Shown here piece after piece: positions 1-64,000 of a stretch of 64,000 nucleotides of DNA. Origin of the DNA: Escherichia coli (GTDB taxonomy: Bacteria; Pseudomonadota; Gammaproteobacteria; Enterobacterales; Enterobacteriaceae). The notes under the pieces are model-generated. The model worked only from the letters and a program-made list of their open reading frames with translations, did no database searches and was not told where the DNA came from. The translations under genes were made by a program, and so were the position numbers. Every line of letters starts with the position of its first letter. Positions within the stretch are counted from its first letter, which is position 1. The stretch lies in assembly GCF_009931435.1 (NCBI RefSeq), contig NZ_CP043414.1; one strand, written 5' to 3'.

Positions 1-309
1 GCACGCAATTACCCGCAGCGTCCGTCGCTTGCGCACTGTATGGTCTTCGCGGGCTACGTTGCGACGCCGCTGTTTTTAAGCGGTCTGGTGGCGCTTTACC
101 CGCTGGTCTGGTTGTGTGCGCTGGTCGGCACGGTGGCGCTGTTTTACACCGGCTACCTGCTTTACCTCGGTATTCCAAGCTTCCTGAATATCAACAAAGA
201 GGAAGGCCTTAGCTTCTCCAGTTCGACGCTGGCGATTGGCGTGCTGGTACTGGAAGTGCTGCTCGCCCTTACCGTTATACTATGGGGTTACGGTTATCGT
301 TTGTTCTAG
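1..309 (+). CDS. yohC: Inner membrane protein YohC, C-terminal part (5' end lies before the window)
   Basis: ORF 40..309 in frame 1 with no upstream stop in the window; hydrophobic multi-helix sequence; position next to pbpG matches K-12 synteny. Confidence 0.6.
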   Translation, partial: ARNYPQRPSLAHCMVFAGYVATPLFLSGLVALYPLVWLCALVGTVALFYTGYLLYLGIPSFLNINKEEGLSFSSSTLAIGVLVLEVLLALTVILWGYGYRLF

Positions 310-482
310 AAAGTTCTTTTGTGTTGCATTGCTGGCGTAAATGTCAGCAATGCAGCATTTCCTCACGATTCTCCTTTGACGATCGCACTTTTTGCTCGTT
401 ATGATGGCGTCGCTAGCCTCAGTAAATCCTTACTCCGGCGGTGCGCAACCCGTGCGCGTGAACCACTATCTGAATGCTCATC

Positions 483-1415
483 ATGCCGAAATTTCGAGTT
501 TCTTTATTTAGCCTGGCCCTGATGCTGGCTGTGCCTTTTGCACCACAGGCCGTTGCGAAAACGGCAGCCGCTACCACCGCTTCACAGCCGGAAATTGCCT
601 CCGGTAGCGCGATGATTGTTGATCTGAATACCAACAAAGTGATCTATTCGAACCACCCGGATTTGGTGCGTCCGATTGCGTCTATCAGTAAATTAATGAC
701 CGCGATGGTTGTGCTGGATGCACGATTGCCGCTGGATGAAAAACTGAAAGTGGATATCAGCCAGACGCCGGAGATGAAAGGGGTCTATTCGCGCGTACGA
801 CTGAACAGCGAAATCAGCCGTAAAGAGATGCTGTTGCTGGCGCTGATGTCTTCAGAAAACCGCGCGGCGGCAAGCCTTGCGCACCATTATCCCGGTGGTT
901 ACAAAGCCTTTATTAAGGCGATGAATGCGAAAGCGAAATCGCTCGGAATGAACAACACGCGCTTTGTTGAACCGACCGGATTGTCGGTGCATAACGTTTC
1001 AACTGCCCGTGACTTAACCAAACTGCTCATTGCCAGCAAACAATATCCGTTGATTGGTCAGTTAAGTACTACCAGGGAAGATATGGCAACCTTCTCTAAC
1101 CCGACGTATACGCTGCCGTTCCGCAATACTAACCATCTGGTGTATCGCGATAACTGGAATATTCAGTTAACCAAAACCGGCTTTACCAATGCGGCGGGCC
1201 ATTGTCTGGTGATGCGTACGGTTATCAATAATAAACCGGTGGCGCTGGTAGTGATGGATGCGTTTGGCAAATATACCCATTTTGCCGATGCCAGCCGCCT
1301 GCGTACCTGGATTGAAACCGGTAAAGTGATGCCTGTTCCGGCAGCAGCGTTGAGCTATAAAAAACAAAAAGCCGCCCAGATGGCGGCGGCGGGGCAGACG
1401 GCGCAGAACGATTAA
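483..1415 (+). CDS. pbpG: D-alanyl-D-alanine endopeptidase, penicillin-binding protein 7
   Basis: 313-aa ORF; internal start MPKFRVSL gives the 310-aa product with signal peptide; SxxK motif (SISK) and SxN motif (SEN) present. Confidence 0.9.
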
Positions 1416-1607
1416 GGGTAGGCAGGATAAGGCGTTTACGCCGCATCAGGCATTCGGAGCACAATGCCTGATGCGATGCTTGCGCATCTTATCAGGCCTA
1501 CAAACGTGACGCGTCCGTAGGCAGGATAAGGCGTTCACGCCGCATCCGGCATTCGGTGCACGATGCCTGATGCGATGCTTCTATTTGCATCAGACATCCA
1601 GCCGTAT
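1416..1607. repeat. REP/BIME cluster, at least two REP copies in opposite orientation
   Basis: Repeated gcaggataaggcgtt(t/c)acgccgcatc(a/c)ggcattcgg units and imperfect palindromes tgcctgatgcgatgctt in the pbpG-dld intergenic region. Confidence 0.7.
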
Positions 1608-3323
1608 TTACTCCACTTCCTGCCAGTTTTTCCGCTTACTGGTTTTACCGATCCCCGGATTCATGCTGTTGGTCGGATCGTTCTCGCGATAGAACTTCTG
1701 CAACGTCTCCGGTGCTTTATACAAATGACCGACGTTATGCTCGGCAGGGTATTGCGCGCCGCGCTGCTGTAGCAGTTCCAGCATCTGTTCTTTCAACGCA
1801 TGCACATCCACGCCTTTTTTAACGATGTAATCCTGATGGAAGACATAGCACATAAAATGGCCGTAATAGAGCTTGTGCACCAACTGACTGTCGATCTCCG
1901 GCGGTAAATGCTCATACCATTCGGTGTCGTTACGCCGCAGAGCGATATCCAGCGCCAGAATGTCTTCGACTTCATCGGAATGCACGGCCTGATAACGAAT
2001 TGCTGCGCCCGCAGCGGCGAAACGGTGTAAAAACGCTTTGCTGCCTTCCTCCGGCGTACAGACAAAGAAATCGCCCTCGGCCTGTTTGAAATAATCCACC
2101 AGCCACGATTTAGCTTCGCCGACGCCATCGCCCGCCATTTTTAACAGCAGATGATGTTCATATTTATCGCGCCAGCTTTTCATACGCGGTGGTAAATGGC
2201 TGGGGAACAGGTGACCGAATTTTTGCATCGCACGGTCGGTAAAATGCGGACGGAAGAATTTCACTTTCTCCAGCATCGCATCGGTGCGTCCCTTGAGATT
2301 AAAGAAGAACGGCATCTTGTCGGTGCCTAACTTATCAATCATCAGGAAGGTGTCTTTGCCGTATTTTTCCGCGATATCGTAGATATCCCGGTGCATATAT
2401 TCCCCGGCAACCGGCAGGTTCTCGAAATTAGCCAGGATATGGCGGCGGATTTCGGTCAGTACTTCCGGCTGGTTGGTGCCGATATAAAACACCTGCTGAT
2501 TTTTTTCTGCTTCGAAGGTATCAAGACGTACCGCAAAGACGGCCAGTTTACCGGCGCAACCGGAGGATTCAAACAGGCGATCCGGGTCGGCGTTATAACG
2601 TGCGGGTGTGTCGGCTTCAATATCACGAACGCGGTGGACATAGTCATAATCGTGGGCGTGACGACCATCGTGGCGCACATCGTCATCTTTGATGCGATCG
2701 TCATCCAGCTTGCTAAGGATCTGCTCCGGCGTTTCGCCGAGATCAATCCCCAGATGGTTCACCAGCGTCAGTTTGCCGTCTTCATTTATACGCGCGAATA
2801 ACGACATTTCGGTATACGCCGGGCCACGCTGCACCAGCGAGCCGCCGGAGTTGTTACAAATACCGCCGATGACCGATGCGCCTATACACGATGAGCCAAT
2901 CACCGAGTGCGGTTCGCGTCCCAGCGGTTTGAGGGCTTTTTCCAGCGAATAAAGCGTGGTGCCCGGATAGGCCAGCACCTGTTCGCCCTTGCCAAGAACG
3001 TGCAGCTTGTCGAGACGCAGGGTGCTGATGATCACGATATCGCGATCATAGTCGTTACCGTTTGGCGTCGAGCCTTCGGTCAGACCTGTATTGGCAGCCT
3101 GCATCAGAATAATTTTGTCGGCGGTGACGCAGGCTTTCAGCACCCGCCACAATTCCAGTAGTGAGCCAGGGAAAACGACAGCCAGCGCGTCGCCCTGACC
3201 AGAACGGAAGCCCTTGCGATAGCGGGCCGTTTTTGCGGGATCGGTGAGCAGGTGTGAATGACCGACCAGACGGGCAAGTTCATTCAAAAAGGCTTTATTA
3301 TCAGTTGTTGTCATGGAAGACAT
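1608..3323 (-). CDS. dld: FAD-dependent D-lactate dehydrogenase
   Basis: 582-aa ORF; internal start MSSMTTTDNKAFLNEL gives the 571-aa protein as I recall Dld. Confidence 0.9.
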   Translation of the reverse strand: MSSMTTTDNKAFLNELARLVGHSHLLTDPAKTARYRKGFRSGQGDALAVVFPGSLLELWRVLKACVTADKIILMQAANTGLTEGSTPNGNDYDRDIVIISTLRLDKLHVLGKGEQVLAYPGTTLYSLEKALKPLGREPHSVIGSSCIGASVIGGICNNSGGSLVQRGPAYTEMSLFARINEDGKLTLVNHLGIDLGETPEQILSKLDDDRIKDDDVRHDGRHAHDYDYVHRVRDIEADTPARYNADPDRLFESSGCAGKLAVFAVRLDTFEAEKNQQVFYIGTNQPEVLTEIRRHILANFENLPVAGEYMHRDIYDIAEKYGKDTFLMIDKLGTDKMPFFFNLKGRTDAMLEKVKFFRPHFTDRAMQKFGHLFPSHLPPRMKSWRDKYEHHLLLKMAGDGVGEAKSWLVDYFKQAEGDFFVCTPEEGSKAFLHRFAAAGAAIRYQAVHSDEVEDILALDIALRRNDTEWYEHLPPEIDSQLVHKLYYGHFMCYVFHQDYIVKKGVDVHALKEQMLELLQQRGAQYPAEHNVGHLYKAPETLQKFYRENDPTNSMNPGIGKTSKRKNWQEVE

Positions 3324-3518
3324 TTTCCACTCCTTGTGGTGGCGAAAAAATATCACAAACTAGCATAGCGCCTTGTATGACAATTCAGCGAGTGAATATT
3401 TTGAAAATTCAGACAATAAACTGAGCATTCTTTTTCTCTCTCCATCATGCTTATGGCAAACTACGGTTTTTGCACCATTTTCGCTGCCTCGTCGGGCAAC
3501 AGAGGAAGAATAATCCAT

Positions 3519-5816
3519 ATGAAATGGCTATGTTCAGTAGGTATCGCGGTGAGTCTGGCCCTGCAACCAGCACTGGCGGATGATTTATTCGGTAACCATC
3601 CATTAACGCCTGAAGCGCGTGATGCGTTCGTCACCGAACTGCTCAAGAAAATGACAGTTGATGAGAAAATTGGTCAGCTGCGCTTAATCAGCGTCGGCCC
3701 GGATAACCCGAAAGAGGCGATCCGCGAGATGATCAAAGACGGGCAGGTTGGAGCGATTTTCAACACCGTAACCCGTCAGGATATCCGCGCCATGCAGGAT
3801 CAGGTGATGGAACTGAGCCGCCTGAAAATTCCTCTTTTCTTTGCTTATGACGTGCTGCACGGTCAACGCACGGTGTTCCCGATTAGCCTCGGTCTGGCCT
3901 CTTCTTTTAATCTTGATGCGGTGAAAACGGTCGGGCGTGTCTCTGCTTATGAAGCCGCAGATGATGGCCTGAACATGACCTGGGCACCGATGGTCGATGT
4001 CTCGCGCGATCCGCGCTGGGGACGTGCTTCCGAAGGTTTTGGGGAAGATACGTATCTCACTTCGATTATGGGTAAGACTATGGTGGAAGCGATGCAGGGT
4101 AAAAGCCCGGCAGATCGCTACTCGGTGATGACCAGCGTCAAACACTTTGCCGCTTACGGCGCGGTAGAAGGCGGTAAAGAGTACAACACCGTCGATATGA
4201 GTCCGCAGCGCCTGTTTAACGACTATATGCCGCCGTACAAAGCGGGGCTGGATGCAGGCAGCGGTGCGGTAATGGTGGCGCTGAACTCGCTGAATGGCAC
4301 GCCAGCAACTTCCGACTCCTGGCTGCTGAAAGATGTGCTGCGCGATCAGTGGGGCTTTAAAGGCATTACCGTTTCCGATCATGGCGCAATCAAAGAGCTG
4401 ATTAAACATGGCACGGCGGCAGACCCGGAAGATGCGGTGCGCGTGGCGCTGAAATCCGGCATCAACATGAGTATGAGCGATGAGTATTACTCGAAGTATC
4501 TGCCTGGGTTGATCAAATCCGGCAAAGTGACGATGGAAGAGCTGGACGACGCTGCCCGCCACGTGCTGAACGTCAAATATGATATGGGGCTGTTCAACGA
4601 CCCATACAGCCACCTTGGACCGAAAGAGTCTGACCCGGTGGATACTAATGCTGAAAGCCGCCTGCACCGCAAAGAAGCGCGTGAAGTGGCACGCGAAAGC
4701 CTGGTGTTGCTGAAAAACCGTCTCGAAACGTTACCGCTGAAAAAATCAGCCACCATTGCGGTGGTTGGGCCACTGGCGGACAGCAAACGTGACGTGATGG
4801 GCAGCTGGTCCGCAGCCGGTGTTGCCGATCAATCCGTGACCGTACTGACCGGGATTAAAAATGCCGTCGGTGAAAACGGTAAAGTGCTGTACGCCAAAGG
4901 GGCGAACGTTACCAGTGACAAAGGCATTATCGATTTCCTGAATCAGTATGAAGAGGCGGTCAAAGTCGATCCGCGTTCGCCCCAAGAGATGATTGATGAA
5001 GCGGTGCAAACCGCGAAACAATCTGATGTGGTGGTGGCTGTGGTCGGTGAAGCTCAGGGGATGGCGCACGAGGCTTCCAGCCGTACCGATATTACTATTC
5101 CGCAAAGCCAACGTGACTTGATTGCGGCGCTGAAAGCCACCGGTAAACCGCTGGTGCTGGTGCTGATGAACGGACGTCCACTGGCGCTGGTGAAAGAAGA
5201 TCAGCAGGCTGATGCGATTCTGGAAACCTGGTTTGCGGGGACTGAAGGCGGTAATGCGATTGCCGATGTGTTGTTTGGCGATTACAACCCGTCGGGCAAG
5301 CTGCCGATGTCCTTCCCGCGTTCTGTCGGGCAGATCCCGGTGTACTACAGCCATCTGAATACCGGTCGGCCGTATAATGCCGACAAGCCGAACAAATACA
5401 CTTCGCGTTATTTTGATGAAGCTAACGGGGCGCTGTATCCGTTCGGCTATGGTCTGAGCTATACCACCTTCACCGTCTCTGATGTGAAACTTTCTGCGCC
5501 GACCATGAAGCGTGACGGCAAAGTGACCGCCAGTGTGCAGGTGACGAACACCGGTAAGCGCGAAGGGGCGACGGTAGTGCAGATGTACTTGCAGGATGTG
5601 ACGGCTTCCATGAGTCGCCCGGTGAAGCAGCTGAAAGGCTTTGAGAAAATCACCCTGAAACCGGGCGAAACTCAGACCGTCAGCTTCCCGATTGATATCG
5701 AGGCGCTGAAGTTCTGGAATCAACAGATGAAATATGACGCCGAGCCTGGCAAGTTCAATGTCTTTATCGGCACTGATTCCGCACGCGTTAAGAAAGGCGA
5801 GTTTGAGTTGCTGTAA
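3519..5816 (+). CDS. bglX: Periplasmic beta-glucosidase, glycoside hydrolase family 3
   Basis: 789-aa ORF; start at MKWLCSVGIAVSLALQPALA (signal peptide) gives 765 aa; GH3 motifs. Confidence 0.9.
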   Translation: MKWLCSVGIAVSLALQPALADDLFGNHPLTPEARDAFVTELLKKMTVDEKIGQLRLISVGPDNPKEAIREMIKDGQVGAIFNTVTRQDIRAMQDQVMELSRLKIPLFFAYDVLHGQRTVFPISLGLASSFNLDAVKTVGRVSAYEAADDGLNMTWAPMVDVSRDPRWGRASEGFGEDTYLTSIMGKTMVEAMQGKSPADRYSVMTSVKHFAAYGAVEGGKEYNTVDMSPQRLFNDYMPPYKAGLDAGSGAVMVALNSLNGTPATSDSWLLKDVLRDQWGFKGITVSDHGAIKELIKHGTAADPEDAVRVALKSGINMSMSDEYYSKYLPGLIKSGKVTMEELDDAARHVLNVKYDMGLFNDPYSHLGPKESDPVDTNAESRLHRKEAREVARESLVLLKNRLETLPLKKSATIAVVGPLADSKRDVMGSWSAAGVADQSVTVLTGIKNAVGENGKVLYAKGANVTSDKGIIDFLNQYEEAVKVDPRSPQEMIDEAVQTAKQSDVVVAVVGEAQGMAHEASSRTDITIPQSQRDLIAALKATGKPLVLVLMNGRPLALVKEDQQADAILETWFAGTEGGNAIADVLFGDYNPSGKLPMSFPRSVGQIPVYYSHLNTGRPYNADKPNKYTSRYFDEANGALYPFGYGLSYTTFTVSDVKLSAPTMKRDGKVTASVQVTNTGKREGATVVQMYLQDVTASMSRPVKQLKGFEKITLKPGETQTVSFPIDIEALKFWNQQMKYDAEPGKFNVFIGTDSARVKKGEFELL

Positions 5817-5823
5817 TGCTTTA

Positions 5824-5852
5824 GTAAGGGCGCGACGTCTGCGCCCTTTGCC
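5824..5852 (+). terminator. Rho-independent terminator after bglX
   Basis: GC hairpin aagggcgcgacgtctgcgccctt followed by T-rich tract just past the bglX stop. Confidence 0.6.
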
Positions 5853-5960
<108 letters not shown>

Positions 5961-6088
5961 AAATATGCCCTTTAAGTATTTATCTGATTCTGCAACTGAA
6001 TCCTTCCGCTCAGGCTAACCCCGCCATTATCAACTATGCTTTTCTCTTAATTCGCTGAAAACAACAGTAAAAGAATGAGGAAAGCATC

Positions 6089-7006
6089 ATGCCACTCTCA
6101 AAGCTCTGGGCAGGTTCACTGGTTTTGTTGGCAGCCGTGAGCCTGCCGCTACAGGCGGCTTCCCCCGTTAAAGTCGGTTCGAAAATCGATACCGAAGGCG
6201 CGCTACTCGGCAACATTATTTTGCAAGTGCTGGAAAGCCACGGCGTACCGACGGTGAATAAAGTCCAGTTGGGAACCACGCCGGTGGTGCGCGGGGCGAT
6301 TACTTCCGGTGAACTGGATATCTATCCGGAATATACCGGCAATGGCGCGTTTTTCTTTAAAGATGAAAACGATGCGGCGTGGAAAAATGCCGGGCAAGGC
6401 TACGAGAAAGTCAAAAAGCTCGATGCAGAACAAAACAAGTTAATCTGGCTGACGCCTGCGCCTGCAAATAACACCTGGACCATCGCCGTGCGTCAGGATG
6501 TTGCAGAGAAAAACAAACTCACTTCGCTTGCCGACCTGAGTCGTTATCTGAAAGACGGTGGCACCTTCAAACTGGCGGCCTCAGCAGAGTTTATCGAACG
6601 CGCCGATGCCTTACCCGCTTTTGAAAAAGCCTATGGCTTTAAGCTCAGTCAGGATCAGTTGCTGTCACTGGCCGGTGGCGACACTGCGGTGACAATCAAA
6701 GCTGCTGCCCAGCAAACATCCGGCGTTAATGCGGCGATGGCTTACGGCACCGACGGCCCGGTCGCGGCGCTGGGGCTGCAAACCTTAAGCGATCCGCAAG
6801 GCGTGCAACCTATCTACGCGCCTGCACCAGTGGTGCGTGAATCGGTGTTGAAGGAGTATCCGCAAATGGCACAGTGGCTACAGCCAGTCTTCGCCAGCCT
6901 CGATGCAAAAACATTGCAGCAACTGAATGCCAGCATTGCTGTGGAAGGACTGGATGCCAAAAAAGTGGCTGCCGACTACCTGAAACAAAAAGGGTGGACG
7001 AAGTAA
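6089..7006 (+). CDS. osmF: Periplasmic glycine betaine-binding protein of an osmoprotectant ABC transporter
   Basis: 305-aa ORF with signal peptide; first gene of a four-gene operon with tightly spaced or overlapping junctions. Confidence 0.85.
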   Translation: MPLSKLWAGSLVLLAAVSLPLQAASPVKVGSKIDTEGALLGNIILQVLESHGVPTVNKVQLGTTPVVRGAITSGELDIYPEYTGNGAFFFKDENDAAWKNAGQGYEKVKKLDAEQNKLIWLTPAPANNTWTIAVRQDVAEKNKLTSLADLSRYLKDGGTFKLAASAEFIERADALPAFEKAYGFKLSQDQLLSLAGGDTAVTIKAAAQQTSGVNAAMAYGTDGPVAALGLQTLSDPQGVQPIYAPAPVVRESVLKEYPQMAQWLQPVFASLDAKTLQQLNASIAVEGLDAKKVAADYLKQKGWTK

Positions 7007-7012
7007 TTTCCC

Positions 7013-8170
7013 GTGACTTATTTCCGTATTAATCCTGTTCTGGCGCTGCTACTGTTGCTGACGGCAATCGCAGCGGCGCTGCCGTTTATCAGTTACGCGC
7101 CTAATCGTTTAGTCTCGGGTGAGGGGCGTCATCTCTGGCAGCTGTGGCCGCAAACGATCTGGATGCTGGTGGGCGTTGGTTGCGCCTGGCTGACCGCCTG
7201 TTTTATTCCCGGTAAAAAAGGCAGCATTTTTGCACTCATTCTGGCGCAATTCGTCTTCATATTGCTGGTGTGGGGCGCGGGAAAGGCGGCGACACAACTG
7301 GCGCAAAATGGCAGTGCGCTGGCGCGTACCAGCCTCGGCAGTGGTTTCTGGCTGGCTGCGGCGCTGGCATTGCTGGCCTGTAGCGATGCCATCCGCCGAA
7401 TCTCCACGCATCCGCTGTGGCGCTGGTTGTTGCATATGCAGATTGCCATTATTCCGCTGTGGTTGCTGTATTCCGGCGCGCTTAACGATCTCTCGCTAAT
7501 GAAAGAATACGCCAACCGTCAGGATGTATTTAATGACGCGCTGGCGCAACATCTGACGTTGCTGTTTGGTGCGGTGCTGCCTGCGTTAGTGATTGGTGTG
7601 CCGCTGGGCGTCTGGTGCTACTTTTCCACTGCGCGGCAGGGGGCGATTTTTTCTCTGCTGAATGTCATTCAGACCGTGCCTTCGGTGGCGCTCTTTGGCC
7701 TGTTGATTGCGCCGCTTGCCGCGCTGGTTACGGCCTTTCCGTGGCTGGGTAAGCTCGGCATAGCAGGAACCGGAATGACACCCGCACTGATTGCGCTGGT
7801 GCTCTATGCCTTGCTGCCGCTGGTGCGCGGTGTGGTAGTCGGCTTGAACCAGATCCCGCGCGATGTGCTGGAGAGCGCCAGAGCGATGGGCATGAGCGGG
7901 GCGCAGCGATTCCTGCATGTTCAGTTACCGCTGGCGTTACCGGTATTTCTGCGCAGCCTGCGGGTGGTGATGGTGCAAACCGTCGGCATGGCGGTGATTG
8001 CGGCGTTAATCGGCGCAGGTGGTTTTGGTGCGCTGGTTTTCCAGGGGCTGCTAAGCAGTGCCATTGATTTAGTGTTGCTGGGGGTGATCCCGGTAATCGT
8101 ACTGGCGGTGCTGATCGACGCACTGTTCGATCTGGTTATCGCACTGCTGAAGGTGAAAAGTAATGATTGA
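7013..8170 (+). CDS. yehY: ABC transporter permease
   Basis: 385-aa polytopic membrane ORF; 6 bp after osmF and overlapping yehX. Confidence 0.85.
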
Positions 8171-9089
8171 ATTTAGCCATGTCAGCAAACTGTTCGGCAC
8201 ACAAAAAGCCGTTAACGATCTCAATCTCAATTTTCAGGAGGGGAGTTTTTCGGTGCTGATTGGTACATCAGGCTCCGGTAAATCCACCACATTGAAAATG
8301 ATCAACCGTCTGGTAGAGCATGACAGCGGAGTGATCCGCTTTGCCGGAGAAGAAATTCGCTCGCTGCCAGTGCTGGAGTTGCGCCGCCGGATGGGCTATG
8401 CCATTCAATCTATTGGCCTGTTTCCCCACTGGAGCGTGGCGCAAAACATTGCCACTGTGCCGCAATTACAAAAATGGCCTCGGGCGCGGATCGACGACCG
8501 TATTGACGAATTAATGGCGCTACTGGGGCTGGAGCCAAATTTGCGTGAGCGTTATCCGCATCAGCTTTCCGGCGGTCAGCAGCAACGTGTGGGAGTGGCG
8601 CGCGCACTGGCTGCCGATCCGCAAGTCTTATTGATGGATGAACCCTTTGGCGCACTGGACCCGGTAACGCGCGGTGCGTTGCAACAAGAGATGACGCGCA
8701 TTCACCGTTTGCTGGGGCGTACCATTGTGCTGGTCACTCATGATATTGATGAGGCGCTACGGCTGGCAGAACATCTGGTATTGATGGATCACGGTGAAGT
8801 GGTGCAGCAGGGTAATCCTCTGGCGATGCTGACTCGTCCGGCGAATGATTTCGTCCGCCAGTTTTTTGGCCGTAGTGAACTGGGTGTGCGCCTGCTTTCG
8901 TTACGTAGCGTGGCGGATTATGTGCGTCGCGAAGAGCGGGCTGAAGGTGAGGCGCTGGCAGAAGAGATGACGCTACGCGATGCGCTCTCCCTGTTTGTCG
9001 CGCGGGGATGCGAAGTGCTGCCGGTGGTGAACACGCAGGGCCAGCCTTGCGGTACGCTGCATTTTCAGGATCTGCTGGTGGAGGCGTAA
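8163..9089 (+). CDS. yehX: ABC transporter ATP-binding protein
   Basis: Walker [13 protein letters not shown] signature LSGGQQQRV, Walker B LLMDEP. Confidence 0.9.
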
Positions 9090-9093
9090 GCGT

Positions 9094-9825
9094 ATGAAGA
9101 TGTTGCGCGATCCGCTGTTCTGGCTCATTGCTCTGTTTGTGGCACTGATTTTCTGGCTGCCTTACAGCCAGCCGCTGTTTTCTGCCTTGTTCCCACAACT
9201 GCCACGCCCCGTTTATCAGCAAGAAAGTTTTGCTGCTCTGGCACTGGCTCATTTCTGGCTGGTGGGAATTTCGAGTTTGTTTGCGGTGATCATTGGCACA
9301 GGTGCCGGAATTATTGTTACTCGCCCGTGGGGCGCGGAATTTCGCCCACTGGTGGAAACTATTGCCGCCGTTGGGCAGACTTTTCCGCCCGTTGCGGTGC
9401 TGGCGATTGCTGTTCCGGTGATGGGGTTTGGTCAGCAACCGGCGATTATCGCCTTGATCCTGTACGGTGTGCTGCCCGTCCTGCAGGCGACACTTGCCGG
9501 GCTGGGATCGATTGATGCCAGCGTGACAGAAGTTGCTAAGGGTATGGGAATGAGCCGTGGACAGCGACTGCGTAAGGTTGAGCTACCGCTGGCAGCTCCA
9601 GTGATTCTGGCGGGTGTACGAACTTCGGTGATTATCAACATTGGCACGGCGACGATCGCCTCAACGGTAGGGGCCAACACGCTGGGTACGCCCATCATCA
9701 TCGGACTTAGCGGATTTAATACTGCGTATGTGATCCAGGGAGCGTTACTGGTGGCACTGGCGGCGATCATCGCAGACCGCCTGTTTGAAAGGCTGGTGCA
9801 GGCGCTTAGCCAGCACGCAAAATAA
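9094..9825 (+). CDS. yehW: ABC transporter permease
   Basis: 243-aa membrane ORF immediately after yehX. Confidence 0.85.
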
Positions 9826-9972
9826 AGGTATAACCTGCGAGCATGACGCCACCAATTCCGCCTAACGCCATAAAAAGGAACAGGGCGATGACCCCAATTT
9901 TAGCTATGCGCATAATGCACTCCTTATGTTAACGAAAGGATTGTACAGTAAAGCGCATTTGTTAACGAATCA

Positions 9973-10704
9973 TTAAATGCCGAGTGGGAAAATATCATGG
10001 CCTTGTTCCTGCCAACTGGTAAGTTGCTGCTGTTGGGCAGAGGTTCGATTTTCACCGCACCACACCAGCAATGTACGGCCTTCGAACAGTTCAGGGCGTA
10101 GTTGATTGAGCGAGTGGGCGAGGACATCAATGCGCCATCCTTGTTGACTGGCAATCCAGCCCTCTAGCCACAGACGGGTGGTATCCTGAATATTCCAGCC
10201 AACCACCAGCGCATCTTTACCCTGTTTTTTACGTGCCGAAGCCAGACAAATGGCGATGTAGTTGATCAGTACGCCGTCGAGGATCGCCAGCAGCGCCTGG
10301 AGAGTCGGTTGTTGGCACTGAAGCCGTCGGCGCAGAGGAATAAACAGGTGCGTGGTGAGTGTCTGGGCGGGGTAATCCTGACCGCGCTCTTTGATCCACG
10401 TTCGCAGGCTATGCAGATTGCCACTTTGCAGGTAAGTCAGTAATGTTTCTTGCTGATCGCGCCAGCCGTTCTGCACATCAACATTTTCATTACTGAGCAG
10501 CATTTTAACTTTGCTGACCTGCACGCCGTTGTCGATCCAGCGTTTGATCTCGCGGATCCGGTCAATATCGGCATCATTGAACAGCCGATGACCGCCGTCT
10601 GTCCGTTGCGGTTTCAGCAATCCGTAACGCCTCTGCCACGCGCGTAACGTGACAGGGTTAATATCACAAAGCAACGCCACTTCACCAATTGTGTAAAGCG
10701 CCAT
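9973..10704 (-). CDS. mlrA: MerR-family transcriptional regulator of curli (csgD) expression
   Basis: 243-aa ORF; N-terminal MerR helix-turn-helix MALYTIGEVALLCDINPVTLRAWQRRYGLLKPQRTDGGHRLF. Confidence 0.9.
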   Translation of the reverse strand: MALYTIGEVALLCDINPVTLRAWQRRYGLLKPQRTDGGHRLFNDADIDRIREIKRWIDNGVQVSKVKMLLSNENVDVQNGWRDQQETLLTYLQSGNLHSLRTWIKERGQDYPAQTLTTHLFIPLRRRLQCQQPTLQALLAILDGVLINYIAICLASARKKQGKDALVVGWNIQDTTRLWLEGWIASQQGWRIDVLAHSLNQLRPELFEGRTLLVWCGENRTSAQQQQLTSWQEQGHDIFPLGI

Positions 10705-10925
10705 CGTCTCACCCTTGCTCGCGAGGTCCCAGTTTAACTTTAGACGCAGTTTTGCGAACCAGGTAGTTTTGCCCGTTTTTTGTTCATCTATAGGGTGATT
10801 TTATTTTTGCCAGGCGATTTTGAGTGATCGTACTCACGAATTCTCATTTTTCTGCAAGAGTTCAAAGAAAGTTAAACGCAGGCAATGTATGTTACGCGTT
10901 TTAAAGGGAAGTGTGGTTTGCGGGT

Positions 10926-12611
10926 ATGTACGATTTTAATCTGGTGTTGCTGCTGCTTCAGCAGATGTGCGTTTTTTTAGTCATTGCGTGGTTAATGAGT
11001 AAAACGCCATTATTCATACCGTTAATGCAGGTCACGGTTCGTCTGCCGCATAAATTTCTCTGCTACATCGTCTTTTCCATTTTCTGCATCATGGGCACCT
11101 GGTTTGGGCTGCATATTGACGATTCTATTGCCAATACCCGTGCGATAGGCGCGGTAATGGGCGGCTTACTCGGCGGTCCGGTCGTCGGTGGGCTGGTTGG
11201 TCTGACCGGCGGGTTACATCGATATTCGATGGGGGGCATGACCGCGCTAAGTTGCATGATCTCGACCATCGTTGAAGGATTGCTCGGCGGCCTGGTACAC
11301 AGCATCCTGATCCGTCGCGGGCGCACTGATAAAGTCTTTAACCCCATTACCGCCGGTGCCGTCACGTTCGTCGCTGAAATGGTGCAAATGTTGATCATCC
11401 TGGCGATCGCCCGACCTTATGAAGATGCGGTGCGTCTGGTGAGTAATATTGCTGCGCCAATGATGGTCACCAATACCGTCGGCGCGGCGCTGTTTATGCG
11501 TATATTGCTCGATAAACGCGCGATGTTTGAAAAATACACTTCGGCTTTTTCTGCTACTGCGCTGAAAGTGGCTGCCTCGACGGAAGGCATTTTGCGCCAG
11601 GGGTTTAACGAAGTGAACAGCATGAAAGTGGCACAGGTGCTGTATCAGGAGCTGGATATTGGTGCAGTCGCGATTACCGATCGAGAGAAATTGCTGGCCT
11701 TTACCGGAATTGGTGACGACCACCATTTACCCGGCAAACCGATTTCTTCGACTTATACCTTAAAAGCGATTGAAACCGGTGAAGTGGTCTACGCCGATGG
11801 CAACGAAGTGCCTTACCGTTGCTCGTTGCATCCGCAATGCAAACTGGGTTCGACGCTGGTGATTCCGTTGCGTGGTGAAAATCAGCGGGTGATGGGCACC
11901 ATCAAATTGTATGAAGCCAAAAACCGTTTGTTCAGTTCAATCAATCGCACGCTGGGCGAGGGGATTGCGCAATTGCTTTCGGCGCAGATTCTCGCTGGGC
12001 AATATGAGCGGCAAAAAGCGATGCTCACCCAGTCAGAGATCAAACTACTTCACGCCCAGGTGAACCCCCATTTTCTGTTCAATGCGCTTAACACCATTAA
12101 AGCGGTGATCCGCCGCGACAGCGAACAGGCCAGTCAGCTGGTGCAGTATCTTTCCACTTTTTTCCGTAAAAACTTAAAGCGGCCTTCGGAGTTTGTTACT
12201 CTCGCCGACGAAATTGAACATGTGAATGCTTATCTGCAAATTGAAAAGGCGCGCTTCCAGTCGCGGTTGCAGGTCAACATTGCTATTCCGCAAGAATTAT
12301 CCCAGCAGCAATTGCCCGCGTTTACCCTGCAACCGATTGTGGAAAACGCTATTAAACATGGGACATCACAACTGCTCGATACAGGGCGAGTGGAAATCAG
12401 CGCCCGACGTGAGGGGCAACATTTGATGCTGGAGATCGAAGACAATGCTGGTTTGTATCAACCGGTAACCAATGCCAGTGGGCTGGGGATGAATCTGGTG
12501 GATAAGCGTTTACGTGAACGGTTTGGCGATGACTATGGGATAAGCGTCGCCTGTGAGCCTGATAGTTACACCCGAATAACGTTACGACTACCATGGAGGG
12601 ACGAGGCATGA
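10926..12611 (+). CDS. btsS: Sensor histidine kinase (LytS type) of the BtsS/BtsR pyruvate-sensing two-component system
   Basis: 566-aa ORF; start [10 protein letters not shown] gives 561 aa; 5TM-Lyt membrane domain, GAF and His-kinase regions (HFLFNALN). Confidence 0.85.
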
Positions 12612-13327
12612 TTAAAGTCTTAATTGTCGATGATGAGCCGTTAGCACGGGAGAACCTGCGCGTATTTTTGCAGGAGCAGAGTGATATTGAAATTGTCGGC
12701 GAGTGTTCAAACGCTGTAGAAGGGATCGGCGCGGTGCATAAACTGCGCCCGGACGTGCTGTTTCTTGATATCCAGATGCCGCGTATTAGCGGTCTGGAAA
12801 TGGTGGGGATGCTCGACCCGGAACATCGTCCGTATATCGTTTTTCTCACCGCGTTTGACGAATACGCCATTAAAGCCTTTGAAGAACATGCATTTGATTA
12901 TCTCCTGAAGCCAATTGATGAAGCGCGGCTGGAGAAAACGCTGGCGCGTTTGCGTCAGGAGCGCAGCAAGCAGGATGTTTCGCTGTTACCGGAAAATCAA
13001 CAGGCGCTGAAATTTATCCCTTGTACGGGGCATAGTCGGATTTATTTGCTGCAAATGAGAGATGTAGCATTTGTCAGCAGTCGGATGAGCGGTGTCTACG
13101 TTACCAGCCACGAAGGGAAAGAAGGTTTTACCGAACTGACTTTGCGCACCCTGGAGAGCCGTACACCACTACTGCGCTGCCATCGTCAGTACCTGGTTAA
13201 CCTCGCGCATTTACAGGAGATTCGTCTGGAAGATAACGGCCAGGCCGAGTTGATTTTACGTAATGGCTTAACTGTTCCGGTCAGCCGCCGCTATCTGAAA
13301 AGTTTAAAAGAGGCGATTGGCCTGTAA
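12608..13327 (+). CDS. btsR: LytTR-family response regulator
   Basis: Start [16 protein letters not shown] gives 239 aa; receiver domain plus LytTR; overlaps the btsS stop. Confidence 0.85.
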
Positions 13328-13373
13328 AAGACTGCTAAAATGGTTTTTTGCCTCATCAACACCTGAAGGCCTC

Positions 13374-13844
13374 ATGCTAAGTAACGATATTCTGCGCAGC
13401 GTGCGCTACATTTTGAAAGCCAATAATAACGACCTGGTGCGCATTCTGGCGCTGGGTAATGTCGAAGCCACTGCGGAACAGATCGCCGTCTGGCTACGCA
13501 AAGAAGACGAAGAAGGGTTTCAGCGTTGTCCGGACATTGTTCTGTCTTCATTCCTGAATGGCCTGATTTATGAAAAACGTGGCAAGGATGAGTCAGCGCC
13601 GGCACTGGAGCCGGAACGTCGCATTAATAACAACATCGTGCTGAAAAAATTACGTATCGCGTTTTCGCTGAAAACTGATGATATTCTGGCGATCCTTACC
13701 GAACAGCAGTTCCGCGTTTCGATGCCGGAAATTACGGCGATGATGCGTGCACCGGATCATAAAAACTTCCGCGAATGCGGCGATCAATTTTTACGTTATT
13801 TTTTGCGTGGACTGGCAGCGCGCCAGCATGTGAAGAAAAGCTAA
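13374..13844 (+). CDS. yehS: DUF1456-family protein YehS
   Basis: 175-aa ORF; internal start MLSNDILRSV gives 156 aa. Confidence 0.75.
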   Translation: MLSNDILRSVRYILKANNNDLVRILALGNVEATAEQIAVWLRKEDEEGFQRCPDIVLSSFLNGLIYEKRGKDESAPALEPERRINNNIVLKKLRIAFSLKTDDILAILTEQQFRVSMPEITAMMRAPDHKNFRECGDQFLRYFLRGLAARQHVKKS

Positions 13845-13850
13845 GACGGG

Positions 13851-13882
13851 CATGGCGGCCATGCGAAAAACATGGCCGCCGA
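13851..13882. terminator. Bidirectional hairpin between convergent yehS and yehR
   Basis: Palindrome ggcggccatgcgaaaaacatggccgcc between the two stop codons. Confidence 0.5.
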
Positions 13883-13886
13883 CAGA

Positions 13887-14348
13887 TTATTTCACTTCTT
13901 TAAAACCAGCGGCTTTCATCACCAGTTCCATTTGCGCCATAGTGATACCTTTTTTGGCATCTTCAGCAGAAACGTTGATACCTGAAATACCCTGCAGGGC
14001 TTTAAAATCAACTTTTTCCATATCGATAGTCACGTTTTCCTGAGCATAAGTATCGGTAAAGGTTAATTTTTCTTCAACGCCAGGGATGTTTTTATATTTG
14101 GCACTTAACGGCTCAAGTGTCTTGGCAGCATCTTCTTTGGTGGTTGCACCAATGGAAGCAAATTGAATTTTGGTTTCAGAAGATTGCTTAAGAACCTTGT
14201 CACCTTTGTAGACATAGGTAATAGCAATTTCAGTACCGTTCAGATTAGCGCTAAATTTCTTCGATTCTTCTTTGTCACCGCAGCCAGCAAGAGAGAAAAC
14301 CAGAACAGATGCAACAACAAGGGAAAACAGCTTATTGAAAGCCTTCAT
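13887..14348 (-). CDS. yehR: Lipoprotein YehR
   Basis: Start MKAFNKLFSLVVASVLVFSLAGC (lipobox LAGC) gives 153 aa. Confidence 0.8.
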   Translation of the reverse strand: MKAFNKLFSLVVASVLVFSLAGCGDKEESKKFSANLNGTEIAITYVYKGDKVLKQSSETKIQFASIGATTKEDAAKTLEPLSAKYKNIPGVEEKLTFTDTYAQENVTIDMEKVDFKALQGISGINVSAEDAKKGITMAQMELVMKAAGFKEVK

Positions 14349-14479
14349 GTAAAACTCCATTTTATTTAATCAAGGAACTGGTGACCACACCAGGGGCCAT
14401 ATAGGATATGCCTAATACCTTGGCGTGAGCAGTCCGGAACTGGAGTAGAACTCTTTGTAAAAAGCACTATTTGTTCTTG

Positions 14480-16471
14480 TTACTCAAGCAAGGTTAATAA
14501 TTGTTCGCAAAGCAAAACGCAGTTATTCATTGCTTCTCCCCGTGCCTCGCCTTCTGTATTACGAAATTGTCCCAACACATGTGCCAGCCGATAAAAACCC
14601 ATCGCGGTGAGTTCATTGACCAGCAACTCTGACTGACTAATGGCACTCTGTTCCTGATAGCGCCAGCCATTATGGAGCAGTTGAATAAGCAACGCCTGAC
14701 AGCGCATCAGTAACTGATGAGTGGTAGACGGTACAGGCAGAACGCTGGCAGAAGGTAGCGGTGTCACAGGCGCAGTTTCTGCGTCCAGTGCCCAGGCGCG
14801 GGTTTGCGTCATCATTACTCGTGGTTCCAGTGTCAATTGCCCCTCAGCAAAATTGATAAACCCAGAAACCAGACTAACGGGATCTTCTGTTTGTTGTAAT
14901 AGAGCTGCCATGCGTTCAACAGCAAAGGGCGCACTGGCTGAAGCTGGCAGTGATAACGTCAGCACATTATCTTCACCTTCGCCACTGATTACCTGCGCAT
15001 CCAGTGTCTGCCGACTGCTGTCCCAACCGAGTGAAATGCACTCTTCTACTGGCAGAATAAATAAGTTATCGACCTGGTTAAGCGGTCGTATGGCGGCTGG
15101 CGGACGTTGGCGTAAATATTCCCGCAAAGCCACAATGCCCGGCTGGCGCAGTGGTGCGCTCAACATTTGCCAGGCATCAGGCGACAGCGGAACAACACTG
15201 CTTAAGCGGTTGCGGGTAGCTAATAGCAACTCGCCATCGGCACTGCGTTTTGCTGCTTGTGAAACAATTTGCCCACCCGCCAGCGCGCCAGCCTGAAAAC
15301 TAAACAGCCGCCGTTTTGCCGCTGGAGAGTTATCCTGTTCACTTCTCGGCCAACTGCGCGAAAGATGCAAAATACTGCCGGTGTCGGGATCGGTGAACCA
15401 GATGCGTAAACCATACCGCTCATTATCCTGCCAGCAACGCATACCTAGTGACACCAGCCGCAAATGATCAAGCTTTGCTTCGCCAGCAATGCCTGCGCCA
15501 ACGACCGTGCGCCACGGTATGGGCGGTACTTCACCGACACTGTCACGTCGCGCTATCTCTTGTGCACTGTTCAAGCGACTGGTTAACGCCGCAAGCTGGC
15601 ACAAGCATTTTCCGGCATGATAGTGGCTGGCGCGGGCGTGGAAGGCATCAACGCTTGCCCGTAGCTGTCGTAGTGATTCACTTACCCAACGCCAGTTGCA
15701 GCGTTCCGCCGCTTGCTGCGCGCGGCTGAAAGCAGCCTCGTAATGAATAAGCGGCTGGCTGATCCCGCCCAGCCATAATGCCTGACTTAATTGCTGAACA
15801 TAGTGACGACATGCTTTACCTTCGTCGCTGGAAAACGGATCGTCAGATGATGTGACGTGTTCACTGTGCATCTGCCAGATCAAATGAGTAAATTCTGCTT
15901 GTTGATTTTTGGCCTCGACGAAGGCCTGCACAGCCAGTACTACGTGTTCACACAGCGTTCCTTCAATACAGTCACAACGGGCGAAACGAATGCTGCTGCG
16001 GGAATAAAAACGCACATCGCTCATCGGTAAGCGGGCAGAGGGAATTTCGCCCGGGGTGCAGAACAACTCAATGGTGATGCCTTTAGCGACCAGCGCCTGC
16101 GCGCGTTTGCGCGTGGTATTGGGCAGGGTAGCCAGTTCTTCCTGCCAGATTGCCGGATCCCACTCTTCTTCTTTTTCCGTAGGCTGGGCGGTGGCACAAA
16201 GTCGTTGATAACTTAACACCAGCATCACGCGATGACGGCACATGCCGCTGGCCCCGCAGCTGCATTGAGCCTCTTTCAGTGCCTGACTGTTCGCCAGCCG
16301 GGTACGGACACCGTCACTGAACGTGGCGATTAAAGCGCCGTTCTCATGGCAGATTTCCGGGACATTGCCATTTTCCAGTTCCTTAAGGCTGCGCTTCACA
16401 AAACCAGCATTGCTTAACGCCGTCAGGGCCTGCGGTGTCAGTTCTAATAATTCCGGACGTAGTGAATTCAT
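14480..16471 (-). CDS. yehQ: SWIM zinc-finger protein YehQ (start uncertain)
   Basis: Two CxCxnCxH motifs (CSCGASGMCRH and CDCIEGTLCEH); first ATG (MNSLRPELLEL) lies directly after the yehP stop. Confidence 0.75.
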   Translation of the reverse strand: MNSLRPELLELTPQALTALSNAGFVKRSLKELENGNVPEICHENGALIATFSDGVRTRLANSQALKEAQCSCGASGMCRHRVMLVLSYQRLCATAQPTEKEEEWDPAIWQEELATLPNTTRKRAQALVAKGITIELFCTPGEIPSARLPMSDVRFYSRSSIRFARCDCIEGTLCEHVVLAVQAFVEAKNQQAEFTHLIWQMHSEHVTSSDDPFSSDEGKACRHYVQQLSQALWLGGISQPLIHYEAAFSRAQQAAERCNWRWVSESLRQLRASVDAFHARASHYHAGKCLCQLAALTSRLNSAQEIARRDSVGEVPPIPWRTVVGAGIAGEAKLDHLRLVSLGMRCWQDNERYGLRIWFTDPDTGSILHLSRSWPRSEQDNSPAAKRRLFSFQAGALAGGQIVSQAAKRSADGELLLATRNRLSSVVPLSPDAWQMLSAPLRQPGIVALREYLRQRPPAAIRPLNQVDNLFILPVEECISLGWDSSRQTLDAQVISGEGEDNVLTLSLPASASAPFAVERMAALLQQTEDPVSLVSGFINFAEGQLTLEPRVMMTQTRAWALDAETAPVTPLPSASVLPVPSTTHQLLMRCQALLIQLLHNGWRYQEQSAISQSELLVNELTAMGFYRLAHVLGQFRNTEGEARGEAMNNCVLLCEQLLTLLE

Positions 16472-17604
16472 GACTGAAGATTCTCCGCAAGCCAGGTCGC
16501 CAGTTCGCCTGGCGTCATCGCGGCTATTTGTGCGCCGACATTTACCAGCGCCTGGGCTGTATCGCGGTCGTAGCAAGGTGTTGCGGTGCTATCGAGCGCT
16601 GCCAGTCCCAGCACTTTGATGCCGCTCTGGACACACTTTTTCACCTGATGCGTCAGCAATGATGATGAACCCCCTTCATAGAAATCGCTCACGAGGATAA
16701 TGACGCTTTTCGCTGGTTGTTCAATAAGTTGCCGACCATACTCCACGGCACTGGCGATATTGGTCCCGCCGCCCAGTTGTACTTTCATTAATAACTCTAC
16801 CGGATCAGCAACGTCTGCCGTGAGATCAACGACGCTGGTGTCAAAAGCGACCAGATGGGTGCGGATACCGGGTAACTGCCATAAACAGGCCGCCATCACC
16901 GCTGAGTGGATCACCGAATCGACCATTGATCCGCTTTGATCAACCAGTAACACCAGCTGCCATTGTTCGCTATGGCGTTTAATTCGGCTGTTAAAGCGGG
17001 GGGATTCGATATACAACTTGCCGTGTTGCGGGTGCCAGTGTTGCAGGTTGGCGCGCAGAGTACTTTTGAAATCGAAATTACGCGCCAGTGGAATAAATGA
17101 GCGGCGACGGCGATCGCGTACACCTGAAAAAGCCTGACGAACTTCCTTTGCCAGTCGCGCCATAATTTCTTCAACAACCTGGCGCACTATCCGGCGGGCG
17201 GCAGCCAGCACTTCGGGATTCATCAGATGTTTGGTGTGCAAAACGGCGCGTAGCAGGCTTTCAGAGGGCTGCATACGTTCCAGCACGTCGAGATTCGTCA
17301 CCACATCTTCAATGCCGTAGCGCAGTACGGCATCGCTTTCCAGCCGCTCAATCACCTGTTGCGGGAACAGCGTGTGAATACTGTTGATCCAATCAGGGGT
17401 GGTGAGATTTGAGCCACCTAATCCACCGGAGCGTTCACCACGCTGGAGCCGTTCAGGGTCGCGCCCGTACAGCCACTCCAGCGCGTGGTCTATCCGCCGG
17501 GCGTTGTCATCCAGCCCACAAAGCGTCGTTTCTGCCGCTTCGCCAAGAATTAATCGCCAGCGTTGTAGCTCACGAGTGGTCAGAAGATCGTTCAGTTCAG
17601 ACAT
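16468..17604 (-). CDS. yehP: von Willebrand factor A domain protein YehP
   Basis: Internal start MSELNDLLTT gives 378 aa; MIDAS-like DxSxS motif (LVDQSGSM); overlaps the yehM stop. Confidence 0.8.
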   Translation of the reverse strand: MSELNDLLTTRELQRWRLILGEAAETTLCGLDDNARRIDHALEWLYGRDPERLQRGERSGGLGGSNLTTPDWINSIHTLFPQQVIERLESDAVLRYGIEDVVTNLDVLERMQPSESLLRAVLHTKHLMNPEVLAAARRIVRQVVEEIMARLAKEVRQAFSGVRDRRRRSFIPLARNFDFKSTLRANLQHWHPQHGKLYIESPRFNSRIKRHSEQWQLVLLVDQSGSMVDSVIHSAVMAACLWQLPGIRTHLVAFDTSVVDLTADVADPVELLMKVQLGGGTNIASAVEYGRQLIEQPAKSVIILVSDFYEGGSSSLLTHQVKKCVQSGIKVLGLAALDSTATPCYDRDTAQALVNVGAQIAAMTPGELATWLAENLQS

Positions 17605-19876
17605 GGAAAACTCCCCAGTGTTGCAGTGATGCCAGTGCCTGCTGTTCGAGTTGTTGATGATGTGCAATGGCTTGCGGTGGGCAATGCAACGGCATTTGCA
17701 GCGCCGAAACGGGAAGCTGAGCGAGCTGGTAATGCTCAAGCACCTGATGCGCCAGCGTCCCGCGTTCTCGTGGCGGTAGCCAGGCCATCGCCGCGCGCAA
17801 ATCGGGCAGGGCGTTAATAAAATCGGCGTCACTCAGTTGATTCAAATGGCTGCTGAAACCGGCGATAAATGCAGGCTGACTGGCCAGTTGATGGCGGGCT
17901 AATGCCAGCAAACCGTGCAGCGCCTCGCCAGATTGTGCCGGGGATAATTGTGCCAGCATCGTCAGCGCCGCTTCGGCACTGGCGTTGGGATGTTCCAGAC
18001 GCATCAGCGCGCCAAGGGCCGCACCGCGATCCAGCGCTGGGGCATGAATCGCCTGACTGCGACGTTCCAGTAAGGCTACCGCCGCAGAAAGCGAAACGCC
18101 GGGTAAATTAACGCCGCTATTTAGATCGCGCAGGATATGGCAAAGCGCCTGCCAGCTATGCAGGTGAGCGTGAAACTCCTTCTCATCCGGCCTGCCGTTG
18201 GATTCACATAGCCACAGTGTGCGATCGATAGCCGCGTATAACGTCGTCTGTAATATCTGCGCGCCTTGCATACCGCTGATTTCATCGAGCTGCCACAAGG
18301 CGTAAAGCACTTCCAGCGCCTGGCCCATTTCGGCAAACTGATTTTCCTGGGCGATTAATAATGTGAGTTGTTCCAGTAATTGCTGACTGAAGGACGCCAG
18401 ACCCGCTAACGCTGCCTGGCTAAGACATGTGGTGATGCCGCTGATTCCACCCGCGTCCAGCATATCGGCTTCTAATTTATTGCGTGCGGCCTCCTGGAGT
18501 GTGGCACCAAAGCAGGCGGCTTCAATCAATGCCGCATGTTGGCTAAGTGGCTGGGTTAATGTCCAGCGTTCTTCACCGTTGCCCGCCAGCGTCAGTGTAC
18601 TTCCGTGCTGGCGCACAATGCCGGGAATCTCCAGTATTGCCAACCGATGTAGCACCTGACTTTGCGCCAGTCCATCGGGGGTAAAGCGATTTAAGGTAAG
18701 CTCCGCCGGAAGAGAGATTCCGGTACGTTCCAGTTCGCAGGTGACATCTTTTGGCAGAGGTGGCTGTGGCGTCGAGGGGGCAAGTTTACCGAATCCGTCA
18801 CCTGCTAATGTGTCTATCAACGTTACCAGTATCGGATCGGTATCGGGATGAATAACGCCGCGATAGCTCCACGGCAACGGCGCGTTCAGGGCTTCTTTGA
18901 TCAGCGAGCCTGCTATAGCATCCAGCCAGTCAGTGCGTAACGGTAGTGTATGACCGCGCAACTGTGCCAGTGCCATCGCATGCAGATGAGCGGCAGCCAT
19001 ATCCGCTGTTGAAGCAGGCAAGTGGTGCTGGCGCAAACGGGTAAGAACCGTTTTTAGTAGTTGTTCACCTGCCTGCTGCAAGCCCCACCGCCAGCACCAG
19101 TTTTGCCAGACCGGGGCAGGCATTCCTGAAAGGTATCCTGCCAGCACATCAAGGCGCTTTTCACTGTATGGCGTGAGATAGCAACCTGTAACGGCATCAT
19201 CCTGTGAGAGCAATTCTGGCTTGTTAATTTCTTGCGGGCATTCGCGCCACATTTTTGCAAGTGCCGGAGCGTGCCAGCCTCCGCAGACGACTAATACGTC
19301 GCCATTATTTTGCTGCATCGCCCATGCAATCCAGCGGGCCATAAAGGCTTCGCGCTGACGATTGAGTGCATCGCCGGAGGCGTCGCCCCGCAGTTGTGCA
19401 AAATAGTGCGCCAGTGCAGAGGGTAATATAGTTTGCTGGCTTTCATCTTCGAACAGGTGATCCCACAGAGTGTCGCTGTTATCCATACGAGTGGCACGCA
19501 GCAACAAAGCCTGGCTTTCCTCTTGCGTACCGGGTGACTCGTCCTCTTCTTCACTCTGCGCCCAGCAAGGCAAATCGATGAAGTAAGTTTGTGCCTGAAT
19601 ACGACGTGCGGCTTGTAGCGCCTGCCACTCCGGCGAAAATTCAGCAAATGGCGTCCAGGCACCACGCCCGGGGGCCGCACCGTCCTGATACTGGCAATAA
19701 CTGTAAATAGCTACCGGAAGCTGGTGGGCTAACAACAGTTCGTCTACCCGGTCATTAAAATCAGCCGGGCCTTCAATCAACACGTATCGTGGCCGCTGGC
19801 TTTCGATTAACGATTTCACCAGCCGGGCGCAGGCCGGACTATGATGCCGGATGCCGACAATTAACGGCTCGCTCAT
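17597..19876 (-). CDS. yehM: Uncharacterised protein YehM
   Basis: Internal start MSEPLIVGIRHH gives 759 aa; overlaps the yehL 3' end; no recognisable catalytic motif. Confidence 0.75.
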   Translation of the reverse strand: MSEPLIVGIRHHSPACARLVKSLIESQRPRYVLIEGPADFNDRVDELLLAHQLPVAIYSYCQYQDGAAPGRGAWTPFAEFSPEWQALQAARRIQAQTYFIDLPCWAQSEEEDESPGTQEESQALLLRATRMDNSDTLWDHLFEDESQQTILPSALAHYFAQLRGDASGDALNRQREAFMARWIAWAMQQNNGDVLVVCGGWHAPALAKMWRECPQEINKPELLSQDDAVTGCYLTPYSEKRLDVLAGYLSGMPAPVWQNWCWRWGLQQAGEQLLKTVLTRLRQHHLPASTADMAAAHLHAMALAQLRGHTLPLRTDWLDAIAGSLIKEALNAPLPWSYRGVIHPDTDPILVTLIDTLAGDGFGKLAPSTPQPPLPKDVTCELERTGISLPAELTLNRFTPDGLAQSQVLHRLAILEIPGIVRQHGSTLTLAGNGEERWTLTQPLSQHAALIEAACFGATLQEAARNKLEADMLDAGGISGITTCLSQAALAGLASFSQQLLEQLTLLIAQENQFAEMGQALEVLYALWQLDEISGMQGAQILQTTLYAAIDRTLWLCESNGRPDEKEFHAHLHSWQALCHILRDLNSGVNLPGVSLSAAVALLERRSQAIHAPALDRGAALGALMRLEHPNASAEAALTMLAQLSPAQSGEALHGLLALARHQLASQPAFIAGFSSHLNQLSDADFINALPDLRAAMAWLPPRERGTLAHQVLEHYQLAQLPVSALQMPLHCPPQAIAHHQQLEQQALASLQHWGVFHV

Positions 19877-19886
19877 GCATCTTTCC

Positions 19887-20975
19887 TCACGGCAGGCGGT
19901 GGCGAGCTTGATAATAAGCCTGCCAGTGAGCTTCTTTATGTGTAGCGACACGTTGTTCGAAGTAACGGCGCAGACGTGCGCGATCTTCTTCGTTATCTTT
20001 GACGATGGTTCCGGCAATACAGTCCACCAGGTCGGCTGGCTCCCCCGCGCGATTCGCTAAAAACCAGGCGCGGACGCCCACGGCGTGGGCCACGTTAACG
20101 GCTTCAGCGGTGGACATAATCGCTGTAAAGGTATCCATTGAGGTTTTCTTTTCGCCGTTGGCACGCAGATCGCGGAAGGTGCGGACCAGTAACTCCAGTA
20201 CCGCGTCAGGCACTTTATGCGGAATGCCACTATGGGCCAATAAACGCGCCGAAGCACTGGCGACCAGTTCCAGTTCCTGGGCGAAATCCATAATCGGAAA
20301 GACAGTTTCAAAATCGAATCGACGTTTTAGTGCCGCGCTCATTTCATTAACGCCGCGATCGCGGGTATTGGCAGTGGCAATAATATTAAAGCCTTCTCGC
20401 GCATAGAGCTGACTGGCTTCACCAGTGAGTTCCGGCACCGTCATAACCCTGTCAGAAAGCATACCTAACAGACAGTCTTGTACTTCCAGTGGTGTACGCG
20501 TTATCTCTTCAAAACGGACAATTTTGCCGTCGCGCATTCCCTGGTAGAGCGGGGCAGGGACCAGCGCTTCCGTTGACGGACCATGATTAATAAGCAGGGC
20601 GTAGTTCCAGCCGTACTTGATTTGATCTTCGGTGGTAGATGCGCCGCCCTGGATAGTTAACCCAGCATCGCCGCTAATAGCGGTTGCCAGTAATTCAGAC
20701 AGGAGCGATTTTGCGGTGCCTGGTTCCCCCACCAACATCAAACCGCGCCCGGTAGCAAGAGTGACTAACATGCGTTCGACAGCGGAGGGACTAATCACGA
20801 CTTTACGGCTGATATTTTGCGCGCTATCGCCAAGAATAAAAGAACGGGCCGCAGGCAAACTTAACTGCCAACCGGGCGGGCAAGGTGCGTGATCATTTTG
20901 TTTTAATTTTGCCAGTTCATCGGCGTATAACACAGCGGCAGGTGGACGCTGCAGATGATTATTCTGCGGTGACAT
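19887..20975 (-). CDS. yehL: MoxR-like AAA+ ATPase YehL
   Basis: Walker A LVGEPGTAKS; start at MSPQNNHLQRPP has an AGGGA Shine-Dalgarno-like sequence upstream and gives 362 aa (the ORF-track start at 21041 has none). Confidence 0.8.
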   Translation of the reverse strand: MSPQNNHLQRPPAAVLYADELAKLKQNDHAPCPPGWQLSLPAARSFILGDSAQNISRKVVISPSAVERMLVTLATGRGLMLVGEPGTAKSLLSELLATAISGDAGLTIQGGASTTEDQIKYGWNYALLINHGPSTEALVPAPLYQGMRDGKIVRFEEITRTPLEVQDCLLGMLSDRVMTVPELTGEASQLYAREGFNIIATANTRDRGVNEMSAALKRRFDFETVFPIMDFAQELELVASASARLLAHSGIPHKVPDAVLELLVRTFRDLRANGEKKTSMDTFTAIMSTAEAVNVAHAVGVRAWFLANRAGEPADLVDCIAGTIVKDNEEDRARLRRYFEQRVATHKEAHWQAYYQARHRLP

Positions 20976-21094
20976 ATATTCATCCCTGAAATGTATTAAT
21001 GAAATAAAAGATATTTTACGCGCAATAAATGTTTGGCGCATTAGTTGTTTGAGCGGAAAATATCTGGAAAGCAGATCACAGTAAATAAAAAAAC

Positions 21095-21235
21095 CTGCTG
21101 GTGAGGCAGGTTCTTTTATTTACTACTTTCAGGCCTAACACCACGGCCTGTGCAACATCGTGTTCCAACGAACGAATTATAACCACCGCTGGACCCCGTT
21201 GCAATTAAGATAATGAGATTTATAATCCTGACAGT
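21095..21235 (-). ncRNA. orzO: Candidate OrzO antitoxin sRNA, copy 1 (boundaries approximate)
   Basis: On the minus strand the hairpin aacctgcctcaccagcaggtt is followed by a 7-T run, i.e. a terminator for a transcript running divergently from the zorO leader. Confidence 0.35.
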
Positions 21236-21407
21236 TGGGAGGTTGCGCCGGATCGAACCAATTTCAAGTCCTGGCTACCGGACGGGTGGTGCTGCAGGTG
21301 GTGCCCTGATCCGGAGTGCAACATCGTGGTCCAACATACGTAAACCAGTATCGACAGGCAGTGTAAGGGTAAGGTGCTGGTGTTGCGCTCCTTAATAAGG
21401 AGAGCGG

Positions 21408-21497
21408 ATGGACACGCTGACACAAAAGTTAACCGTGCTCATTGCCGTACTGGAGTTATTAGTGGCTCTGTTACGGTTGATTGATTTGTTGAAGTAA
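21408..21497 (+). CDS. zorO: Type I toxin ZorO, 29-aa hydrophobic peptide, copy 1
   Basis: atg..taa ORF encoding MDTLTQKLTVLIAVLELLVALLRLIDLLK, preceded by ggagag Shine-Dalgarno-like sequence and followed by hairpin gggggaaaataccgcttccccc plus T-tract; matches my recollection of ZorO. Confidence 0.75.
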   Translation: MDTLTQKLTVLIAVLELLVALLRLIDLLK

Positions 21498-21704
21498 CGG
21501 GCAAATTGAAACGCATCTAAGGGGGAAAATACCGCTTCCCCCTTTAATAAAATGATTACTGTTTTTAATAATTCATCATATAACTCATTTTTATTTATAA
21601 ATTCATCGATTTTATATTCAACGCACCATTTGACCGGGATGTAAATATTTATGGTGGGCTATTGGCAAAAAATATCTGGAAAGTAGATCGCAGAAAATAA
21701 AAGA

Positions 21705-21845
21705 ACCTGCTGGTGAGGCAGGTTCTTTTATTTACTACAGTGACGCTAACTTGCTGATTGTGCAACATTTCGTACCAACGAATAAATTATAACCATATCC
21801 ACACTCCATTGCAATTCAGTGAATGAGATTTATAATCCTGCCCGT
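21705..21845 (-). ncRNA. orzO: Candidate OrzO antitoxin sRNA, copy 2 (boundaries approximate)
   Basis: Same minus-strand hairpin plus U-rich tract as copy 1. Confidence 0.3.
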
Positions 21846-22017
21846 TGGGAGGTTGTGCCGGATCGGACCAATTTTAAGTCCTGGCTGCCGGACGGGTGGT
21901 GCCGCAGGCGGTGCCCTGATCCGGAGAGCAACGTTTCGTACCAACATACGTAAACCAGTATCGACAGGCAGTGTAAGGGTAAGGTGCTGGTGTTGCGCTC
22001 CTTAATAAGGAGAGCGG

Positions 22018-22107
22018 ATGGACACGCTGACACAAAAGTTAACCGTGCTCATTGCTGTACTGGAGCTATTAGTGGCTCTGTTACGGTTGATTGATTTGTT
22101 GAAGTAA
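22018..22107 (+). CDS. zorO: Type I toxin ZorO, copy 2
   Basis: Peptide identical to copy 1 despite synonymous nucleotide differences (gcc to gct, tta to cta). Confidence 0.75.
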   Translation: MDTLTQKLTVLIAVLELLVALLRLIDLLK

Positions 22108-22160
22108 CGGGCAAATTGAAACGCATCTAAGGGGGAATACCGTTTCCCCCTTTAATAAAG

Positions 22161-22481
22161 CTATTTTTCTATTTGTTGGATGAATATATTTTGTAGTTCA
22201 CGATTAAAAATTGCTATTACAGTTTTAGGTGATTCACCTCGTAATTTACGCTCATCAATAAATTCATCTCTTATATAAATCAACGCATCATTTATTAGCG
22301 GGTCGACATCTTCTCGATCACGTTGATGAAATGTTGGATGTAGCCGGAATCGCTCCAACCGGTAGACGGAACCAGTAAATAATTCAGAGCGTTTATGGAC
22401 CTCAAGTCTGAAGGAAAACGGATCTTCAGGTACAGGGTCCTCATAATCGTAAATAGCGACCAGCTCTTTTTGCACGATCAT
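22161..22481 (-). CDS. yehK: Small uncharacterised protein YehK
   Basis: 106-aa ORF downstream of yehI; acidic; no known motif. Confidence 0.7.
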   Translation of the reverse strand: MIVQKELVAIYDYEDPVPEDPFSFRLEVHKRSELFTGSVYRLERFRLHPTFHQRDREDVDPLINDALIYIRDEFIDERKLRGESPKTVIAIFNRELQNIFIQQIEK

Positions 22482-22540
22482 CGCTTTCCCGTTGGTAAGT
22501 CGTGTTGAAAACGGGCAGTCGCATCACTGCCCGTTGTGTT

Positions 22541-25500
22541 TTAATGGAAAATGACGTCGGGTGCGCTTAACGCCTCACTCAAATCAAACACATCAAGTGC
22601 GGCAAAAGTGACAGATTTATTGTCACGGTACACTCGAAGAGAACGGAAGCTCATTAGCGCTTTGCTATCAGCACTGTAGTGGTTAAAACCGGGTGAAAAC
22701 TTAAGGACCAGCCGATACTCGCCCAGGTCATAGACACATGCGTCCTCAAAACCTGACTCCCAGCCTTTGTATCGCATTCCCATAAGTTGCCCAACGGTTG
22801 CGGATTTACCTTCCCAGCGAGTCAGGCTGTTACTGGCTGACTCGTCAGGTGTGAGCAGCACTGTGCGCCGCATCAACTGGCGAAAAGGCGGCATAATTTC
22901 GTAATCGGCAAAAACCTGTGCAAATTCACTGCGCATTTCTGCTGTCATTTCTAACGGGTGGGCAATGCCAATCAGATCATCCGCAGGCAGGTCAATTGGC
23001 TCATCTTGTGCGTTGCAGAATTCCCCCTCTGCGGCCACACGAAAGGCGTTGAGTAAACGACGCGGTTCATTTGCCGGATAAACCGCCCATATTAATCGCT
23101 GAGTAACCAGGCGGGTAAAGGGATGATTAACAAACAGAGAATGAAAATCTGCCAGCGACCAGCGTCGGGTGGTGCGCAGGGCAGTTTCAAGACGTGGGAG
23201 CAGGTTTTTGCTCACCTGAGTGGCATCTTTTTTTAGCCCTTTTAGTCGGGCCAGTGCCTCGGGTGCTTTCAGTTGATCGTCATCGGCGCGCAACCGGGGA
23301 ACGCTTTTCTGGCGAACGTTTTGCTGATCAAAGATAACCGGGTTGAGGTTTTCATCGAAGCGAACGGTAAACTGCCGGGGTCCAAAATCAAATATCAACG
23401 CCTGCGGATCATCCAGGCCCAGTGTTGGGACTAATCTGTCCGCTAACTCTTCCTGGCTTAGTCCACGATTTTCTGCGACCACCTGAAGAAATTCCGCCGC
23501 GTTATCACGTAAGGGACGGGATTTCGCCCGTTGCGATATATGATGCAGCTGTATCAGCGCCATATCATTATTCATCAGGGTAAGTATGTTCAGGCCACTG
23601 ACGGCACGGGCAGATTTGCCTTCCTGTGGCCAGGCGAGGATCTGTGTTGTCAGATCCCGAGCCGTGCTTTCGTCACCAAAGAGACTTAACGCCAAAAAAG
23701 CCCAGTTGTCTTTTGCGGGGGCGCCAGCCTGTTGCCAGGCGGTGAAGAGATCCCTGGCAAAAGCGGCCAGCGTTTGTGGCTGGCAGAACGTTTTCAGTTG
23801 TTCCAGCCCACAATAAAAACGTCCGCCCTGGGTAAAGCGCAGCATTTCGCCGATAATTTCCAGAGCATCATCAGTAACAGGTTGATTATTCGTGATAATT
23901 CTCGGTCTGGACCACATTGTCGGATGCCAGAAATCAGGGGCTTTGGGAATGCGTGCCGGGTAAATGTCCATTGGACCCTGTTTAAGTAATTGCTCTAGGG
24001 AAGGCCATACATCTGTACGCTGCCAACGATTGGCTACAGTTTGTAGCAATTCGCCATGTCCTTGTTCGTAAAGTAAACGCAGGGCAAGTAATGCAGCTTC
24101 GCTATTATCGCTGGATTTGGTGTAGACAAGAGGGATAAGTGCCGTAGCCGTATGCTCCGGCCATTGTAAAATCCACTGGCGAGCCAGATTACGCTGGCCC
24201 GCAAAACGATGCCAGACGCGGGCAACGGGCAGAGCCAGTTCTGTTGCGCCAAAATGAATCAGCAGCGGAAATATCTCTTTGGGATGTCGGGCAAAGGCGG
24301 TGATTAATCCGGGCAAAGCATCGGTACCCAGGACACTTAACAGATATTCTACCCCGGTGTAATGAAAATCAGCCGCGACAATTTGTTGCCAGCACGATAC
24401 CGCCATTTCGCGCGGCATCTGCGCGATAAGGTACAGATTCCAAATCCCCCAACGCTTTTCATTACCATAGTAAAATCCGTGCTGAAAAGTTCGCCACCCT
24501 CCCATCAACGCAATGCTATCTTGTGCCAGTAATGATTTGGTGGCTTCTTCCCGGTACTGTTTAGATTTGGCCTGATGCGCGTGATAAGTATGCAAAAGTC
24601 CTATTGATGTGTATTCTTGCAGTTGCTGAGTATCAAAGGCATCCAGCTGTCCATTAAGAAGACGCTTATTAAATTCCAGGCTATGAACGTCAAAACCTAA
24701 TTCCCGCAAGAAGGTATCCGCCCCTCTGTTAGCAAGACGTTCGTCAAAAGACATGGCGCTAAAATGGTCAATTGCAGTTTGCTGTTCCGGCGTCCAGTGT
24801 TTATTCGGCGACTTGTACGCTTGCGGTACAAGCGTAAGTTCAGGTAGCGAAAAGTGAGTTATGGAAGTCTTTTTCCTGCCACGCCATGGTGGTGAAACGA
24901 GGATTTCAGGCAGACTGCTGTTATTGGTGCTATCAATAACCGGTTTTGGCGAAGCCGATAAATAACTATTCACCACTGCCCGGGCTTGAGTACTTAACGA
25001 CGGGATCACCTCTTCTGCCAGTTGTGGCTGCGATGCCATCAGCGTTTGTAACAGCGTATGCCAGTATTCATCACGTGCTTTTTGCTGTGCAGGCAGCTTT
25101 TTGTCTTCGATGATAGGATAACCAGGGCGCGCAGGGGGGGCTTTTAACGCCAGCAGTTCTGCCAGTGCGGCGAGCGTCGCATGGGGGAAGTTTTTACTGT
25201 ATTTAGCCACACGTTGCAGGCTGGGTTTGTTTTTATCAGCCACCAGTAGCAAGGTGCGGATGACTTGCGGATGGTTAATTTGTACCAGCAGACTGCCGCA
25301 ATCTTCTTTATGTGCATACATCGCGAGGCGCGGAACGGCTGCCAGTCCTTGTTCGCGCAAAAGGGCAGCGCAGGCCGCGTAGCCGAAGTGGTTTTCATGC
25401 GACATGTAGCTGGCTTCGCGATCGCTAAATATATCCTGACTCCAGTAGTGATCGAGTTTTCTGACCGCGCTGGGGTCATTAGCAACAACTTTTAACCACT

Positions 25501-26197
25501 CCTTAGAATGATAATGAGTCCGTGGGCATTCAAGGCCTATCAACTCATTGGCGATTTCTGGTTTCTCCGGGAGGATGAGTGCAATAAAAGGACGGCGAAC
25601 TTTGGGTATTCCTGGCAGTGCGGCAATGAGTTTGTCGGCGCAACGCTGCCAGCAGCTTTCCTCTGCCAGAGAGAGATGCTTACGCAGTCGGAGATCGAAT
25701 TCGTTATAGGTTTCTGAGCGATAACCATAGCCATAGCCATAGTCCTCCTTCTGATACTGCAATGTTACTACCAGAGGATCACTCTCATAACACCGTACAA
25801 TAAACTGGCGTGCAATCACCACCTCAGTCGCATATTCCAGCCCCTCTTGTTGGACGATTTCGTCGAGTAACTGTTGGCTATCATTTTGCGCGATACAGGC
25901 TAGCGCCGCCATTGTCCGGGCCGGAATTGAGGGTTTGTGCTCGCCGATCAAGTTGATGGCTTGCGTAATGGCCGACTGCCACTCCAGTGAAAAATTTTCA
26001 TAACGCCAGACAATGTTTTTTTTCTTCTCAGCAATGTGTAGCAATTTATCACCCAGTGTCTGGATGAGGCTTTCAGTGATAACAGGCACCGGTTCGCCCG
26101 GCCAATTGCGATGGCTGAGTGGTGTTTTGCCTTTTTTATATTTCAGTTCCAGTTGGGCGTTATCCGCCAGCCACGGTAATTCCTTGTCCATGCTCAT
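22541..26197 (-). CDS. yehI: Giant DUF4132-family protein YehI (no WGR domain)
   Basis: 1218-aa ORF; C-terminal region is paralogous to the two upstream genes (shared FDFGPRQFTV block); start is 4 bp from the upstream stop. Confidence 0.8.
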   Translation of the reverse strand: MSMDKELPWLADNAQLELKYKKGKTPLSHRNWPGEPVPVITESLIQTLGDKLLHIAEKKKNIVWRYENFSLEWQSAITQAINLIGEHKPSIPARTMAALACIAQNDSQQLLDEIVQQEGLEYATEVVIARQFIVRCYESDPLVVTLQYQKEDYGYGYGYRSETYNEFDLRLRKHLSLAEESCWQRCADKLIAALPGIPKVRRPFIALILPEKPEIANELIGLECPRTHYHSKEWLKVVANDPSAVRKLDHYWSQDIFSDREASYMSHENHFGYAACAALLREQGLAAVPRLAMYAHKEDCGSLLVQINHPQVIRTLLLVADKNKPSLQRVAKYSKNFPHATLAALAELLALKAPPARPGYPIIEDKKLPAQQKARDEYWHTLLQTLMASQPQLAEEVIPSLSTQARAVVNSYLSASPKPVIDSTNNSSLPEILVSPPWRGRKKTSITHFSLPELTLVPQAYKSPNKHWTPEQQTAIDHFSAMSFDERLANRGADTFLRELGFDVHSLEFNKRLLNGQLDAFDTQQLQEYTSIGLLHTYHAHQAKSKQYREEATKSLLAQDSIALMGGWRTFQHGFYYGNEKRWGIWNLYLIAQMPREMAVSCWQQIVAADFHYTGVEYLLSVLGTDALPGLITAFARHPKEIFPLLIHFGATELALPVARVWHRFAGQRNLARQWILQWPEHTATALIPLVYTKSSDNSEAALLALRLLYEQGHGELLQTVANRWQRTDVWPSLEQLLKQGPMDIYPARIPKAPDFWHPTMWSRPRIITNNQPVTDDALEIIGEMLRFTQGGRFYCGLEQLKTFCQPQTLAAFARDLFTAWQQAGAPAKDNWAFLALSLFGDESTARDLTTQILAWPQEGKSARAVSGLNILTLMNNDMALIQLHHISQRAKSRPLRDNAAEFLQVVAENRGLSQEELADRLVPTLGLDDPQALIFDFGPRQFTVRFDENLNPVIFDQQNVRQKSVPRLRADDDQLKAPEALARLKGLKKDATQVSKNLLPRLETALRTTRRWSLADFHSLFVNHPFTRLVTQRLIWAVYPANEPRRLLNAFRVAAEGEFCNAQDEPIDLPADDLIGIAHPLEMTAEMRSEFAQVFADYEIMPPFRQLMRRTVLLTPDESASNSLTRWEGKSATVGQLMGMRYKGWESGFEDACVYDLGEYRLVLKFSPGFNHYSADSKALMSFRSLRVYRDNKSVTFAALDVFDLSEALSAPDVIFH

Positions 26198-26200
26198 TCC

Positions 26201-29200
26201 TTATTCAAACAGGGCTTCGATGTCGTTAATTAACTCGCTAGCGGTGATGTCATCGAGTGCGGAGAACTGCGCTTCCTGTGTTGAATCAATCCCCCAGCCA
26301 TAGCTTTCTGCTTTGCCTTCCCATAGCCACAGCTTGCTTAAGAGTTGCTCGGCACTGAGTTCGGCTGGCGACATACCAACTGCAAATCCTTCATCGATTT
26401 CCATGATTAATGACCAGCGGCCCAGAGGTTTGATCATCCAGCCGATCCAGCCACCGTCCTGCGGTTCACCACGCATCCAGCCTTTATTCGCCAGCCCCAT
26501 TACCCGACCGCTCGGGCATTTTCTGCCTGCCCAGCGGGTCAATTCGCTGGCATTGCGCTCGGTTTCTGTCAGGGCGTAACTGTTACGGTCGAGCTGGCGG
26601 AACGGCGGTAGCAGTTCGTAGTCGGCAAAAAGCTGACCAAAGGCGGCAGCATCCGTGGGTGATATTTCCAGAACGTGAGGAATGCCAACAGAGATATCGC
26701 CTTCCGGCAGGGTGAAAAGATCATCGTCAGCGGTGCTGTAGCTGTTATCTTCCGCCACACGGAAGCACGCCAGTAACTGGTTGTCTGCGCTATAAATGCC
26801 CCAAATCAGACGGCGGGTTAAGTGGCAGACCAGCGGATGCTCAACCAGAAAGAGCTGAAAGTTTTCTGGCGACCAGCGGCGGCGCAGGCACATGGCGGAT
26901 TCCAGCCTTGCCACCTGCTGGGCGGCAACGGTACGCGCATCTTTTTTCAGCAGTTTGTAGCGGTTAACTGCATCGTTCGCTTGAGTTTCATCATCGCTTT
27001 TGTTCGGTTTAGGCAAGTCTTTCAGGCGGCTGCCGGAAGCATCACGCACAAACGGTTTTAAGGTTTCATCAAAGCTGACGGTGAACTGCCGTGGCCCGAA
27101 ATCCAGCAGCAGCGAACCGTTATCATCCAGACCGAGATCCGGTGCTAACCGGTCTTCAAGCTCCGCCACCGTGAGTTCGCGGCTCTCGGCAATGTCGGCA
27201 ATTTTTTCTTTTGCCCGCTCCTGTAATGCTTTGAATTTCAGTTTCTGGGCGATGCCGTTAAGCTGCATCAGGGCGATATCACTACCGATAGCAGCGAGAA
27301 TATCCAGCCCGACGGTGGCGCGTTTATGCTGGGATTCACCAGGCCAGGCGCGAATCAAAGGCGTCAGTTTGCGGGCGGTATCATCGTTGCCGAGAACACC
27401 TAACGCAGTGAACGCCCAGCTTTCTTTCGACGGTGCGCCAGCGGTCTGCCAGGCGGTAAACAGATCCCAGGCAAATTCAGCCAGTGAGTCGGCGGTACAG
27501 GCATCTTTCACCTGCAATAATCCCGCATACAGAGCCTCTTCCTGAGGGAAGCGGAGCATTTCACCGAGGTGGAGGAGGGCGTTATCTGGCAGTGATTGGG
27601 CGTTTGCTTTTAATACCGGGCGTGTCCAGAGCGATGGCTGATAAAAGGCCGGAAGTGTCGGGATTTTAGTCGGGTGATTATCTAAGGGATCGAGCGCAAG
27701 TAGAGCGTTCACCGCATCGGTTACTTCCGGCTGGTTATAACGCTGGGCGATTTCTTGCAGTAATGACGGATAACCACTTTCAATCAACATACGTAAGGCG
27801 GCGCGGGCGTTATCCTGGGCTTCACCAGCTTTGCCGAGTGCCGCAGGCAACAGGCCGATAATGGCATGTTCCGGATATTTCAGCAGCCAAGTGCGGGCGT
27901 CTTGTCGTAGAGTTTTGAGTTTGTTAAAGGCGCGGGCGACGGCAGGAGCCAGTTCCGTTGCGGCAAAATAATTAGCAACCGCAAAACCTTCTTGAGGGTA
28001 GCGTGAAAACGAGTGTAGAAAACCACTCATACCTGCCAGTCGCAAATAAAGCATGACAGGTTTTACCGCGGTATGCGGCTCTTTGCTGAGAAACTCCCAT
28101 AGTTTAATCGCTTTTTGCATAGGTAAAAAGGGAAGTGAGTTGAGATGCCACTCCCCCTGATACGGTGCATGGTGGGCTTTAAACATTTGGATGAGTGTAG
28201 CGAAGTCCTCACGTTCCCATGCGTCAATTGCCGAGTCAGAAGCGCCGATATATTTATATGTGTCAAAATCCCAGCGGCGATACCCCAGCGAGTAAAGGAA
28301 ATCTTTAGCACCTTCACCTGGCTTATGCGATTCCCAGTCCCAATGAGTTTGAAACTCTTTTGCTTCTGTGTCGGTTATTGTGCATATGGATTTGAGTTTG
28401 AGCGGTGCTAAATCCAACACCGGAATCGTCGATTTTTTCTTTTTCGAAAGCCAGGGAGGTAAGACTAATACGGCTGGCAGTAGAGCGGCGCAGGCATGGT
28501 TTGACGGTTGTATCAGTTGTTGCTGGCATGATTTCAGCACTTCAACTGCGGCTGTCGAGAGCCAGGGAGTGACCTGTTCTGCCAGTGCCGGTTGCGAGAT
28601 AAGCATCGTCATTAGCATAATGCGCCAACTATTCTCTTCTTTTTGCGCAAGAAGTTCCGCCAGTGCTGCCAGTGCTGCGTGTGGGAACGCAGCGCAGGCT
28701 TTCGTCATTCGATCGTGACAGCGTTTAGTAAGCCCGGCTACACGTATAAGCAGTGTTAATGCGAACGGATGATTGATATGACGCAACACATCGGCGCAGT
28801 AGTCACTTGCGGCATAGGGAGCAAATCGGGGCAGGGCTGCAACACCTTGCTCCTGTAATACGGTGGCTGACAATATCGCACCACAATAGTAATCATCAAA
28901 AATGGCATATGGCTCGTGATATTTTTCTAATGAGGCAAGAATGTGCTCATCAGTCGCCACTATTTTTAGCCACTCAAGCGAGGGTAATTTTTTTTTCCCC
29001 AGTAGACGCTGGGCAATTTCATGTGCAATTTCTGGTTTTTCGGGTAATAACAAAGCAATTAATGGTTGCCGCCATTCTGGAATATGTGGAATTGCGGCAA
29101 TAAGTTTTTGTGCACATTTTTGCCAGAGAGACTCTTCCGCCAGTGATAAATGTTTCCGTAGGCGTAATTCAAAACTGGAATATTGCTGCAGGTTATCAGG

Positions 29201-29989
29201 TGCAATACCAGACGGCAGAATAATAATGGTATTATTCGCATAATCCCATTCAATATCAATCTGTTGAAGATGTATTACTACATCAGTAGCATATTCCAGG
29301 CCACCTTCCTGAACGAGCTGATCCATAACATCCTCACGCTCTTTATATCTCGTGCACTTCAGTTCAAGTGCCGTGAGTACAGCCATTACTGGTGATGGTA
29401 ACTGTGTTGTTTTCAGGCAGTCGATCTGACTGAGCGCCTGGGAGATGGCGTTTTGCCATTCTAAAGAACAGGCGCTGAAATCAAATGTGGCTGTTTTATT
29501 ATCCCGTTGCGACACGCTACAGGCTAAGCGACGTAACTGGGTCAAGTTGTCTGCTTGCTGAACAGGAACTCCGGGAAAGCGGCGATGGCTTAACGTGGTG
29601 TGTACAACTTCGGGCGGAAAAACGACAGCAATATCTTTCGCCAGCCACGGTAAAACATCATCTGTATTTTTGTCAGCCACACGGGCTTCTGCTACGCAAA
29701 AGGGTTGTTCCTGAATAATGGTGGATAAGGCCGCTACCTTGAGAGAATCCGTTACCGTTTGGGAAGGTTGCAAAGAATTATCCTTCGCTTGCCCCACATA
29801 CCCCTTCTTCACCTTCTCCGCAATCAGCCTCAGTTCCGCTTTTTCCGCCGCCGCAGCATCAGCAAAGCTTTTTACCTGGCTTTGCCCGTTGGTACTGACT
29901 TTGCCCCAACTAATATGCAGCTCGTTTCCCTGTTGCTCCACTGCCCAGAATTTATGTGATTTTTCGTCCTGATAAATATAGGTTTTCAT
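26201..29989 (-). CDS. WGR-domain plus DUF4132 protein, molR/yehH-like paralog A (intact)
   Basis: 1262-aa ORF; N-terminus MKTYIYQDEKSHKFWAVEQQGNELHISWGKV is WGR-like; aaggaa Shine-Dalgarno-like sequence upstream; C-terminus ends LDDITASELINDIEALFE. Confidence 0.8.
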   Translation of the reverse strand: MKTYIYQDEKSHKFWAVEQQGNELHISWGKVSTNGQSQVKSFADAAAAEKAELRLIAEKVKKGYVGQAKDNSLQPSQTVTDSLKVAALSTIIQEQPFCVAEARVADKNTDDVLPWLAKDIAVVFPPEVVHTTLSHRRFPGVPVQQADNLTQLRRLACSVSQRDNKTATFDFSACSLEWQNAISQALSQIDCLKTTQLPSPVMAVLTALELKCTRYKEREDVMDQLVQEGGLEYATDVVIHLQQIDIEWDYANNTIIILPSGIAPDNLQQYSSFELRLRKHLSLAEESLWQKCAQKLIAAIPHIPEWRQPLIALLLPEKPEIAHEIAQRLLGKKKLPSLEWLKIVATDEHILASLEKYHEPYAIFDDYYCGAILSATVLQEQGVAALPRFAPYAASDYCADVLRHINHPFALTLLIRVAGLTKRCHDRMTKACAAFPHAALAALAELLAQKEENSWRIMLMTMLISQPALAEQVTPWLSTAAVEVLKSCQQQLIQPSNHACAALLPAVLVLPPWLSKKKKSTIPVLDLAPLKLKSICTITDTEAKEFQTHWDWESHKPGEGAKDFLYSLGYRRWDFDTYKYIGASDSAIDAWEREDFATLIQMFKAHHAPYQGEWHLNSLPFLPMQKAIKLWEFLSKEPHTAVKPVMLYLRLAGMSGFLHSFSRYPQEGFAVANYFAATELAPAVARAFNKLKTLRQDARTWLLKYPEHAIIGLLPAALGKAGEAQDNARAALRMLIESGYPSLLQEIAQRYNQPEVTDAVNALLALDPLDNHPTKIPTLPAFYQPSLWTRPVLKANAQSLPDNALLHLGEMLRFPQEEALYAGLLQVKDACTADSLAEFAWDLFTAWQTAGAPSKESWAFTALGVLGNDDTARKLTPLIRAWPGESQHKRATVGLDILAAIGSDIALMQLNGIAQKLKFKALQERAKEKIADIAESRELTVAELEDRLAPDLGLDDNGSLLLDFGPRQFTVSFDETLKPFVRDASGSRLKDLPKPNKSDDETQANDAVNRYKLLKKDARTVAAQQVARLESAMCLRRRWSPENFQLFLVEHPLVCHLTRRLIWGIYSADNQLLACFRVAEDNSYSTADDDLFTLPEGDISVGIPHVLEISPTDAAAFGQLFADYELLPPFRQLDRNSYALTETERNASELTRWAGRKCPSGRVMGLANKGWMRGEPQDGGWIGWMIKPLGRWSLIMEIDEGFAVGMSPAELSAEQLLSKLWLWEGKAESYGWGIDSTQEAQFSALDDITASELINDIEALFE

Positions 29990-30001
29990 TGCTAATTCCT
30001 T

Positions 30002-33000
30002 TTAATTAAACAGTGATTCAATGTCGTTAATCAGCTCGCTGGCGGTGATGTCGTCGAGTACGGAGAAAGTGGGTGAGGATTGCTTACCATAGCGATCATA
30101 AGGGGCGGTGATTTTTACGCTTTCGACAGGCAGCAGGTCGCTATACCCCGTTTCGCCATAAATTAATGAAAAAGGTTCTGTTTCAAGTTCGAGAGCGCCA
30201 TAAGGGGTAGATTTGCGCATCGCATAGACGCTGCCGCTTTCTTCCAGACGTTGCCAGCCTCGGCGCTCTAGCCCGACAATACGTCCGGCCTGACAGAGCT
30301 GTCCTTGCCAGCGTGTCAGGTCGTGGGTATTCCGTTCATTATCAGCAAGACGATAACTACCACGATCGAGCTGTTGGAAGGGGGGAAGCAGTTCGTAATC
30401 AGCGTAAATTTGCCTGAATGCAGCGGCAGATTCAGGGGGGATTTCCAGCACATGCGGTATACCGATGTTTCCTGCTGGCAGCGTGAATAACTCATCCTGC
30501 ATATCGCTGTAAGTGCTGTCTTCTGCGACCCGGAAGCAGGCAATCAGCGTGTTTTCCTCAGTATATACTCCCCATAACAGCCGTCGGGTTAAGTGACGTA
30601 CCAGCGGATGCTCCACCAGAAACAGGCGGAACTGTTCTGCCGTCCAGCGTCTGCGCTGGCACATAGCCTGCTCCAGACGATCAATCTGCTGACTGGCAAT
30701 GGCGCGCACATCTTTCTTCAATTGTTTGAAGAGGTTAACGGCGTCAGTTGCCAGTGTTTTATCATCGCTCTGATTTGGTTTGGGTAAATCTTTCAGGACT
30801 TTGCCGTTTGCATCGCGCACTACAGGTTTTAAGGTTTCGTCAAAACCAACGGTGAATTGACGTGGGCCGAAATCCAGTATCAGCGAGCCACTGCTATCAA
30901 GCCCTAAATCTGAAGCCAGGCGGTCTTCCAGTTCAGCCATTGTCAGTCCGCGATTTTCGGCGACCATATTGATTTTGTCGCGGGCGTGTTCCTGCAATGC
31001 TTTGAATTTAATCTTTTGTGCAATGCCATTAAGCAGCATCAGCGCAATATCGCTACCGATACTGGCTAACACATCCAGCCCAGAAACCGCACGTTTATGC
31101 TGGGATTCACCCGGCCAGACCCGGATAAGCGGGGTTAGTTTACGCGCGGTGTCGTCATTGCCTAAAATCCCCAGCGAGGTAAATGCCCAGTTTTCTTTTG
31201 CGGGCGCGCCAGATTCCATCCATGCCGTGTAGAGATCCCAGCCAAAGTCAGCCAGTGATTCCCGGGTGAAGATTTCTCTAATGATATCCAGTCCAGCGTA
31301 GGCGGTAATGTCGCGAGGGAAGCTCAACATAGTGCCCAGGTGGCGCATAGCGTCATCGGACAGAGGCAGATTGTTACTTTTAAGCCGTGGTCTGCGCCAT
31401 AAGGTGAACTGATAAAAGCCGGGCAGTGGGGCGATTTTTGCGGGATATTCTTCCAGCGGATCGCTATCGAACAATGTTGCCAGCGCAGCTAAAACATCTG
31501 GTTGATTATATCCTTGGGCAATTTCCTCAATCGTTTCTCGCTGGTTTAAATTCACCAGCAGGCGAAGCGCCTGGCGGGCACAATCACGATCTTTTCCTTG
31601 TTTGCCCAGTGCCACAGGAAGTAGCCCGGCGGTGGCATGGCGTGGGTAATCAGTTAGCCAGTTTCGCGTATCTTCATAAGACATTTTTTTCTGTAATTGT
31701 TGCGCCATCGGTAAGGCCAGGTCACTGACACCGAGGAAAAAGGGGAAGAAGCACAGACGTCGTGGATCACGTTGCAGGCAGGTCATAAATGAAGGTATGG
31801 CGGCGCTACCAAAAATTGCCAGAATATTTCCCTCATCAGAGTAGTTATCTTCTTTGACTATCTGGTTAAGAAAAGAAATGGCCTGTTGACCAGGCAGGTA
31901 ACAGAGGGCAATGAGATTCCAGCTTTTGTATGCATTGTTATGGTATTGCACAAATTCAGCATTGAGTGCTGGAAAATCGAAGCGTAGCAGGGCATCAACG
32001 GCGCTTTGTGGCGCCGGAATTTTTTCGTAGATTTTTTCTCCGCTTTCCCGCCATTTTTCAAAACCAAGATGCCACAGTATTTGTTGCTCCGGTGTAAGCG
32101 GTATTAAGTGTTTCTCCCAGCTTGCTTTTTTTATCGGCGGCAGGTCGGTAAACAATGTTTGTTTTGTCGCCTGCTGTTGGGCTATTTGCTGGAAGCGGGT
32201 GACAAGGTAAGTACGGGTTAGTCTTTTGGCAATCTCGGGAGTGACATCAGAAACAGAAGGAACTGGAAGCACTGGAAGATCAAACACAGGCGTATTTTTC
32301 TTTTTCTCTTTGGTCATCCAGGGCGGCGAAACAAACAGCTCCGGCAACATATCCACAGTGGCATATTCACATTCTTCAGCTACTGGCTGCGGACGACATT
32401 CAGATAAGATGCCTGCCGCTTTAGCATTAACCCAGGGAATGACGTCACATACCAACTCTGGCCTGATGGTAATCAGTTTGATAAGTGCGTTACGCCACTG
32501 TGCATCTTCGTGTATTGCAAGCAAAGTAGCATAAGCGGCAATAGCTGCAGCGGGATGTTTTTGACAGGCTTTGCTTAAGTATTCCAGGTGCTTTTTCTTG
32601 CCAATCACAGCGAGGATCAGAATTTGAATCGCATCCGGGTGATTCGTTTTCCATAGCCATTTGACAAGATTTTCAGTCTCGCTGTTGCGCTCGAAAAGAT
32701 AAGTGGGATTGTCAGAATGCTCTTCCGTAAACTCAAGAAGGATCTGGCTTACACCCCGAATTCCATTATTCGCCAGCAACATTGCCAGATAAGCGCGAAA
32801 ATTACGAAAATCACGATACAACGGTGGGAAGTCGTATTTTTCCACTGTACTCAGAGCAGTATCATCGGTTATCACCAGTCTTAACCAGGTCATCGCCGGA
32901 ACGTTTTGGTCTGCATAGCGTAGAGCCATAGCATTGGCAATATCCGGGCGTTCAGGGAGCAGTAACGCGGCAAAAGGTTGCCGTGCTGGAGATAGCGAGG

Positions 33001-33811
33001 GAATAGCCGCGAGTACTTTATCTACACAGCGTTGCCACTCATCTTCTGAAGTGAGTGAAAGATGATGACATAGACGTTGATGCCAACTAGGTAGCGATTC
33101 TGCTTCGTGATTAGGTGGAATGATGGTGGTTACTGCGCCTTTTACTGGTTTATATTTGAGTTGAATAGCGAGAAGGGCAATTTCAACGGCACTTTCCAGA
33201 CCACAGCGAATGACTAAGTCATCGACCAATTCATCTGCAGAGTAAGAGTTCCAAAAACTCCAAAGCAATGCTGCATCAGATTGCGCACTTCCTGTCTGTT
33301 GACTACCCAGAATTCGCATTTGTAACTCAGCAAACGCCTGCTGCCAGTTTTCTGGATAAGAACGGTAATTGTTGTCGGGATCATATGCCCTGGTGTTATC
33401 TGCAATACGCTTCCATATCTCACCGTCTTTGCGCAGATAATTGATCTCTCTGGGGCGAGAGCGATGTGGAAAAGCAAATCGGTTAATATCGTCGGTTAGC
33501 GGAATGGCTGCATCATCAGCCAGCCATGGGCGTTTGTTTTTACTCTCAGGTGAAGTTTCAACTTCAGGAGTGACTTTGGTGACGGGGGGGATATGCACGT
33601 TTGCCGAAGCGTCTTCCACATAGCCTTTTTTCGTTTTCTCAGCGATAAGCTTCAGTTCCGCTTTTTCCGCCGCCGCAGCATCCGCAAAGCTTTTTATCTG
33701 GCTTTGCCCTTGGGTGCCAACTTTTCCCCAACTGATATGCAACTCGTTACCTTGCTGCCCCACCGCCCAGAATTTATGCGATTTTTCGTCCTGATAGATA
33801 TAACTCTTCAT
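30002..33811 (-). CDS. WGR-domain plus DUF4132 protein, molR/yehH-like paralog B (intact)
   Basis: 1269-aa ORF; N-terminal 65 aa nearly identical to paralog A; agggaa Shine-Dalgarno-like sequence upstream; C-terminus ends LDDITASELINDIESLFN. Confidence 0.8.
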   Translation of the reverse strand: MKSYIYQDEKSHKFWAVGQQGNELHISWGKVGTQGQSQIKSFADAAAAEKAELKLIAEKTKKGYVEDASANVHIPPVTKVTPEVETSPESKNKRPWLADDAAIPLTDDINRFAFPHRSRPREINYLRKDGEIWKRIADNTRAYDPDNNYRSYPENWQQAFAELQMRILGSQQTGSAQSDAALLWSFWNSYSADELVDDLVIRCGLESAVEIALLAIQLKYKPVKGAVTTIIPPNHEAESLPSWHQRLCHHLSLTSEDEWQRCVDKVLAAIPSLSPARQPFAALLLPERPDIANAMALRYADQNVPAMTWLRLVITDDTALSTVEKYDFPPLYRDFRNFRAYLAMLLANNGIRGVSQILLEFTEEHSDNPTYLFERNSETENLVKWLWKTNHPDAIQILILAVIGKKKHLEYLSKACQKHPAAAIAAYATLLAIHEDAQWRNALIKLITIRPELVCDVIPWVNAKAAGILSECRPQPVAEECEYATVDMLPELFVSPPWMTKEKKKNTPVFDLPVLPVPSVSDVTPEIAKRLTRTYLVTRFQQIAQQQATKQTLFTDLPPIKKASWEKHLIPLTPEQQILWHLGFEKWRESGEKIYEKIPAPQSAVDALLRFDFPALNAEFVQYHNNAYKSWNLIALCYLPGQQAISFLNQIVKEDNYSDEGNILAIFGSAAIPSFMTCLQRDPRRLCFFPFFLGVSDLALPMAQQLQKKMSYEDTRNWLTDYPRHATAGLLPVALGKQGKDRDCARQALRLLVNLNQRETIEEIAQGYNQPDVLAALATLFDSDPLEEYPAKIAPLPGFYQFTLWRRPRLKSNNLPLSDDAMRHLGTMLSFPRDITAYAGLDIIREIFTRESLADFGWDLYTAWMESGAPAKENWAFTSLGILGNDDTARKLTPLIRVWPGESQHKRAVSGLDVLASIGSDIALMLLNGIAQKIKFKALQEHARDKINMVAENRGLTMAELEDRLASDLGLDSSGSLILDFGPRQFTVGFDETLKPVVRDANGKVLKDLPKPNQSDDKTLATDAVNLFKQLKKDVRAIASQQIDRLEQAMCQRRRWTAEQFRLFLVEHPLVRHLTRRLLWGVYTEENTLIACFRVAEDSTYSDMQDELFTLPAGNIGIPHVLEIPPESAAAFRQIYADYELLPPFQQLDRGSYRLADNERNTHDLTRWQGQLCQAGRIVGLERRGWQRLEESGSVYAMRKSTPYGALELETEPFSLIYGETGYSDLLPVESVKITAPYDRYGKQSSPTFSVLDDITASELINDIESLFN

Positions 33812-33951
33812 CCGCGTTCCCTGTATTTATATCCAGTTATAAGCGGATGCTAGCAGTTAATGAAAAAAATTAAGAGCGTTGAACAAACAAGAAAACAACT
33901 TTAGGAATTCATAAAGAAAAGGCGCTGTCGATGCAGCGCCTTGAAGGGGGA

Positions 33952-35985
33952 TTATTTCACCTGATGGCCCGGTTTAGCACCGGCATCCGGGCTTAGCAGG
34001 AAAATATCTTTCCCGCCAGGACCGGCAGCCATCACCATGCCTTCAGAGATACCGAAGCGCATTTTACGTGGTGCCAGGTTAGCCACCATAATGGTGTGAC
34101 GACCAATAAGTGCCTGCGGATCCGGGTAAGCAGAACGAATGCCGGAGAAGACATTGCGTTTTTCACCGCCGAGATCCAGTGTCAGGCGCAGCAGTTTGTC
34201 AGAACCTTCAACAAACTCTGCGTTTTCAATCAGCGCCACGCGCAGGTCAACTTTAGCGAAGTCGTCAAAGGTGATGGTTTCCTGAATCGGATCATCTGCC
34301 AGCGGGCCAGTCACGGGGGCGGCAGTGGCTTTCACTTCTTCTTTAGACGCTTCCACCAGTGCTTCAACCTGCTTCATATCGATGCGGTTATACAGCGCCT
34401 TGAACGGATTCACTTTGTGGCCCAGCAGCGGTTGCTGGATGCCATCCCAGGTCAGTTCCGTATTGAGGAATGCTTCTGCACGCTCGGTCAGTTTTGGCAG
34501 TACCGGCTTCAGGTAAGTCATCAGTACGCGGAACAGGTTAATGCCCATAGAGCAAATCGCCTGCAGGTCAGCATCGCGACCTTCCTGCTTCGCCACCACC
34601 CACGGAGCCTGTTCATCGACATAGCGGTTAGCCAGGTCAGCCAGTGCCATGATTTCGCGCACTGCTTTACCAAATTCACGGCTTTCCCATGCTTCACCAA
34701 TCACTTCAGCGGCATCCGTGAAGGTTTTGTACAACTGCGGGTCAGCCAGTTCGCTTGCCAGCACGCCGTCAAAACGTTTGTTGATAAAGCCTGCGTTACG
34801 GGACGCCAGATTAACCACTTTGTTGACGATATCGGCATTCACACGCTGAACGAAATCTTCCAGGTTGAGATCGATATCATCAATGCGCGAAGAGAGTTTC
34901 GCAGTGTAGTAGTAACGCAGGCTGTCAGCGTCAAAATGATTCAGCCAGGTGCTGGCTTTAATAAAGGTGCCGCGAGACTTGGACATCTTCGCGCCGTTCA
35001 CCGTTACATAGCCGTGAACAAACAGGTTGGTCGGCTTGCGGAAGTTGCTACCTTCCAACATGGCAGGCCAGAACAGGCTGTGGAAGTAAACAATATCTTT
35101 ACCGATGAAGTGGTACAGCTCGGCGGTGGAGTCTTTCTTCCAGTATTCATCGAAGCTTACGCTGTCGCCGCGCTTGTCACACAGATTCTTGAAAGAACCC
35201 ATGTAGCCAATCGGTGCGTCCAGCCAGACGTAGAAATATTTGCCCGGCGCGTTCGGAATTTCAAAACCGAAGTACGGTGCATCGCGGGAGATATCCCATT
35301 GTTGCAGGCCAGATTCAAACCACTCCTGCATTTTGTTTGCCACCTGCTCCTGCAACGCACCGCTGCGGGTCCATGCCTGCAGCATTTCGCTGAAAGAGGG
35401 CAGATCAAAGAAGAAGTGTTCAGAATCACGCATTACCGGGGTAGCGCCAGAAACCACCGATTTCGGCTCGATCAGTTCAGTCGGGCTATATGTTGCGCCG
35501 CAGACTTCACAGTTATCGCCGTATTGATCCGGTGATTTACATTTCGGGCAGGTGCCTTTCACAAAACGGTCCGGCAGGAACATGCCTTTTTCCGGATCGT
35601 ACAGTTGAGAGATGGTGCGGTTTTTAATAAAACCGTTTTCCTTCAGGCGAGTATAGATAAGCTCAGACAACTGACGGTTCTCTTCACTGTGCGTCGAGTG
35701 ATAGTTGTCATAGCTGATGTTAAAGCCTGCGAAATCAGTCTGATGCTCCTGACTCATTTCGCCAATCATCTGCTCCGGAGTGATACCAAGCTGCTGAGCT
35801 TTCAGCATGATTGGTGTACCGTGGGCATCGTCGGCGCAGATGAAGTTGACCTCGTGGCCGCGCATTCGCTGGTAACGGACCCAGACATCAGCCTGGATGT
35901 GCTCCAGCATATGGCCGAGGTGGATTGAGCCGTTAGCGTACGGCAGTGCGCACGTCACCAGAATTTTCTTCGCGACTTGAGTCAT
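33952..35985 (-). CDS. metG: Methionine--tRNA ligase
   Basis: Start [29 protein letters not shown] (HIGH motif) gives 677 aa; KMSKS motif present. Confidence 0.95.
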
Positions 35986-36152
35986 AGTAGGCATTACTTC
36001 TTTGTAGTGAAAAGGGCTTAGATAGTACCAAATGGGGCATGGTTACGTAAGTCCTGTGCAAGCATCTTATGATGCATTATTAGGTAAGTACTTAGCTGTT
36101 AACTTCAGGTAAACTAATAGCGATAAGTTATCTTTATAAATAAGGAGTCGGG

Positions 36153-37262
36153 ATGAACGAACAATCCCAGGCCAAATCACCAGAAGCCCTGCGCGCAATG
36201 GTCGCCGGGACACTGGCCAATTTTCAGCACCCAACCCTCAAGCATAACCTCACCACGCTGAAAGCGTTGCACCATGTCGCCTGGATGGACGACACGCTGC
36301 ATGTGGAACTGGTTATGCCGTTCGTATGGCATAGCGCGTTCGAAGAGTTAAAAGAGCAATGTAGCGCCGAACTGCTGCGCATTACCGGGGCGAAAGCTAT
36401 CGACTGGAAACTGTCGCACAATATCGCCACCTTAAAACGCGTGAAGAATCAGCCGGGAATTAACGGCGTGAAGAACATCATTGCGGTCAGCTCCGGTAAA
36501 GGCGGCGTGGGTAAATCCTCCACGGCGGTAAATCTGGCGCTGGCACTGGCGGCGGAAGGGGCGAAAGTCGGCATTCTGGACGCCGATATCTACGGCCCAT
36601 CAATACCCACCATGCTGGGCGCAGAAAATCAGCGTCCAACTTCGCCGGACGGTACCCATATGGCACCGATTATGTCTCATGGACTGGCAACCAATTCAAT
36701 TGGTTATCTGGTCACTGACGACAATGCGATGGTGTGGCGTGGTCCGATGGCGAGCAAGGCGTTAATGCAGATGTTGCAGGAAACCTTGTGGCCGGATCTC
36801 GACTATCTGGTGCTTGATATGCCGCCAGGCACCGGTGACATTCAATTGACACTGGCACAAAACATTCCAGTAACTGGCGCGGTAGTGGTCACCACCCCGC
36901 AGGACATTGCGTTGATCGATGCGAAAAAAGGCATTGTGATGTTCGAGAAAGTCGAGGTTCCGGTGCTCGGTATTGTCGAGAACATGAGTGTGCATATTTG
37001 CAGTAACTGTGGTCACCATGAACCGATTTTCGGTACCGGTGGTGCAGAGAAACTGGCCGAGAAATACCACACGCAGTTGCTGGGGCAGATGCCGTTACAC
37101 ATTTCCTTACGTGAAGATCTCGATAAAGGCACGCCAACAGTTATCAGCCGTCCGGAGAGCGAATTTACTGCTATCTACCGCCAGCTGGCTGACCGCGTTG
37201 CAGCCCAGCTTTATTGGCAGGGAGAAGTCATTCCTGGCGAGATTTCCTTCCGCGCGGTCTGA
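36153..37262 (+). CDS. mrp: Fe-S cluster carrier ATPase Mrp/ApbC
   Basis: 369-aa ORF; P-loop SGKGGVGKSS; CxxC motif (CSNCGHH). Confidence 0.9.
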   Translation: MNEQSQAKSPEALRAMVAGTLANFQHPTLKHNLTTLKALHHVAWMDDTLHVELVMPFVWHSAFEELKEQCSAELLRITGAKAIDWKLSHNIATLKRVKNQPGINGVKNIIAVSSGKGGVGKSSTAVNLALALAAEGAKVGILDADIYGPSIPTMLGAENQRPTSPDGTHMAPIMSHGLATNSIGYLVTDDNAMVWRGPMASKALMQMLQETLWPDLDYLVLDMPPGTGDIQLTLAQNIPVTGAVVVTTPQDIALIDAKKGIVMFEKVEVPVLGIVENMSVHICSNCGHHEPIFGTGGAEKLAEKYHTQLLGQMPLHISLREDLDKGTPTVISRPESEFTAIYRQLADRVAAQLYWQGEVIPGEISFRAV

Positions 37263-37289
37263 CGCGCATTAACCTTTTTGGTTGTTTTT

Positions 37290-37342
37290 TATACACCGCA
37301 GAGATGTTACATTGATGCGGTGTATTTGTTTTTGCCGCATTA
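37290..37342 (+). terminator. Rho-independent terminator after mrp
   Basis: Hairpin acaccgcagagatgttacattgatgcggtgt followed by tttgttttt. Confidence 0.5.
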
Positions 37343-37524
37343 ATGAACACTTATTTAATGCTGCGAATATTCTGCGGACCTTCGTCCGAAACTCTATAAA
37401 GTCGATTGATCGTACAGGCAATGCATCATTATCATCCTTCGTGGCTGTGTAGTGGATGTACAGCTATAGTTTGTTATGCACTCATTCTATCCAGGCATAA
37501 CCTTTACTACAGGGATAACGTTCA

Positions 37525-37806
37525 ATGAATAAGTACTGGCTGTCAGGAATTATTTTTCTTGCCTATGGAATGGCTTCTCCCGCGTTCTCTTCACAGACTG
37601 CCACATTAACGATTAATGGCAGGATCAGTCCCCCAACATGCAGTATGGCTATGGTTAATGGTCAACCTCAACAGCATTGTGGTCAGTTAACGTATGATGT
37701 TGATACCCGTCATCAGGTTTCTTCGCCAGTCAAAGGTGTGACGACAGAAGTGGTTGTTGCAGGTAGCGATAGCAAACGTCGAATCGTGTTAAATCGCTAC
37801 GATTAA
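37525..37806 (+). CDS. yehE: Small secreted protein YehE
   Basis: 93-aa ORF with N-terminal signal peptide, upstream of the fimbrial operon. Confidence 0.75.
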   Translation: MNKYWLSGIIFLAYGMASPAFSSQTATLTINGRISPPTCSMAMVNGQPQQHCGQLTYDVDTRHQVSSPVKGVTTEVVVAGSDSKRRIVLNRYD

Positions 37807-38101
37807 TTTGCCACCCTGGTTTTTTAAGCGGATTTAGAAAGCTGAAATCATTCGTGTGAATGATTTCAGCTTTTTTATTGATATTAATAATACCATTTAA
37901 AAAAATCTGCATTAATTAATAGATGTGATAAATATTTAATATGCTTAAGTATTTGTTGTATTTATATTGCAATAGTTAATTTGTTTTAAATCAATAAAAC
38001 AATATGTTTACATTGCGGCAACTTTTTTGATGTGAGAAATTTGTTTCCAAGAGATACAGACTCTTAACAACCAAAAAATAAATTTTATTAAGGGACATAT
38101 T

Positions 38102-38644
38102 ATGAAACGTTCAATTATTGCTGCCGCTGTCTTTTCTTCTTTTTTTATGAGCGCTGGGGTATTTGCCGCAGACGTTGATACCGGAACATTAACCATTAAA
38201 GGGAATATTGCAGAATCTCCGTGTAAATTCGAAGCGGGTGGCGATTCAGTAAGTATTAATATGCCAACTGTACCAACCACTGTCTTTGAAGGTAAAGCTA
38301 AATACTCGACCTATGATGATGCAGTCGGTGTAACCAGCAGCATGTTAAAAATTAGCTGTCCGAAAGAAGTTGCTGGTGTAAAACTCTCGTTGATTACCAA
38401 CGATAAAATAACCGGAAACGATAAGGCGATAGCCAGTAGCAACGATACCGTGGGGTACTATCTCTATTTAGGTGATAACAGCGATGTCCTGGATGTTTCT
38501 GCACCTTTTAACATTGAAAGTTATAAAACAGCGGAAGGTCAATATGCTATTCCGTTTAAAGCAAAATACCTGAAGCTGACAGATAATTCAGTGCAATCAG
38601 GTGATGTGTTATCTTCTCTGGTTATGCGTGTGGCGCAGGATTAA
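38102..38644 (+). CDS. yehD: Chaperone-usher fimbrial major subunit
   Basis: 180-aa ORF with signal peptide and fimbrial subunit architecture. Confidence 0.85.
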   Translation: MKRSIIAAAVFSSFFMSAGVFAADVDTGTLTIKGNIAESPCKFEAGGDSVSINMPTVPTTVFEGKAKYSTYDDAVGVTSSMLKISCPKEVAGVKLSLITNDKITGNDKAIASSNDTVGYYLYLGDNSDVLDVSAPFNIESYKTAEGQYAIPFKAKYLKLTDNSVQSGDVLSSLVMRVAQD

Positions 38645-38659
38645 TAAATAAAATTTCAA

Positions 38660-38712
38660 ATTTCTCCAGGTAATAAACATGGCCGCTATCCCCATGGCGG
38701 CCTTTTAATTTA
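38660..38712 (+). terminator. Intra-operon hairpin (attenuator) after yehD
   Basis: Palindrome ggccgctatccccatggcggcc followed by ttttaattt. Confidence 0.5.
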
Positions 38713-38724
38713 AGAGGCATTAAG

Positions 38725-39399
38725 ATGAAAGGATTATTAGCTTTACTCATTTCTTCTATGGTCCTTCCTGCACATGCCGGTATTGTCATCTACGGGACGC
38801 GTATTATTTACCCGGCAGAAAACAAAGAAGTGACGGTGCAGTTGATGAATCAGGGAAACCGTTCTTCGCTGCTGCAGGCGTGGATTGATGATGGCGATAC
38901 GTCGTTACCACCAGAAAAAATTCAGGTTCCTTTCATGTTAACGCCACCAGTGGCAAAAATAGGGGCAAATTCCGGGCAGCAAGTAAAAATCAAAATTATG
39001 TCGAATAAACTGCCCACTAATAAAGAGAGCATTTTTTATCTGAATGTTCTGGATATTCCACCAAATAGTCCAGAGCAAGAGGGCAAGAATGCACTGAAAT
39101 TTGCAATGCAAAACAGAATCAAATTGTTTTACCGGCCTGCGGGTATTGCACCGGTAAATAAAGCGACATTTAAAAAGTTACTGGTAAATCGCAGTGGCAA
39201 TGGATTGGTGATAAAAAATGACTCAGCAAATTGGGTAACGATTTCGGATGTCAAAGCTAATAATGTCAAAGTCAATTATGAAACTATTATGATTGCCCCC
39301 TTAGAAAGTCAGAGTATTAATGTCAAAAGTAATAATGCGAATAACTGGTATCTGACCATTATCGATGACCATGGCAACTATATTAGTGACAAAATTTAA
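38725..39399 (+). CDS. yehC: Periplasmic fimbrial chaperone (PapD-like); start uncertain
   Basis: 224-aa ORF with signal peptide and chaperone-like sequence. Confidence 0.8.
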   Translation: MKGLLALLISSMVLPAHAGIVIYGTRIIYPAENKEVTVQLMNQGNRSSLLQAWIDDGDTSLPPEKIQVPFMLTPPVAKIGANSGQQVKIKIMSNKLPTNKESIFYLNVLDIPPNSPEQEGKNALKFAMQNRIKLFYRPAGIAPVNKATFKKLLVNRSGNGLVIKNDSANWVTISDVKANNVKVNYETIMIAPLESQSINVKSNNANNWYLTIIDDHGNYISDKI

Positions 39400-41895
39400 T
39401 TGCAGGAGCTGCCTATGTTGAGAATGACCCCACTTGCATCAGCAATCGTAGCGTTATTGCTCGGCATTGAAGCTTATGCAGCTGAAGAAACCTTTGATAC
39501 CCATTTTATGATAGGTGGAATGAAAGACCAGCAGGTTGCAAATATTCGTCTTGATGATAATCAACCCTTGCCGGGGCAGTATGACATCGATATTTATGTC
39601 AATAAGCAATGGCGCGGGAAATATGAGATTATTGTTAAAGACAACCCGCAAGAAACATGTTTATCAAGGGAAATTATCAAGCGGTTAGGCATTAATACCG
39701 ATAACTTTGCCAGCGGTAAGCAATGTTTAACATTTGAGCAACTTGTTCACGGTGGGAGATATACCTGGGATATCGGAGTTTTTCGTCTCGATTTCAGTGT
39801 ACCGCAGGCGTGGGTGGAGGAACTGGAAAGTGGCTATGTTCCACCGGAAAACTGGGAGCGGGGTATTAATGCGTTTTATACCTCTTATTATGTGAGTCAG
39901 TATTACAGCGACTATAAAGCGTCGGGTAATAGCAAGAGTACATATGTACGTTTTAACAGCGGGTTAAATTTACTGGGGTGGCAACTGCATTCTGATGCCA
40001 GTTTCAGTAAAACAAATAGCAATCCAGGGGTGTGGAAAAGCAATACCCTGTATCTGGAACGTGGATTTGCCCAACTTCTCGGCACGCTTCGCGTGGGTGA
40101 TATGTACACATCAAGCGATATTTTCGATTCTGTTCGCTTCAGCGGTGTGCGGTTGTTTCGTGATATGCAGATGTTGCCTAACTCGAAACAAAATTTTACT
40201 CCACGGGTGCAGGGGATTGCTCAGAGTAACGCGCTGGTAACGATTGAACAGAACGGTTTTGTGGTTTATCAGAAAGAGGTTCCTCCTGGCCCGTTTGCGA
40301 TTACAGATTTGCAGTTGGCCGGTGGTGGAGCAGATCTTGATGTCAGCGTGAAAGAGGCGGACGGTTCGGTAACCACCTATCTGGTGCCTTATGCAGCAGT
40401 GCCGAATATGCTGCAACCCGGCGTGTCGAAATATGATTTTGCGGCAGGTCGTAGCCATATTGAAGGGGCGAGCAAACAAAGTGATTTTGTTCAGGCGGGT
40501 TATCAGTATGGTTTTAATAACTTATTGACGCTGTATGGCGGATCGATGGTCGCGAATAATTATTACGCGTTCACTTTGGGCACAGGCTGGAATACACGCA
40601 TTGGTGCCATTTCCGTCGATGCCACGAAGTCGCATAGTAAACAAGACAACGGCGATGTGTTTGACGGGCAAAGTTATCAAATTGCCTACAACAAATTTGT
40701 GAGCCAAACGTCGACGCGTTTTGGTCTGGCGGCCTGGCGTTATTCGTCGCGTGATTACCGGACATTTAACGATCACGTTTGGGCAAACAATAAAGATAAT
40801 TATCGCCGTGATGAAAACGATATCTATGACATTGCCGATTATTACCAGAACGATTTTGGCCGTAAAAATAGCTTTTCTGCCAATATGAGCCAGTCATTGC
40901 CAGAAGGCTGGGGTTCTGTGTCCTTAAGTACGTTATGGCGAGATTACTGGGGGCGTAGCGGCAGCAGTAAGGATTATCAGTTGAGTTATTCCAACAACCT
41001 GCGACGGATAAGCTATACCCTCGCGGCAAGCCAGGCTTATGACGAGAATCATCATGAAGAGAAACGTTTTAATATTTTTATATCGATTCCCTTTGATTGG
41101 GGTGATGACGTTACGACGCCTCGTCGGCAAATATATATGTCTAACTCAACGACGTTTGATGATCAGGGTTTTGCCTCAAATAATACGGGATTATCGGGAA
41201 CCGTTGGAAGCCGGGATCAATTTAACTATGGGGTCAACCTGAGTCATCAGCATCAGGGAAATGAAACGACAGCTGGAGCGAATTTAACCTGGAACGCGCC
41301 GGTGGCAACGGTGAATGGCAGTTATAGTCAGTCGAGTACTTATCGACAGGCTGGAGCCAGTCTTTCAGGGGGCATTGTCGCCTGGTCGGGTGGCGTTAAT
41401 CTGGCGAACCGTCTTTCCGAAACGTTTGCTGTGATGAATGCGCCAGGAATTAAAGATGCTTATGTCAATGGGCAAAAATATCGCACAACAAACCGTAATG
41501 GAGTGGTGGTATACGACGGAATGACACCTTATCGGGAAAATCACCTGATGCTGGATGTGTCGCAAAGCGATAGCGAAGCAGAATTACGTGGCAACCGGAA
41601 CATTGCCGTCCCTTTTCGCGGCGCGGTTGTACTGGTTAATTTTGATACCGATCAGCGCAAGCCCTGGTTTATAAAAGCGTTAAGAGCGGATGGGCAACCA
41701 TTAACGTTTGGTTATGAAGTCAATGATATCCACGGTCACAATATTGGTGTTGTCGGTCAGGGAAGCCAGTTATTTATCCGCACTAATGATGTACCGCCAT
41801 CGGTTAATGTGGCAATTGATAAACAACAAGGGCTCTCATGCACAATCACCTTCGGTAAAGAGATTGATGAAAATAGGAATTATATTTGCCAGTAA
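39400..41895 (+). CDS. yehB: Outer-membrane fimbrial usher; start uncertain
   Basis: 831-aa ORF, beta-barrel usher architecture, immediately after the chaperone. Confidence 0.85.
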   Translation: MQELPMLRMTPLASAIVALLLGIEAYAAEETFDTHFMIGGMKDQQVANIRLDDNQPLPGQYDIDIYVNKQWRGKYEIIVKDNPQETCLSREIIKRLGINTDNFASGKQCLTFEQLVHGGRYTWDIGVFRLDFSVPQAWVEELESGYVPPENWERGINAFYTSYYVSQYYSDYKASGNSKSTYVRFNSGLNLLGWQLHSDASFSKTNSNPGVWKSNTLYLERGFAQLLGTLRVGDMYTSSDIFDSVRFSGVRLFRDMQMLPNSKQNFTPRVQGIAQSNALVTIEQNGFVVYQKEVPPGPFAITDLQLAGGGADLDVSVKEADGSVTTYLVPYAAVPNMLQPGVSKYDFAAGRSHIEGASKQSDFVQAGYQYGFNNLLTLYGGSMVANNYYAFTLGTGWNTRIGAISVDATKSHSKQDNGDVFDGQSYQIAYNKFVSQTSTRFGLAAWRYSSRDYRTFNDHVWANNKDNYRRDENDIYDIADYYQNDFGRKNSFSANMSQSLPEGWGSVSLSTLWRDYWGRSGSSKDYQLSYSNNLRRISYTLAASQAYDENHHEEKRFNIFISIPFDWGDDVTTPRRQIYMSNSTTFDDQGFASNNTGLSGTVGSRDQFNYGVNLSHQHQGNETTAGANLTWNAPVATVNGSYSQSSTYRQAGASLSGGIVAWSGGVNLANRLSETFAVMNAPGIKDAYVNGQKYRTTNRNGVVVYDGMTPYRENHLMLDVSQSDSEAELRGNRNIAVPFRGAVVLVNFDTDQRKPWFIKALRADGQPLTFGYEVNDIHGHNIGVVGQGSQLFIRTNDVPPSVNVAIDKQQGLSCTITFGKEIDENRNYICQ

Positions 41896-41910
41896 TAATC
41901 GGGTGGCTCT

Positions 41911-42945
41911 ATGAAAATTCGCATAATGTTATTTATATTAATTATGATGGTAATGCCTGTGAGTTATGCAGCATGTTATGGAGAGTTATCTGCTCAGCAT
42001 AATTTGGCTGTTCAGGGGGATTTTGCACTGACTCAAACACAAACGGCGACATATGAGCATAATTTCAACGATTCATCATGTGTGAGTACAAATACCATCA
42101 TTCCCATGAATTCATCGGATATTATTGTTGGGCTGTATAACGATACTATTAAATTAAATTTACATTTTGAATGGATCAATAAAAACAACATCACGTTGTC
42201 AAATAATCAGACCAGTTTCACCAGTGGTTATTCGATAACGGTAACACCTGCGGCTAGTAATGCAAAAGTAAATGTTTCTGCGGGGGGCAGCGGTTCAGTG
42301 ATGATTAATGGTGTTGCGACATTATCCAGTGCTTCATCATCGACACGCGGGAGTGCTGCAGTACAATTTTTACTGTGTTTATTCGGTGGCAAGTCATGGG
42401 ATGCATGTGTAAATAGCTACAGAAATGCATTGGCACAAAATGCAGGTGTCTATTCCTTTAATCTGACATTGTCATACAACCCGATAACCACAACCTGCAA
42501 ACCGGACGATTTATTAATTACTTTAGAGAGTATTCCCATTTCACAATTACCAGCTACAGGTAACAAAGCAACAATAAATAGTAACAAAGGGGATATTGTT
42601 CTGCGTTGTAAAAACTTATTAGGTCAACAAAATCAAACATCACGGAAAATGCAGGTGTATTTATCAAGTTCTGATTTGTTAACCAACAGCAACACAATAC
42701 TGAAAGGTGCGGAAGATAATGGCGTAGGATTTATTCTTGAAAGTAATGGTTCTCCAGTCACACTTTTAAATATCACTAACAGCAGTAAAGAATACACAAA
42801 TTTAAAAGAAATTGCGGCAAAGTCAAAACTTACAGATACAACGGTTTCAATTCCGGTAACTGCCAGTTACTACGTCTACGATACAAATAAAGTTAAATCT
42901 GGCGCTCTGGAGGCTACCGCCTTAATCAACGTGAAATATGATTAA
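41911..42945 (+). CDS. yehA: Fimbrial adhesin-like protein
   Basis: 344-aa ORF with signal peptide; last gene of the operon. Confidence 0.8.
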   Translation: MKIRIMLFILIMMVMPVSYAACYGELSAQHNLAVQGDFALTQTQTATYEHNFNDSSCVSTNTIIPMNSSDIIVGLYNDTIKLNLHFEWINKNNITLSNNQTSFTSGYSITVTPAASNAKVNVSAGGSGSVMINGVATLSSASSSTRGSAAVQFLLCLFGGKSWDACVNSYRNALAQNAGVYSFNLTLSYNPITTTCKPDDLLITLESIPISQLPATGNKATINSNKGDIVLRCKNLLGQQNQTSRKMQVYLSSSDLLTNSNTILKGAEDNGVGFILESNGSPVTLLNITNSSKEYTNLKEIAAKSKLTDTTVSIPVTASYYVYDTNKVKSGALEATALINVKYD

Positions 42946-42989
42946 TAACAAGTAAGACGAGCAAGTGGCTAATAATAAAAAATAACAAG

Positions 42990-43030
42990 GTGTCTGCATT
43001 TCCCCCTCATGATGAGGGGGCTTTTTTTAG
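42990..43030. terminator. Bidirectional terminator between yehA and rcnB
   Basis: Palindrome ccccctcatgatgaggggg flanked by T-runs on both strands. Confidence 0.55.
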
Positions 43031-43365
43031 CGATGATAAAAAATCTCACCGTCGTAGGCTTTAATGATTTTACCGTCGGCATCGTTGATCAACACGTATG
43101 CGCCACCCATATAGGTCCAGTGCGTTCCGGCATCAGGAGCGGGCAGGTTACGTAACTGCCACTGCTTAATGTTGTACTCATCGGTGCGGTACATCTCTGG
43201 GACGGTATCGCCTGGTTTGAAATGCTTAAAGTCAGCAATGAAACTGCTTAACTCATACTTAGAAATTCCCGAGGTATTGGTCGAACCCGCGGTGGCTGGT
43301 GCGGCCCAGGCGGCACTGGTAACCAGCAATAGCGCACCCAGCAACATCTTATTTTTAATGGTCAT
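43027..43365 (-). CDS. rcnB: Periplasmic nickel/cobalt homeostasis protein RcnB
   Basis: Start MTIKNKMLLGALLLVTSAAWA (signal peptide) with ggagag Shine-Dalgarno-like sequence gives 112 aa; the 172-aa ORF-track call has a spurious N-terminal extension. Confidence 0.85.
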   Translation of the reverse strand: MTIKNKMLLGALLLVTSAAWAAPATAGSTNTSGISKYELSSFIADFKHFKPGDTVPEMYRTDEYNIKQWQLRNLPAPDAGTHWTYMGGAYVLINDADGKIIKAYDGEIFYHR

Positions 43366-43569
43366 ATACTCTCCACTTTGGGGATCTGTAATATCAGTCG
43401 CATATCTTTCCTGCCATACAATATAACTGACAAGCGATATTTTGTTAGTGATCCCATGATTTCGTAAAAAGTGTAAATGAAAGGATGCCCTAAAAGCATC
43501 CTTAGCGAGCAGAGAGCCAGCGGAAATAGCTGATTTAAGAATCATCCTGGGCTGAAGATAACATGCAGC

Positions 43570-44391
43570 CTATCGCATAATGCCCATAAAGCCATGCACG
43601 CCCATATACACCCCAACTAAGCCAATCAACAGACTGGAAAAATAGGGCGCACGTTTAGCGAGAGTGTTAAATCCGCTCCAGCGTTTTGCGACCTGCTGAA
43701 CGCTGATTGCTGCGCCAACGCCTACGGTGACCAGCGTTAACGCCAGGCCAATGCTGAAACTGACGACCAGTGTTGCGCCCAGTGTCAGGGCTTTCAACTG
43801 AATACAAATCAACAGCACGGTAATTGCTGCCGGGCAGGGGATCAGTCCACCTGTTAACCCAAACAATAAAATTTGCCAGTTGGTCACTTCTCTGCCATTG
43901 AAGCGTCGTTTGATGTCATTGGCATGGGCTCGTGCATGAGCATCCTGATACTCCCCATGTTCGTGATGGTGATGATGTCCATGGTCGTGGTGATCTTCGT
44001 GATCGTGATGATACTCATGATCATGCCCGTGCATATTCTCCAGCCAGTTGCGTTCGCCGCGCCAGGTACGCCAGAACATCCAGAACGCGGTGCCAATAAT
44101 GATCACCGCGGAAATCAACTGGAGCCACGGTTCTGCAGATTGAGCAGTAAAACGTTTGCTGATCACCATCCCGCCAAAGGCAATCAACCAGACCACCGCG
44201 GTATGCGAAAGGGTTGCTGCCAGTCCGAGCATCACCGCCTGTTTAATGGTGCCTTTGATGGCGATGATAAACGCCGCCATCATCGTTTTTGAGTGCCCTG
44301 GTTCCAGGCCATGAAGCGCACCAAGTAAGATGGCGCTGGGAATGAAGAACCAGGCGTTTCCTTGCTGAAGAAGAGTGGTAAATTCGGTCAT
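43570..44391 (-). CDS. rcnA: Nickel/cobalt efflux permease RcnA
   Basis: 273-aa membrane ORF with histidine-rich loop HGHDHEYHHDHEDHHDHGHHHHHEHGEYQDAHARAHA. Confidence 0.9.
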   Translation of the reverse strand: MTEFTTLLQQGNAWFFIPSAILLGALHGLEPGHSKTMMAAFIIAIKGTIKQAVMLGLAATLSHTAVVWLIAFGGMVISKRFTAQSAEPWLQLISAVIIIGTAFWMFWRTWRGERNWLENMHGHDHEYHHDHEDHHDHGHHHHHEHGEYQDAHARAHANDIKRRFNGREVTNWQILLFGLTGGLIPCPAAITVLLICIQLKALTLGATLVVSFSIGLALTLVTVGVGAAISVQQVAKRWSGFNTLAKRAPYFSSLLIGLVGVYMGVHGFMGIMR

Positions 44392-44428
44392 GATAATAAT
44401 TCTTAGTATTAATTCGGCAATCCGATTC

Positions 44429-44463
44429 TACTCCCCCCCAGTACCTGATACTACCCCCCAGTA
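44429..44463. promoter_or_regulatory. Two RcnR operator sites in the rcnA-rcnR divergent promoter region
   Basis: tactcccccccagta (44429..44443) and tactaccccccagta (44449..44463), each a TACT-G6-N-AGTA inverted repeat on the complementary strand. Confidence 0.8.
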
Positions 44464-44511
44464 GAATAATAGTGCTATGATTTTTCATGTTCTTGTTAAC
44501 CAGGTGTTGCC

Positions 44512-44784
44512 ATGTCTCATACAATCCGTGATAAACAGAAACTGAAAGCGCGTGCCAGTAAGATTCAGGGTCAGGTCGTGGCGCTCAAGAAAATGCTCGA
44601 CGAGCCGCACGAATGCGCAGCTGTTCTACAACAGATTGCTGCTATCCGTGGCGCGGTAAACGGTCTGATGCGGGAAGTGATTAAAGGTCATCTGACGGAA
44701 CACATCGTTCACCAGGGGGATGAGCTAAAACGTGAAGAAGATCTGGATGTCGTTCTGAAGGTGCTGGATTCATATATCAAATAA
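44512..44784 (+). CDS. rcnR: Ni/Co-responsive transcriptional repressor RcnR
   Basis: 90-aa ORF ([29 protein letters not shown]), CsoR/RcnR family. Confidence 0.9.
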
Positions 44785-44869
44785 TTTCACAACGTTATTG
44801 TAATCCCGCCGTTTTTCCTCGTTTACAACGTGTGCGCGGGACATTACCATCCATCTCTGCGATTCATCA

Positions 44870-45006
44870 TCGCAACCAAACGACTCGGGGTGCCCTTCTG
44901 CGTGAAGGCTGAGAAATACCCGTATCACCTGATCTGGATAATGCCAGCGTAGGGAAGTCACAGACCACCAGGTCATTGCTTCTTCACGTTATGGCAGGAG
45001 CAAACT
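44870..45006 (+). promoter_or_regulatory. Thiamine pyrophosphate (TPP) riboswitch in the thiM leader
   Basis: Canonical aptamer ggggtgcccttctgcgtgaaggctgagaaatacccgtatcacctgatctggataatgccagcgtagggaa, then an expression platform containing the ggcaggag Shine-Dalgarno sequence just before the thiM ATG. Confidence 0.9.
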
Positions 45007-45795
45007 ATGCAAGTCGACCTGCTGAGTTCCGCGCAATCAGCGCACGCGTTAAACCTCTTTTACCAACACTCTCCTCTTGTGCATTGCATGACCAATGATG
45101 TGGTGCAAACCTTTACTGCCAATACTTTACTGGTGCTCGGTGCATCGCCAGCGATGGTTATCGAAGCAGAAGAGGCCAGTCAATTTGCGGCTATCGCCAG
45201 TGCCTTGCTAATTAACGTCGGCACGCTGACGCAGCCACGCGCACAGGCAATGCGTGCTGCCGTTGAACAGGCAACACACTCCCAAACGCCCTGGACGCTT
45301 GATCCGGTCGCGGTTGGCGCACTCGATTATCGTCGCCGTTTTTGTCATGAACTTTTATCTTTTAAACCGACAGCGATACGTGGTAATGCTTCGGAAATCA
45401 TGGCATTAGCTGGCGTTGCTAATGGTGGACGGGGAGTGGACACCACTGACGCCGCGGCTAACGCGATACCTGCTGCACAAACACTGGCACGGGAAACTGG
45501 CGCAATCGTCGTGGTCACTGGCGAGGTGGATTATATTACCGATGGTCGTCGCACCGTTGGCATTCACGGCGGCAATTCGTTAATGACCAAAGTGGTAGGA
45601 ACTGGCTGTGCATTATCGGCAGTTGTCGCTGCCTGTTGTGCATTACCAGGCGATATGCTGGAAAATATCGCATCTGCCTGTCACTGGATGAAACAAGCCG
45701 GAGAACGCGCCGTCGCCAGAAGTGAAGGGCCTGGCAGTTTTGTTCCCCATTTTCTTGATGCGCTCTGGCAATTGACGCAGGAGGTGCAGGCATGA
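45007..45795 (+). CDS. thiM: Hydroxyethylthiazole kinase
   Basis: 262-aa ORF directly downstream of the TPP riboswitch; overlaps thiD by 4 nt. Confidence 0.9.
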
Positions 45796-46592
45796 AACGG
45801 ATTAACGCTCTGACAATTGCAGGCACTGATCCCAGTGGTGGCGCAGGAATTCAGGCAGATCTCAAAACGTTCTCTGCACTTGGTGCTTATGGTTGTTCAG
45901 TAATAACCGCCCTGGTAGCGCAAAACACCCGAGGCGTGCAATCGGTGTATCGCATAGATCCTGATTTTGTCGCCGCGCAGTTGGATTCGGTGTTCACTGA
46001 TGTGCGAATCGACACCACTAAAATCGGTATGTTGGCGGAAACCGATATTGTTGAAGCGGTGGCAGAACGGTTGCAACGTTATCAGATCCAAAACGTGGTA
46101 CTCGACACCGTTATGCTGGCAAAAAGCGGCGACCCTCTGCTTTCACCTTCGGCGGTTGCCACGCTGCGCAGTCGATTATTGCCACAGGTTTCATTAATAA
46201 CGCCAAACTTGCCCGAAGCTGCCGCCTTGCTCGACGCGCCACACGCGCGCAACGAACAGGAAATGCTGGAACAAGGGCGATCGCTGTTGGCGATGGGCTG
46301 TGGCGCAGTGCTAATGAAAGGTGGTCATCTGGATGATGAGCAAAGCCCGGACTGGCTGTTTACTCGCGAGGGGGAACAACGGTTTACTGCACCGCGCATT
46401 ATGACCAAAAACACCCACGGCACTGGTTGTACGCTCTCTGCGGCGTTGGCTGCACTGCGCCCGCGCCATACAAACTGGGCTGACACCGTCCAGGAGGCAA
46501 AAAGCTGGCTTTCATCGGCGTTAGCCCAGGCCGACACGCTGGAAGTTGGTCACGGTATTGGTCCGGTTCACCACTTCCACGCCTGGTGGTGA
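45792..46592 (+). CDS. thiD: Hydroxymethylpyrimidine / phosphomethylpyrimidine kinase
   Basis: 266-aa ORF; ribokinase-like motifs. Confidence 0.9.
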
Positions 46593-46647
46593 GCACCTTA
46601 CTATAGCTGCTTTGGTTATTGTCAGTATTTAGCGCTGACATTCAGGG

Positions 46648-47475
46648 ATGAAACCAATGCAGCTGAGAATCACCAGTCGAAAAAAATTCACCGCTTTATT
46701 ATGCGCTCTTGGGCTAATTTCCATCGTTGCAATTTATCCGCGTCAGACGGTGAATTTTTTCTATTCGACAGCAATTCAGATTAAAGACTACATCCACTTC
46801 TACGGTTATCGTCCGGTTAAATCTTTCGCTATTCGCATTCCTGCCAGTTACACCATTCACGGAATAGATGTTTCGCGCTGGCAGGAGCGGATCGACTGGC
46901 AGCGGGTGGCAAAAATGCGCGATAACGGTATTCGCTTGCAATTTGCCTTTATCAAGGCGACGGAAGGCGAAAAACTGGTGGACCCGTATTTTTCGCGTAA
47001 CTGGCAACTAAGCCGCGAAAATGGCCTGTTGCGTGGGGCGTATCATTATTTTTCCCCGTCGGTATCCGCCTCAGTTCAGGCGCGATTATTTCTGCAAACG
47101 GTGGATTTTGCCCACGGTGATCTCCCTGCTGTGCTGGACGTAGAAGAGCGCGGAAAATTATCGGCGAAGGAATTACGCAAGCAGGTAAGTCAGTGGCTAA
47201 AAATGGTCGAAAAAAGCACAGGAAAAAAGCCGATTATTTATGCAGGCGCGACGTTTTATCACACGAATCTGGCGGGGTATTTCAATGAATATCCGTGGTG
47301 GGTGGCTCACTATTATCAACGTCGTCCGGACAATGACGGCATGGCCTGGCGCTTCTGGCAGCATTCCGACCGTGGACAGGTAGATGGCATTAATGGTCTG
47401 GTGGATTTTAATGTGTTTAATGGCACGGTGGAGGAGCTGCAGGGATTCGTTGATGGGATTAAAGAAACGCCTTAA
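46648..47475 (+). CDS. yegX: Glycoside hydrolase family 25 (lysozyme-like) protein; start uncertain
   Basis: 275-aa ORF with N-terminal hydrophobic segment and GH25-like sequence. Confidence 0.75.
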   Translation: MKPMQLRITSRKKFTALLCALGLISIVAIYPRQTVNFFYSTAIQIKDYIHFYGYRPVKSFAIRIPASYTIHGIDVSRWQERIDWQRVAKMRDNGIRLQFAFIKATEGEKLVDPYFSRNWQLSRENGLLRGAYHYFSPSVSASVQARLFLQTVDFAHGDLPAVLDVEERGKLSAKELRKQVSQWLKMVEKSTGKKPIIYAGATFYHTNLAGYFNEYPWWVAHYYQRRPDNDGMAWRFWQHSDRGQVDGINGLVDFNVFNGTVEELQGFVDGIKETP

Positions 47476-47526
47476 ATAAGAAGCAGTGATATACTCCCAC
47501 CAGACTCCCTGGCAGGAAAAAGACAA

Positions 47527-48273
47527 ATGGAACAAGCGCATACCCAGCTGATTGCCCAACTGAACGAACGTATTTTAGCGGCGGATAACACGCCGCTTTA
47601 TATTAAGTTTGCCGAAACGGTGAAAAATGCCGTGCGCAGCGGGGTGCTGGAACATGGCAATATTTTACCCGGCGAGCGCGATTTAAGTCAGTTAACCGGC
47701 GTTTCGCGCATTACGGTGCGCAAGGCGATGCAGGCGCTGGAAGAAGAGGGCGTGGTGACACGTTCGCGCGGCTACGGCACGCAGATTAATAACATCTTTG
47801 AATACTCGTTAAAAGAAGCGCGAGGATTTTCTCAGCAGGTGGTGTTGCGCGGGAAAAAGCCCGATACGCTATGGGTTAACAAGCGAGTGGTTAAATGCCC
47901 TGAAGAGGTGGCGCAGCAATTGGCGGTCGAAGCGGGTAGTGATGTCTTTTTGCTTAAGCGTATTCGCTATGTTGATGAAGAAGCGGTCTCTATTGAGGAG
48001 TCGTGGGTTCCGGCGCATTTAATTCATGATGTTGATGCCATCGGAATCTCTCTTTATGACTACTTCCGCAGTCAGCATATTTTTCCAAAGCGTACCCGTT
48101 CCCGCGTTAGCGCCCGGATGCCGGATGCCGAGTTTCAGTCACATATTCAATTAGATAGTAAAATACCGGTGCTGGTGATCAAGCAAGTGGCGCTTGACCA
48201 ACAGCAACGGCCTATTGAGTACAGCATCAGCCACTGTCGCAGTGATCTATACGTTTTTGTGTGTGAGGAGTAG
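47527..48273 (+). CDS. yegW: GntR-family transcriptional regulator
   Basis: 248-aa ORF; N-terminal winged helix-turn-helix, UTRA-like C-terminal domain. Confidence 0.8.
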   Translation: MEQAHTQLIAQLNERILAADNTPLYIKFAETVKNAVRSGVLEHGNILPGERDLSQLTGVSRITVRKAMQALEEEGVVTRSRGYGTQINNIFEYSLKEARGFSQQVVLRGKKPDTLWVNKRVVKCPEEVAQQLAVEAGSDVFLLKRIRYVDEEAVSIEESWVPAHLIHDVDAIGISLYDYFRSQHIFPKRTRSRVSARMPDAEFQSHIQLDSKIPVLVIKQVALDQQQRPIEYSISHCRSDLYVFVCEE

Positions 48274-49212
48274 TTCCTCGCGGGTTGGCGCGCAATCACC
48301 GCCGCGATGCCCGACAACCCACGACGCCACTGCATTGCCCAGCAATACGGCATCCGCCAGTGGCAAACCAGAGGCCAGTCCAGCTAATACGCCACCTGCA
48401 TGACTGTCGCCCGCCCCAATGGTGTCTACAACTTGCGTTGGAAATGCCGGGATGCAGCCAGAAGCGTTATTGCTGAAATACCATGCGCCTTCTTTATCGA
48501 GACGAACGATCAACGGCGCGGCAAATTTCTCCTGCCATTGCTTGCCAAGTGTTGTTATCTCTGCTGATAAAGCAAAACGTTCGGCGGCAATCTCACCCTC
48601 CTGACGATTGAGTGACACTAAAGGTCGACAGGCCATGATTCGCGCCAGTAATGCATCCGGGATATCGCCAATACGTGGGCCAAAATCGATGAACGGCGTC
48701 ACGTCTTGCAGACTCTCCAGCCATTCCACTAACAATTCACCGCAGGGCGAGGCCAGTTGATAACCAGAAAAATAGAGCAGGCTGCCAGGCGCAACGGTTA
48801 ATCGCGCCAACCATTCGCGATTCCACTGATTTTCCACACCACTGAACGACATAAACGTGCGTTCACCATCAGGCTCAACCAGCGCCAGACACCAGCCGTT
48901 ATCGCCTTCGGCGTTATCGATGAGGCTGATTAATCCTTCTTTCGCCATCCGGTTACGAATAATTTCCGCCCACACACCCTGGCCGAGCGGCAGGGCATTA
49001 CCCGCTTCGATACCGAGGCGCTTTAACGCCACGGCAATATTCAGTGCGCAGCCGCCAACGTTAACGCTCTGCTGTTTCAGTTCGATATCGCACCCACGCC
49101 AGGGGAGGGCATAAGCGTCGGCGATCACATCAATGACTGCCGCGCCGACGACCATCACCGGCTGACGCGTGGTTAATTCAGGCAGCAGCGTGTGTAATCG
49201 AGCGCCGCTCAT
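48247..49212 (-). CDS. yegV: PfkB-family carbohydrate/nucleoside kinase
   Basis: 321-aa ORF; ribokinase-family motifs (GAGDSHAGG); 3' end overlaps convergent yegW. Confidence 0.8.
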   Translation of the reverse strand: MSGARLHTLLPELTTRQPVMVVGAAVIDVIADAYALPWRGCDIELKQQSVNVGGCALNIAVALKRLGIEAGNALPLGQGVWAEIIRNRMAKEGLISLIDNAEGDNGWCLALVEPDGERTFMSFSGVENQWNREWLARLTVAPGSLLYFSGYQLASPCGELLVEWLESLQDVTPFIDFGPRIGDIPDALLARIMACRPLVSLNRQEGEIAAERFALSAEITTLGKQWQEKFAAPLIVRLDKEGAWYFSNNASGCIPAFPTQVVDTIGAGDSHAGGVLAGLASGLPLADAVLLGNAVASWVVGHRGGDCAPTREELLLTHKNV

Positions 49213-50213
49213 GCCGCCTCCCGTTGTTGGCGATACTTTGCCAGCGCCGTGGCATAATGATTAAAATCAAGCTGATTTACCGCATCCAGCTCCGTCTTAA
49301 ACGCAGGATCGATAGCGTTAACGCCATGCAATGCGCCGCAAATCGCCGTCGCCATAGCGCCGATGGTGTCTGTGTCGCCGCCAAGGTTAGCGCACAGGAT
49401 GGCGCAACGGTTCGGGTCGGTTTGTGCCAGTTCAACCAGCGCAATGGCGCACGGAACGGACTCAATAGTACTGGTACCTGCCCCAACCACCTGATACAGC
49501 TGTTCGCTGGCGGATTCGGTGCCGTCGGCATTGCGCACAATTTTCAGCGCAATCTCCAGACGTGCTGCCAGTGAGGCGCTGAAGGTAGTGATGCGTTTTT
49601 GCTGTGCATGTCGCGCAATCGAGGGTAGAGAATCAACAATCGCTGACCAGCTTTCTCCGTCAATGGCACGGGAAATCGCCCATGCGATGACTACCGCACC
49701 TGCCACCGCCAGATCGGATTTATGGGTCGGGCTGGACGCCAGCGCCACATCATCAATAAAGGAATCAACATTGCGCGCCGGAAGCAAACAACCTAATGGC
49801 GAGACGCGCATCGCTGCGCCGTTGGTCACGCCATTGTTTTCCAGTTCAGCAACGGGTTTACCGTCGCGAATGGCGTTAAGCGCAATCTTCGAGGTCGGAC
49901 CTAGTACGTTTTTGTTAAAGGCGTCGAAACGCAGCGCCCAGTCGAGAATATTACGCCCAATCAGATCCGGATCGATCTTGCCTTCACGTTCCAGTAACGC
50001 ATCCGCCAGACACAGCGCCATCGAGGTATCGTCGGTGAATTCGGCGCGGTTAAAATAACAGGCCGCGTTATTCTCCTTTGGTCCAGGAAGAAAACGGTCA
50101 ATCCAGCCAAAGTGTGCTTTAACGCGGCTGCGTGGCCAAAGCTCGGAGGGCATCCCCATCGCATCCCCTAACGCCTGCCCATAAAGAGCACCGAGAATAC
50201 GTTCTGTTTTCAT
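49209..50213 (-). CDS. yegU: ADP-ribosylglycohydrolase-family protein
   Basis: 334-aa ORF; overlaps yegV and yegT junctions. Confidence 0.8.
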   Translation of the reverse strand: MKTERILGALYGQALGDAMGMPSELWPRSRVKAHFGWIDRFLPGPKENNAACYFNRAEFTDDTSMALCLADALLEREGKIDPDLIGRNILDWALRFDAFNKNVLGPTSKIALNAIRDGKPVAELENNGVTNGAAMRVSPLGCLLPARNVDSFIDDVALASSPTHKSDLAVAGAVVIAWAISRAIDGESWSAIVDSLPSIARHAQQKRITTFSASLAARLEIALKIVRNADGTESASEQLYQVVGAGTSTIESVPCAIALVELAQTDPNRCAILCANLGGDTDTIGAMATAICGALHGVNAIDPAFKTELDAVNQLDFNHYATALAKYRQQREAA

Positions 50214-51487
50214 TTAACTTCCCCTTGTGTCAACGCAATATCGCGATCATCGACCTTGATAGCCGTAATTTCGTTGTCGGATTCGCGGAAAAAAATCATG
50301 AACAGCACGGCGATAATGGCAATCATCACCGCGCCGAAAGTCCACATCCCGGACCAGTTGAAAGTCAGTCCGTTTACCGGTTCCGGATAAGCGAACATCT
50401 TTTCCATCATCACACCGCCAAGACGATAGCCGAGCAAACTGCCGAATCCCTGGCAGCAGAGCGTGATCAGCCCCTGCGCAGCGGTACGCATATGCACGGG
50501 GGCTTTTTTATCGACATAGATGTAAGCGGTAACGTAGTAAAAATCGTAACTTACGCCATGCAGCAAAATGCCGAGGAACAGTAACGCGTAGGTGAAATAT
50601 TCATCCGCACTACCGTAAATAAAGAAGCCATAGCGGATCGCTGCGGTGACCAGACCAAGTAATAATACCTTTTTGATACCAAAGCGTTTAGTGAAAAACG
50701 GTAATGCCAGCATAAAGAATATTTCAGAGAACTGGCCGAGCGTCATCCAGCCGGTGGCATTTTTCATGCCGACTTCGGTCAGATAACCGTTGGCAAAGAT
50801 GTAATAGAACGCCAGTGGCATCGCAAACAGGAATGAACAGAAGAAAAAGACGAGGAAGTTTTTATCGCGCAGCAGGATCAGCGCATCCAGGCCGAGCATG
50901 ACTTTAATATCCATTTTGCCGGTGCTTTTTGGTGGCGTGTCGGGCAGGAAAAACGCAAACACACCGAGCAGAGCAGAACTTCCGGCGGTAATCAGCAGCG
51001 GGATGTTAGTCGGTGAGATATCGGCATACCCCAGTATTTGCGGCAAGAAACCACATGCCAGACCGGAGGCAATCCAGCCGATAGTGCCCATCACACGAAT
51101 GCGCGGGAAATCACGCTCAACATCCGGCACGTTGGCAAAAGCGATGCTGTTAGTCAGCGCAATGGTCGGCATATAGGTTAGCGAGTAGGCCAGCAGTAAC
51201 GGGAAGAACCCGGCAAAAGTGGTCTGTTGCGCAGCGAAATACATCAGCAGCGCGCCTGCGAACATCAATACCGCCAGCACTTTCTGCGCCGAGAAAAAGC
51301 GGTCAGTGATGGAGCCAACCAGAATTGGCGACAGGATCGCCGCAATGGCGGTACAGGCATACGACCAGCCAATTTCTCCGGCACTAAAACCGCTTTTACT
51401 TAACCACAACCACAATGGCACAAACCACGCGCCCCAGATAAACCATTCAACAAACATCATGAACGACAGCTTTGCTGTTGTTTTCAT
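50210..51487 (-). CDS. yegT: MFS nucleoside:H+ symporter-family transporter
   Basis: 425-aa polytopic membrane ORF. Confidence 0.8.
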   Translation of the reverse strand: MKTTAKLSFMMFVEWFIWGAWFVPLWLWLSKSGFSAGEIGWSYACTAIAAILSPILVGSITDRFFSAQKVLAVLMFAGALLMYFAAQQTTFAGFFPLLLAYSLTYMPTIALTNSIAFANVPDVERDFPRIRVMGTIGWIASGLACGFLPQILGYADISPTNIPLLITAGSSALLGVFAFFLPDTPPKSTGKMDIKVMLGLDALILLRDKNFLVFFFCSFLFAMPLAFYYIFANGYLTEVGMKNATGWMTLGQFSEIFFMLALPFFTKRFGIKKVLLLGLVTAAIRYGFFIYGSADEYFTYALLFLGILLHGVSYDFYYVTAYIYVDKKAPVHMRTAAQGLITLCCQGFGSLLGYRLGGVMMEKMFAYPEPVNGLTFNWSGMWTFGAVMIAIIAVLFMIFFRESDNEITAIKVDDRDIALTQGEVK

Positions 51488-51743
51488 CTTTTAATTCCTT
51501 CATGACAGGTAATGTAAGGTACACGATGACAATACCACTTAATAATACCTTTTAAATACCTTTGCGGTGAAAACTTGACCGCGCTAACATTTTTTCTGAT
51601 GAATCGAGCCAACAGAAAACGCTGAAAAAACATCCAAAAGATGGAAAAACTCGCCCGTAACGACCAGGATTATGATTGCCCGCAAAAGGCGGGCCAGGAC
51701 AATCCATAGCCGATATCCAATCGGAATTTACGGGAGCATAGTA

Positions 51744-52796
51744 ATGACAGATATTGCGCAGTTGCTTGGCAAAGACGCCGACAACCTTTTACAGCACCGT
51801 TGTATGACAATTCCTTCTGACCAGCTTTATCTCCCCGGACATGACTACGTAGACCGCGTAATGATTGACAATAATCGCCCGCCAGCGGTGTTACGTAATA
51901 TGCAGACGTTGTACAACACCGGGCGTCTGGCTGGCACAGGATATCTTTCTATTCTGCCGGTTGACCAGGGCGTTGAGCACTCTGCCGGAGCTTCATTTGC
52001 CGCTAACCCGCTCTACTTTGACCCGAAAAACATTGTTGAACTGGCGATCGAAGCGGGCTGTAACTGTGTGGCGTCAACCTACGGCGTGCTGGCATCGGTA
52101 TCGCGGCGTTACGCGCATCGCATTCCATTCCTTGTCAAACTTAATCACAACGAGACGCTAAGTTACCCGAACACTTACGATCAAACGCTGTATGCCAGCG
52201 TGGAGCAGGCGTTCAACATGGGCGCGGTGGCGGTTGGCGCGACCATCTATTTTGGCTCGGAAGAGTCACGTCGCCAGATTGAAGAAATTTCTGCGGCTTT
52301 TGAACGTGCGCACGAGCTGGGCATGGTGACCGTGCTGTGGGCCTATTTGCGTAACTCCGCCTTTAAGAAAGATGGCGTCGATTATCACGTTTCGGCTGAC
52401 CTGACCGGCCAGGCTAACCATCTGGCGGCAACCATAGGCGCAGATATCGTCAAACAAAAAATGGCGGAAAATAACGGCGGCTATAAAGCGATTAATTACG
52501 GTTATACCGACGATCGCGTGTACAGCAAGTTGACCAGCGAAAACCCGATTGATCTGGTGCGTTATCAGTTAGCTAACTGCTATATGGGTCGGGCTGGGTT
52601 GATAAACTCCGGCGGTGCTGCGGGCGGTGAAACTGACCTCAGCGATGCAGTGCGTACTGCGGTTATCAACAAACGCGCTGGCGGAATGGGGCTGATTCTT
52701 GGACGTAAGGCGTTCAAGAAATCGATGGCTGACGGCGTGAAACTGATTAATGCCGTGCAGGACGTTTATCTCGATAGCAAAATTACTATTGCCTGA
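51744..52796 (+). CDS. fbaB: Class I fructose-bisphosphate aldolase
   Basis: Start [16 protein letters not shown] gives 350 aa. Confidence 0.9.
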
Positions 52797-52799
52797 TAC

Positions 52800-52950
52800 G
52801 CCTCATACGAACAGCACCACCCCGTAGGACGGATAAGGCGTTTACACTGCATCCGGCAACCTATGCCTGATGCGACGCGGAAGCGTCTTATCATGCCTAC
52901 ATAGCACTGCCACGTATGTTTACACCGCATCCGGCATAAAAACACGCGCA
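52800..52950. repeat. REP/BIME cluster
   Basis: ggacggataaggcgtttacactgcatccggcaa and gcctgatgcgacgc REP-like palindromes after fbaB. Confidence 0.65.
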
Positions 52951-53051
52951 CTTTGCTACGGCTTCCCTATCGGGAGGCCGTTTTTTTTTGCCTTTTACTC
53001 CTCGAACAATTTTCACATTGTCGTTTTTGTGATCGTTATCTCGACATTTAA

Positions 53052-53976
<925 letters not shown>

Positions 53977-53977
53977 T

Positions 53978-55251
<1,274 letters not shown>

Positions 55252-55260
55252 GGACGGTAT

Positions 55261-55713
55261 ATGACTAACCTGTTTGTTCGTAGCGGAATTTCTTTTGTCG
55301 ATCGTAGCGAAGTTTTAACCCATATCGGTAATGAGATGCTCGCCAAAGGTGTGGTTCATGATACCTGGCCACAGGCATTAATTGCCAGAGAAGCAGAATT
55401 CCCTACCGGGATAATGCTTGAGCAGCACGCCATTGCAATACCGCATTGTGAGGCGATTCATGCTAAGTCGTCAGCCATTTATCTGTTAAGGCCAACAAAT
55501 AAAGTTCATTTTCAGCAAGCGGATGATGATAACGACGTGGAGGTATCGTTGGTTATTGCGTTGATTGTGGAAAATCCGCAGCAGCAATTGAAACTTTTAC
55601 GCTGTTTATTTGGCAAGTTACAACAGCCCGATATCGTCGAGACACTAATCACTCTTCCTGAAACCCAGTTAAAGGAATACTTCACAAAGTATGTTTTAGA
55701 TTCAGACGAATAA
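55261..55713 (+). CDS. gatA: Galactitol PTS EIIA component
   Basis: 150-aa ORF. Confidence 0.9.
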   Translation: MTNLFVRSGISFVDRSEVLTHIGNEMLAKGVVHDTWPQALIAREAEFPTGIMLEQHAIAIPHCEAIHAKSSAIYLLRPTNKVHFQQADDDNDVEVSLVIALIVENPQQQLKLLRCLFGKLQQPDIVETLITLPETQLKEYFTKYVLDSDE

Positions 55714-55743
55714 ATCCCTCTGTAACAATAAAAAGGACTATTT

Positions 55744-56028
55744 ATGAAACGCAAGATTATTGTCGCTTGCGGAGGCGCGGTTGCGACCTCTACGATGGCG
55801 GCGGAAGAAATTAAAGAGTTGTGTCAGAATCATAATATTCCTGTTGAATTAATCCAGTGTCGGGTTAATGAAATAGAAACCTATATGGATGGTGTGCATT
55901 TGATATGCACCATTGCCAAAGTGGATCGTAGTTTTGGCGATATTCCGTTAGTTCACGGCATGCCTTTTATTTCTGGTGTCGGTATCGAAGCATTACAAAA
56001 TAAAATTCTGACTATCTTACAGGGGTGA
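55744..56028 (+). CDS. gatB: Galactitol PTS EIIB component
   Basis: 94-aa ORF with N-terminal phospho-cysteine region ([12 protein letters not shown]). Confidence 0.9.
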
Positions 56029-56031
56029 CCT

Positions 56032-57387
56032 ATGTTTTCAGAAGTCATGCGTTATATTCTCGACCTCGGCCCTACAGTGATGCTGCCGGTTGTCATCATT
56101 ATTTTTTCTAAAATATTAGGCATGAAGGCAGGCGATTGCTTTAAAGCGGGTCTGCATATCGGGATTGGCTTTGTTGGCATTGGCCTTGTGATTGGCTTAA
56201 TGCTGGATTCCATTGGTCCGGCGGCGAAAGCGATGGCGGAAAATTTCGACCTGAATCTGCATGTGGTCGATGTCGGCTGGCCGGGCTCTTCACCAATGAC
56301 CTGGGCGTCGCAAATTGCGCTGGTGGCGATTCCGATTGCGATATTGGTTAACGTGGCGATGTTACTGACCCGTATGACGCGGGTGGTAAATGTTGATATC
56401 TGGAATATCTGGCATATGACCTTCACCGGCGCGTTGCTGCACCTGGCAACCGGTTCATGGATGATAGGGATGGCAGGTGTGGTAATTCACGCGGCGTTTG
56501 TTTATAAGCTCGGCGACTGGTTTGCCCGCGATACCCGAAATTTCTTTGAGCTGGAAGGTATTGCTATTCCGCACGGTACGTCGGCGTATATGGGGCCGAT
56601 TGCGGTGCTGGTCGATGCTATCATCGAGAAAATCCCAGGCGTTAACCGAATTAAATTTAGCGCCGACGATATTCAGCGCAAATTTGGCCCTTTTGGCGAA
56701 CCTGTCACCGTGGGTTTTGTGATGGGGCTGATTATCGGCATCCTCGCGGGTTACGATGTCAAAGGTGTATTGCAGCTGGCGGTAAAAACGGCGGCAGTTA
56801 TGCTGCTGATGCCACGGGTGATTAAACCCATCATGGATGGTTTAACGCCCATCGCTAAGCAGGCCCGTAGTCGTTTACAGGCGAAGTTCGGCGGTCAGGA
56901 GTTCCTGATTGGCCTGGATCCCGCATTACTGCTGGGGCATACGGCGGTGGTATCGGCAAGCCTGATTTTTATCCCACTCACCATTTTAATTGCTGTTTGT
57001 GTGCCGGGTAATCAGGTGCTGCCGTTTGGCGATCTTGCCACTATCGGCTTCTTTGTGGCGATGGCGGTCGCGGTGCATCGTGGAAATCTGTTCCGCACCT
57101 TAATCTCGGGTGTCATCATTATGAGCATCACCCTGTGGATCGCGACGCAAACTATTGGTTTGCACACCCAACTGGCGGCTAATGCTGGGGCGTTAAAAGC
57201 CGGGGGTATGGTGGCTTCAATGGATCAGGGCGGTTCTCCCATTACCTGGTTACTGATTCAGGTTTTCTCCCCGCAAAATATTCCCGGTTTCATTATTATC
57301 GGTGCAATTTATCTGACCGGTATTTTCATGACCTGGCGTAGAGCGCGTGGCTTTATTAAACAAGAGAAAGTCGTTCTCGCAGAATAA
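56032..57387 (+). CDS. gatC: Galactitol PTS EIIC permease
   Basis: 451-aa polytopic membrane ORF. Confidence 0.9.
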   Translation: MFSEVMRYILDLGPTVMLPVVIIIFSKILGMKAGDCFKAGLHIGIGFVGIGLVIGLMLDSIGPAAKAMAENFDLNLHVVDVGWPGSSPMTWASQIALVAIPIAILVNVAMLLTRMTRVVNVDIWNIWHMTFTGALLHLATGSWMIGMAGVVIHAAFVYKLGDWFARDTRNFFELEGIAIPHGTSAYMGPIAVLVDAIIEKIPGVNRIKFSADDIQRKFGPFGEPVTVGFVMGLIIGILAGYDVKGVLQLAVKTAAVMLLMPRVIKPIMDGLTPIAKQARSRLQAKFGGQEFLIGLDPALLLGHTAVVSASLIFIPLTILIAVCVPGNQVLPFGDLATIGFFVAMAVAVHRGNLFRTLISGVIIMSITLWIATQTIGLHTQLAANAGALKAGGMVASMDQGGSPITWLLIQVFSPQNIPGFIIIGAIYLTGIFMTWRRARGFIKQEKVVLAE

Positions 57388-57434
57388 TTTTTACCTGAGG
57401 GGGAGGTTATCCCCCTTAACAATCAGGAGTTTTT

Positions 57435-58475
57435 ATGAAATCAGTGGTGAATGATACTGATGGTATCGTGCGCGTTGCAGAAAGCGTCATTCCTGAAATT
57501 AAACATCAGGATGAGGTGCGGGTAAAAATTGCCAGCTCGGGCTTATGTGGTTCCGATTTACCCAGGATATTTAAAAATGGTGCACATTATTATCCAATAA
57601 CGTTAGGCCATGAATTTAGCGGCTATATTGATGCGGTGGGATCCGGTGTTGATGATTTACACCCTGGCGATGCGGTTGCCTGTGTGCCGTTATTACCCTG
57701 TTTTACTTGTCCAGAGTGTCTGAAAGGGTTTTATTCCCAGTGCGCAAAATATGATTTTATTGGCTCGCGGCGTGATGGTGGATTTGCTGAATATATTGTC
57801 GTTAAGCGAAAAAATGTCTTTGCTCTACCCACGGATATGCCTATTGAGGATGGGGCTTTTATTGAGCCGATTACCGTTGGTCTGCATGCTTTTCATTTAG
57901 CGCAAGGTTGTGAGAATAAAAACGTTATTATTATTGGTGCCGGAACCATTGGCCTGCTGGCTATTCAGTGCGCTGTCGCGCTGGGAGCAAAGAGTGTGAC
58001 GGCTATCGACATTAGCTCAGAAAAACTGGCACTGGCAAAATCTTTCGGTGCGATGCAAACATTTAACAGTAGCGAAATGAGCGCGCCGCAAATGCAGAGC
58101 GTTTTACGCGAACTGCGTTTTAATCAGCTTATCCTCGAGACGGCTGGCGTACCGCAAACTGTCGAACTGGCGGTAGAGATTGCCGGTCCTCATGCCCAAC
58201 TGGCGCTGGTGGGCACGTTGCATCAGGATCTGCATTTAACATCGGCAACGTTTGGCAAAATATTGCGTAAAGAGCTGACGGTTATCGGCAGTTGGATGAA
58301 CTATTCCAGCCCTTGGCCGGGGCAGGAGTGGGAAACGGCGAGCCGGTTGCTGACAGAACGTAAGTTAAGCCTGGAGCCATTAATCGCTCACCGTGGAAGC
58401 TTTGAAAGCTTCACCCAGGCGGTGCGTGACATCGCTCGTAATGCCATGCCGGGCAAAGTGTTGCTCATTCCATGA
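57435..58475 (+). CDS. gatD: Galactitol-1-phosphate 5-dehydrogenase (Zn-dependent)
   Basis: 346-aa ORF; GHEFSG zinc motif and GAGTIG NAD-binding fold. Confidence 0.9.
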   Translation: MKSVVNDTDGIVRVAESVIPEIKHQDEVRVKIASSGLCGSDLPRIFKNGAHYYPITLGHEFSGYIDAVGSGVDDLHPGDAVACVPLLPCFTCPECLKGFYSQCAKYDFIGSRRDGGFAEYIVVKRKNVFALPTDMPIEDGAFIEPITVGLHAFHLAQGCENKNVIIIGAGTIGLLAIQCAVALGAKSVTAIDISSEKLALAKSFGAMQTFNSSEMSAPQMQSVLRELRFNQLILETAGVPQTVELAVEIAGPHAQLALVGTLHQDLHLTSATFGKILRKELTVIGSWMNYSSPWPGQEWETASRLLTERKLSLEPLIAHRGSFESFTQAVRDIARNAMPGKVLLIP

Positions 58476-58479
58476 AACC

Positions 58480-58512
58480 GCGGGCCAGCGTGATGCTGGC
58501 CCGGTATTGTGC
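58480..58512 (+). terminator. Hairpin after gatD
   Basis: Palindrome cgcgggccagcgtgatgctggcccg downstream of the gatD stop. Confidence 0.45.
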
Positions 58513-58574
58513 AAAACAGATCATTCACCAATGGTCCCCCTTCGTTTACACTAGCCACAATTGAATATGGGTAA

Positions 58575-59354
58575 ATGACGATGAATTCATTCGAGCGAAG
58601 GAATAAGATCATCCAATTAGTGAATGAACAGGGAACCGTGCTTGTTCAGGATCTGGCGGGAGTATTTGCTGCCTCGGAAGCGACAATCCGTGCCGATTTG
58701 CGCTTTCTCGAACAAAAAGGCGTGGTTACGCGCTTTCATGGCGGTGCGGCGAAAATAATGTCCGGTAATAGTGAAACCGAGACCCAGGAAGTCGGGTTTA
58801 AAGAGCGATTTCAGCTCGCCAGCGCGCCCAAAAACAGAATAGCGCAGGCGGCAGTCAAAATGATCCATGAAGGGATGACCGTTATTCTCGACAGCGGAAG
58901 TACCACAATGCTTATCGCCGAAGGATTAATGACCGCTAAAAATATCACGGTGATTACCAACAGTCTCCCGGCTGCGTTTGCCCTTTCCGAAAATAAAGAC
59001 ATTACTCTGGTCGTCTGCGGTGGCACGGTCCGCCATAAAACGCGCTCGATGCATGGTTCCATTGCCGAGCGTTCATTGCAGGATATTAATGCCGATTTAA
59101 TGTTTGTCGGTGCTGATGGTATTGATGCGGTTAATGGTATTACGACCTTTAATGAAGGTTATTCGATTAGCGGGGCGATGGTCACCGCCGCTAATAAAGT
59201 GATTGCCGTTCTCGATTCATCGAAATTTAACCGTCGCGGTTTTAATCAGGTACTGCCAATCGAAAAAATTGACATTATTATTACCGATGATGCTGTGTCT
59301 GAGGTGGATAAACTGGCATTGCAGAAGACACGGGTAAAATTAATTACGGTGTAG
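58575..59354 (+). CDS. gatR: DeoR-family galactitol operon repressor, uninterrupted (start may be the third codon)
   Basis: 259-aa ORF with N-terminal DeoR helix-turn-helix and C-terminal sugar-phosphate binding domain; no insertion element. Confidence 0.85.
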   Translation: MTMNSFERRNKIIQLVNEQGTVLVQDLAGVFAASEATIRADLRFLEQKGVVTRFHGGAAKIMSGNSETETQEVGFKERFQLASAPKNRIAQAAVKMIHEGMTVILDSGSTTMLIAEGLMTAKNITVITNSLPAAFALSENKDITLVVCGGTVRHKTRSMHGSIAERSLQDINADLMFVGADGIDAVNGITTFNEGYSISGAMVTAANKVIAVLDSSKFNRRGFNQVLPIEKIDIIITDDAVSEVDKLALQKTRVKLITV

Positions 59355-59356
59355 TA

Positions 59357-59405
59357 TTGTTCTGTATGCCGGATAAGGTATTTACACTGCATCCGGCATT
59401 TCGGA
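59357..59405. repeat. REP element
   Basis: tgccggataaggtatttacactgcatccggca palindrome after gatR. Confidence 0.6.
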
Positions 59406-59435
59406 TTCTCCCTGGTTCAAGAGAGAATAGTTTGA

Positions 59436-60335
59436 TTAACGCAATAATGGACAATCTGGTGGTAATCGACAACGCAACGCCGCCGGAAGTATTTCAATAT
59501 GAAAGTTTTGTCCGCTCAACGGTTCGCCATCAAGATTAAAAGTGATTTCGTGTGGGGCTTGTATATCAAACCACGACGAAGCGCCTTCGATAATATTCGG
59601 GTTATCTTCGTCAGATTTTAAGGTTGATACGAGAGCCGGAAGAATTTCATCGCCGGTAAAAATGCGCAGTTGCAGCAAGCCATCGTTAATTAACGCGTTC
59701 GGACACAATTGCTGACCGCCACCGGCCTGACGCCCGTTACCAATACCAATGACCAGGGCGTCACCTTGCCAGTGAAAGTTTTCACCGCGGATTTCACAAC
59801 GGTCCGGTTGCAGAGTATCCATGCGCATTAAGCCATGAATGATGTAAGAGACGCCACCCAGCGCGGCTTTTAATTTTTCCGGCGTTTCTGTGGTAATACG
59901 CGTCCCAAATCCGCCTGTCGCCATATTAATAAAACAGGTTTGTTTGTTGACCTGCGCCATATCTATCGCAATGGCGTTACCGGCAATTGCCAGTTTCAGC
60001 GCCTTATCCAGTGCCTCAGGAATCCCTACACTGGTGGCAAAATCATTGGCGGTTCCTAATGGCAAAATTCCCAGCGCGGGTATGTCATCCCCCTCACACT
60101 GAATCAACGCCGTAGAAACTTCATTAATGGTGCCATCGCCACCACCGGCAATCACCGTTGCGACGCCCAACTTCCGGGCCTCCTCTACATATCGTGCGGC
60201 ATCGCCTTTCTCCCAGGTGACCCGCACATGGATCGTCATTCCTTCCTCACGCAACAGCATAATTGCTTCGCGCAAGGGTAGATTGTCAGTACTTTTGCCA
60301 TTAAGAATCAGTAAGCTGGCGGGAAATTCTGCCAT
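59436..60335 (-). CDS. yegS: Lipid kinase YegS (diacylglycerol-kinase catalytic domain family)
   Basis: 299-aa ORF; GGDGT motif ([12 protein letters not shown]). Confidence 0.9.
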
Positions 60336-60741
60336 GATCGTATGTGCCTTTATGATTGGTCTGTAGATAGTGTAGAGCAGAAAACAAAAGGTGGAGTCAG
60401 AACAGGATGAAAGTCGGAGGATAAAAAGTCAGTTCAAGTATGGAGGATTCAGTGGTTACCACCAGGAGCTTGCAATGGGGGACAGCGAATACTAACGGCT
60501 GCCACCGATAAATTTCAAAAAAGAGCATATACCTAATATTCAACTAAACAGTGGCATCTTCAATATAATATATTAAAGCCCCCATGGAGTTACCCTGAAG
60601 GGCCTCAATGTCCGTAATTCCTACTTATGTAGGAAATGTTGTACAGAACATTTATTATAATCCTATTCAATTATAATAATCATGCCATTATTATATTTAA
60701 ACACTAGAGAGTGTCGTTGGTATTTAATGGGGGAAGGTGAG

Positions 60742-61059
60742 ATGAAAAAGATAGCTGCTATATCATTAATTAGTATTTTTATTGTGTCTGGTTGTGCTGT
60801 GCATAATGATGAGACAAGTATCGGTAAATTTGGTCTTGCATATAAAAGTAATATTCAGCGTAAACTCGATAACCAATACTACACCGAAGCCGAAGCTTCT
60901 TTAGCCAGGGGCAGAATATCTGGTGCAGAAAATATAGTAAAAAATGATGCAGCCCATTTCTGTGTTACTCAGGGCAAAAAAATGCAGATAGTTGACCTGA
61001 AGACAGAAGGTGCAGGATTACATGGCGTCGCTCGTCTGACATTCAAATGTGGAGAGTGA
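60742..61059 (+). CDS. yegR: Small lipoprotein YegR
   Basis: Start MKKIAAISLISIFIVSGC (lipobox) gives 105 aa. Confidence 0.75.
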   Translation: MKKIAAISLISIFIVSGCAVHNDETSIGKFGLAYKSNIQRKLDNQYYTEAEASLARGRISGAENIVKNDAAHFCVTQGKKMQIVDLKTEGAGLHGVARLTFKCGE

Positions 61060-61217
61060 GAATATTTTTTGGTAAGCGTCAAACATGCGCGTTCTGGTTG
61101 TGCTTAGCCGGAACCTGTGCGAGCACGATGCCGTTACGTGAAAGGCATCGTGCTATGAAGGGAGATTCTATCGATGTGGTCAATGGAAGACGGTGACCAG
61201 GGATAGGGCTTATGCAT

Positions 61218-61244
61218 AAAAAATAAGCCCGTGTAAGGGAGATT
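61218..61244. other. Unoccupied P2-type phage attachment core (attB) within the cyaR 3' end
   Basis: aaaaaataagcccgtgtaagggagatt matches the P2 att core as I recall it; no prophage genes are present between yegR and yegQ. Confidence 0.6.
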
Positions 61245-61304
61245 ACACAGGCTAAGGAGGTGGTTCCTGGTACAGCTAGCATTTTATGGGTTATGTTTTT
61301 CAGC
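61218..61304 (-). ncRNA. cyaR: Hfq-dependent, CRP-activated sRNA CyaR (RyeE)
   Basis: Minus-strand sequence gctgaaaaacataacccataaaatgctagctgtaccaggaaccacctccttagcctgtgtaatctcccttacacgggcttatttttt matches CyaR as I recall it, including the terminator hairpin and U-tail. Confidence 0.85.
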
Positions 61305-61388
61305 GAAACGGATGATAACCTTAATAAATGCAGCTGTATGTGATCGGTTTCTAAGAATTTTCCATCCGGGAAAAATAATCGAAATTAA

Positions 61389-62750
61389 TCACTTACCGTG
61401 GGGGTTACGCGTGGTTTCCCCGGAGAAATGACGCATCAGCAGCGCGTAATTTAGCTCAAGATCCTGCGGCACCGGGAGCCACACAGTATAACCATCGCCT
61501 GGTGCTACCGGCATAGCTTCGCCTTTGGCGTTTTCCATGTGCTCAAGGGTAAAGTTAATGTTGCCTTGCGGCGTCATCAGCTCAAGGCTGTCGCCAACGG
61601 AGAATTTATTTTTCACCGCTACCGCCGCGAGGTCCCCCTTGCGCTCACCGGTAAACTCACCAACAAACTGCTGGCGGTCAGAAACCGAATAACCGTATTC
61701 GTAGTTCTGATAATCGTCGTGAGTATGACGACGCAGGAAACCTTCGGTATAGCCACGATGCGCCAGACCTTCCAGAGTTTCCAGCAGGCTGGTATCGAAC
61801 GGTTTGCCCGCAGCGGCATCATCGATAGCTTTACGATAAACCTGTGCGGTGCGTGCGCAATAGTAGAAAGATTTAGTACGGCCTTCGATCTTCAGCGAAT
61901 GCACGCCCATTTTGGTCAGGCGTTCTACATGGGCGATGGCGCGCAGATCTTTCGAGTTCATGATGTAAGTGCCGTGCTTATCTTCAAACGCGGTCATATA
62001 CTCGCCCGGACGCTGGGCCTCTTCGATCATAAACACTTTGTCGGTTGGTGCGCCGATACCCAGCGTCGGCTCAACATTTTGCACCGGAATCGGCTCGTAC
62101 TTGTGTACGATGTTGCCAACATCATCTTCTTTCCCTTCCTGGACGTTGTACTCCCAGCGGCAGGCGTTGGTGCAGGTGCCCTGGTTCGGGTCGCGCTTGT
62201 TGATATAGCCAGAGAGCAGGCAGCGACCGGAGTAGGCCATGCACAGCGCGCCGTGAACGAAGATCTCGATCTCCATATCCGGCACCTGATTGCGGATCTC
62301 TTCAATCTCTTCCAGCGACAGCTCGCGAGAGAGGATCACGCGGGTCAGGCCCATTTGCTGCCAGAATTTCACCGTCGCCCAGTTCACGGCGTTAGCCTGC
62401 ACCGAAAGGTGGATCGGCATTTCAGGGAAGTGCTCACGCACCAGCATAATCAGCCCTGGATCGGACATAATCAGCGCATCCGGCCCCATTTCCACCACCG
62501 GTTTCAGGTCACGGATAAAGGTTTTCAGCTTGGCGTTGTGCGGTGCAATGTTGACCACGACATAAAACTTTTTCCCCAGCGCGTGGGCTTCATTGATGCC
62601 GAGCTGAAGATTTTCGTGGTTGAATTCGTTGTTGCGCACACGCAGGGAATAACGCGGCTGGCCCGCATAAACAGCATCTGCGCCATAAGCGAAAGCGTAA
62701 CGCATATTTTTCAGCGTTCCCGCCGGGGAAAGGAGTTCCGGTTTAAACAT
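61389..62750 (-). CDS. yegQ: Peptidase U32-family protein
   Basis: 453-aa ORF. Confidence 0.85.
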   Translation of the reverse strand: MFKPELLSPAGTLKNMRYAFAYGADAVYAGQPRYSLRVRNNEFNHENLQLGINEAHALGKKFYVVVNIAPHNAKLKTFIRDLKPVVEMGPDALIMSDPGLIMLVREHFPEMPIHLSVQANAVNWATVKFWQQMGLTRVILSRELSLEEIEEIRNQVPDMEIEIFVHGALCMAYSGRCLLSGYINKRDPNQGTCTNACRWEYNVQEGKEDDVGNIVHKYEPIPVQNVEPTLGIGAPTDKVFMIEEAQRPGEYMTAFEDKHGTYIMNSKDLRAIAHVERLTKMGVHSLKIEGRTKSFYYCARTAQVYRKAIDDAAAGKPFDTSLLETLEGLAHRGYTEGFLRRHTHDDYQNYEYGYSVSDRQQFVGEFTGERKGDLAAVAVKNKFSVGDSLELMTPQGNINFTLEHMENAKGEAMPVAPGDGYTVWLPVPQDLELNYALLMRHFSGETTRNPHGK

Positions 62751-62852
62751 AATTCTCTCGTTCTGATGACAGGTCAGATCCGCTTCACCTGATGAAGCGG
62801 TTAGGGGAGTGCCCCCACTTTAAGGGCGGGCATTGTAGCGCAATCGGCGGGT

Positions 62853-63149
62853 TTAGCTCCAGTGTAAATGTCTGGTGGCGTCCTGGTTTTGGTTAAGGAT
62901 ACGAATGACGATAATTTCCCCTGGTGATTGCAGGAAATAAATGACGTGGCGTTCAAAAGAAAGAACAAAAATACCTTCGCCTAATTCAGGTCTGGGCGTA
63001 CCTATATTATTGTTACTCAGAATCTGGAGAACGTCTGAAAGATGTTCCACATATCTGTCGGCTTGTGGTTCGCCGAAATGGTGATAGCTGTAATACCAGA
63101 TGCCTTCTAAATCCTCATTGGCTTTTGGCATGAGTTTAATAATACGCAC
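62853..63149 (-). CDS. ParE/RelE-superfamily type II toxin
   Basis: 98-aa ORF with ParE-like motifs (EDLEGIWYY, IIVIRILNQNQD); begins 2 bp after the stop of the upstream antitoxin-like gene. Confidence 0.7.
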   Translation of the reverse strand: MRIIKLMPKANEDLEGIWYYSYHHFGEPQADRYVEHLSDVLQILSNNNIGTPRPELGEGIFVLSFERHVIYFLQSPGEIIVIRILNQNQDATRHLHWS

Positions 63150-63150
63150 A

Positions 63151-63402
63151 TTATTTCCTTATCCCTGCTTTCACCTTCCGTAAGAACGCGTCCTTTTCCC
63201 ACGGCTGAGCTTCACCACTACTCAACCCTTCTGCGAGCATGTCACGTAACGCTTGCAGGCGAGACTCTGCTTGCTTTTCTCGAAGTAATCGCAGTGACTC
63301 ACGGATCACTTCGCTTTGGGTGCGATAGTCGCCGGATTCAATTAAGGACTCGATAAATTCACGCAACTCATCGCCGAGATCAACCGTCATCGTTCTGGCC
63401 AT
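63151..63402 (-). CDS. ParD-like (ribbon-helix-helix) type II antitoxin
   Basis: Start MARTMTVDLGDELREFIESLIESGDYRTQSEVIRESLRLLREKQ matches the COG3609 ParD pattern and gives 83 aa; the ORF track extends 15 codons further upstream. Confidence 0.7.
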   Translation of the reverse strand: MARTMTVDLGDELREFIESLIESGDYRTQSEVIRESLRLLREKQAESRLQALRDMLAEGLSSGEAQPWEKDAFLRKVKAGIRK

Positions 63403-63655
63403 TTTACGCCCGCCTGTAAGTAAAAATCTTACATCAGTGTATGTCATAAACCGGATAGCGTCACGAAAGTATTAGAAGATATTTTGGCACATGAACATGT
63501 TCAGGAGGATAAGTATGGGATGGTAAACAAAGAAAGCACAACGAGTGCTCGTCAGTGCCCACTATTTTAATGGCGGCGGTTACTCTTAATTATTAATAAC
63601 TAAGCGTTATTTGGATATAAAGCCGGACGCCAACAACCCACGCCCGGCATCGTAA

Positions 63656-63988
63656 TTACGTATTGTCTTTCACCGTCTGGCTTGTGCCATTGGCTTTAAC
63701 GGAGGCAATTCCGGTTTCACGAGATTGCGCGGTGGCGTACATCTGGCTGGAGCCGATAATTTGATGATTAGCGGCTTTCAGATTGAAATAGAATTTGCCG
63801 TTACTTGCCGTTTTTTTCTCATAGCGTTCTTCTTGCGGGCTGTTGCTACGCACCGACGCGATGCCCTTTTCCGCAGAGGCTTTTGAGGTATACAGCTCGC
63901 TGGTGAGGATAGTCTCACCATTGCCCGCTTTTAGCACAAACCGGAACTGATTATCACTGCTCTTACTGAGTTCAAACCAACCAGCCAT
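63656..63988 (-). CDS. yegP: DUF1508 (UPF0339) tandem-repeat protein YegP
   Basis: 110-aa ORF with two internal repeats (FRFVLKAGNGETILTSELYTSKASAEKGIASVR and FYFNLKAANHQIIGSSQMYATAQSRETGIASVK). Confidence 0.8.
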   Translation of the reverse strand: MAGWFELSKSSDNQFRFVLKAGNGETILTSELYTSKASAEKGIASVRSNSPQEERYEKKTASNGKFYFNLKAANHQIIGSSQMYATAQSRETGIASVKANGTSQTVKDNT

Positions 63989-64000
63989 AATGACTCCTTG

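Follow-up and report, generated by a model that had tools for sequence, protein, structure and literature searches.

REP and BIME elements at four gene ends in a 64-kb stretch of Escherichia coli DNA, with a rare allele at pbpG-dld

Four sites in a 64,000-nucleotide stretch of Escherichia coli DNA (here called the window), lying after pbpG (site 1), bglX (site 2), fbaB (site 3) and gatR (site 4), hold members of the REP (palindromic unit) family of E. coli in the arrangements described for BIMEs, a reading to which we assign a probability of about 0.9. A sequence-only reading of the window had proposed REP-like palindromes at these four places, and the half-site scan, de novo repeats, nhmmer and Rfam all find them there, at positions within a few to about 25 bases of those it gave. 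The gene names it had used (pbpG, dld, bglX, osmF, fbaB, gatY, gatR and yegS) agree with the RefSeq annotation of matching genomes and with the K-12 alignment. Its view that the elements mark operon boundaries holds in that they sit at 3' ends of transcription units as ordinary E. coli REP/BIME sequences. Work on REPs and BIMEs goes back about 40 years, and neither the elements nor their polymorphism is new; the result thus carries little weight as a discovery, and what is mildly notable in it is a rare, terminator-replacing allele at site 1 and the natural series of 0, 1, 2 and 3 units to which that allele belongs. The window runs from pbpG to yegP, reversed with respect to K-12 MG1655 (~2.165-2.225 Mb); it is not K-12 itself, to which its segments are 94.7-99.5% identical. 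The REP units and the features around them are as follows.

1371-1390, minus strand: terminator-like hairpin for dld, GCCGCC...GGCGGC with the tail TTTTTGTTTT, within the pbpG coding sequence at its 3' end (terminator scan)
1413-1415: pbpG stop codon
1418-1452, plus strand: Y REP no. 1 of site 1, GTAGGCAGGATAAGGCGTTTACGCCGCATCAGGCA, 2 nt past the pbpG stop (repeat finder, half-site scan, nhmmer)
1465-1501, minus strand: Z2 REP with intact GTAG, separated from Y no. 1 by a 12-nt linker, in head-to-head orientation (half-site scan, nhmmer)
1517-1551, plus strand: Y REP no. 2, opening the second 99-bp unit, 15 nt from Z2 in tail-to-tail orientation (repeat finder, half-site scan, nhmmer)
1564-1600, minus strand: degenerate Z2 REP after a 12-nt linker, left half-site only (nhmmer E 0.07), 7 nt before the dld stop
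1608-1610, minus strand: dld stop codon
5814-5816: bglX stop codon
5826-5848, plus strand: G+C-rich non-REP hairpin directly after bglX, present in most alleles
5849-5878, minus strand: Z1 REP of site 2 with a short loop and the tetranucleotide GAAG (half-site scan, nhmmer)
5879-5911: L-type linker of 33 nt with a predicted IHF match inside
5912-5946, plus strand: consensus Y REP, tail-to-tail with Z1 (repeat finder, half-site scan, nhmmer)
5956-5970: small hairpin after the Y of site 2
6089: osmF start
52794-52796: fbaB stop codon
52824-52858, plus strand: Y REP of site 3, 27 nt past the fbaB stop (repeat finder, half-site scan, nhmmer)
52864-52900, minus strand: Z2 REP, 5 nt from Y (naRNA4 model, 56.1 bits over 52827-52897)
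52917-52936, plus strand: half Y (right half) without GTAG, a direct repeat with 52840-52858 (nhmmer E 1.2e-3)
52958-52989, plus strand: non-REP intrinsic terminator with a stem of 10 bp and then T9, 21 nt past the REPs of site 3
53100: gatY start
59352-59354: gatR stop codon
59364-59398, plus strand: lone, decayed Y REP of site 4 with GTAT for GTAG, 9 nt past the gatR stop (repeat finder, half-site scan, nhmmer)
59436-59438, minus strand: yegS stop codon, 37 nt from the site 4 Y

The half-site scan, which sought GCCKGATGCG, a gap of 3-22 nt and CTTATCMGGCCTAC with up to 4 mismatches, returned 8 full REPs in the 64-kb window, against a mean of 0.03 and a maximum of 1 in 200 dinucleotide-preserving shuffles; a consensus scan of this kind was the check that the sequence-only reading had itself suggested. 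Two other approaches do not depend on the consensus strings of the half-site scan, namely, a consensus-free repeat finder and an nhmmer profile built from the eight full REP copies of the window. The repeat finder recovered (i) a family, D6, of five 40-nt Y copies in one orientation, starting at 1415, 1514, 5909, 52821 and 59361, (ii) a 64-nt family, D5, with a 99-bp period at site 1, and (iii) a family, D9, that corresponds to the half Y of site 3. The profile matched the eight full copies with E values of 1.9e-11 to 4e-6 as well as the partial copies at 52917-52936 (E 1.2e-3) and 1564-1578 (E 0.07), and it gave no further match in the window below E ~0.3, so that the list of REPs in the earlier reading is complete for the window. 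When aligned, the eight copies share the frame GTAGGC..GATAAG...GCATC.GGCA and have the REP form of about 30-40 nt, GTAGGCCGGATAAG...GCATCCGGCA; by eye, the four stretches show the motifs GTAGGCCGGATAAGGCG...GCATCCGGCA and TGCCTGATGCG...CTTATCAGGCCTAC. Every unit is predicted to fold into a hairpin with internal loops, as expected of an imperfect palindrome. Rfam offers a curated test that is independent of these: its model RF02564 scored 76.9 bits at 1421-1498 (plus strand), 46.7 bits at the second unit of site 1, 56.1 bits at site 3, 42.2 bits at site 2 and 26.2 bits at site 4. Like the other methods, it pointed to no place in the 64 kb outside the four sites.

The four sites also behave as REPs do in number and placement. 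With queries that contain sites 1 and 2, the median number of matching places per genome is 28-33 across 5,425 E. coli genomes, which is the high copy number and dispersal of the REP family, and the 10 REP units per 64 kb are near the genome-wide density implied by the K-12 REP number, about 600 (PMC8266576). All units are extragenic, lying between a stop codon and the next gene, and the first REP of each site follows the stop codon by 2-32 nt. Two of the sites lie between convergent and two between tandem genes, in agreement with published proportions of about 60% for convergent and 40% for tandem pairs (bioRxiv 10.64898/2026.03.23.713779). All five Y units are on the plus strand by their GTAG; with 4 independent sites, the two-sided P is ~0.125, which is not significant.

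The earlier reading had further held that the palindromes account for short spurious open reading frames and for the secondary structure at these places. The structural part is borne out by RNA folding, with z scores from -3.4 to -7.7. The part on reading frames is not supported, since their number is not in excess: there are 2-6 open reading frames (at least 20 aa) per site compared with 3.4-5.7 in random segments of equal length. The frames that overlap the REP sites are simply not genes, and in annotation they should not be called such. That the palindromes might be Rho-independent terminators, or generic G+C-rich hairpins with a chance resemblance to REPs, has virtually no probability. Such a reading can draw on the stable folding at gene ends and on the true non-REP hairpins that adjoin the REPs at 5826-5848, 5956-5970 and 52958-52989; however, no REP hairpin is followed by a T-run, and none was flagged by the terminator scan, in which only the separate hairpins at 52958-52989 (plus strand) and 1371-1390 (minus strand) qualify as Rho-independent terminators. 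Moreover, the REP pattern is observed 8 times where 0.03 are expected per window, and these sequences of 35-37 nt come back at all four sites, which are unlinked to one another, with tens of copies in each genome. It is this sequence-family evidence that rules out the chance-hairpin or terminator reading.

BIME-1 elements are defined as a single copy of z1 plus y with a long L linker that often holds an IHF site, and BIME-2 elements as tandem z2 plus y with short linkers and a copy number that varies between strains (PMC3333891). Site 1 (1418-1600) consists of two tandem 99-bp Y-Z2 units with linkers of 12, 15 and 12 nt, the two units being 94% identical to each other, and both of its Y units carry the variant GGCAGG, against GGCCGG in the Y of site 2. 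The degenerate Z2 at 1564-1600 is the product of a complex indel (net -18 bp) that took the 3' arm and the GTAG end, and this fourth REP is intact in strain 2020CK-00188. With Y and Z2 in alternation, short linkers and a tandem number that varies between strains, site 1 is a BIME-2 as judged from its sequence. A further hallmark of the BIME-2 class is binding and cleavage by DNA gyrase in vivo. On the pbpG strand, the RNA of site 1 folds with a predicted energy of -97.8 kcal/mol (z = -7.7), and the 3' segment of the dld strand that contains the site (1365-1612, 248 nt) with -118.1 kcal/mol (z = -7.4). The terminator scan found no terminator-like site on the plus strand within 1416-1607, and no promoter-like site was found within site 1. 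The hairpin for dld at 1371-1390 is conserved in K-12, and, given its position, the predicted dld 3' untranslated region takes in all of the site 1 BIME.

The alleles of site 1, aligned by eye from raw sequence, show how rare this arrangement is. The sequence-only reading had called REP palindromes expected in E. coli intergenic regions, which is true of the family and does not extend to this locus, where any BIME is present in just 20 of 5,426 complete E. coli genomes. In K-12, pbpG and dld are separated by a 35-bp spacer without a BIME that contains CGGATGGC-N6-GCCATCCG followed by TAATTTTTAC, a hairpin that the scan reads as a terminator on the pbpG strand (-18.8 kcal/mol, z = -5.3) and that is also found in FCI1, AF3, NCTC86 and ATCC 25922; the short allele length occurs in 58 of 59 evenly sampled chromosomes. 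Among the 20 BIME carriers, 10 are like the window, 4 have an intact or diverged fourth REP, 2 have three units and 4 have one unit. The BIME alleles lack ~19 nt of the common allele, the left hairpin arm included, which makes them a replacement and not a clean insertion.

The rarity of site 1 suggests that, in the lineage of the window, RAYT may have recently transposed a REPIN/BIME into a pbpG-dld spacer that was empty before. This fits the 20 of 5,426 genomes and the short allele in 58 of 59 chromosomes, the 94% identity of the two units, the intact GTAG in three of the four site 1 REPs and the range of 1 to 3 units among carriers, yet we consider it unlikely on several grounds: (i) there is no clean empty site, given the ~19 nt replaced; (ii) the carriers come from unrelated sources and include GF4-3, whose copy is just 95.7% identical; (iii) a search of E. 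coli genomes found no donor copy above ~90% identity, the best being aceA-aceK; and (iv) other Escherichia species have REP sequence at the same junction. The last point comes from a scan of the genome collection for the junction, anchored on the dld 3' end, in which two other Escherichia lineages, 90-93% identical to the window, showed REP-derived sequence at pbpG-dld. One of them has a Y-Z2 unit with different flanks, and the other, Escherichia sp. E1V33, has a linker and a Z2-derived hairpin with the right flank TCCAGCCGTATTTA as in the window. REP-derived sequence at this junction must be older than, or have been exchanged beyond, the lineage of the window, and the findings in these two lineages, together with the diverged carriers, favour an old polymorphism or import by recombination over the recent insertion. 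Separately, a 21-nt pattern match to the dld end in CAMDFC010000099.1, a MAG labelled Chitinophaga pinensis, has flanks unrelated to pbpG-dld and was set aside as chance, not contamination.

Site 2 (5849-5946) is a BIME-1 by its arrangement, a single copy made of a 30-nt Z1, a 33-nt linker and a 35-nt Y. The linker holds a candidate match, ATTCAAGAGGTTA, to the IHF consensus WATCAANNNNTTR at 5888-5900 (minus strand) with 1 mismatch, for which 0.023 are expected per 33-nt segment, and the RNA of the site folds with z = -3.6. The site has at least five length alleles. In an even sample of 59 chromosomes, the 401-bp span of the window was seen once, and spans of ~380 bp 15 times, 337 bp (K-12) 25 times, 318 bp (CFT073) 12 times and 277 bp 6 times. 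According to the alignment, the 401-bp class is the full BIME-1, the ~380-bp class has a truncated Z1, and the 337-bp class has Y only, Z1 being missing in K-12; the 318-bp class is without the first hairpin and keeps part of the linker plus Y, and the 277-bp class has no REP. The edges of the site 2 block carry a CCCTTT direct repeat.

Site 3 (52824-52936), a Y-Z2 pair with a 5-nt linker plus a half Y, is best described from its composition as BIME-2-like or atypical, and its RNA folds with z = -3.4. Two alleles were found there, the form shared by the window and K-12 being common; the short form, which lacks 78 bp and has one intact Y, occurs in 9 of the 30 genomes sampled, ST131 among them. 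The indel is flanked by the direct repeat GTTTACNC(T/C)GCATCCGGCA, and it is this bounding of the 78-bp indel by a direct repeat that accounts for the half Y. Since the fbaB stop codon precedes them and a strong intrinsic terminator follows, the site 3 REPs should belong to the fbaB mRNA. The earlier description of the palindromes as clusters applies to sites 1-3 and fails at site 4, which is a solitary REP, not a cluster. The Y of site 4 has a weakened loop-proximal stem and folds with z = -4.0, and the length of the site is fixed in 28 of 30 sampled genomes, the remaining two being without gatR. The gatR gene of the window (58575-59354) is intact and encodes 259 aa; the K-12 copy is split by IS3E at the position matching about 58877-58879.

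The state of the GTAG tetranucleotide bears on mobility. The E. coli TnpA_REP tolerates no change in it (PMC8266576). GTAG is kept in six of the eight full copies in the alignment, with GAAG in the Z1 of site 2 and GTAT in the Y of site 4, and neither partial copy (the degenerate Z2 of site 1 and the half Y of site 3) has it; since 4 of the 10 units thus lack a usable GTAG, these are fossils as regards recognition by RAYT and mobility. REPs, which are non-autonomous, are thought to be spread by a single-copy RAYT/TnpA_REP transposase that would act on single-stranded REP hairpins, and this is the accepted model of their origin and spread (PMC8266576, PMC3333891). Once spread, they may be reshaped by slippage or recombination between repeats.

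The score of 76.9 bits at 1421-1498 (plus strand) exceeds the gathering threshold of RF02564, 59.5 bits, which raises the question of whether site 1 encodes an sRNA like naRNA4, the RNA of a Y-Z2 pair that would be processed, bound by HU and used in condensing the chromosome. We regard this as very improbable. The second unit of site 1 and site 3, at 46.7 and 56.1 bits, lend it some colour, although 1421-1498 alone passes the threshold, the rest scoring 56.1, 46.7, 42.2 and 26.2 bits. The Y/Z2 pairs of REP325 served to define the family (PMC4550694), and RF02564 is in effect a generic model of Y-Z2 REP pairs, so that a match places a sequence in the family but does not indicate a dedicated gene; in addition, the opposite strand also scores (44.8 bits), and site 1 holds no promoter-like site. 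The nucleoid function of the founding member is itself disputed: a preprint from laboratories involved reports no stable HU-crfDNA-naRNA4 complex, an unchanged nucleoid upon deletion or overexpression of REP325, and about 1-2 copies of REP325 RNA per cell (bioRxiv 10.64898/2026.03.23.713779). In annotation, the naRNA4 match at 1421-1498 is better labelled a REP pair than a dedicated sRNA gene.

Several other features of the window were observed alongside the REP sites. Among 5,426 complete E. coli genomes in RefSeq, the best match to the 36-58 kb region (22.7 kb) is 97.5%; around sites 3 and 4, the window is 99.8-100% identical to some strains, and the pbpG-dld flanks are 99-99.5% identical to those of BIME carriers. 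This mosaic relatedness suggests a poorly sampled lineage with recombination tracts. Upstream of pbpG, a Peptidase-S11 RNA motif lies at 398-478 (plus strand, 72.8 bits), and upstream of thiM, a TPP riboswitch lies at 44876-44972 (plus strand, 71.5 bits), both being expected cis-regulatory elements. At 21057-22174, two tandem type I toxin-antitoxin copies of the zor-orz type lie within a tandem duplication of ~610 bp, with Rfam OrzO-P matches at 21087-21162 and 21699-21772 (minus strand; 98.9 and 87.3 bits); K-12 keeps just about 220 bp of homologous sequence in this region. Three tandem paralogous open reading frames of ~3.8 kb (1218, 1262 and 1269 aa), yehI/yehH-like and with internal direct repeats spaced 3.7-3.8 kb, occupy 22541-33811 (minus strand); 29990-33615 is without a K-12 counterpart, K-12 having yehI and a yehH pseudogene. 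Between yegP and trhP, an insertion of ~780 bp relative to K-12 (62842-63621) carries the reading frames 62853-63149 and 63151-63447 (minus strand), a ParE-toxin/ParD-antitoxin pair (PF05016, E 3.5e-13; PF03693, E 7.3e-19). The remnant of the K-12 cryptic prophage PR-X (ogrK-yegZ, ~600 bp) is missing from the window at 61210-61306, and at the cyaR 3' end (cyaR, 61221-61306, minus strand) the two K-12 alignment blocks overlap over 61210-61235 (26 bp), which is consistent with an attachment-site repeat.

As to function, the hairpins are placed in the 3' regions of pbpG/dld, bglX, fbaB and gatR/yegS, where, by analogy with published work on other REPs, transcribed REP hairpins would serve as context-dependent transcription attenuators, in part Rho-dependent, and as blocks to 3'-to-5' exonucleases. 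A recent preprint describes REPs as local, context-dependent 3'-UTR elements that attenuate readthrough and block decay, associates those between convergent genes with higher expression of both genes, and finds no global effect of REPs on half-life (bioRxiv 10.64898/2026.03.23.713779). At site 1, the BIME replaces the terminator-like hairpin common at this locus, so that formation of the pbpG 3' end probably depends on the BIME. The hairpin for dld lies within the end of pbpG, and dld transcripts are therefore predicted to cross the whole BIME, up to 1371-1390, which they probably do. According to Liang, Rudd and Deutscher in 2015, a REP within about 15 nt of the stop codon reportedly lowers translation of the upstream gene; by analogy, translation may be lowered in pbpG, where the gap is 2 nt, and in gatR, where it is 9 nt.

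A further proposal, which we put forward tentatively and hold to be possible but doubtful, is that site 1 represents a natural terminator swap, found in ~0.4% of E. coli genomes, in which a BIME-2 took the place of the intrinsic terminator of pbpG between this gene and the convergent dld, and that the alleles with 0, 1, 2 and 3 units measurably change the expression of pbpG and dld. The alleles could do so by altering how efficiently transcription terminates and how stable the mRNA is, and possibly also the termination of translation. If it were true, it would offer a ready-made allelic series for testing what REPs do. The pbpG-dld, bglX-osmF and fbaB-gatY spacers are compact and well-delimited cases of BIME allelic series, with units that number 0 to 3 and are whole or truncated, and the three could be used as natural controls for REP-dependent termination and mRNA stability.

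Compared with known systems, the sites resemble REPIN/RAYT elements in holding inverted REP pairs with a 5' GTAG, the type of substrate that the E. coli TnpA_REP cleaves and rejoins in vitro (PMC8266576, PMC3333891). They differ from these in that the 64-kb window has no RAYT gene, no copy lies within a REPtron and 4 of the 10 units are without a usable GTAG. Site 2 is like the BIME-1/RIB/RIP elements in its short-loop Z1, its 33-nt linker with a predicted IHF match, its consensus Y and its single copy at the bglX 3' end; it departs from them in that the IHF match has one mismatch and is predicted only, and in the tetranucleotide GAAG of Z1. Unlike this full BIME-1, the bglX locus in most E. 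coli has a truncated Z1, Y alone or no REP.

Site 1 is closest to the BIME-2 elements of REP325 (yjdM-yjdN) and aceA-aceK, with which it shares the alternation of Y and Z2, short linkers and tandem units, numbering 1, 2 or 3 depending on the strain. The aceA-aceK BIME, at about 90% identity, is its closest family member, and its first unit passes the Rfam naRNA4 threshold derived from REP325, although REP325 has six units where site 1 has two, with the last Z2 damaged. It also differs from these elements in that K-12, like about 99.6% of the complete E. coli genomes, has no BIME at its locus but a small terminator-like hairpin. Polymorphism of BIMEs between strains is documented by Bachellier 1997 (cited in PMC3333891) and Ton-Hoang 2012, and the presence/absence and copy-number variation at sites 1-3 is behaviour already reported for BIMEs.

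Follow-up and report, generated by a model that had tools for sequence, protein, structure and literature searches.

The gene row at 14480–33811 of the 64,000-nucleotide stretch of Escherichia coli DNA analysed here (the window) probably encodes a conserved five-component machine that is switched on after DNA damage and combines damage-induced AAA+/MIDAS remodelling with fast-evolving adaptors. In at least three phyla, its five protein families (DUF4132, YehL, YehM, YehP and YehQ) are encoded together, densely packed and in one direction, as a single cassette. It appears to be an uncharacterised component of the response to DNA damage and not a phage defence system. A DNA-damage-response module is indicated by the LexA box predicted at its head, the listing of molR in the SOS regulon, PafBC-type promoter motifs in Actinobacteria and a damage-induced operon in Deinococcus.

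Gene row and conservation of the cassette

The row consists of eight co-oriented minus-strand genes, each an intact open reading frame. An earlier note on this DNA had counted nine; the shared orientation stands, but eight genes are real, and eight are also named there.

14480–16471, minus strand: YehQ, SWIM zinc-finger protein, 663 aa
16468–17604, minus strand: YehP, VWA (CoxE-like) protein, 378 aa, MIDAS motif intact
17597–19876, minus strand: YehM, DUF5682, 759 aa; predicted N-terminal TIKI/TraB/ChaN-like α/β domain and C-terminal HEAT-like helical repeats
19887–20975, minus strand: YehL, MoxR-type AAA+ ATPase of the AAA_5 family, 362 aa
22161–22481, minus strand: YehK, 106 aa; Escherichia-only insert, outside the conserved cassette
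22541–26197, minus strand: YehI, giant DUF4132 protein without WGR, 1218 aa
26201–29989, minus strand: paralog A, giant WGR-DUF4132 protein, 1262 aa
30002–33811, minus strand: paralog B, giant protein with WGR, predicted HEAT solenoid and C-terminal DUF4132, 1269 aa; first gene of the array

The genes yehQ and yehP overlap by 4 nt and yehP and yehM by 8 nt, yehL ends 10 nt before the start of yehM, and the three giant genes are spaced 3–12 nt apart. These short overlaps and gaps suggest that neighbouring genes are co-translated.

All five families are found in 59 of 61 informative loci, which were drawn from Gamma- and Betaproteobacteria, Myxococcota and Actinobacteria. The gene order is DUF4132(n)-L-M-P-Q, with one to four giant DUF4132 genes per locus, often carrying WGR. 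This near-perfect synteny across phyla bears out the earlier proposal of a multi-component system centred on MoxR and VWA and linked to giant WGR/DUF4132 genes, and answers its call for a co-occurrence check of yehLMPQ with the giant genes across genomes. Every motif and domain that had been claimed for the row is present in a motif check and in Pfam. In the profile searches AAA_5, VWA_CoxE and WGR are clear and SWIM is weak only, and of the "three giant WGR/DUF4132 paralogs" all have DUF4132, but WGR is confined to paralogs A and B and is lacking in YehI. The statement that no protein here has a demonstrated function holds as well, a biochemical function being known for none.

The region is matched in 5424 of 5426 E. 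coli genomes. Both the flanking genes and the chromosomal position of the cassette are stable within genera, and this conservation of the flanks argues for vertical inheritance rather than an island hotspot. Across 80 loci, no neighbour family is conserved beside the cassette from one genus to another; rpoH lies directly downstream in seven Xanthomonadales and Comamonadaceae loci. A single viral contig out of 2.9 million matches, itself E. coli-like DNA, as do 39 of 72,556 plasmid records, many of which range in length from hundreds of kb up to Mb or are as large as a chromosome.

Components of the cassette

YehL contains an AAA_5 domain (Pfam, 2.6e-34) with a Walker A motif, GEPGTAKS, at residues 83–90; this motif and Walker B (VRFEEI) show no variation among 81 homologues. 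The closest solved sequences are the AAA modules of Midasin and MoxR 2r44. YehL thus shows the hallmarks of the MoxR family, namely an AAA_5-type domain, intact Walker A and B motifs and a VWA/MIDAS gene nearby, and is one of its seven recognised subfamilies (PMC3893208). In every complete locus, the latter gene, yehP, is the second one after yehL; it encodes a VWA_CoxE protein (Pfam, 1.1e-71; VWA at residues 151–372 of 378). Its MIDAS motif, DQSGS at residues 222–226, is essentially invariant in 78 homologues (glycine to alanine in one). In divergent lineages, YehM and YehP occur as fusion proteins (P0228, P0267, P0169).

An AAA_5 MoxR ATPase with a nearby VWA/MIDAS partner is also found in the MoxR–VWA two-component remodellers RavA–ViaA, CbbQ–CbbO, NorQ–NorD and CoxD–CoxE. 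Unlike these, the cassette adds three obligate partners (DUF5682, SWIM and giant DUF4132), has no client metalloenzyme gene nearby and is damage-regulated. Rea1/Midasin, the eukaryotic ribosome-assembly AAA+ protein with a MIDAS, similarly joins an AAA_5 motor to a MIDAS acting on large HEAT-repeat assemblies, but the motor and MIDAS of the cassette reside on separate small proteins with no ribosome-biogenesis context; the analogy is mechanistic and does not amount to whole-system homology.

YehM (DUF5682, 4.5e-97) is modelled as a TIKI/TraB/ChaN-like hydrolase fold joined to HEAT repeats. The fold matches of its structure model are to the TIKI superfamily and to HEAT repeats, and the N-terminal domain is predicted to adopt an α/β TIKI fold with a parallel β-sheet core. 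The TIKI/TraB/PrgY/ChaN/erythromycin-esterase superfamily is therefore counted among the closest known relatives for this domain, with no match between YehM and the superfamily at the sequence level. The signature of the TIKI superfamily is two His and two Glu plus an Arg (PMC6254334), and the invariant YehM residues H11/H12, H202, E35, E83/E176 and R10/R175 are, by sequence conservation alone, candidate counterparts of the catalytic positions. YehQ gives two weak Pfam SWIM matches (E of 0.0036 and 0.21) and has CxCx5CxH motifs at residues 70–80 and 166–176. The first finger is retained in 73 of 74 homologues and the second in 36 of 74.

The giant proteins are predicted to be HEAT solenoids with a conserved C-terminal domain. 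Paralog B (Pfam WGR 1.6e-17, DUF4132 2.4e-51) yields an AF2 model of residues 71–1269 (pLDDT of 86, pTM of 0.77) whose fold matches are HEAT/ARM solenoids only. The C-terminal 300 aa of the giants are far more conserved than the solenoid, and DUF4132 always lies 0–8 residues from the C-terminus. Paralog A, assigned to WGR-DUF4132 by local HMMs, is 47% identical to paralog B and corresponds, as an intact orthologue, to the molR pseudogene of K-12 (yehF plus yehH), with 82–94% amino-acid identity to the yehF/yehH region; paralog B is missing from K-12. In a successful ST131 sublineage, a transposon disrupts the DUF4132 region (PMC9334617). Given this disruption and the K-12 pseudogene, the giant genes appear to be dispensable both in the laboratory and in the host. 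Measured against K-12, dN/dS is 0.03–0.08 for YehL, YehP and YehM (0.04 for YehL, 0.03 for YehP) versus 0.19–0.32 for YehQ and the giant proteins (0.20 for YehQ, 0.32 for YehI).

Paralogs A and B resemble PARP-type WGR proteins in beginning with a clear WGR, for which the Bacteroides WGR protein 2ra8 (9.3e-17) is the top match among solved structures. They differ from PARP-type proteins in that the yeh giants have no PARP catalytic domain, the WGR is fused to a predicted HEAT solenoid of ~900 aa and to DUF4132, and it is missing altogether from YehI and many actinobacterial copies.

Probable DNA-damage regulation

The cassette looks to be under three unrelated damage regulators in three distant bacterial groups, a layer of regulation that the earlier note had overlooked. 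In Escherichia, the array of giant genes is headed by a predicted LexA box with a second conserved element beside it.

33819–33838, minus strand: LexA (SOS) box, minus-strand reading AACTGGATATAAATACAGGG, its end 10 nt upstream of the start codon of paralog B
33847–33855, minus strand: TGnTAGCAT element just upstream of the LexA box, invariant in a three-way upstream alignment in which its flanks diverge

Scored with a position weight matrix of E. coli LexA sites, the box reaches 21.9 bits and is the best match of the 64-kb window (the runner-up has 13.0). E. coli RMDEC465 has the box at the identical position, as does K-12 ahead of yehF/molR, and a published list of LexA genes for which an SOS box is known includes molR (PMC6590174). 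The TGnTAGCAT element may be an extended −10 promoter; a consensus promoter scan returned nothing at this site.

Many actinobacterial arrays are headed by a putative PafBC damage-promoter motif, with the consensus tGTCgg(N10)tA(N3)T (PMC8635444). There are 15 exact matches in the 43 kb of same-strand zones upstream of DUF4132 genes versus one in the other 1.61 Mb (Poisson P of about 2e-36), and among the 19 actinobacterial loci in which the first gene is fully inside the locus, 11 have the motif at the head of the array.

The third regulator is found in Deinococcus. The five-gene operon ddrTUVWX (Deide_18730–18690), the products of which include SWIM, MoxR-like and VWA CoxE-like proteins, is induced by radiation more than 5- to 10-fold in an IrrE/DdrO-dependent manner, and RDRM sites are described for it from several species (PMC4007540, PMC5552922). 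Mitomycin C induces DUF4132 and WGR proteins of D. radiodurans, which belong to the targets of DdrO (PMC8533742). Judging by the published annotations and gene order, ddrTUVWX would be the equivalent of the yeh cassette: it is damage-induced and has the MoxR-x-VWA order of YehL-YehM-YehP, although its SWIM gene comes first whereas that of the cassette comes last, and its regulator is DdrO/IrrE, not LexA. Three of its five genes are matched to cassette families by annotation, and the other two are annotated as "conserved proteins". The searchable literature yielded no link between ddrTUVWX and either the E. coli yeh/molR genes or the actinobacterial clusters.

Upstream of the cassettes of other proteobacteria (Erwinia, Serratia, Iodobacter, Variovorax, Massilia and others) neither a LexA-type box nor a shared motif was found, so damage control is documented for three lineages and not for the cassette at large.

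Proposed mechanism and alternative explanations

For the substrate and mechanism of the cassette, we infer the following scheme. YehL would form a MoxR-type AAA+ ring to which YehP couples, the MIDAS site of YehP gripping an acidic residue of the client. Such gripping has precedents in RavA–ViaA, CbbQ–CbbO and Rea1/Midasin. YehM would serve as a scaffold through its HEAT domain, while its TIKI/TraB-type hydrolase-like domain may cut a peptide or ester bond, and YehQ would contribute a zinc-finger binding surface. The giant proteins would act as exchangeable adaptors or sensors. Through WGR and the variable solenoid they would attach to damaged nucleic acid or to a nucleoprotein complex associated with damage, and through the conserved C-terminal DUF4132 region they would dock on the engine formed by YehLMPQ. 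The bound target would then be remodelled, extracted or processed at the expense of ATP. Among the observations that count against a role in DNA damage are the lack of LexA-type boxes in the other proteobacterial loci and the apparent dispensability of the giant genes. In addition, the analysis detected no classic repair fold such as a nuclease, ligase or helicase, and WGR is absent from many actinobacterial arrays.

A more specific version, which we regard as speculative and rather improbable, makes the damage-induced cassette a bacterial counterpart of the eukaryotic AAA+-plus-protease pathways that remove proteins from damaged DNA (p97/Cdc48 with SPRTN/Wss1). WGR-HEAT-DUF4132 adaptors would recognise lesions, DNA–protein crosslinks or stalled nucleoprotein, YehL–YehP would extract the trapped protein and the TIKI-like domain of YehM would cleave it. 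If true, E. coli itself would possess a DNA-damage tolerance pathway that is both new and widely distributed.

The defence or conflict function suggested in the earlier note does not fit the distribution and content of the cassette, and we consider it unlikely. It would be an NTP-dependent, MoxR–vWA "ternary-like" anti-phage system in which diversified giants sense the invader and damage induction reflects prophage induction or phage attack. The vWA–MoxR ternary conflict systems (Kaur et al. 2020; PMC7159879) do resemble the cassette in their MoxR and vWA core, in their extra large components, one of them diversified, and in their frequency in actinomycetes and myxobacteria. The number of giant paralogs ranges from 1 to at least 3 per locus, the giants and YehQ evolve faster than the engine by a factor of 3–10, E. 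coli has pseudogenes and transposon disruptions, toxin–antitoxin modules are inserted in the locus and H-NS silences the region (PMC3686432). Against this, PADLOC-DB v2 has no family (0) for any of the eight proteins, and the paper on ternary systems is silent on WGR and the Yeh proteins (PMC7159879). The cassette has no VMAP, iSTAND or FtsH component (Pfam for YehM, YehQ and paralog B; NCBIfam for all eight proteins) and no caspase, trypsin, TIR or nuclease effector. YehP ends with its VWA domain, no effector being fused C-terminally, and neither structure model contains a toxic effector domain. Unlike the ternary systems, the cassette is a stable chromosomal core locus, vertically inherited and nearly absent from phages and plasmids, and DNA repair genes predominate in the Deinococcus RDR and mycobacterial PafBC regulons.

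Two other functions start from the MoxR–VWA pair itself. A post-stress proteostasis chaperone, in which this pair refolds or matures one or more specific complexes, with DNA damage as one of several signals and nucleic acid not the target, would agree with HEAT solenoids being protein-binding scaffolds, with rpoH following the cassette in the seven loci mentioned above, with the lack of any nucleic-acid enzyme fold and with the general role of MoxR proteins as chaperone-like maturation factors (PMC3893208). It is nonetheless a doubtful candidate: all three regulators are dedicated to DNA damage and no client gene is conserved beside the cassette. Moreover, WGR and SWIM are modules typical of nucleic-acid or chromatin association. 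Insertion of a metal centre or cofactor, of the CoxD/CoxE, NorQ/NorD or Mg-chelatase type, would suit the historical molR label ("molybdate metabolism regulator"), the assignment of YehP to VWA_CoxE and the weak matches of YehL and YehP to GvpN and cobaltochelatase models in NCBIfam. However, these matches score far under the curated cut-offs, no metalloenzyme or cofactor gene is conserved beside the cassette in 80 loci, molybdenum genes were unchanged in the D. radiodurans study (PMC8533742) and the damage regulation is left unexplained, which makes this function very improbable.

Inserts between yehL and the giant genes

The gene yehK is found in two of 84 loci, both from E. coli, and its product has no match in Pfam, NCBIfam or PADLOC. 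The 1.1-kb gap between yehL and yehK is occupied by two zor-orz copies arranged as direct repeats.

21057–22110, strand not assigned: zor-orz type I toxin–antitoxin, two tandem copies with a 610-bp period, between yehL and yehK and outside the system
21087–21162, minus strand: Rfam OrzO-P, 98.9 bits
21699–21772, minus strand: Rfam OrzO-P, 87.3 bits
21408–21497 and 22018–22107, plus strand: identical 29-aa ORFs MDTLTQKLTVLIAVLELLVALLRLIDLLK within the zor-orz copies

The intergenic region here is bound by H-NS in Escherichia (PMC3686432). In this genus, yehK, the two toxin–antitoxin modules and the H-NS-bound region part yehLMPQ from the LexA-headed giants, which is a further point against the damage reading. 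The zor-orz copies themselves carry divergent promoter-like sites.

Gene row and its conservation across genomes

The best-supported reading of the locus is a DNA-damage-response MoxR/VWA machine, the mechanism of which we infer. In the window it comprises eight genes at 14480–33811, all intact and on the minus strand according to ORF listing and translation; the earlier note spoke of nine, while itself listing eight. Comparison with the closest E. coli genome, as annotated in RefSeq, fixed the start codons of YehQ, YehP, YehM and YehL.

Table. Genes of the row and of the yehL–yehK gap
14480–16471, minus, YehQ, 663 aa
16468–17604, minus, YehP, 378 aa
17597–19876, minus, YehM, 759 aa
19887–20975, minus, YehL, 362 aa
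21087–21162, minus, OrzO-P antitoxin RNA
21408–21497, plus, 29-aa toxin ORF
21699–21772, minus, OrzO-P antitoxin RNA
22018–22107, plus, 29-aa toxin ORF
22161–22481, minus, YehK, 106 aa
22541–26197, minus, YehI, 1218 aa
26201–29989, minus, paralog A, 1262 aa
30002–33811, minus, paralog B, 1269 aa

The genes are tightly packed: yehQ/yehP and yehP/yehM overlap by 4 and 8 nt, respectively, 10 nt separate yehL from yehM, and the giant genes are spaced by 3–12 nt. The gap between yehL and yehK, which is 573 bp long in E. coli RMDEC465 and 306 bp in K-12, carries at 21057–22110 two tandem copies of a zor-orz type I toxin–antitoxin module (610-bp period, 89–94% identical), whose two toxin ORFs are identical (MDTLTQKLTVLIAVLELLVALLRLIDLLK). 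In Escherichia, yehK and two zor-orz modules stand between the engine genes (yehLMPQ) and the giant genes headed by a LexA box. In K-12, yehF and the yehH pseudogene, which make up the old ‘molR’, precede yehI, yehK and yehLMPQ; protein comparison makes K-12 molR the orthologue of paralog A and finds paralog B absent from K-12. At least 80% of the yeh locus is covered in 831 of 5426 complete E. coli genomes, and 5424 of them have a partial match. Identity to E. coli is ~97% at metG/apbC and 92–96% over the yeh locus, which places the source of the window in an Escherichia lineage a little apart from typical E. coli.

Scanning one genome per species with a YehM profile recovered at least 576 confirmed relatives. 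From these, 80 loci with 10-kb flanks were kept, sampling Gamma- and Betaproteobacteria, Myxococcota and many Actinobacteria, and their ORFs were searched with iterative HMMs seeded by the window proteins. All five families lie on one strand in 59 of the 61 loci with sufficient flank. The cross-genome co-occurrence on which the earlier note staked its proposal of a single system is thus found, and the cassette is therefore real. Its usual order is DUF4132(n)–YehL–YehM–YehP–YehQ, and context look-ups in a Pseudoduganella genome and a JGI metagenome contig both show DUF4132 genes followed by AAA_5, DUF5682, VWA_CoxE and SWIM. Two Burkholderia loci have the WGR–DUF4132 gene after YehQ. Two loci from Myxococcota MAGs (L038 and L058) contain YehL–YehM–YehP with no SWIM gene detectable downstream, and in L038 the DUF4132 gene is also missing within 10 kb; these may be variants of the cassette or reduced versions of it. 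There is one giant gene in 28 loci, two in 12 and three in 20, which are lower bounds set by flank length, and a WGR-bearing copy is present in at least 45 of 73 loci.

YehK is confined to Escherichia among the loci compared. No neighbour family that could be an extra partner is conserved across genera (neighbour clusters are genus-specific), with the exception of rpoH. This gene, for the heat-shock sigma factor, lies directly 3′ of yehQ on the same strand in seven loci of Xanthomonadales and Comamonadaceae (L010, L016, L017, L021, L024, L029 and L033; e.g. L010:10633–11526, NCBIfam RpoH, 1e-123), an arrangement that may reflect chance synteny or a link in regulation. YehM–YehP fusion proteins, present in divergent lineages, are weak evidence, since they could arise from one frameshift within the 8-nt overlap.

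In a Dactylosporangium locus, a DnaE-type polymerase gene (L086:16955–19047; PHP/DNA_pol3_alpha, 1176 aa) follows the cassette on the same strand, and the giant genes are apparently split into pieces of 507+626 and 885+348 aa. A Kitasatospora locus encodes a standalone 273-aa DUF4132 protein (L087:9001–9822) with no YehLMPQ cassette nearby, so the domain also exists outside the system. A search from the DUF4132 side with the C-terminal domain returned mostly gene fragments and gives no fraction of DUF4132 genes outside the cassette.

A constrained engine and variable adaptors

Domain searches assign AAA_5 to YehL (2.6e-34), VWA_CoxE to YehP (1.1e-71), DUF5682 to YehM (4.5e-97) and both WGR (1.6e-17) and DUF4132 (2.4e-51) to paralog B; YehK matches no domain family. 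The GEPGTAKS motif of YehL and the MIDAS-like motif of YehP (DQSGS) are found where the earlier note had placed them. Among ~80 homologues from other genomes, the YehL Walker A and the Walker B-like VRFEEI show no variation, and DQSGS is invariant apart from a single G-to-A change. The SWIM domain is matched twice in YehQ, weakly, with a clear CxCx5CxH at residues 70–80 and 166–176. The first finger is kept in 73 of 74 homologues and the second in 36, so the double-SWIM description fits about half of the family and names no core feature.

The YehM model (32-sequence alignment) has a pLDDT of 89.2 and a pTM of 0.85. Residues R10-H11-H12, E35, E83, R175-E176 and G199-x-x-H202 are invariant in this family, and the TIKI/TraB/ChaN superfamily is marked by a catalytic 2His/2Glu set plus a basic residue (PMC6254334). 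The invariant YehM residues may correspond to this set, and hydrolase activity of YehM is plausible at most. Searches against solved structures gave no significant sequence-level match for YehM, whether as the full-length protein or as an N-domain profile, nor for YehQ or a profile of the giant proteins.

The model of paralog B residues 71–1269 (47 sequences; pLDDT 86, pTM 0.77) comprises a long helical solenoid (residues ~60–900 of the model) and then a C-terminal region of alpha/beta type that contains DUF4132. This domain always lies 0–8 residues from the C-terminus, and nearly all invariant positions of the giant proteins fall within their C-terminal 300–400 aa. Pairwise identity of the giant proteins in the window is 47% between the two paralogs, 40% between paralog A and YehI, and 32% between paralog B and YehI; by region, it is 66–79% in the C-terminal part and 22–40% in the solenoid.

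Table. dN/dS of window genes versus K-12
apbC, 0.00
btsR, 0.007
metG, 0.02
YehP, 0.03
YehL, 0.04
YehM, 0.08
YehQ, 0.20
YehK, 0.27
YehI, 0.32

For paralog B, dN/dS is 0.28 versus RMDEC465; the paralog A value versus K-12 was discarded, as the K-12 copy is frameshifted and the number meaningless. By these sequence measures, the engine (YehL, YehP and YehM) appears strongly constrained, and the adaptors (the giant proteins and YehQ) appear faster-evolving and variable in copy number.

Putative damage-regulator sites upstream of the cassette

With a LexA weight matrix built from E. coli sites, the top match of the 64-kb window is at 33819–33838 (21.9 bits versus 13.0 for the next). Its coding-strand sequence is AACTGGATATAAATACAGGG, the end of which lies 10 nt ahead of the start codon of paralog B. 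The same box precedes the first giant gene in RMDEC465 and yehF/molR in K-12; in the upstream alignment the box is conserved and its flanks diverge. A review places molR among the LexA genes with a known SOS box (PMC6590174). The array of giant genes probably has its own transcription start, because a strong terminator-like hairpin for metG (33919–33942, minus), conserved in E. coli, lies directly upstream of the paralog B promoter/LexA region. The second-best LexA-like site of the window, AACTGGATATCTATCCGGAA at 6312–6331 (13.0 bits), scores close to the weakest of the sites from which the matrix was built. A promoter guess for paralog B, TTCATT/TATAAC, was rejected: it is absent from the scan and is not conserved in K-12. 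No LexA box of at least 13 bits was found upstream of the cassette in the other proteobacterial loci, and no shared motif was seen by eye in 23 upstream regions of other Proteobacteria. Among the proteobacterial loci, sequence evidence for damage control is confined to Escherichia.

An upstream search for the actinobacterial LexA box (TCGAAC-N4-GTTCGA) gave no convincing match. The promoter consensus of the RecA-independent regulator PafBC is tGTCgg(N10)tA(N3)T (PMC8635444). Taken as an exact pattern, it is present 15 times, across 13 loci, in the 43 kb that lie upstream of DUF4132 genes on their own strand, versus once in the remaining 1.61 Mb counted on both strands (Poisson P ~2e-36). The genera are Lentzea, Actinomadura, Umezawaea, Herbidospora, Spirillospora, Kibdelosporangium, Catellatospora and Actinokineospora. 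By manual tally, the motif stands at the array head in 11 of the 19 loci that contain their first gene in full.

In Deinococcus, ddrTUVWX is induced by radiation more than 5- to 10-fold in an IrrE/DdrO-dependent manner and has an RDRM site in several species (PMC4007540, PMC5552922). The DdrO targets that mitomycin C induces in D. radiodurans include one DUF4132 protein and one WGR protein (PMC8533742). To judge by its published annotation and gene order, ddrTUVWX appears to be the same cassette. LexA, PafBC and DdrO/IrrE, which are unrelated damage regulators, thus appear to control what is apparently one cassette in three phyla, and it appears to have been recruited independently under each of them.

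The E. coli SOS, mycobacterial-type PafBC and Deinococcus radiation regulons are among the best-studied stress responses, and each retains genes of unknown function. Our results point to the same five-protein MoxR/VWA machine as one of these unknowns in all three regulons. Separate earlier work had already described the YehL subfamily, the place of molR in the SOS regulon, and ddrTUVWX; in the literature searched, no paper unifies them across phyla or gives the PafBC link or structural assignments for the cassette. Scattered annotations (molR, yehLMPQ, ddrTUVWX and ‘DUF4132/DUF5682 clusters’) merge into one testable system.

Proposed mechanism and the defence alternative

After damage, the giant adaptors would be made, together with the engine where the genes share one operon. 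YehL would form a MoxR ring, which YehP would join to a client via its MIDAS site; YehM would act as the scaffold and may also cleave a client bond by hydrolysis, and YehQ would contribute a zinc-finger contact. The WGR domain and variable solenoid of the giant proteins would bind a damage-related target, with the conserved DUF4132 end docking on the engine. In its boldest version, which we consider a long shot, the machine extracts and proteolyses proteins trapped on DNA. The proposal offers a functional lead for one MoxR subfamily and two large DUF families, with a fast-evolving adaptor arm on a strongly conserved ATPase engine. It is testable directly in E. coli, where strains with three intact giant genes, such as the source of the window, are better suited than K-12 with its broken molR.

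The main rival, favoured in the earlier note, is a conflict or defence system. The expansion of paralogs, the elevated dN/dS, the pseudogenes, the silencing of yehLM by H-NS (PMC3686432) and transposon disruption in ST131 (PMC9334617) are all compatible with such a role. However, the comparisons lend it no support: PADLOC gives no matches, the flanks of the cassette are conserved within genera, and the paper on vWA–MoxR ternary systems leaves this cassette uncovered. Matches occur in 39 of 72,556 plasmid records, many of which are chromosome-sized or span hundreds of kb to Mb, and the single match among 2.9 million viral contigs is E. coli-like DNA. We therefore regard a defence role as unlikely and retain the damage-response machine as the preferred reading.

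That sole viral-collection match (L085, IMG/VR record IMGVR_UViG_2562617057_000009) is 96% identical to the window YehM. In PHROGs, the matches are to small, near-identical families that carry high ID numbers and to generic AAA entries, and singleton-like families cover all eight proteins. We read the PHROGs families as E. coli chromosomal DNA; together with the IMG/VR match, they suggest that public viral catalogues list the yeh region of the chromosome wrongly as prophage.

Follow-up and report, generated by a model that had tools for sequence, protein, structure and literature searches.

Two zor–orz modules between yehL and yehK

Judged from its sequence, the region between yehL and yehK in the E. 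coli DNA analysed here (a stretch of 64,000 nucleotides, hereafter the window) very probably holds two intact, independently regulated type I toxin–antitoxin modules of the known zor–orz family. The zorP–orzP and zorO–orzO pairs of Escherichia are already characterised, and the window copy is intact and ordinary, since the same two copies occur in about one third of E. coli genomes. With the locus already known, its value as a discovery is small, and the practical value lies in annotation. Where zor and orz matched in E. coli genomes, RefSeq carries no annotation under them, and an NCBIfam search returned no model matching the 29-residue peptide; raw-sequence readers will therefore keep rediscovering zor–orz. 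The same search found no family for YehK and, for YehL, weak AAA-ATPase matches only, far under the curated cut-offs.

The initial annotation described two direct repeats of about 495 bp, spaced about 610 bp apart, and this description was borne out. Three in-register direct-repeat blocks were reported by the repeat search: 21057-21126 with 21669-21738 (94% identity, start-to-start distance 612 nt), 21149-21448 with 21759-22058 (89%, 610 nt) and 21523-21566 with 22131-22174 (77%, 608 nt). Aligned as whole units, the repeats are 494 nt (21058-21552) and 490 nt (21670-22160) long and 88.5% identical, with small indels. The placement between yehL and yehK was likewise verified, as was the match to ZorO/OrzO of enterohaemorrhagic E. 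coli, for which the evidence is an identical peptide, two matches to Rfam RF02083 and an equivalent locus in the same intergenic region of O157:H7 Sakai.

The reading of the locus as a duplicated zorO–orzO has to be revised, however. The units represent two paralogous pairs that were already known: identity to the P unit, zorP–orzP, of Sakai is 97.2% for unit 1, which shares only 88.5% with unit 2, whilst unit 2 carries the seed and target of Sakai zorO–orzO on sequence comparison. A recent duplicate was rejected, as the two pairs are old paralogues whose seeds and mRNA targets are those of Sakai. The duplication is taken to be old because E. whittamii also carries both unit types.

In Sakai, a single contiguous BLAST alignment covers window positions 14476-22164 at the same yehK–yehL position, with two zor ORFs lying between yehK (L004:32848-33165) and yehL (34406-35494), although the genome as a whole is just 94–97% identical to the source host of the window. 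Sakai and EDL933, in which the locus is known as z3289/z3290 (Fozo et al. 2010, cited in PMC3919570), have the units in the window order, P beside yehL and O beside yehK, and agree with the window in promoters, 174-nt leader, RBS position, seeds, targets and the ZorO peptide. Published work on zor–orz includes Wen et al. 2014 (PMC3919570), Wen et al. 2017 (PMC5397157) and a 2024 BLASTn survey in mSystems of about 2,200 E. coli genomes (PMC11264685).

Table 1. Features of the two zor–orz units; positions are those of the window.
Feature	Position	Strand	Remarks
zorP–orzP unit 1	21058-21552		adjoins yehL
orzP-type sRNA gene, unit 1	21087-21169	-	beside yehL; ~83 nt from predicted start to end of U-run
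orzP intrinsic terminator hairpin	21092-21112	-	seen in fold; sRNA fold z = -2.7
orzP seed (5' 20 nt)	21150-21169	-	identical to Sakai and K-12 OrzP
Divergent promoter block, unit 1	21176-21226	.	promoter scan
orz promoter, unit 1	TTGCAA 21204-21199, spacer 17, TATAAT 21181-21176	-	predicted; 10/12
zor promoter, unit 1	TTGCAA 21199-21204, spacer 16, TATAAT 21221-21226	+	predicted; sigma-70-like; 10/12
zorP-type 5' UTR	21234-21407	+	174 nt, predicted from promoter
EAP region, unit 1	21306-21335	+	
Orz target, unit 1	21316-21335 (+83 to +102)	+	seed complement with 1 mismatch
RBS AAGGAG, unit 1	21397-21402 (+164 to +169)	+	within predicted hairpin
Toxin ORF, unit 1	21408-21497	+	29 aa, MDTLTQKLTVLIAVLELLVALLRLIDLLK; ZorO-type, lacking the T3S substitution seen in Sakai ZorP
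3' UTR and terminator-like hairpin, unit 1	21498-21552	+	stem about 21519-21544, then TAATAAAA; conserved in orthologous units
A+T-rich spacer separating the units	21553-21669	.	collinear with Sakai
zorO–orzO unit 2	21670-22160		adjoins yehK
orzO-type sRNA gene, unit 2	21699-21779	-	beside yehK; ~81 nt
orzO terminator hairpin	21704-21724	-	sRNA fold z = -3.1
orzO seed	21760-21779	-	identical to Sakai OrzO
Divergent promoter block, unit 2	21786-21836	.	promoter scan
orz promoter, unit 2	21814-21786	-	predicted
zor promoter, unit 2	21809-21836	+	predicted
zorO-type 5' UTR	21844-22017	+	174 nt, predicted from promoter
Orz target, unit 2	about +85 to +102; 20-nt seed-complement match 21926-21945	+	18 pairs; identical to Sakai zorO
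RBS AAGGAG, unit 2	22007-22012	+	within predicted hairpin
Toxin ORF, unit 2	22018-22107	+	29 aa, MDTLTQKLTVLIAVLELLVALLRLIDLLK, identical to ZorO
3' UTR and terminator-like hairpin, unit 2	22108-22160	+	GGGGG 22131-22135, CCCCC 22146-22150, tail to 22159

Antitoxin genes and promoters

Both antitoxin genes are recognised by the Rfam model RF02083 (OrzO-P, gathering score 60), with minus-strand matches spanning the full model: over 21087-21162 in unit 1 (98.9 bits, E 1.5e-16) and over 21699-21772 in unit 2 (87.3 bits). The minus-strand terminators which had been taken to fit a divergent antitoxin sRNA were found inside both matches as the hairpin AACCTGCTGGTGAGGCAGGTT (21092-21112 and 21704-21724), which lies between an A-run and a T-run. 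Rfam matches to STnc370, ncr1015 and the Thr and Trp leaders, which scored under the gathering score, overlapped the Orz matches and were set aside as terminator-hairpin look-alikes. The 5' end of orzP is placed by the -10 box at 21181-21176.

In both units the palindromic TTGCAA serves as a -35 box common to the predicted zor and orz promoters. Across E. coli zor/orz loci the hexamers TTGCAA (-35) and TATAAT (-10) are more than 99% conserved (PMC11264685), and the hexamers of all four window promoters match the consensus in Table 3 of that survey, as does the RBS AAGGAG.

Toxin mRNAs and peptide

A leader of roughly 175 nt had been proposed for each toxin mRNA, and the predicted starts, about 174 nt before each ATG, agree with it; the Shine–Dalgarno-like sequence claimed for each copy was also found, as AAGGAG 5 nt before the ATG. 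The EDL933 zorO leader has been mapped and probed experimentally and has the layout seen in the window (PMC5397157). In the minimum-energy folds of both units, nucleotides 1-22 are paired with nucleotides 74-102, and six of the six RBS positions are paired. When the leader was folded with its first 28 nt deleted, the EAP region was still partly paired, so that prediction does not clearly reproduce its opening.

At the 3' ends, where a terminator had been attributed to each copy, the hairpins of both mRNAs fold as 9-bp G+C-rich stems, but a strict consensus terminator scan detected neither, because the tail, TTTAATAAA, has no clean T-run. Unit 2 is convergent with yehK, which lies on the minus strand. 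The overlap described between the second zorO terminator and the yehK stop does not exist, the hairpin (22131-22150) ending 10 nt before the stop codon on the minus strand (22161-22163).

Both repeats encode the same 29-residue hydrophobic peptide, as first described, and MDTLTQKLTVLIAVLELLVALLRLIDLLK is exactly the published ZorO peptide (PMC6669753). Its residues 20-24 form the ALLRL motif, which is needed for toxicity (PMC6669753). The peptide of unit 1 has the ZorO-type Thr3, unlike Sakai ZorP, which has Ser3; a ZorO-type peptide at the P position is also present in strain 104 and O55:H7, the ZorO sequence being the one encoded by 72.5% of zor ORFs (PMC11264685). The two window ORFs differ at 2 of 90 nt, both synonymously. 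Purifying selection had been read from this conservation of the peptide despite synonymous changes. Two differences are weak evidence alone, but constraint is supported by a comparison of 11 ORFs, in which about eight synonymous and two non-synonymous variable sites were counted by eye.

Low expression might suggest relics: one unit or both would be silent, kept by hitch-hiking or owing to recent ancestry, and would never yield a functional toxin. Native ZorO expression is indeed reported to be very low and barely detectable, with processing rare (PMC5397157, PMC9860968), and no phenotype is reported for a single chromosomal copy (PMC9860968). This reading is nevertheless very improbable. Promoters, RBS, ORF length, seeds and targets are intact in both window units, and the same elements are intact at 5–10% divergence in Sakai, strain 104, Escherichia sp. 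E1V33, MOD1-EC7003 and E. whittamii. Positions +103 to +174 of the 5' UTR are 100% identical between the paralogues, against a whole-unit difference of 11.5%, most variable ORF sites are synonymous, and the 29-residue ORF is intact in 99.5% of 2,439 surveyed loci (PMC11264685).

Pairing and orthogonality

The two Orz RNAs are predicted to pair with their own toxin mRNAs. Nineteen of 20 seed and target positions pair in unit 1, with one internal mismatch, whilst in unit 2 the pairing runs unbroken over 18 positions, one of them a G–U pair, as in zorO–orzO of EDL933 and Sakai. Repression has been associated with at least 15 continuous nucleotides, or at least 17 with one internal mismatch (PMC3919570, used in PMC11264685), and both window units show pairing of this extent. 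Predicted cognate duplexes have energies of -34.0 and -31.3 kcal/mol, compared with -18.9 and -24.4 kcal/mol for the cross pairs, and none of 1000 shuffled targets reached the cognate energies. These values come from a 22-nt seed analysis; duplexes of full-length Orz with full-length mRNA were long and uninformative, a shuffled target giving similar energy. Within the 64-kb window a single target exists for each seed, the only other site matched by the unit 1 seed being the orz gene itself.

All seeds and targets are identical to those of Sakai OrzP/zorP and OrzO/zorO, and OrzO and OrzP are known to be discriminated through the V1 region (PMC3919570). Since the units differ precisely at the seed and target, each Orz should, on predicted pairing, control its own zor only.

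This distinctness contrasts with the sequence nearer the toxin gene. Between the units, identity is only 76–80% in the seed, EAP and promoter blocks, compared with complete identity over +103 to +174, and the two synonymous ORF haplotypes have changed places in the window units relative to Sakai and strain 104. On these grounds it may be proposed, tentatively and with the odds against it, that the toxin ORF and proximal leader of both units evolve in concert by patchy gene conversion, selection keeping the seed and target segments distinct so as to yield orthogonal circuits.

The K-12 locus

The module had been described as absent from K-12 and as inserted between yehL and yehK. The first statement holds for the toxin only; in K-12 orzP persists, with both divergent promoters and some 30 nt of the zor leader, and this segment aligns with window unit 1. 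From about +30 of the leader on nothing is left in K-12, the target site and ORF being gone along with the entire O unit, whereas both units are complete in the window. This orz-only locus has been published as OrzPmg and is expressed (PMC11264685). As to the fate of the flanking genes in strains without zor–orz, K-12 does retain yehL and yehK, 306 bp apart, but with orzP still between them.

The second statement has the direction wrong. The K-12 remnant joins sequence whose place in O55:H7 is beyond the 3' side of the zor terminator. Such a junction is the signature of a deletion, hence the window holds no insertion, and on sequence comparison the K-12 state is a deletion derivative. Recent acquisition of the module, as a mobile insertion splitting the yeh cluster, might be suggested by the intergenic lengths (306 bp in K-12 compared with 1,185 bp in the window), by the one plasmid occurrence of zor–orz in the literature (PMC11264685) and by the four plasmid places among the genomes searched here. 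It is nonetheless extremely unlikely, and we reject it because of the orz remnant in K-12, with its promoters, leader start and deletion-type junction, and because E. whittamii and two further Escherichia species representatives carry the locus at the same site. The repeat search, moreover, reported the unit boundaries free of any further long repeats, direct or inverted.

Distribution and an sRNA role

In a set of 5,426 complete E. coli genomes, 3,397 contained zor and 5,232 contained orz, leaving about 1,835 in which orz is kept without the toxin. The copy-number picture published earlier is borne out in this collection, which is over twice the size of the one surveyed before. A scan of GTDB species representatives with a degenerate RBS-plus-ORF pattern gave matches in three Escherichia species representatives only, the pattern requiring an exact match such that diverged homologues would escape. 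That E. whittamii carries both unit types is a small added fact. Another is that the P and O tandem, with identical seeds and targets, is conserved in the Escherichia lineage of the window, which is without a close relative among the 5,426 complete E. coli genomes.

The excess of orz over zor raises the question of whether this is mainly an sRNA locus, in which OrzP, perhaps OrzO too, would have its own function, through trans targets or the downstream yehL operon, the toxins being dispensable. K-12, which expresses OrzP from intact promoters (PMC11264685), and the position of orzP, on the same strand as yehL and ending about 110 nt upstream of its start, would suit such a role. Weighing against it, a search of the 64-kb window at up to 3 mismatches found no other Orz seed targets, no trans target is known (PMC11264685), and both window toxin genes are intact with conserved regulatory elements. 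We regard this reading as rather unlikely, albeit much less so than relics or a mobile insertion. As the window toxins and their regulation are intact, a toxin–antitoxin relationship is present whatever else Orz does; the sRNA role thus supplements the main explanation and does not replace it. OrzP may act independently of the toxin, in connection with the neighbouring yehL operon.

Mechanism and related systems

The mechanism is established for EDL933 zorO–orzO, whose peptide, seed and target are identical to those of window unit 2, and we infer it for the window units from sequence identity; the transcription starts, processing and 3' ends given for them are taken by analogy from EDL933. In each unit a sigma-70 promoter would produce a toxin mRNA with a 174-nt leader, and the divergent promoter an Orz RNA of about 81–83 nt. 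Full-length zor mRNA would be poorly translated, its first 22 nt or so pairing with the EAP region (+73 to +102) and its RBS lying in a hairpin, until loss of the first 28 nt exposed the EAP region, a probable ribosome standby site. Pairing of the 5' 18–20 nt of Orz with the 3' part of the EAP region would block translation and lead to RNase III-dependent decay with no need for Hfq. The Zor peptide, if made, would insert in the inner membrane, resulting in depolarisation and ATP depletion.

For EDL933, toxicity, rescue by OrzO, partial dependence on RNase III and independence of Hfq have been demonstrated (PMC3919570, PMC5397157), and ZorO causes membrane depolarisation and loss of ATP (PMC9860968, PMC6669753). 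Experiments have centred on zorO–orzO; of the P-type it is known that OrzP is expressed and cannot repress zorO, and in the papers cited here we found no test of zorP toxicity or of zorP repression by OrzP. The one known phenotype, better growth on aminoglycosides with extra copies, is independent of toxicity (PMC9860968). This, together with the scarcity of native ZorO, means that ‘toxin–antitoxin’ describes the regulatory logic of the locus and not a demonstrated role.

A number of parallels can be drawn with other type I systems. The divergent, non-overlapping layout of zor–orz, a likeness of arrangement, is shared by tisB–istR1 and shoB–ohsC, in which the 5' end of the antitoxin also pairs with a long leader, far upstream of a sequestered RBS (PMC3919570, PMC5397157). 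As with zorO, 5' processing activates the tisB mRNA by exposing a standby site, but full-length zorO is, unlike tisB, partly translatable (PMC5397157). In dinQ–agrB the toxin ORF differs from zor, whilst a segment of about 113 nt in plasmid dinQ leaders is 71–74% identical to the zor 5' UTR (PMC11264685).

Architecture and identity of the two units

The yehL–yehK intergenic region carries two units, each combining a toxin gene (zor) with an antisense sRNA gene (orz). A repeat search of the window recovered three direct-repeat blocks in register, at spacings of 612, 610 and 608 nt, and the units share 88.5% identity. In both, the zor ORF has the RBS AAGGAG 5 nt 5' of its ATG and a promoter, TTGCAA-16-TATAAT, approximately 180 nt 5' of the ATG in a promoter scan, from whose position a leader of 174 nt is predicted; a G+C-rich hairpin is predicted 3' of the ORF. 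A second promoter, TTGCAA-17-TATAAT, lies on the minus strand of each unit and leads to a canonical hairpin and U-run, the palindromic TTGCAA being the common −35 box of the two promoters. The two direct repeats with an identical 29-aa peptide, Shine–Dalgarno sequence and leader described in the initial annotation are thus confirmed. The overlap it proposed between the second terminator and the yehK stop is not, since in unit 2 the hairpin runs to 22150 and the tail to 22159, adjacent to and convergent with the yehK stop codon at 22161-22163.

Features of the zor-orz locus and other Rfam matches in the window
Feature	Position	Strand	Details
Unit 1, zorP-orzP	21058-21552		494 nt, adjoining yehL
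Unit 2, zorO-orzO	21670-22160		490 nt, adjoining yehK
zor ORF, unit 1	21408-21497	+	29 codons, product MDTLTQKLTVLIAVLELLVALLRLIDLLK
zor ORF, unit 2	22018-22107	+	29 codons, product MDTLTQKLTVLIAVLELLVALLRLIDLLK, same as unit 1
OrzO-P (RF02083), unit 1	21087-21162	−	full-length, 98.9 bits
OrzO-P (RF02083), unit 2	21699-21772	−	full-length, 87.3 bits
Leader +103..+174, unit 1	21336-21407
Leader +103..+174, unit 2	21946-22017
CyaR	61221-61306	−	other Rfam gathering-score match
naRNA4	1421-1498	+	other Rfam gathering-score match
Peptidase-S11 RNA motif	398-478	+	other Rfam gathering-score match
TPP riboswitch	44876-44972	+	other Rfam gathering-score match

Recognition of the ZorO/OrzO system of enterohaemorrhagic E. 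coli was correct, and the finding is real, a textbook case of a known system at a known site. Both units match the Rfam OrzO-P model well above its gathering score of 60. Their peptide is, letter for letter, the ZorO peptide synthesised in PMC6669753, and contains the ALLRL motif necessary for ZorO toxicity (PMC6669753). The corresponding yehK–yehL region of O157:H7 Sakai (1,240 bp) has two such ORFs, ZorP adjoining yehL (MDSLTQ..., with T3S) and ZorO adjoining yehK (MDTLTQ...), and aligns collinearly with window 14476-22164 in a single alignment.

The further claim of a tandemly duplicated zorO-orzO does not hold. Unit 1 shares 97.2% identity with the Sakai P unit, as against 88.5% with unit 2; the yehK-proximal unit of E. 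coli strain 104 matches unit 2 at 99.0% identity. Over its first 24 nt the predicted Orz, and likewise the complementary leader stretch, is identical to Sakai OrzP/zorP in unit 1 and to OrzO/zorO in unit 2, and both types are present in E. whittamii. These matches rule out a recent duplication and indicate that the copies, judged by sequence comparison, are two old paralogues of the family. Among species representatives, one type was present at each retrieved locus of Escherichia sp. E1V33 (O-type) and MOD1-EC7003 (P-type). The unit 1 peptide is of the ZorO type, without T3S, as in strain 104 and O55:H7; the ZorO sequence is encoded by 72.5% of all zor ORFs (PMC11264685). The P-type unit of E. 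whittamii has a Q6R variant (MDTLTRKL...), with an extra positive charge near the N-terminus.

The K-12 arrangement

The module had been described as an insertion absent from K-12. The K-12 spacer (306 bp) nevertheless aligns to unit 1 over orzP, both promoters and approximately 30 nt of leader, and then jumps to sequence lying downstream of the zor terminator in O55:H7; only what follows those 30 nt of leader is missing. This remnant and jump point to a deletion in K-12-like strains rather than an insertion in the window. The K-12 arrangement is the published 'orz-only' state, and northern blots of MG1655 show OrzPmg (PMC11264685). As the initial annotation had proposed checking, strains lacking zor retain yehK and yehL.

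Distribution and annotation

The toxin leader and ORF (window 21270-21500) were found in 3,397 of 5,426 complete E. coli genomes, at 5,231 places (median 2 per carrier), and orz with the promoter block (21058-21235) in 5,232. By subtraction, some 1,835 genomes (34%) are orz-only and some 194 (3.6%) have neither; roughly 1,830 carry two toxin copies, if genomes with at least three are ignored. These counts reproduce the published distribution, in which 42% of 2,212 assemblies had two copies, 25% one, about 30% orz only and 3% none (PMC11264685). The locus is systematically unannotated: the listed E. coli genomes have no RefSeq features under zor or orz, and no NCBIfam model matches the 29-aa peptide.

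Predicted antitoxin–target pairing

Duplexes were predicted with the 5' 22 nt of each Orz, whose target lies at about +83..+102 of the zor leader. The cognate duplex of unit 1 reaches −34.0 kcal/mol (19 of 20 positions paired, one internal mismatch) and that of unit 2 −31.3 kcal/mol (18 continuous pairs, one G-U), energies attained by none of 1000 shuffled targets, whilst the non-cognate duplexes reach only −18.9 and −24.4 kcal/mol. Both cognate pairs have the extent published for repression, a minimum of 15 continuous nt, or of 17 nt where one mismatch is present (PMC11264685). The complement of each seed (the 5' 20 nt of Orz) occurs at only two sites in the 64-kb window, its own orz gene and the cognate leader. 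Identity between the paralogues is 76% in orz, 77% in the promoter block and 77% in the EAP/target segment (EAP, leader +73..+102), as against 100% in leader +103..+174 and 97.8% in the ORF.

mRNA folding and mechanism

In the minimum-energy folds of both full-length mRNAs, nt 1-22 pair with nt 74-102 and the RBS (+164..+169) is buried in a hairpin. This agrees with probing of EDL933 zorO, where the EAP, whose 3' part is the OrzO binding site, is protected in full-length RNA and exposed in delta-28, the mRNA without its first 28 nt, the RBS being in a stem in both forms (PMC5397157). Our delta-28 predictions did not clearly open this region, and that step is taken from the literature.

In EDL933, growth stops when ZorO is overproduced and is restored by OrzO, with RNase III needed at high toxin levels and Hfq not; the V1 segment prevents OrzP from repressing zorO (PMC3919570). 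OrzO is able to block translation as well (PMC5397157). The toxin resides in the inner membrane, where it causes depolarisation and ATP depletion (PMC6669753, PMC9860968). Unit 2 would be expected to act likewise, in toxin arrest and in OrzO rescue or repression, a safe transfer since peptide, seed and target are identical. Regulation of unit 1 is presumed from homology and predicted pairing.

Selection and possible exchange between paralogues

Purifying selection had been proposed from the synonymous differences between the two copies. These alone are weak evidence, since, taking about one random change in four to be synonymous, two of two would be so by chance in roughly 6% of cases. Constraint on the ORF is supported by a comparison of 11 ORFs (by visual count, about 8 of the variable sites are synonymous and 2 non-synonymous) together with the intact 29-aa ORF in 99.5% of 2,439 loci (PMC11264685). 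Leader +103..+174, which is 100% identical between the units against a unit-wide difference of 11.5%, looks invariant across all units inspected, and is an RNA segment under strong constraint, RBS hairpin included.

Neither synonymous ORF haplotype is bound to the P or O position. ORF sites 39/49 are C/T in window unit 1, Sakai O, strain 104 O, MOD1-EC7003 P and E. whittamii P, and T/C in window unit 2, Sakai P, strain 104 P and O55:H7 P; the window haplotypes are therefore swapped relative to Sakai. Despite this, seeds, promoters and terminators still follow position, a pattern suggestive of patchy gene conversion between the two paralogues. The system itself is already known; what is mildly new, and of evolutionary interest only, is that ORF haplotypes have apparently been exchanged whilst the specificity segments stayed distinct, and that the P/O pair is old (11 units compared).

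Host lineage and neighbourhood

Identity between the window and Sakai is 94-97% across more than 40 kb. Among the 5,426 genomes the window has no close relative, the best match reaching 97.6% across 8.9 kb of core genes. The source thus probably belongs to a divergent lineage of Escherichia or a cryptic clade, in which the zor-orz locus, seed sequences included, is nevertheless conserved.

orzP and yehL share a strand, and the orzP terminator ends only some 110 nt 5' of the yehL start codon at 20975 (window 20976-21086); even strains without the toxin, K-12 among them, keep orzP beside yehL. As Orz terminators on the yehL strand also stand between yehK and yehL, expression of yehL probably depends on a promoter of its own or on read-through from orzP.

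At 14472-14476 and about 10637 the window is without the IS629 copy present in Sakai yehQ, and the alignment to the retrieved Sakai region extends past yehU as far as the boundary of the Sp15 prophage. Segments 24255-24870, 27593-29788 and 36080-41888 (yehI, yehH/molR and the yehA-D fimbrial segments) are unaligned or 85-90% identical to Sakai. In yehI/yehH, identity to the window is only 90-95% for most E. coli genomes, and this neighbourhood is unusually variable.

Follow-up and report, generated by a model that had tools for sequence, protein, structure and literature searches.

The yehL gene, its upstream spacer, and the zor-orz units beyond it were examined within a 64,000-nucleotide stretch of Escherichia coli DNA (hereafter the window). 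The features that make up the yehL side of the locus are as follows.

19887-20975, minus strand: yehL, encoding a 362-aa AAA_5/MoxR-like ATPase (open reading frame list, RefSeq length, Pfam).
20976-21060, minus strand: the flagged interval, which is the proximal three-quarters of the yehL leader/promoter region, GC 31%.
20976-21085, minus strand: the whole spacer, from the mapped Orz 3' end (21086) up to the yehL ATG (alignment, Rfam coordinates, Term-seq).
21057-21085, minus strand: the best sigma-70-like candidate for a yehL promoter, a position weight matrix (PWM) prediction with -35 TTTACT (21085-21080), 17 nt, and -10 TATTTT (21062-21057).
21080-21124, minus strand: the Orz intrinsic terminator (inverted repeat I2, terminator scan, fold, Term-seq).
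21086-21169, minus strand: the gene for the yehL-proximal Orz antitoxin sRNA (the OrzP-position copy), ~84 nt and co-directional with yehL.

YehL matches Pfam AAA_5 with an E-value of 1.6e-34, and the stop codon of its gene overlaps the start of yehM. The start codon at 20975, as given in the original prediction, is the one used by RefSeq, which annotates yehL with identical length and start in every E. coli locus fetched, and a tblastn comparison with Klebsiella aligned from residue 1. The claim that less than 90 bp separate yehL from the first zor-orz repeat was likewise borne out: 20976-21056 is unique sequence of 81 bp, and the repeat unit starts at 21057 as direct repeat D2 (21057-21126 / 21669-21738), with 21057-21060 being its opening bases. 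The yehL leader has a GC content of 32%, versus 53% in yehL. An inverted repeat in this region (I6, 21009-21025 / 21049-21065) was considered as an RNA structure or operator and rejected as evidence, as the 141-nt yehL leader showed no significant RNA structure (z = -0.48; 60 of 200 shuffles folded at least as well).

Beyond the proximal sRNA gene, the yehK-yehL spacer measures 1,185 bp in total and includes a tandem duplication of ~610 bp (units from 21057 and 21669). The following features lie on this side of the locus.

21176-21204, minus strand: the proximal orz promoter, TTGCAA-17-TATAAT, with the top PWM score (14.9).
21199-21226, plus strand: the proximal zor promoter, TTGCAA-16-TATAAT, back-to-back with the orz promoter.
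21316-21335, plus strand: the stretch of the proximal zor leader that Orz targets, able to pair over 20 nt (1 mismatch) with the 5' part of the proximal Orz.
21408-21497, plus strand: the proximal zor open reading frame, 29 aa, MDTLTQKLTVLIAVLELLVALLRLIDLLK, a ZorO-type peptide at the zorP position.
21555-21631, minus strand: a decayed partial yehK copy in the inter-unit spacer, homologous to 22216-22293.
21699-21772, minus strand: the distal Orz sRNA gene (the OrzO-position copy), matching the full-length Rfam model with 87.3 bits (21772 to 21699).
22018-22107, plus strand: the distal zor open reading frame (ZorO), 29 aa, MDTLTQKLTVLIAVLELLVALLRLIDLLK.
22161-22481, minus strand: yehK, 106 aa, GC 38%, no Pfam match, found in Escherichia only and part of the inserted segment.
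22541-26197, minus strand: yehI (DUF4132), 1,218 aa, the ancestral immediate upstream neighbour of yehL.

The proximal orz matches the Rfam family OrzO-P (RF02083, gathering score 60 bits) over the full-length model with 98.9 bits (21162 to 21087, minus strand). Divergent orz and zor promoters, with TTGCAA/TATAAT on both strands, occur in both units (21176-21226 and 21786-21836). Pairing between each Orz and the leader of its cognate zor extends over 20 nt in the proximal unit and 18 nt in the distal unit, with 1 mismatch each, whereas non-cognate pairing reaches at most 10 nt; both cognate pairs pass the published rule of at least 15 nt of continuous complementarity or at least 17 nt with one internal mismatch (PMC11264685). 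Because Zor open reading frames, Rfam Orz matches, back-to-back promoters, and cognate pairing are all present, the locus is, as judged from its sequence, a bona fide two-copy zor-orz type I toxin-antitoxin locus.

Both Zor peptides of the window are identical to ZorO of O157:H7 (Thr3). Strains O157:H7 and TW08637 carry ZorP (Ser3) beside yehL, where the window has the ZorO type, though its proximal Orz is of the P type. The U-tract of the distal orz terminator is broken in the window (CUUUUAUUUU): a C interrupts it within the tail at 21688-21712 (GGUUCUUUUAUUUU), where O157:H7 has U7. A copy of the promoter-like TTTTCT-17-TATTTT also sits in this duplicated distal tail; it would face the yehK fragment, on the strand opposite to the proximal zor. 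The yehK fragment itself aligns locally to yehK with a score of 30, versus a shuffle maximum of 18 (0 of 1,000 shuffles reach 30), so the duplicated unit comprised orz-zor plus the 3' part of yehK rather than the toxin-antitoxin pair alone. At 22150-22175, past the distal zor terminator and short of the yehK stop, the window is missing ~52 bp that E. coli strains have; the segment forms an 18-bp inverted repeat in Nissle, possibly a yehK terminator.

A putative orzO terminator at about 21097 had been predicted to point toward yehL. The hairpin is real and lies on the minus strand facing yehL, and only its name has to be changed, to that of the OrzP-position copy. In O157:H7 FRIK804 the yehL-proximal Zor is ZorP (MDS..., T3S) and the proximal orz is base-for-base the K-12 orphan OrzP, so that the yehL-proximal terminator is that of the OrzP-position gene; zorO/orzO form the yehK-proximal pair in O157:H7. 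The names follow the assignment of zorO to z3289 and zorP to z3290 (PMC3919570), and the K-12 orphan was named OrzPmg by the Fozo laboratory since it is equal to EDL933 OrzP (PMC11264685). The proximal orz of the window differs from OrzP by 2 substitutions in the sRNA body, and the distal copy has an O-type body.

The core of the proximal Orz terminator is a GC-rich 7-bp stem (21092-21098 / 21106-21112) with a 7-nt loop, and A/U pairing lengthens its arms to about 20 bp (21080-21098 / 21106-21124). The structure folds with -24.5 kcal/mol and is followed on the minus strand by the U-tract (U7) UUUUUUUAUUU. Since the sequence is symmetric, the terminator looks bidirectional. Term-seq in K-12 placed an RNA 3' end at MG1655 position 2,204,485 (supplementary files 1 and 3 of PMC7815308), which lies 111 nt ahead of the yehL ATG. 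This end, which comes from a sheet other than that for LB OD 0.4, corresponds to 21086 in the window, after U7A (...GGUUUUUUUA / ...CAGCAGGUUUUUUUA), and read counts at the site are low, about 1,000. With a start near 21169, as predicted from the promoter, the mapped end gives a proximal Orz of 84 nt, which agrees with the Orz bands of ~85 nt on northern blots in EHEC (PMC2887945). OrzP was confirmed by northern blot as a discrete species in MG1655 (PMC11264685), and Orz sRNAs are plentiful in exponential phase and drop in stationary phase (PMC2887945). The data show that the proximal sRNA runs co-directionally with yehL and stops 111 nt ahead of the yehL ATG, at a strong intrinsic terminator.

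A second K-12 Term-seq end lies 150 nt before yehL (LB OD 0.4, MG1655 2,204,446; PMC7815308). It corresponds to 21125 in the window, past the first Orz hairpin (...GGCCUGAAAAU), and implies a ~45-nt 5' fragment of OrzP. Its Rho score is 0.47 (called 'No') and its intrinsic-terminator score is low (1.24); as it is neither Rho-dependent nor a good match to an intrinsic terminator, it is probably a processed species.

A scan of a genome collection for YehL returned 25 loci, 22 of them outside Escherichia. In 20 of the 22 non-Escherichia loci, a co-oriented yehI homologue stops 11-316 nt ahead of yehL, and yehM and yehP come after it; these loci range over Klebsiella, Intestinirhabdus, Erwinia, Serratia, Stenotrophomonas, Acidovorax, and metagenome-assembled genomes of deltaproteobacteria and Acidobacteria. 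None of the non-Escherichia loci has yehK, zor, or orz, and the yehI-yehL gap in Escherichia is 1.1-1.6 kb. The proteins of the cassette have Pfam domains DUF4132 (YehI), AAA_5 (YehL), DUF5682 (YehM), and VWA_CoxE (YehP), YehK has none, and PADLOC gave no match for YehI, K, L, M, or P. Because outgroups have a short yehI-yehL gap free of yehK, zor, and orz, gene order indicates that the inserted segment is yehK plus zor/orz, which is AT-rich and splits an ancestral yehI-yehL-yehM-yehP cassette. The locus is also found in E. fergusonii (PMC2887945), so the insertion event is old.

The leader of E. coli yehL resembles those of the outgroups by eye only. Homology with the Klebsiella, Intestinirhabdus, Erwinia, and Serratia leaders, which would have marked the boundary of the insertion and revealed an ancestral promoter, was rejected, as the alignments are at chance (z about 0; in the best case 23 of 500 shuffles), versus a score of 31 against 7.8 in a control alignment of Klebsiella with Klebsiella. 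In the Klebsiella oxytoca group (L028 / L007 3770-4000), yehI is followed by a terminator-like hairpin (AATATTCGACTCA...TGAGTCGAATATT GGCTTTTT) in the 230-nt yehI-yehL spacer, which also has a perfect TATAAT ~95 nt before yehL, so some outgroups may transcribe yehL apart from yehI.

Within Escherichia, the junction spanning the yehL 5' end, leader, orz, and divergent promoters (20880-21240) is contiguous in 5,188 of 5,426 complete E. coli genomes (95.6%), and it is also present in three other Escherichia species and in zor-less strains. The distance from the proximal orz end to the yehL ATG is 111 nt in K-12, O157:H7, Nissle, Escherichia sp. MOD1-EC7003, and E1V33, counted from the Rfam model end at 21087 (Rfam hit coordinates, 6 loci). 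In E. whittamii it is 122 nt owing to an 11-nt insertion (TATTTACTTAC), which is the sole length change seen in the leader among Escherichia. The leader sequence is near-invariant across the genus, the sequences being too close to tell constraint from recency. The flagged 85 bp are most of this fixed, AT-rich, 111-nt leader/promoter region, which reaches from the Orz 3' end to the yehL start codon.

The idea that a strain-variable insertion adjoins the yehL promoter is misleading in view of this conservation, and the expectation that strains without the insertion would have yehK as the immediate upstream neighbour of yehL proved wrong in every case examined. K-12 keeps orz and its terminator: its yehK-yehL spacer of 306 bp contains the entire orz (Rfam 99.9 bits) with its terminator, the two divergent promoters, and the first part of the zor leader, after which the sequence jumps to just past the yehK stop. 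This 'orz-only' state occurs in ~30% of E. coli, and >99% of such genomes have the same 27-29-nt remnant (PMC11264685). For MG1655, a delta-orzPmg strain exists that lacks the promoter and the first 34 nt and retains the terminator. Inspection of the weakest junction matches among the 5,426 genomes turned up no intact yehL with yehK upstream and without orz and the terminator; the two weakest are IS1 deletions that truncate or remove yehL itself. The junction is old and essentially fixed in the genus Escherichia, and our data show it to be kept even after loss of all zor. A comparison of strains with and without zor-orz would therefore be uninformative, because the element adjoining yehL stays the same in both.

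Escherichia sp. E1V33 (L006 3816-3889) has a single-copy locus with an O-type orz body beside yehL, followed by the usual terminator and leader. The junction is thus independent of which copy survives, and copies can be lost by recombination between units with the yehL junction untouched. The best identity of the window to any of the 5,426 complete E. coli genomes is 96.0% over 12 kb (30000-42000; metG, apbC, yehA-D), and its yehK-yehL spacer is ~98% identical to that of some E. coli; on these identities a divergent Escherichia lineage, and not O157:H7, is the apparent source of the window. Signs of decay occur elsewhere, with an internal stop that makes yehM a pseudogene in the annotation of O157:H7 FRIK804 and a frameshift in the yehK of Nissle.

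A sigma-70 consensus scan of the yehL strand in the leader (20976-21086) found no site with 9 of 12 matches. The best candidate, TTTACT-17-TATTTT, has a predicted start near 21050 (-75), and its -35 element starts one base past the sRNA 3' end. With a heuristic PWM based on hexamer frequencies from the literature, it scores 11.16, the 99.997th percentile of the window and second only to the orz promoter. It is retained as a candidate only: striking against the window as a whole, it does not stand out from the local composition, since 16.8% of shuffles of the 116-nt leader that preserve dinucleotides score as high. The -35 element also varies, being TTTTTT in Nissle and TTTTCT in E1V33, and in E. 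whittamii the additional 11 nt disrupt the distance between the two elements. In MG1655, where the -111 offset puts the yehL ATG at 2,204,596, candidate starts fall at about 2,204,521 (-75) and about 2,204,565 (-31), and the orz start falls at about 2,204,402.

Published transcription data bear on yehL in part. H-NS binding is confined to the intergenic region at yehL/yehM, and both genes are up in a K-12 hns/stpA mutant (Ueda et al., PMC3686432, Fig. 3C), a result that fits a promoter in the leader and the orz promoter alike. DirectRNA-seq coverage around the -150 end, given as small counts in 800-nt windows, is 20 reads upstream and 37 downstream without bicyclomycin, and 83 and 72 with it. 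Coverage is not lower downstream, which argues weakly for yehL transcripts that start from or near the intergenic region and not from yehI-yehK. yehL is absent from the SMRT-Cappable-seq supplements, a literature search on the yehL promoter or operon found only unrelated papers, and yehL expression is not discussed in the zor-orz papers PMC11264685 (in which yehL is mentioned 0 times), PMC3919570, and PMC2887945.

We consider it on balance probable, by a modest degree, that yehLMPQ is insulated by the Orz terminator and has a weak promoter of its own, which lies in AT-rich DNA and is silenced by H-NS. The orz terminator (two in series in two-copy strains) would shield yehLMPQ from transcription from orz and from yehI-yehK, and the low-level transcripts of the cassette would start from this weak promoter at some point of the AT-rich intergenic DNA. 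Terminator read-through would contribute little, if anything. The strength of the terminator is judged here from its sequence and fold; if a few per cent of the transcripts from the strong orz promoter passed it, their output could match or surpass that of a silenced promoter.

It is unlikely, though a reading of some weight, that there is no functional relationship at all: yehLMPQ would be silenced and largely cryptic, and its adjacency to orz an accident of where yehK-zor-orz landed. The H-NS silencing of the region (PMC3686432) is compatible with this, as are the decay in some lineages (FRIK804 yehM, Nissle yehK, IS1 deletions of yehL) and the low Term-seq read count of about 1,000 at the site. 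What speaks against it is that most genomes, like the window, have intact yehL, yehM, and yehP and that the leader is nearly invariant across Escherichia species, though the sequences are too close to part constraint from recency.

Still less probable, in our judgement, is that read-through sustains the cassette, with the orz promoter having become the effective yehLMPQ promoter after the insertion. Most transcripts would stop as the ~84-nt sRNA and a fraction would continue into yehLMPQ mRNA, making the sRNA gene an attenuator-type leader. The orz promoter is indeed the strongest sigma-70 match in the region, the 111-nt leader holds no statistically convincing promoter, and transcription from yehI-yehK would be stopped by the two consecutive orz terminators, although coverage on the yehL side is not lower. 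H-NS binding to the intergenic region and the de-repression of yehL/yehM without H-NS (PMC3686432) would also fit. However, the terminator looks efficient (7-bp GC-rich core, ~20 bp when extended, -24.5 kcal/mol, U7), and the only Orz species reported are discrete, at ~85 nt. OrzP is easily detected in wild-type K-12, whereas yehL/yehM are up only without H-NS, which suggests different control. The 100% conservation of orzP and its promoter in zor-less strains, the reasons for which the authors left open (PMC11264685), is a further point in favour of read-through, but >99% of orz-only genomes have the same deletion end-point, and the retention of orzP may be plain common descent.

We regard as quite doubtful a broader scenario in which the insertion cost yehLMPQ its upstream transcription and the orz unit was co-opted as promoter and attenuator. 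The level of yehLMPQ expression would then depend on leakage through the Orz hairpin, or else on interference at a promoter that overlaps the hairpin tail, and this cis role, as opposed to control of a toxin, would explain why the ~30% of E. coli without any zor gene have preserved orzP together with its promoter and terminator.

We hold it to be very improbable that polymerases pausing or terminating at the orz terminator occlude an abutting yehL promoter, so that yehLMPQ expression would be at its minimum in exponential phase, when Orz peaks. The top-scoring promoter-like site of the yehL strand does overlap the terminator tail and the repeat boundary, and Orz is abundant in exponential phase and less so in stationary phase, but the candidate promoter is a prediction that is not significant against local composition, and a terminator placed ahead of a promoter normally shields it from occlusion and does not cause it.

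The zor-orz locus, its site beside yehL, the K-12 orphan OrzP, and the RNA 3' end upstream of yehL have already been published. Only the regulatory link to yehL proposed in the original prediction is new, and it is unsupported. The analysis has corrective value in that the terminator is assigned to OrzP, the junction is fixed in the genus, and the true insertion includes yehK. The cassette that is split here (DUF4132, MoxR-like AAA, DUF5682, and VWA) is otherwise contiguous across phyla. If the orz unit did drive or gate yehLMPQ, the conservation of an orphan type I antitoxin would have an explanation in cis, and the locus would be an example of an sRNA gene re-wiring an interrupted operon.

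Tandem-promoter interference, by occlusion or as a 'sitting duck', is known for bacterial promoters. The yehL locus is like such systems in having an active upstream promoter that points in the same direction as a weak downstream gene ~200 nt away. It is unlike them in that a strong intrinsic terminator, the classical preventer of interference, lies between the two and in that the yehL promoter is a predicted one.

Among type I toxin-antitoxin systems, tisB-istR1 and shoB-ohsC likewise have an sRNA that is divergent from the toxin gene and pairs with a long toxin 5' UTR (PMC2887945); they lie in other chromosomal contexts, and no link to a co-directional downstream operon has been described for them. 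The closest two-copy counterpart is zor-orz of O157:H7 EDL933 (zorO/orzO = z3289/sRNA-1; zorP/orzP = z3290/sRNA-2; Fozo et al. 2010, PMC2887945; Wen et al. 2014, PMC3919570), for which ZorO toxicity and its rescue by OrzO were shown by experiment (PMC3919570). It occupies the same site, between yehI/yehK and yehL, and shares with the window the tandem two-copy arrangement, the 29-aa Zor, the divergent Orz, the back-to-back promoters, and the cognate-specific pairing. EDL933-like strains have ZorP (T3S) beside yehL, whereas the window has the ZorO type in both copies; the window further differs in that its flanking genes are at most 96% identical to complete E. coli and in that ~52 bp before yehK are missing.

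The K-12 ends at -111 and -150 upstream of yehL appear in the catalogue of Adams et al. 2021 (PMC7815308) as 'orphan, upstream ORF'. These labels are purely positional, given to ends <200 bp from a start codon and assigned to no annotated gene (PMC7815308), and orzP had no K-12 annotation when they were set. OrzPmg of MG1655 and other 'orz-only' strains (mSystems 2024, PMC11264685) is both the positional and the sequence counterpart of the proximal copy in the window, with the same terminator and the same 111 nt to yehL; orz-only strains have it without a cognate zor, whereas the window still has zor.

Follow-up and report, generated by a model that had tools for sequence, protein, structure and literature searches.

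Three giant open reading frames lie in tandem on the minus strand of the stretch analyzed here, a 64,000-nucleotide segment of Escherichia coli contig NZ_CP043414.1 (hereafter, the window), raising the question of why proteins of ∼1,200 residues that agree closely at their ends should differ so widely in between. In the list of open reading frames, paralog A occupies 30002..33811 (1269 aa), paralog B 26201..29989 (1262 aa), and paralog C, which is YehI, 22541..26197 (1218 aa). All three are co-directional, separated by spacers of 12 nt (A-B) and 3 nt (B-C). The genes themselves are already catalogued: locus, gene content, and gene order are those of the E. coli molR (yehH) pseudogene, yehI, DUF4132 (PF13569), and yehK-yehLMPQ by metG. 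K-12, however, lacks the accessory third paralog (A), and the yehI of the window bears a rare cassette allele (window type detectable in 48/5426 genomes). Moreover, the three giants of the window are all intact, in contrast to the frameshifted molR of K-12. An initial suspicion that the window derives from an Escherichia species other than E. coli was dismissed, as identity of the flanking genes to E. coli reaches 98.5% and metG falls inside the range of that species. The body of B is the ortholog of K-12 molR/yehH, and the single copies of K-12 and DA61218 match B at 92 to 94% nucleotide identity.

To quantify how conservation is distributed, we aligned the three proteins with MAFFT. A and B were identical at 58/65 head residues, and the underlying DNA (29820..29989 and 33650..33811) at 141/162 nt (87%), with zero indels. 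The first-pass annotation had called the first 65 aa almost identical and the DNA different only by scattered substitutions; the substitutions are indeed scattered, but the DNA is not almost identical. Identity was 30% across alignment columns 66 to 830 (175/589), 73% across columns 976 to 1300 (233/321), and 28% across columns 1301 to 1380 (20/71), recovering in the final 25 columns (18/24). The variance of identity in 50-column windows was 0.0446, whereas permuted values averaged 0.0048 and did not exceed 0.0104 (0/5000 permutations as high), bearing out mosaic conservation and excluding uniform divergence. The conserved C-terminal third that had been proposed is therefore found in columns 976 to 1300 but breaks down toward the uneven extreme C terminus, and the diverged middle spans about 750 alignment columns rather than the 500 claimed. 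YehI had been credited with C-terminal homology alone. It does lack the head, but it is alignable to B over its full length past that point (445/1125 identical overall), and over the N-terminal core its identity to B (42%) exceeds that of A to B (31%).

The two ends correspond to recognizable domains. Pfam assigned a WGR domain (PF05406) to residues 8 to 69 of A (E = 1.6e-17) and 7 to 68 of B (E = 1e-14) and gave no WGR match in YehI. The sole match in a PDB sequence search was a WGR-containing protein (2ra8; E = 2.4e-15), and NCBIfam returned nothing past the WGR head in the three giants. DUF4132 was matched in A near the C terminus (aa 1003 to 1186; 30254..30805; E = 2.4e-51), in B (26477..27034; E = 6.7e-51), and in YehI (22814..23368; E = 1e-46), each time from model position 1 to 3 through 179 of the 179-position profile. 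The AlphaFold2 (AF2) model of B consisted mostly of helix pairs (mean pLDDT 88.5), with disorder confined to residues 70 to 109 (29663..29782; pLDDT <50, model residues 1 to 40), between the WGR domain and the helical body. The variable middle is thus predicted to be folded rather than a linker. In B it comprises an N-terminal helical core modeled at high pLDDT (aa 110 to 515; 28445..29662) and a hypervariable cassette (about aa 516 to 645; 28055..28444) that follows a near-invariant LPxxLxxPPW motif. The remaining C-terminal module (26201..28054; pLDDT 94), supported by the family profile, the AF2 models, Foldseek, and dN/dS, is predicted to be a HEAT-like solenoid plus an alpha/beta DUF4132 domain. 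The best Foldseek matches were the HEAT-type proteins CAND1, PR65, and karyopherins, at weak scores (E of 2e-4 to 1e-2; TM about 0.1), and a search of AFDB50 returned family members only. The giants thus appear to be built from an optional WGR domain, a flexible linker of ∼40 residues, a variable helical N-terminal core, the hypervariable cassette, the predicted HEAT-like solenoid, and DUF4132, which sets the shared module apart from the regions that are candidates for specificity.

The same profile extends well beyond E. coli. Searching with a full-length protein brought up near-identical E. coli entries and no diversity. The family comprised 5943 representatives at 50% clustering, most of which align only to B residues ∼650 to 1260, and its conservation profile parallels A/B identity, with a minimum at B residues 550 to 629 and a maximum at 830 to 1190. 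High identity in the head, low in the core, and high in the tail also characterized seven tandem-paralog arrays of other taxa (Massilia, Duganella, Polaromonas, and actinobacteria). Array size was 2 to 7 copies per fetched locus; in Massilia aquatica, two overlapping loci (L034 and L018) form one 8-copy array running into a yehL homologue. Since the mosaic recurs in the tandem paralogs of distant taxa, it is a property of the family rather than of this locus. No phage copies were found, and plasmid copies were rare. Within E. coli, A was found in 1643/5426 complete genomes (∼30%), and its nearest relative is in Klebsiella oxytoca P0125 rather than B. In a neighbor-joining tree of the N-terminal core, B and C were sisters in 236/300 bootstraps, B grouping with YehI apart from A. 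Synonymous divergence between A and B was about 1.0 in the head and about 2.3 in the C-terminal third, and it had reached saturation in the core; dN/dS was 0.06 to 0.09 at both ends (0.09 in the C-terminal third). We conclude that the three giants are old tandem paralogs belonging to a single widespread modular family. Throughout that family, purifying selection acts strongly on the WGR head and on the C-terminal solenoid/DUF4132 module, and the mosaic arises because modules differ in constraint. As such, the head/tail pattern itself is ordinary domain-level conservation.

A different account of the pattern would be that gene conversion within the tandem array, either recent or still under way, homogenized both conserved ends while the middle escaped. 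We compared polymorphism in 11 A alleles and 12 B alleles. Over gene nt 16 to 165 of the head (33647..33796 in A; 29825..29974 in B), no A/B difference was fixed and 17 polymorphisms were shared, and the A-B distance (0.11) resembled those within paralogs (A-A, 0.10; B-B, 0.07). Head A-B distance was also slightly smaller within than between genomes (0.108 versus 0.117; permutation P about 0.01), and pS was 0.56 there, below the 0.72 to 0.86 found elsewhere. These data support ongoing conversion between A and B that is limited to this tract, as a result of which the head appears younger than the remainder. In contrast, each 150 nt of the C-terminal third held 27 to 39 fixed differences and 2 to 3 shared polymorphisms (Fisher P = 5e-11), with synonymous divergence near saturation. 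The last 78 nt of the gene also sorted by paralog (A-B, 23 to 29%; within paralog, 0 to 9%), and in the DUF4132 region, B was separated by 0.28 from a K. oxytoca protein and by 0.46 from A. Similarity of the C-terminal third is the work of purifying selection, and conversion is rejected there. Given in addition that paralogs of unrelated taxa and the family as a whole show the same mosaic, conversion of both ends is a very improbable explanation; of the gene conversion first suspected, what survives is a delimited tract in the head.

Recombination at the head also bears on the origin of molR. In 6/6 two-copy E. coli genomes examined, K-12 among them, the molR-like gene was a chimera with an A head and a B body. 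These six single-copy chimeras were A-type from nt 1 to ∼165, with two different A haplotypes represented, and B-type from nt ∼168; their bodies had 841 to 1659 15-mers in common with B and 10 to 19 with A. Recombination between A and B through the homologous heads deleted the A body and left the chimeric gene, which explains K-12 molR as a recombinant of two paralogs. Taken as a whole, the evolutionary account (old paralogs, module-specific constraint, conversion in the head, and a chimeric molR) is one in which we have high confidence.

We then turned to the middle. Each of A, B, and YehI has a hypervariable cassette of ∼130 to 160 residues whose E. coli alleles fall into discrete classes. 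In A (about aa 521 to 660; 31832..32251), ortholog identity was 60 to 73% within the cassette and 85 to 100% in the flanks, with dS of 1.5 to 3.1 and 0.1 to 0.5, respectively; 939 genomes carry the window type and 699 a type 60 to 80% identical to it. In B, the window-type allele was present in 649/5426 genomes, while about 4280 genomes match at the edges only, and the N-terminal core of the ST131 allele was just 50 to 69% identical. The YehI cassette (about aa 441 to 600; 24398..24877) had 37 to 56% nucleotide identity to the K-12, ST131, and O157 alleles, compared to 87 to 99% in the flanks, and when searched alone it returned only 4 fragments. Across cassettes, dS between allele classes ranged from 1.5 to saturated, versus 0.05 to 0.5 in the flanks, placing the allele classes far earlier than the surrounding gene. 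No exchange of cassettes between paralogs was found; cross-paralog matches were limited to conserved boundary segments of 40 to 50 nt. The N-terminal core and cassette are free to vary, and in E. coli they fall into discrete, anciently diverged classes that are exchanged by recombination.

Whether this variation has been selected for specificity is less certain. No dN/dS above 1 was found in the variable region: cassette values were 0.08 to 0.39, with dS between allele classes saturated, which weakens the test, and values within allele classes were 0.15 to 0.35 in the N-terminal core and cassette, indicating purifying selection, compared to 0.05 to 0.16 in the C-terminal module of B. Because dN/dS in the cassette never exceeds 1, positive selection is not demonstrated, although saturation restricts this test. 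It is conceivable that the middle has no role in specificity: it could be a permissive helical scaffold on which constraint has relaxed, within genes that are on their way to being lost, and its cassette alleles could be neutral recombinational imports. HEAT-type repeats tolerate substitution. Pseudogenized, IS-interrupted, and frameshifted copies of A, B, and yehI are common (K-12, O157, O55, and others), which could equally signal dispensability, and A is missing from about 70% of genomes. In ST131, a transposon interrupts the locus (PMC9334617). However, all three window genes remain open over 1,218 to 1,269 codons, purifying selection persists within allele classes, and the cassettes are sharply bounded, nearly constant in length, and confidently predicted to fold. 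Neutral drift alone is also insufficient for allele classes so much older than their flanks, and several phyla have retained the family together with its operon, with copies multiplied into arrays. We therefore regard a purely relaxed scaffold as improbable and consider the cassette compatible with a specificity-determining region. The proposal that conserved ends and a variable middle mark a diversifying sensor is upheld insofar as functional modules lie at the ends of a variable, folded middle with discrete allele classes; "diversifying" can be retained only to mean that ancient classes have been maintained.

The neighboring genes offer a clue to what the giants might serve. Downstream lie yehK (22161..22481; 106 aa), yehL (19887..20975), yehM (17597..19876), yehP (16468..17604), and yehQ (14480..16471), all on the minus strand and named from the RefSeq annotation of a 97%-identical locus. 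YehP has a strong match to VWA_CoxE (E = 1.8e-71) and YehM to DUF5682 (E = 4.5e-97), whereas the SWIM zinc-finger match of YehQ is weak (E = 0.004), its assignment drawing on RefSeq annotation as well. YehL, annotated in RefSeq as an ATP-binding protein, has weak NCBIfam matches to GvpN (6e-8) and the MadB ATPase (3e-7), from which it may tentatively be placed among MoxR-like AAA+ ATPases. DUF4132 genes lay directly upstream of yehL-M-P-Q homologues, with order kept, in 42/67 loci (yehL, 42; yehM, 41; yehP, 37; yehQ, 38), most nonsyntenic cases being short contigs or the interior of long arrays. The syntenic loci span Gamma- and Betaproteobacteria, deltaproteobacteria/myxobacteria, Actinobacteria, and Holophagales, defining a five-component gene cassette spread over several bacterial phyla. 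The contig of one distant homologue had uninformative neighbors, and yehK was not conserved beyond the enterobacterial locus. A literature search on DUF4132, DUF5682, and the yeh gene names found no functional study, and the present data provide a testable view of what ranks among the larger uncharacterized conserved gene clusters of E. coli.

An adjacent AAA+ ATPase gene and CoxE-type vWA gene in one operon are likewise seen in the MoxR/vWA pairs CoxD-CoxE, RavA-ViaA, NorQ-NorD, and CbbQ-CbbO. There, the vWA protein connects the ATPase with a large partner, and CoxD/CoxE-type pairs mature the CO-dehydrogenase cofactor. By this precedent, the cluster could be a housekeeping maturation chaperone for a metallo- or molybdoenzyme, with the DUF4132 giants as scaffolds or clients rather than sensors; the CoxE-type match of YehP, the weak resemblance of YehL to MoxR-type ATPases such as GvpN, and the name MolR or "molybdate metabolism regulator" used in sources all agree with it. 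However, the 42 syntenic loci contain no conserved client enzyme, and K-12 molR is a pseudogene. Copy-number variation, arrays of up to 8, hypervariable alleles, and frequent pseudogenes are atypical of a housekeeping maturation factor, and the WGR head is unaccounted for. We find this role distinctly improbable. Compared to the known pairs, the yeh cluster adds DUF5682, SWIM, and one to eight WGR-solenoid-DUF4132 giants, and its large partner is polymorphic and multicopy, without a linked client.

We instead favor, tentatively and at rather less than even confidence, a model in which the giants are sensor/adaptor subunits of one MoxR-vWA machine, the operon link resting on synteny. The C-terminal module would be the common docking or signaling interface to YehL, YehM, YehP, and YehQ, the N-terminal core and cassette would determine ligand specificity, and tandem paralogs and alleles would act as interchangeable subunits of differing specificity feeding one ATP-driven remodeler. 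If true, this would be a new way to couple variable recognition subunits to a MoxR-vWA remodeler. By analogy with PARP1, PARP2, and PARP3, in which WGR acts as a reader of DNA breaks (PMC8190142), specifically 5′-phosphorylated ones (PMC6294510, PMC4081085), the head may contact nucleic acid. The likeness consists of the Pfam WGR domains of A and B and the 2ra8 match; unlike those PARPs, A and B have no PARP catalytic domain, and their motif reads W-G-K rather than W-G-R. Evolutionary and functional parts together, this is our best explanation, held at slightly better than even confidence.

The most plausible setting would be a conflict, foreign-DNA, or stress-sensing role. The vWA-MoxR "ternary" conflict systems (Kaur, Burroughs, Iyer, and Aravind, 2020; PMC7159879) join vWA-MoxR cores to HEAT/TPR-type superstructure-forming domains and resemble the yeh cluster in diversification and paralog expansion, especially among social or multicellular bacteria, myxobacteria for example. 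In contrast to them, no recognizable effector or death-type domain was found here, and the text of PMC7159879 contains no WGR, SWIM, Yeh, or MolR. STAND/NLR-like and Avs-type sensors may work similarly, with a conserved signaling or docking part, variable helical repeats, and allelic and copy-number variation; however, the yeh NTPase is a separate polypeptide and none of the eight proteins (A, B, C, and YehK/L/M/P/Q) matched PADLOC-DB v2, so the likeness is one of analogy and not membership. A stronger version, in which the giants are polymorphic, interchangeable specificity subunits of a hitherto undescribed nucleic-acid-sensing conflict or immunity system on a MoxR-vWA-DUF5682-SWIM machine, with cassettes under balancing selection and arrays of up to 8 broadening the recognition repertoire, seems to us unlikely. 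The chromosomal site of the locus is fixed, adjoining metG, in which it differs from typical defense islands.

The three giant DUF4132 ORFs are co-directional on the minus strand: A (30002..33811; 1,269 aa), B (26201..29989; 1,262 aa), and C, which is YehI (22541..26197; 1,218 aa), with spacers of just 12 nt between A and B and 3 nt (26198..26200) between B and yehI. Pfam assigned both a WGR domain and DUF4132 to A and B and DUF4132 alone to C. Upstream of A lies metG, across a 140-nt spacer holding an obvious hairpin and T-run; downstream of yehI are yehK, a zor-orz toxin-antitoxin duplication, and yehL-yehM-yehP-yehQ. Stop and start codons overlap by 4 nt at yehQ/yehP (16468..16471) and by 8 nt at yehP/yehM (17597..17604), with start codons set by length-matching to RefSeq; together with the 3-nt B/yehI spacer, these overlaps suggest translational coupling along the cluster.

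We aligned all three proteins together with MAFFT. Between A and B, residues were identical at 58 of 65 positions in the N-terminal WGR head, 175 of 589 (30%) across columns 66 to 830, 233 of 321 (73%) across columns 976 to 1300, 20 of 71 (28%) across columns 1301 to 1380, and 18 of 24 in the final 25 columns. The variance of window identity was ∼9 times the permuted mean, and the observed value was reached in 0 of 5,000 permutations; therefore, the mosaic is real. These data confirm the observation of the first-pass annotation, which had described near-identical termini flanking a divergent core, with several adjustments. In the head, the two DNA stretches (29820..29989 and 33650..33811) match at 141 of 162 nt without indels. 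The conserved C-terminal third is broken by the dip at columns 1301 to 1380, and the diverged middle extends over ∼750 alignment columns rather than some 500 residues. YehI indeed lacks a WGR head by Pfam; however, its homology spans its whole length (40% identity between B and C overall) rather than the C-terminal part only, and in the variable helical N-terminal region (N-core) B is closer to C than to A (42% versus 31%). An AlphaFold2 model of B residues 70 to 1262, built with 56 family sequences, had a mean pLDDT of 88.5 and a pTM of 0.79, with disorder confined to residues 70 to 109; helix pairs make up most of the model for residues 110 to 1262, apart from a small insertion of mixed alpha/beta structure at the cassette and a C-terminal domain that is also alpha/beta. 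The middle of B is thus predicted to be folded and not a disordered linker.

The mosaic amounts to ordinary domain conservation in genes that were already catalogued, and it is a property of the DUF4132 family, not of the E. coli locus. An exhaustive profile search returned 5,943 cluster representatives, most of which align only to B residues ∼650 to 1260. In a 107-sequence alignment, per-position information had its minima at B 550 to 629 and across the N-terminal half and peaked at 830 to 1190, tracking the A/B identity curve. Tandem arrays of 2 to 7 co-directional DUF4132 genes were found at 18 of 67 genome loci, and paralogs in seven such arrays repeated the head-high, core-low, tail-high profile of A and B. 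Very long arrays of giant DUF4132 genes occur at loci L034 plus L018, L027, L033, L052, and L058: in Massilia aquatica, the overlapping L034 and L018 (NZ_VVIW01000005.1, 221311-259465) together carry 8 copies that run up to a yehL homologue, and in M. mucilaginosa up to 7 copies lie in one 23-kb locus. A further E. coli WGR-DUF4132 cluster (representative P0126, 1,246 aa; 123 members) is only ∼47% identical to B over 188 to 1193, so allele or paralog diversity exceeds the sampled classes.

The first-pass annotation had raised gene conversion as a possible source of the conserved ends. By the Nei-Gojobori method, A and B had a dS of ∼1.0 (dN/dS 0.06) in the head and ∼2.3 (dN/dS 0.09) in the C-terminal third, and dS was saturated in the core. 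In neighbor-joining trees with outgroups, a Klebsiella oxytoca protein was A's nearest relative in every segment and B's DUF4132 also lay nearer to this Klebsiella protein than it did to A. YehI was sister to B in the N-core (236 of 300 bootstraps) and sat on a long branch in trees of the C-terminal half. Given the high dS and the placement of A with K. oxytoca, conservation of the tail reflects purifying selection on ancient paralogs. A/B alleles from other E. coli genomes agreed: 150-nt windows in the C-terminal third held 27 to 39 fixed A/B differences and 2 to 3 shared polymorphisms, compared to 2 fixed and 12 shared in the first 150 nt (Fisher P = 5 × 10−11). Among the heads of 11 A and 12 B alleles in three-copy genomes, nt 1 to 15 were paralog specific, nt 16 to 165 held 0 fixed differences and 17 shared polymorphisms, and B-specific fixed differences reappeared from nt 166. 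Within nt 16 to 165, the A-B distance (0.108 within genomes versus 0.117 between genomes; permutation P ∼ 0.01) equaled the allelic distances (A-A, 0.104; B-B, 0.073). These data support gene conversion over ∼150 nt within the WGR head only.

The locus also varies in copy number. A is present in 1,643 of 5,426 complete E. coli genomes; the remaining genomes have yehI and a single WGR-DUF4132 gene. Six two-copy genomes were examined, K-12 among them, and in each the molR-like gene had a B body (841 to 1,659 15-mers in common with B versus 10 to 19 with A) and was A-type over nt 1 to ∼165, changing to B-type at ∼nt 168 (K-12 locus L002, 7023..10818; also L005 and L082 to L085). The simplest reading of these sequences is that the A body was lost by recombination between the homogenized A and B heads; we infer the direction of this event. 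Two different A head haplotypes, both matching those of three-copy strains, were found among the two-copy genes, which suggests that deletion took place repeatedly or that exchange followed.

Orthologous alleles of each paralog were 85 to 100% identical over most of the gene and 37 to 73% identical at nt ∼1400 to 2000, a hypervariable cassette beginning directly after a near-invariant LPxxLxxPPW motif and lysine run. Between allele classes, dS was 1.5 to saturated in the cassette and 0.05 to 0.5 in the flanks. The idea of a diversifying middle held in part: the cassettes are ancient allele classes, but their dN/dS was 0.08 to 0.39, and evolution inside a class was conservative. These old classes have been moved by recombination; a search for cassette exchange between paralogs found none. 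The window-type cassette was found in 649 of 5,426 E. coli genomes for B (∼4,280 match at the edges only) and 48 of 5,426 for YehI; for A, 939 genomes had the window type versus 699 with a 60 to 80% class. Some B alleles (ST131) differed along the entire N-core. A short B allele (∼1,010 aa; 3,033 nt) without ∼250 N-core residues occurred in O157:H7, O55:H7, PapRG-04-4, and E-1246 (loci L004, 7236..10221; L075, 1206..4190; L076, 1158..4190; L080, 1158..4190; L081, 1155..4187); its reading frame is intact in some of these strains, and others carry a frameshift. Locus decay was frequent (L002, L004, L075, L077 to L080, and search hit H69): A, B, or yehI was broken by frameshifts or internal stops, A had taken up IS1203 and IS5, and yehM had an internal stop in one O157 strain. 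A blaCTX-M-15 transposon is reported to be inserted in this region in ST131 (PMC9334617), and the searchable literature mentions DUF4132 chiefly as this insertion site. Overall, there is good support for an account in which the paralogs are ancient, constraint differs among modules, conversion is confined to a local tract, cassette classes recombine, and deletion occurred through the heads.

At 42 of the 67 loci, the DUF4132 gene(s) are followed immediately downstream by homologues of YehL-M-P-Q in unchanged order; these loci include those of Serratia, Erwinia, Variovorax, Burkholderia, Massilia, Stenotrophomonas, myxobacteria, actinobacteria, and Holophagales. Conservation does not extend to yehK. 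YehM matched DUF5682 (E = 4.5 × 10−97), YehP is a CoxE-type vWA protein (E = 1.8 × 10−71), YehQ gave weak SWIM matches, and YehL bears a weak resemblance to MoxR-type ATPases. Among E. coli strains yehL differed by 1.7 to 5.6%, far below the DUF4132 genes. PADLOC returned zero matches for any cluster component, phage copies of the module were not found, and plasmid copies were rare. The searchable literature held no functional study of DUF4132 or the yeh cluster, and WGR, SWIM, and Yeh are absent from the main survey of vWA-MoxR conflict systems (PMC7159879). The surrounding system is uncharacterized and widely conserved; it probably represents a variant of MoxR-vWA systems, and its population genetics are unusual. 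From architecture, synteny, and variation, we infer a model in which the conserved C-terminal module would dock to a common YehLMPQ MoxR-vWA machine, the WGR head would touch nucleic acid, and the N-core and cassette would determine specificity, such that paralogs and alleles could serve as interchangeable sensor/adaptor subunits. Frequent pseudogenes and the lack of an effector domain in the cluster would also fit relaxed constraint on the DUF4132 giants or a housekeeping CoxD/CoxE-like chaperone role. The interpretation offered in the first-pass annotation, of conserved signalling or docking ends with a variable middle, is partly supported.

The window is E. coli-like, with identities to E. 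coli that reach 98.5% in the flanking genes. Its metG (33952..35994) differs by 3.9%, inside the range among E. coli strains (L001 to L005 and L074 to L081; mean, 3.4%; maximum, 5.1%); such variation seems large for a housekeeping gene, and one possible cause is the linkage of metG to the DUF4132 locus with its high polymorphism. The stretch from yehL to yehK (21057..22174) contains a 610-bp tandem duplication that carries two zorO-orzO type I toxin-antitoxin units, with two identical 29-aa ZorO ORFs (MDTLTQKLTVLIAVLELLVALLRLIDLLK) on the plus strand (21408..21497 and 22018..22107) and two OrzO-P sRNAs on the minus strand (21087..21162 and 21699..21772; Rfam RF02083, 98.9 and 87.3 bits). This arrangement agrees with the yehI-yehL locus reported for O157:H7 (PMC2887945), and GC content falls to 41 to 44% across the duplication.
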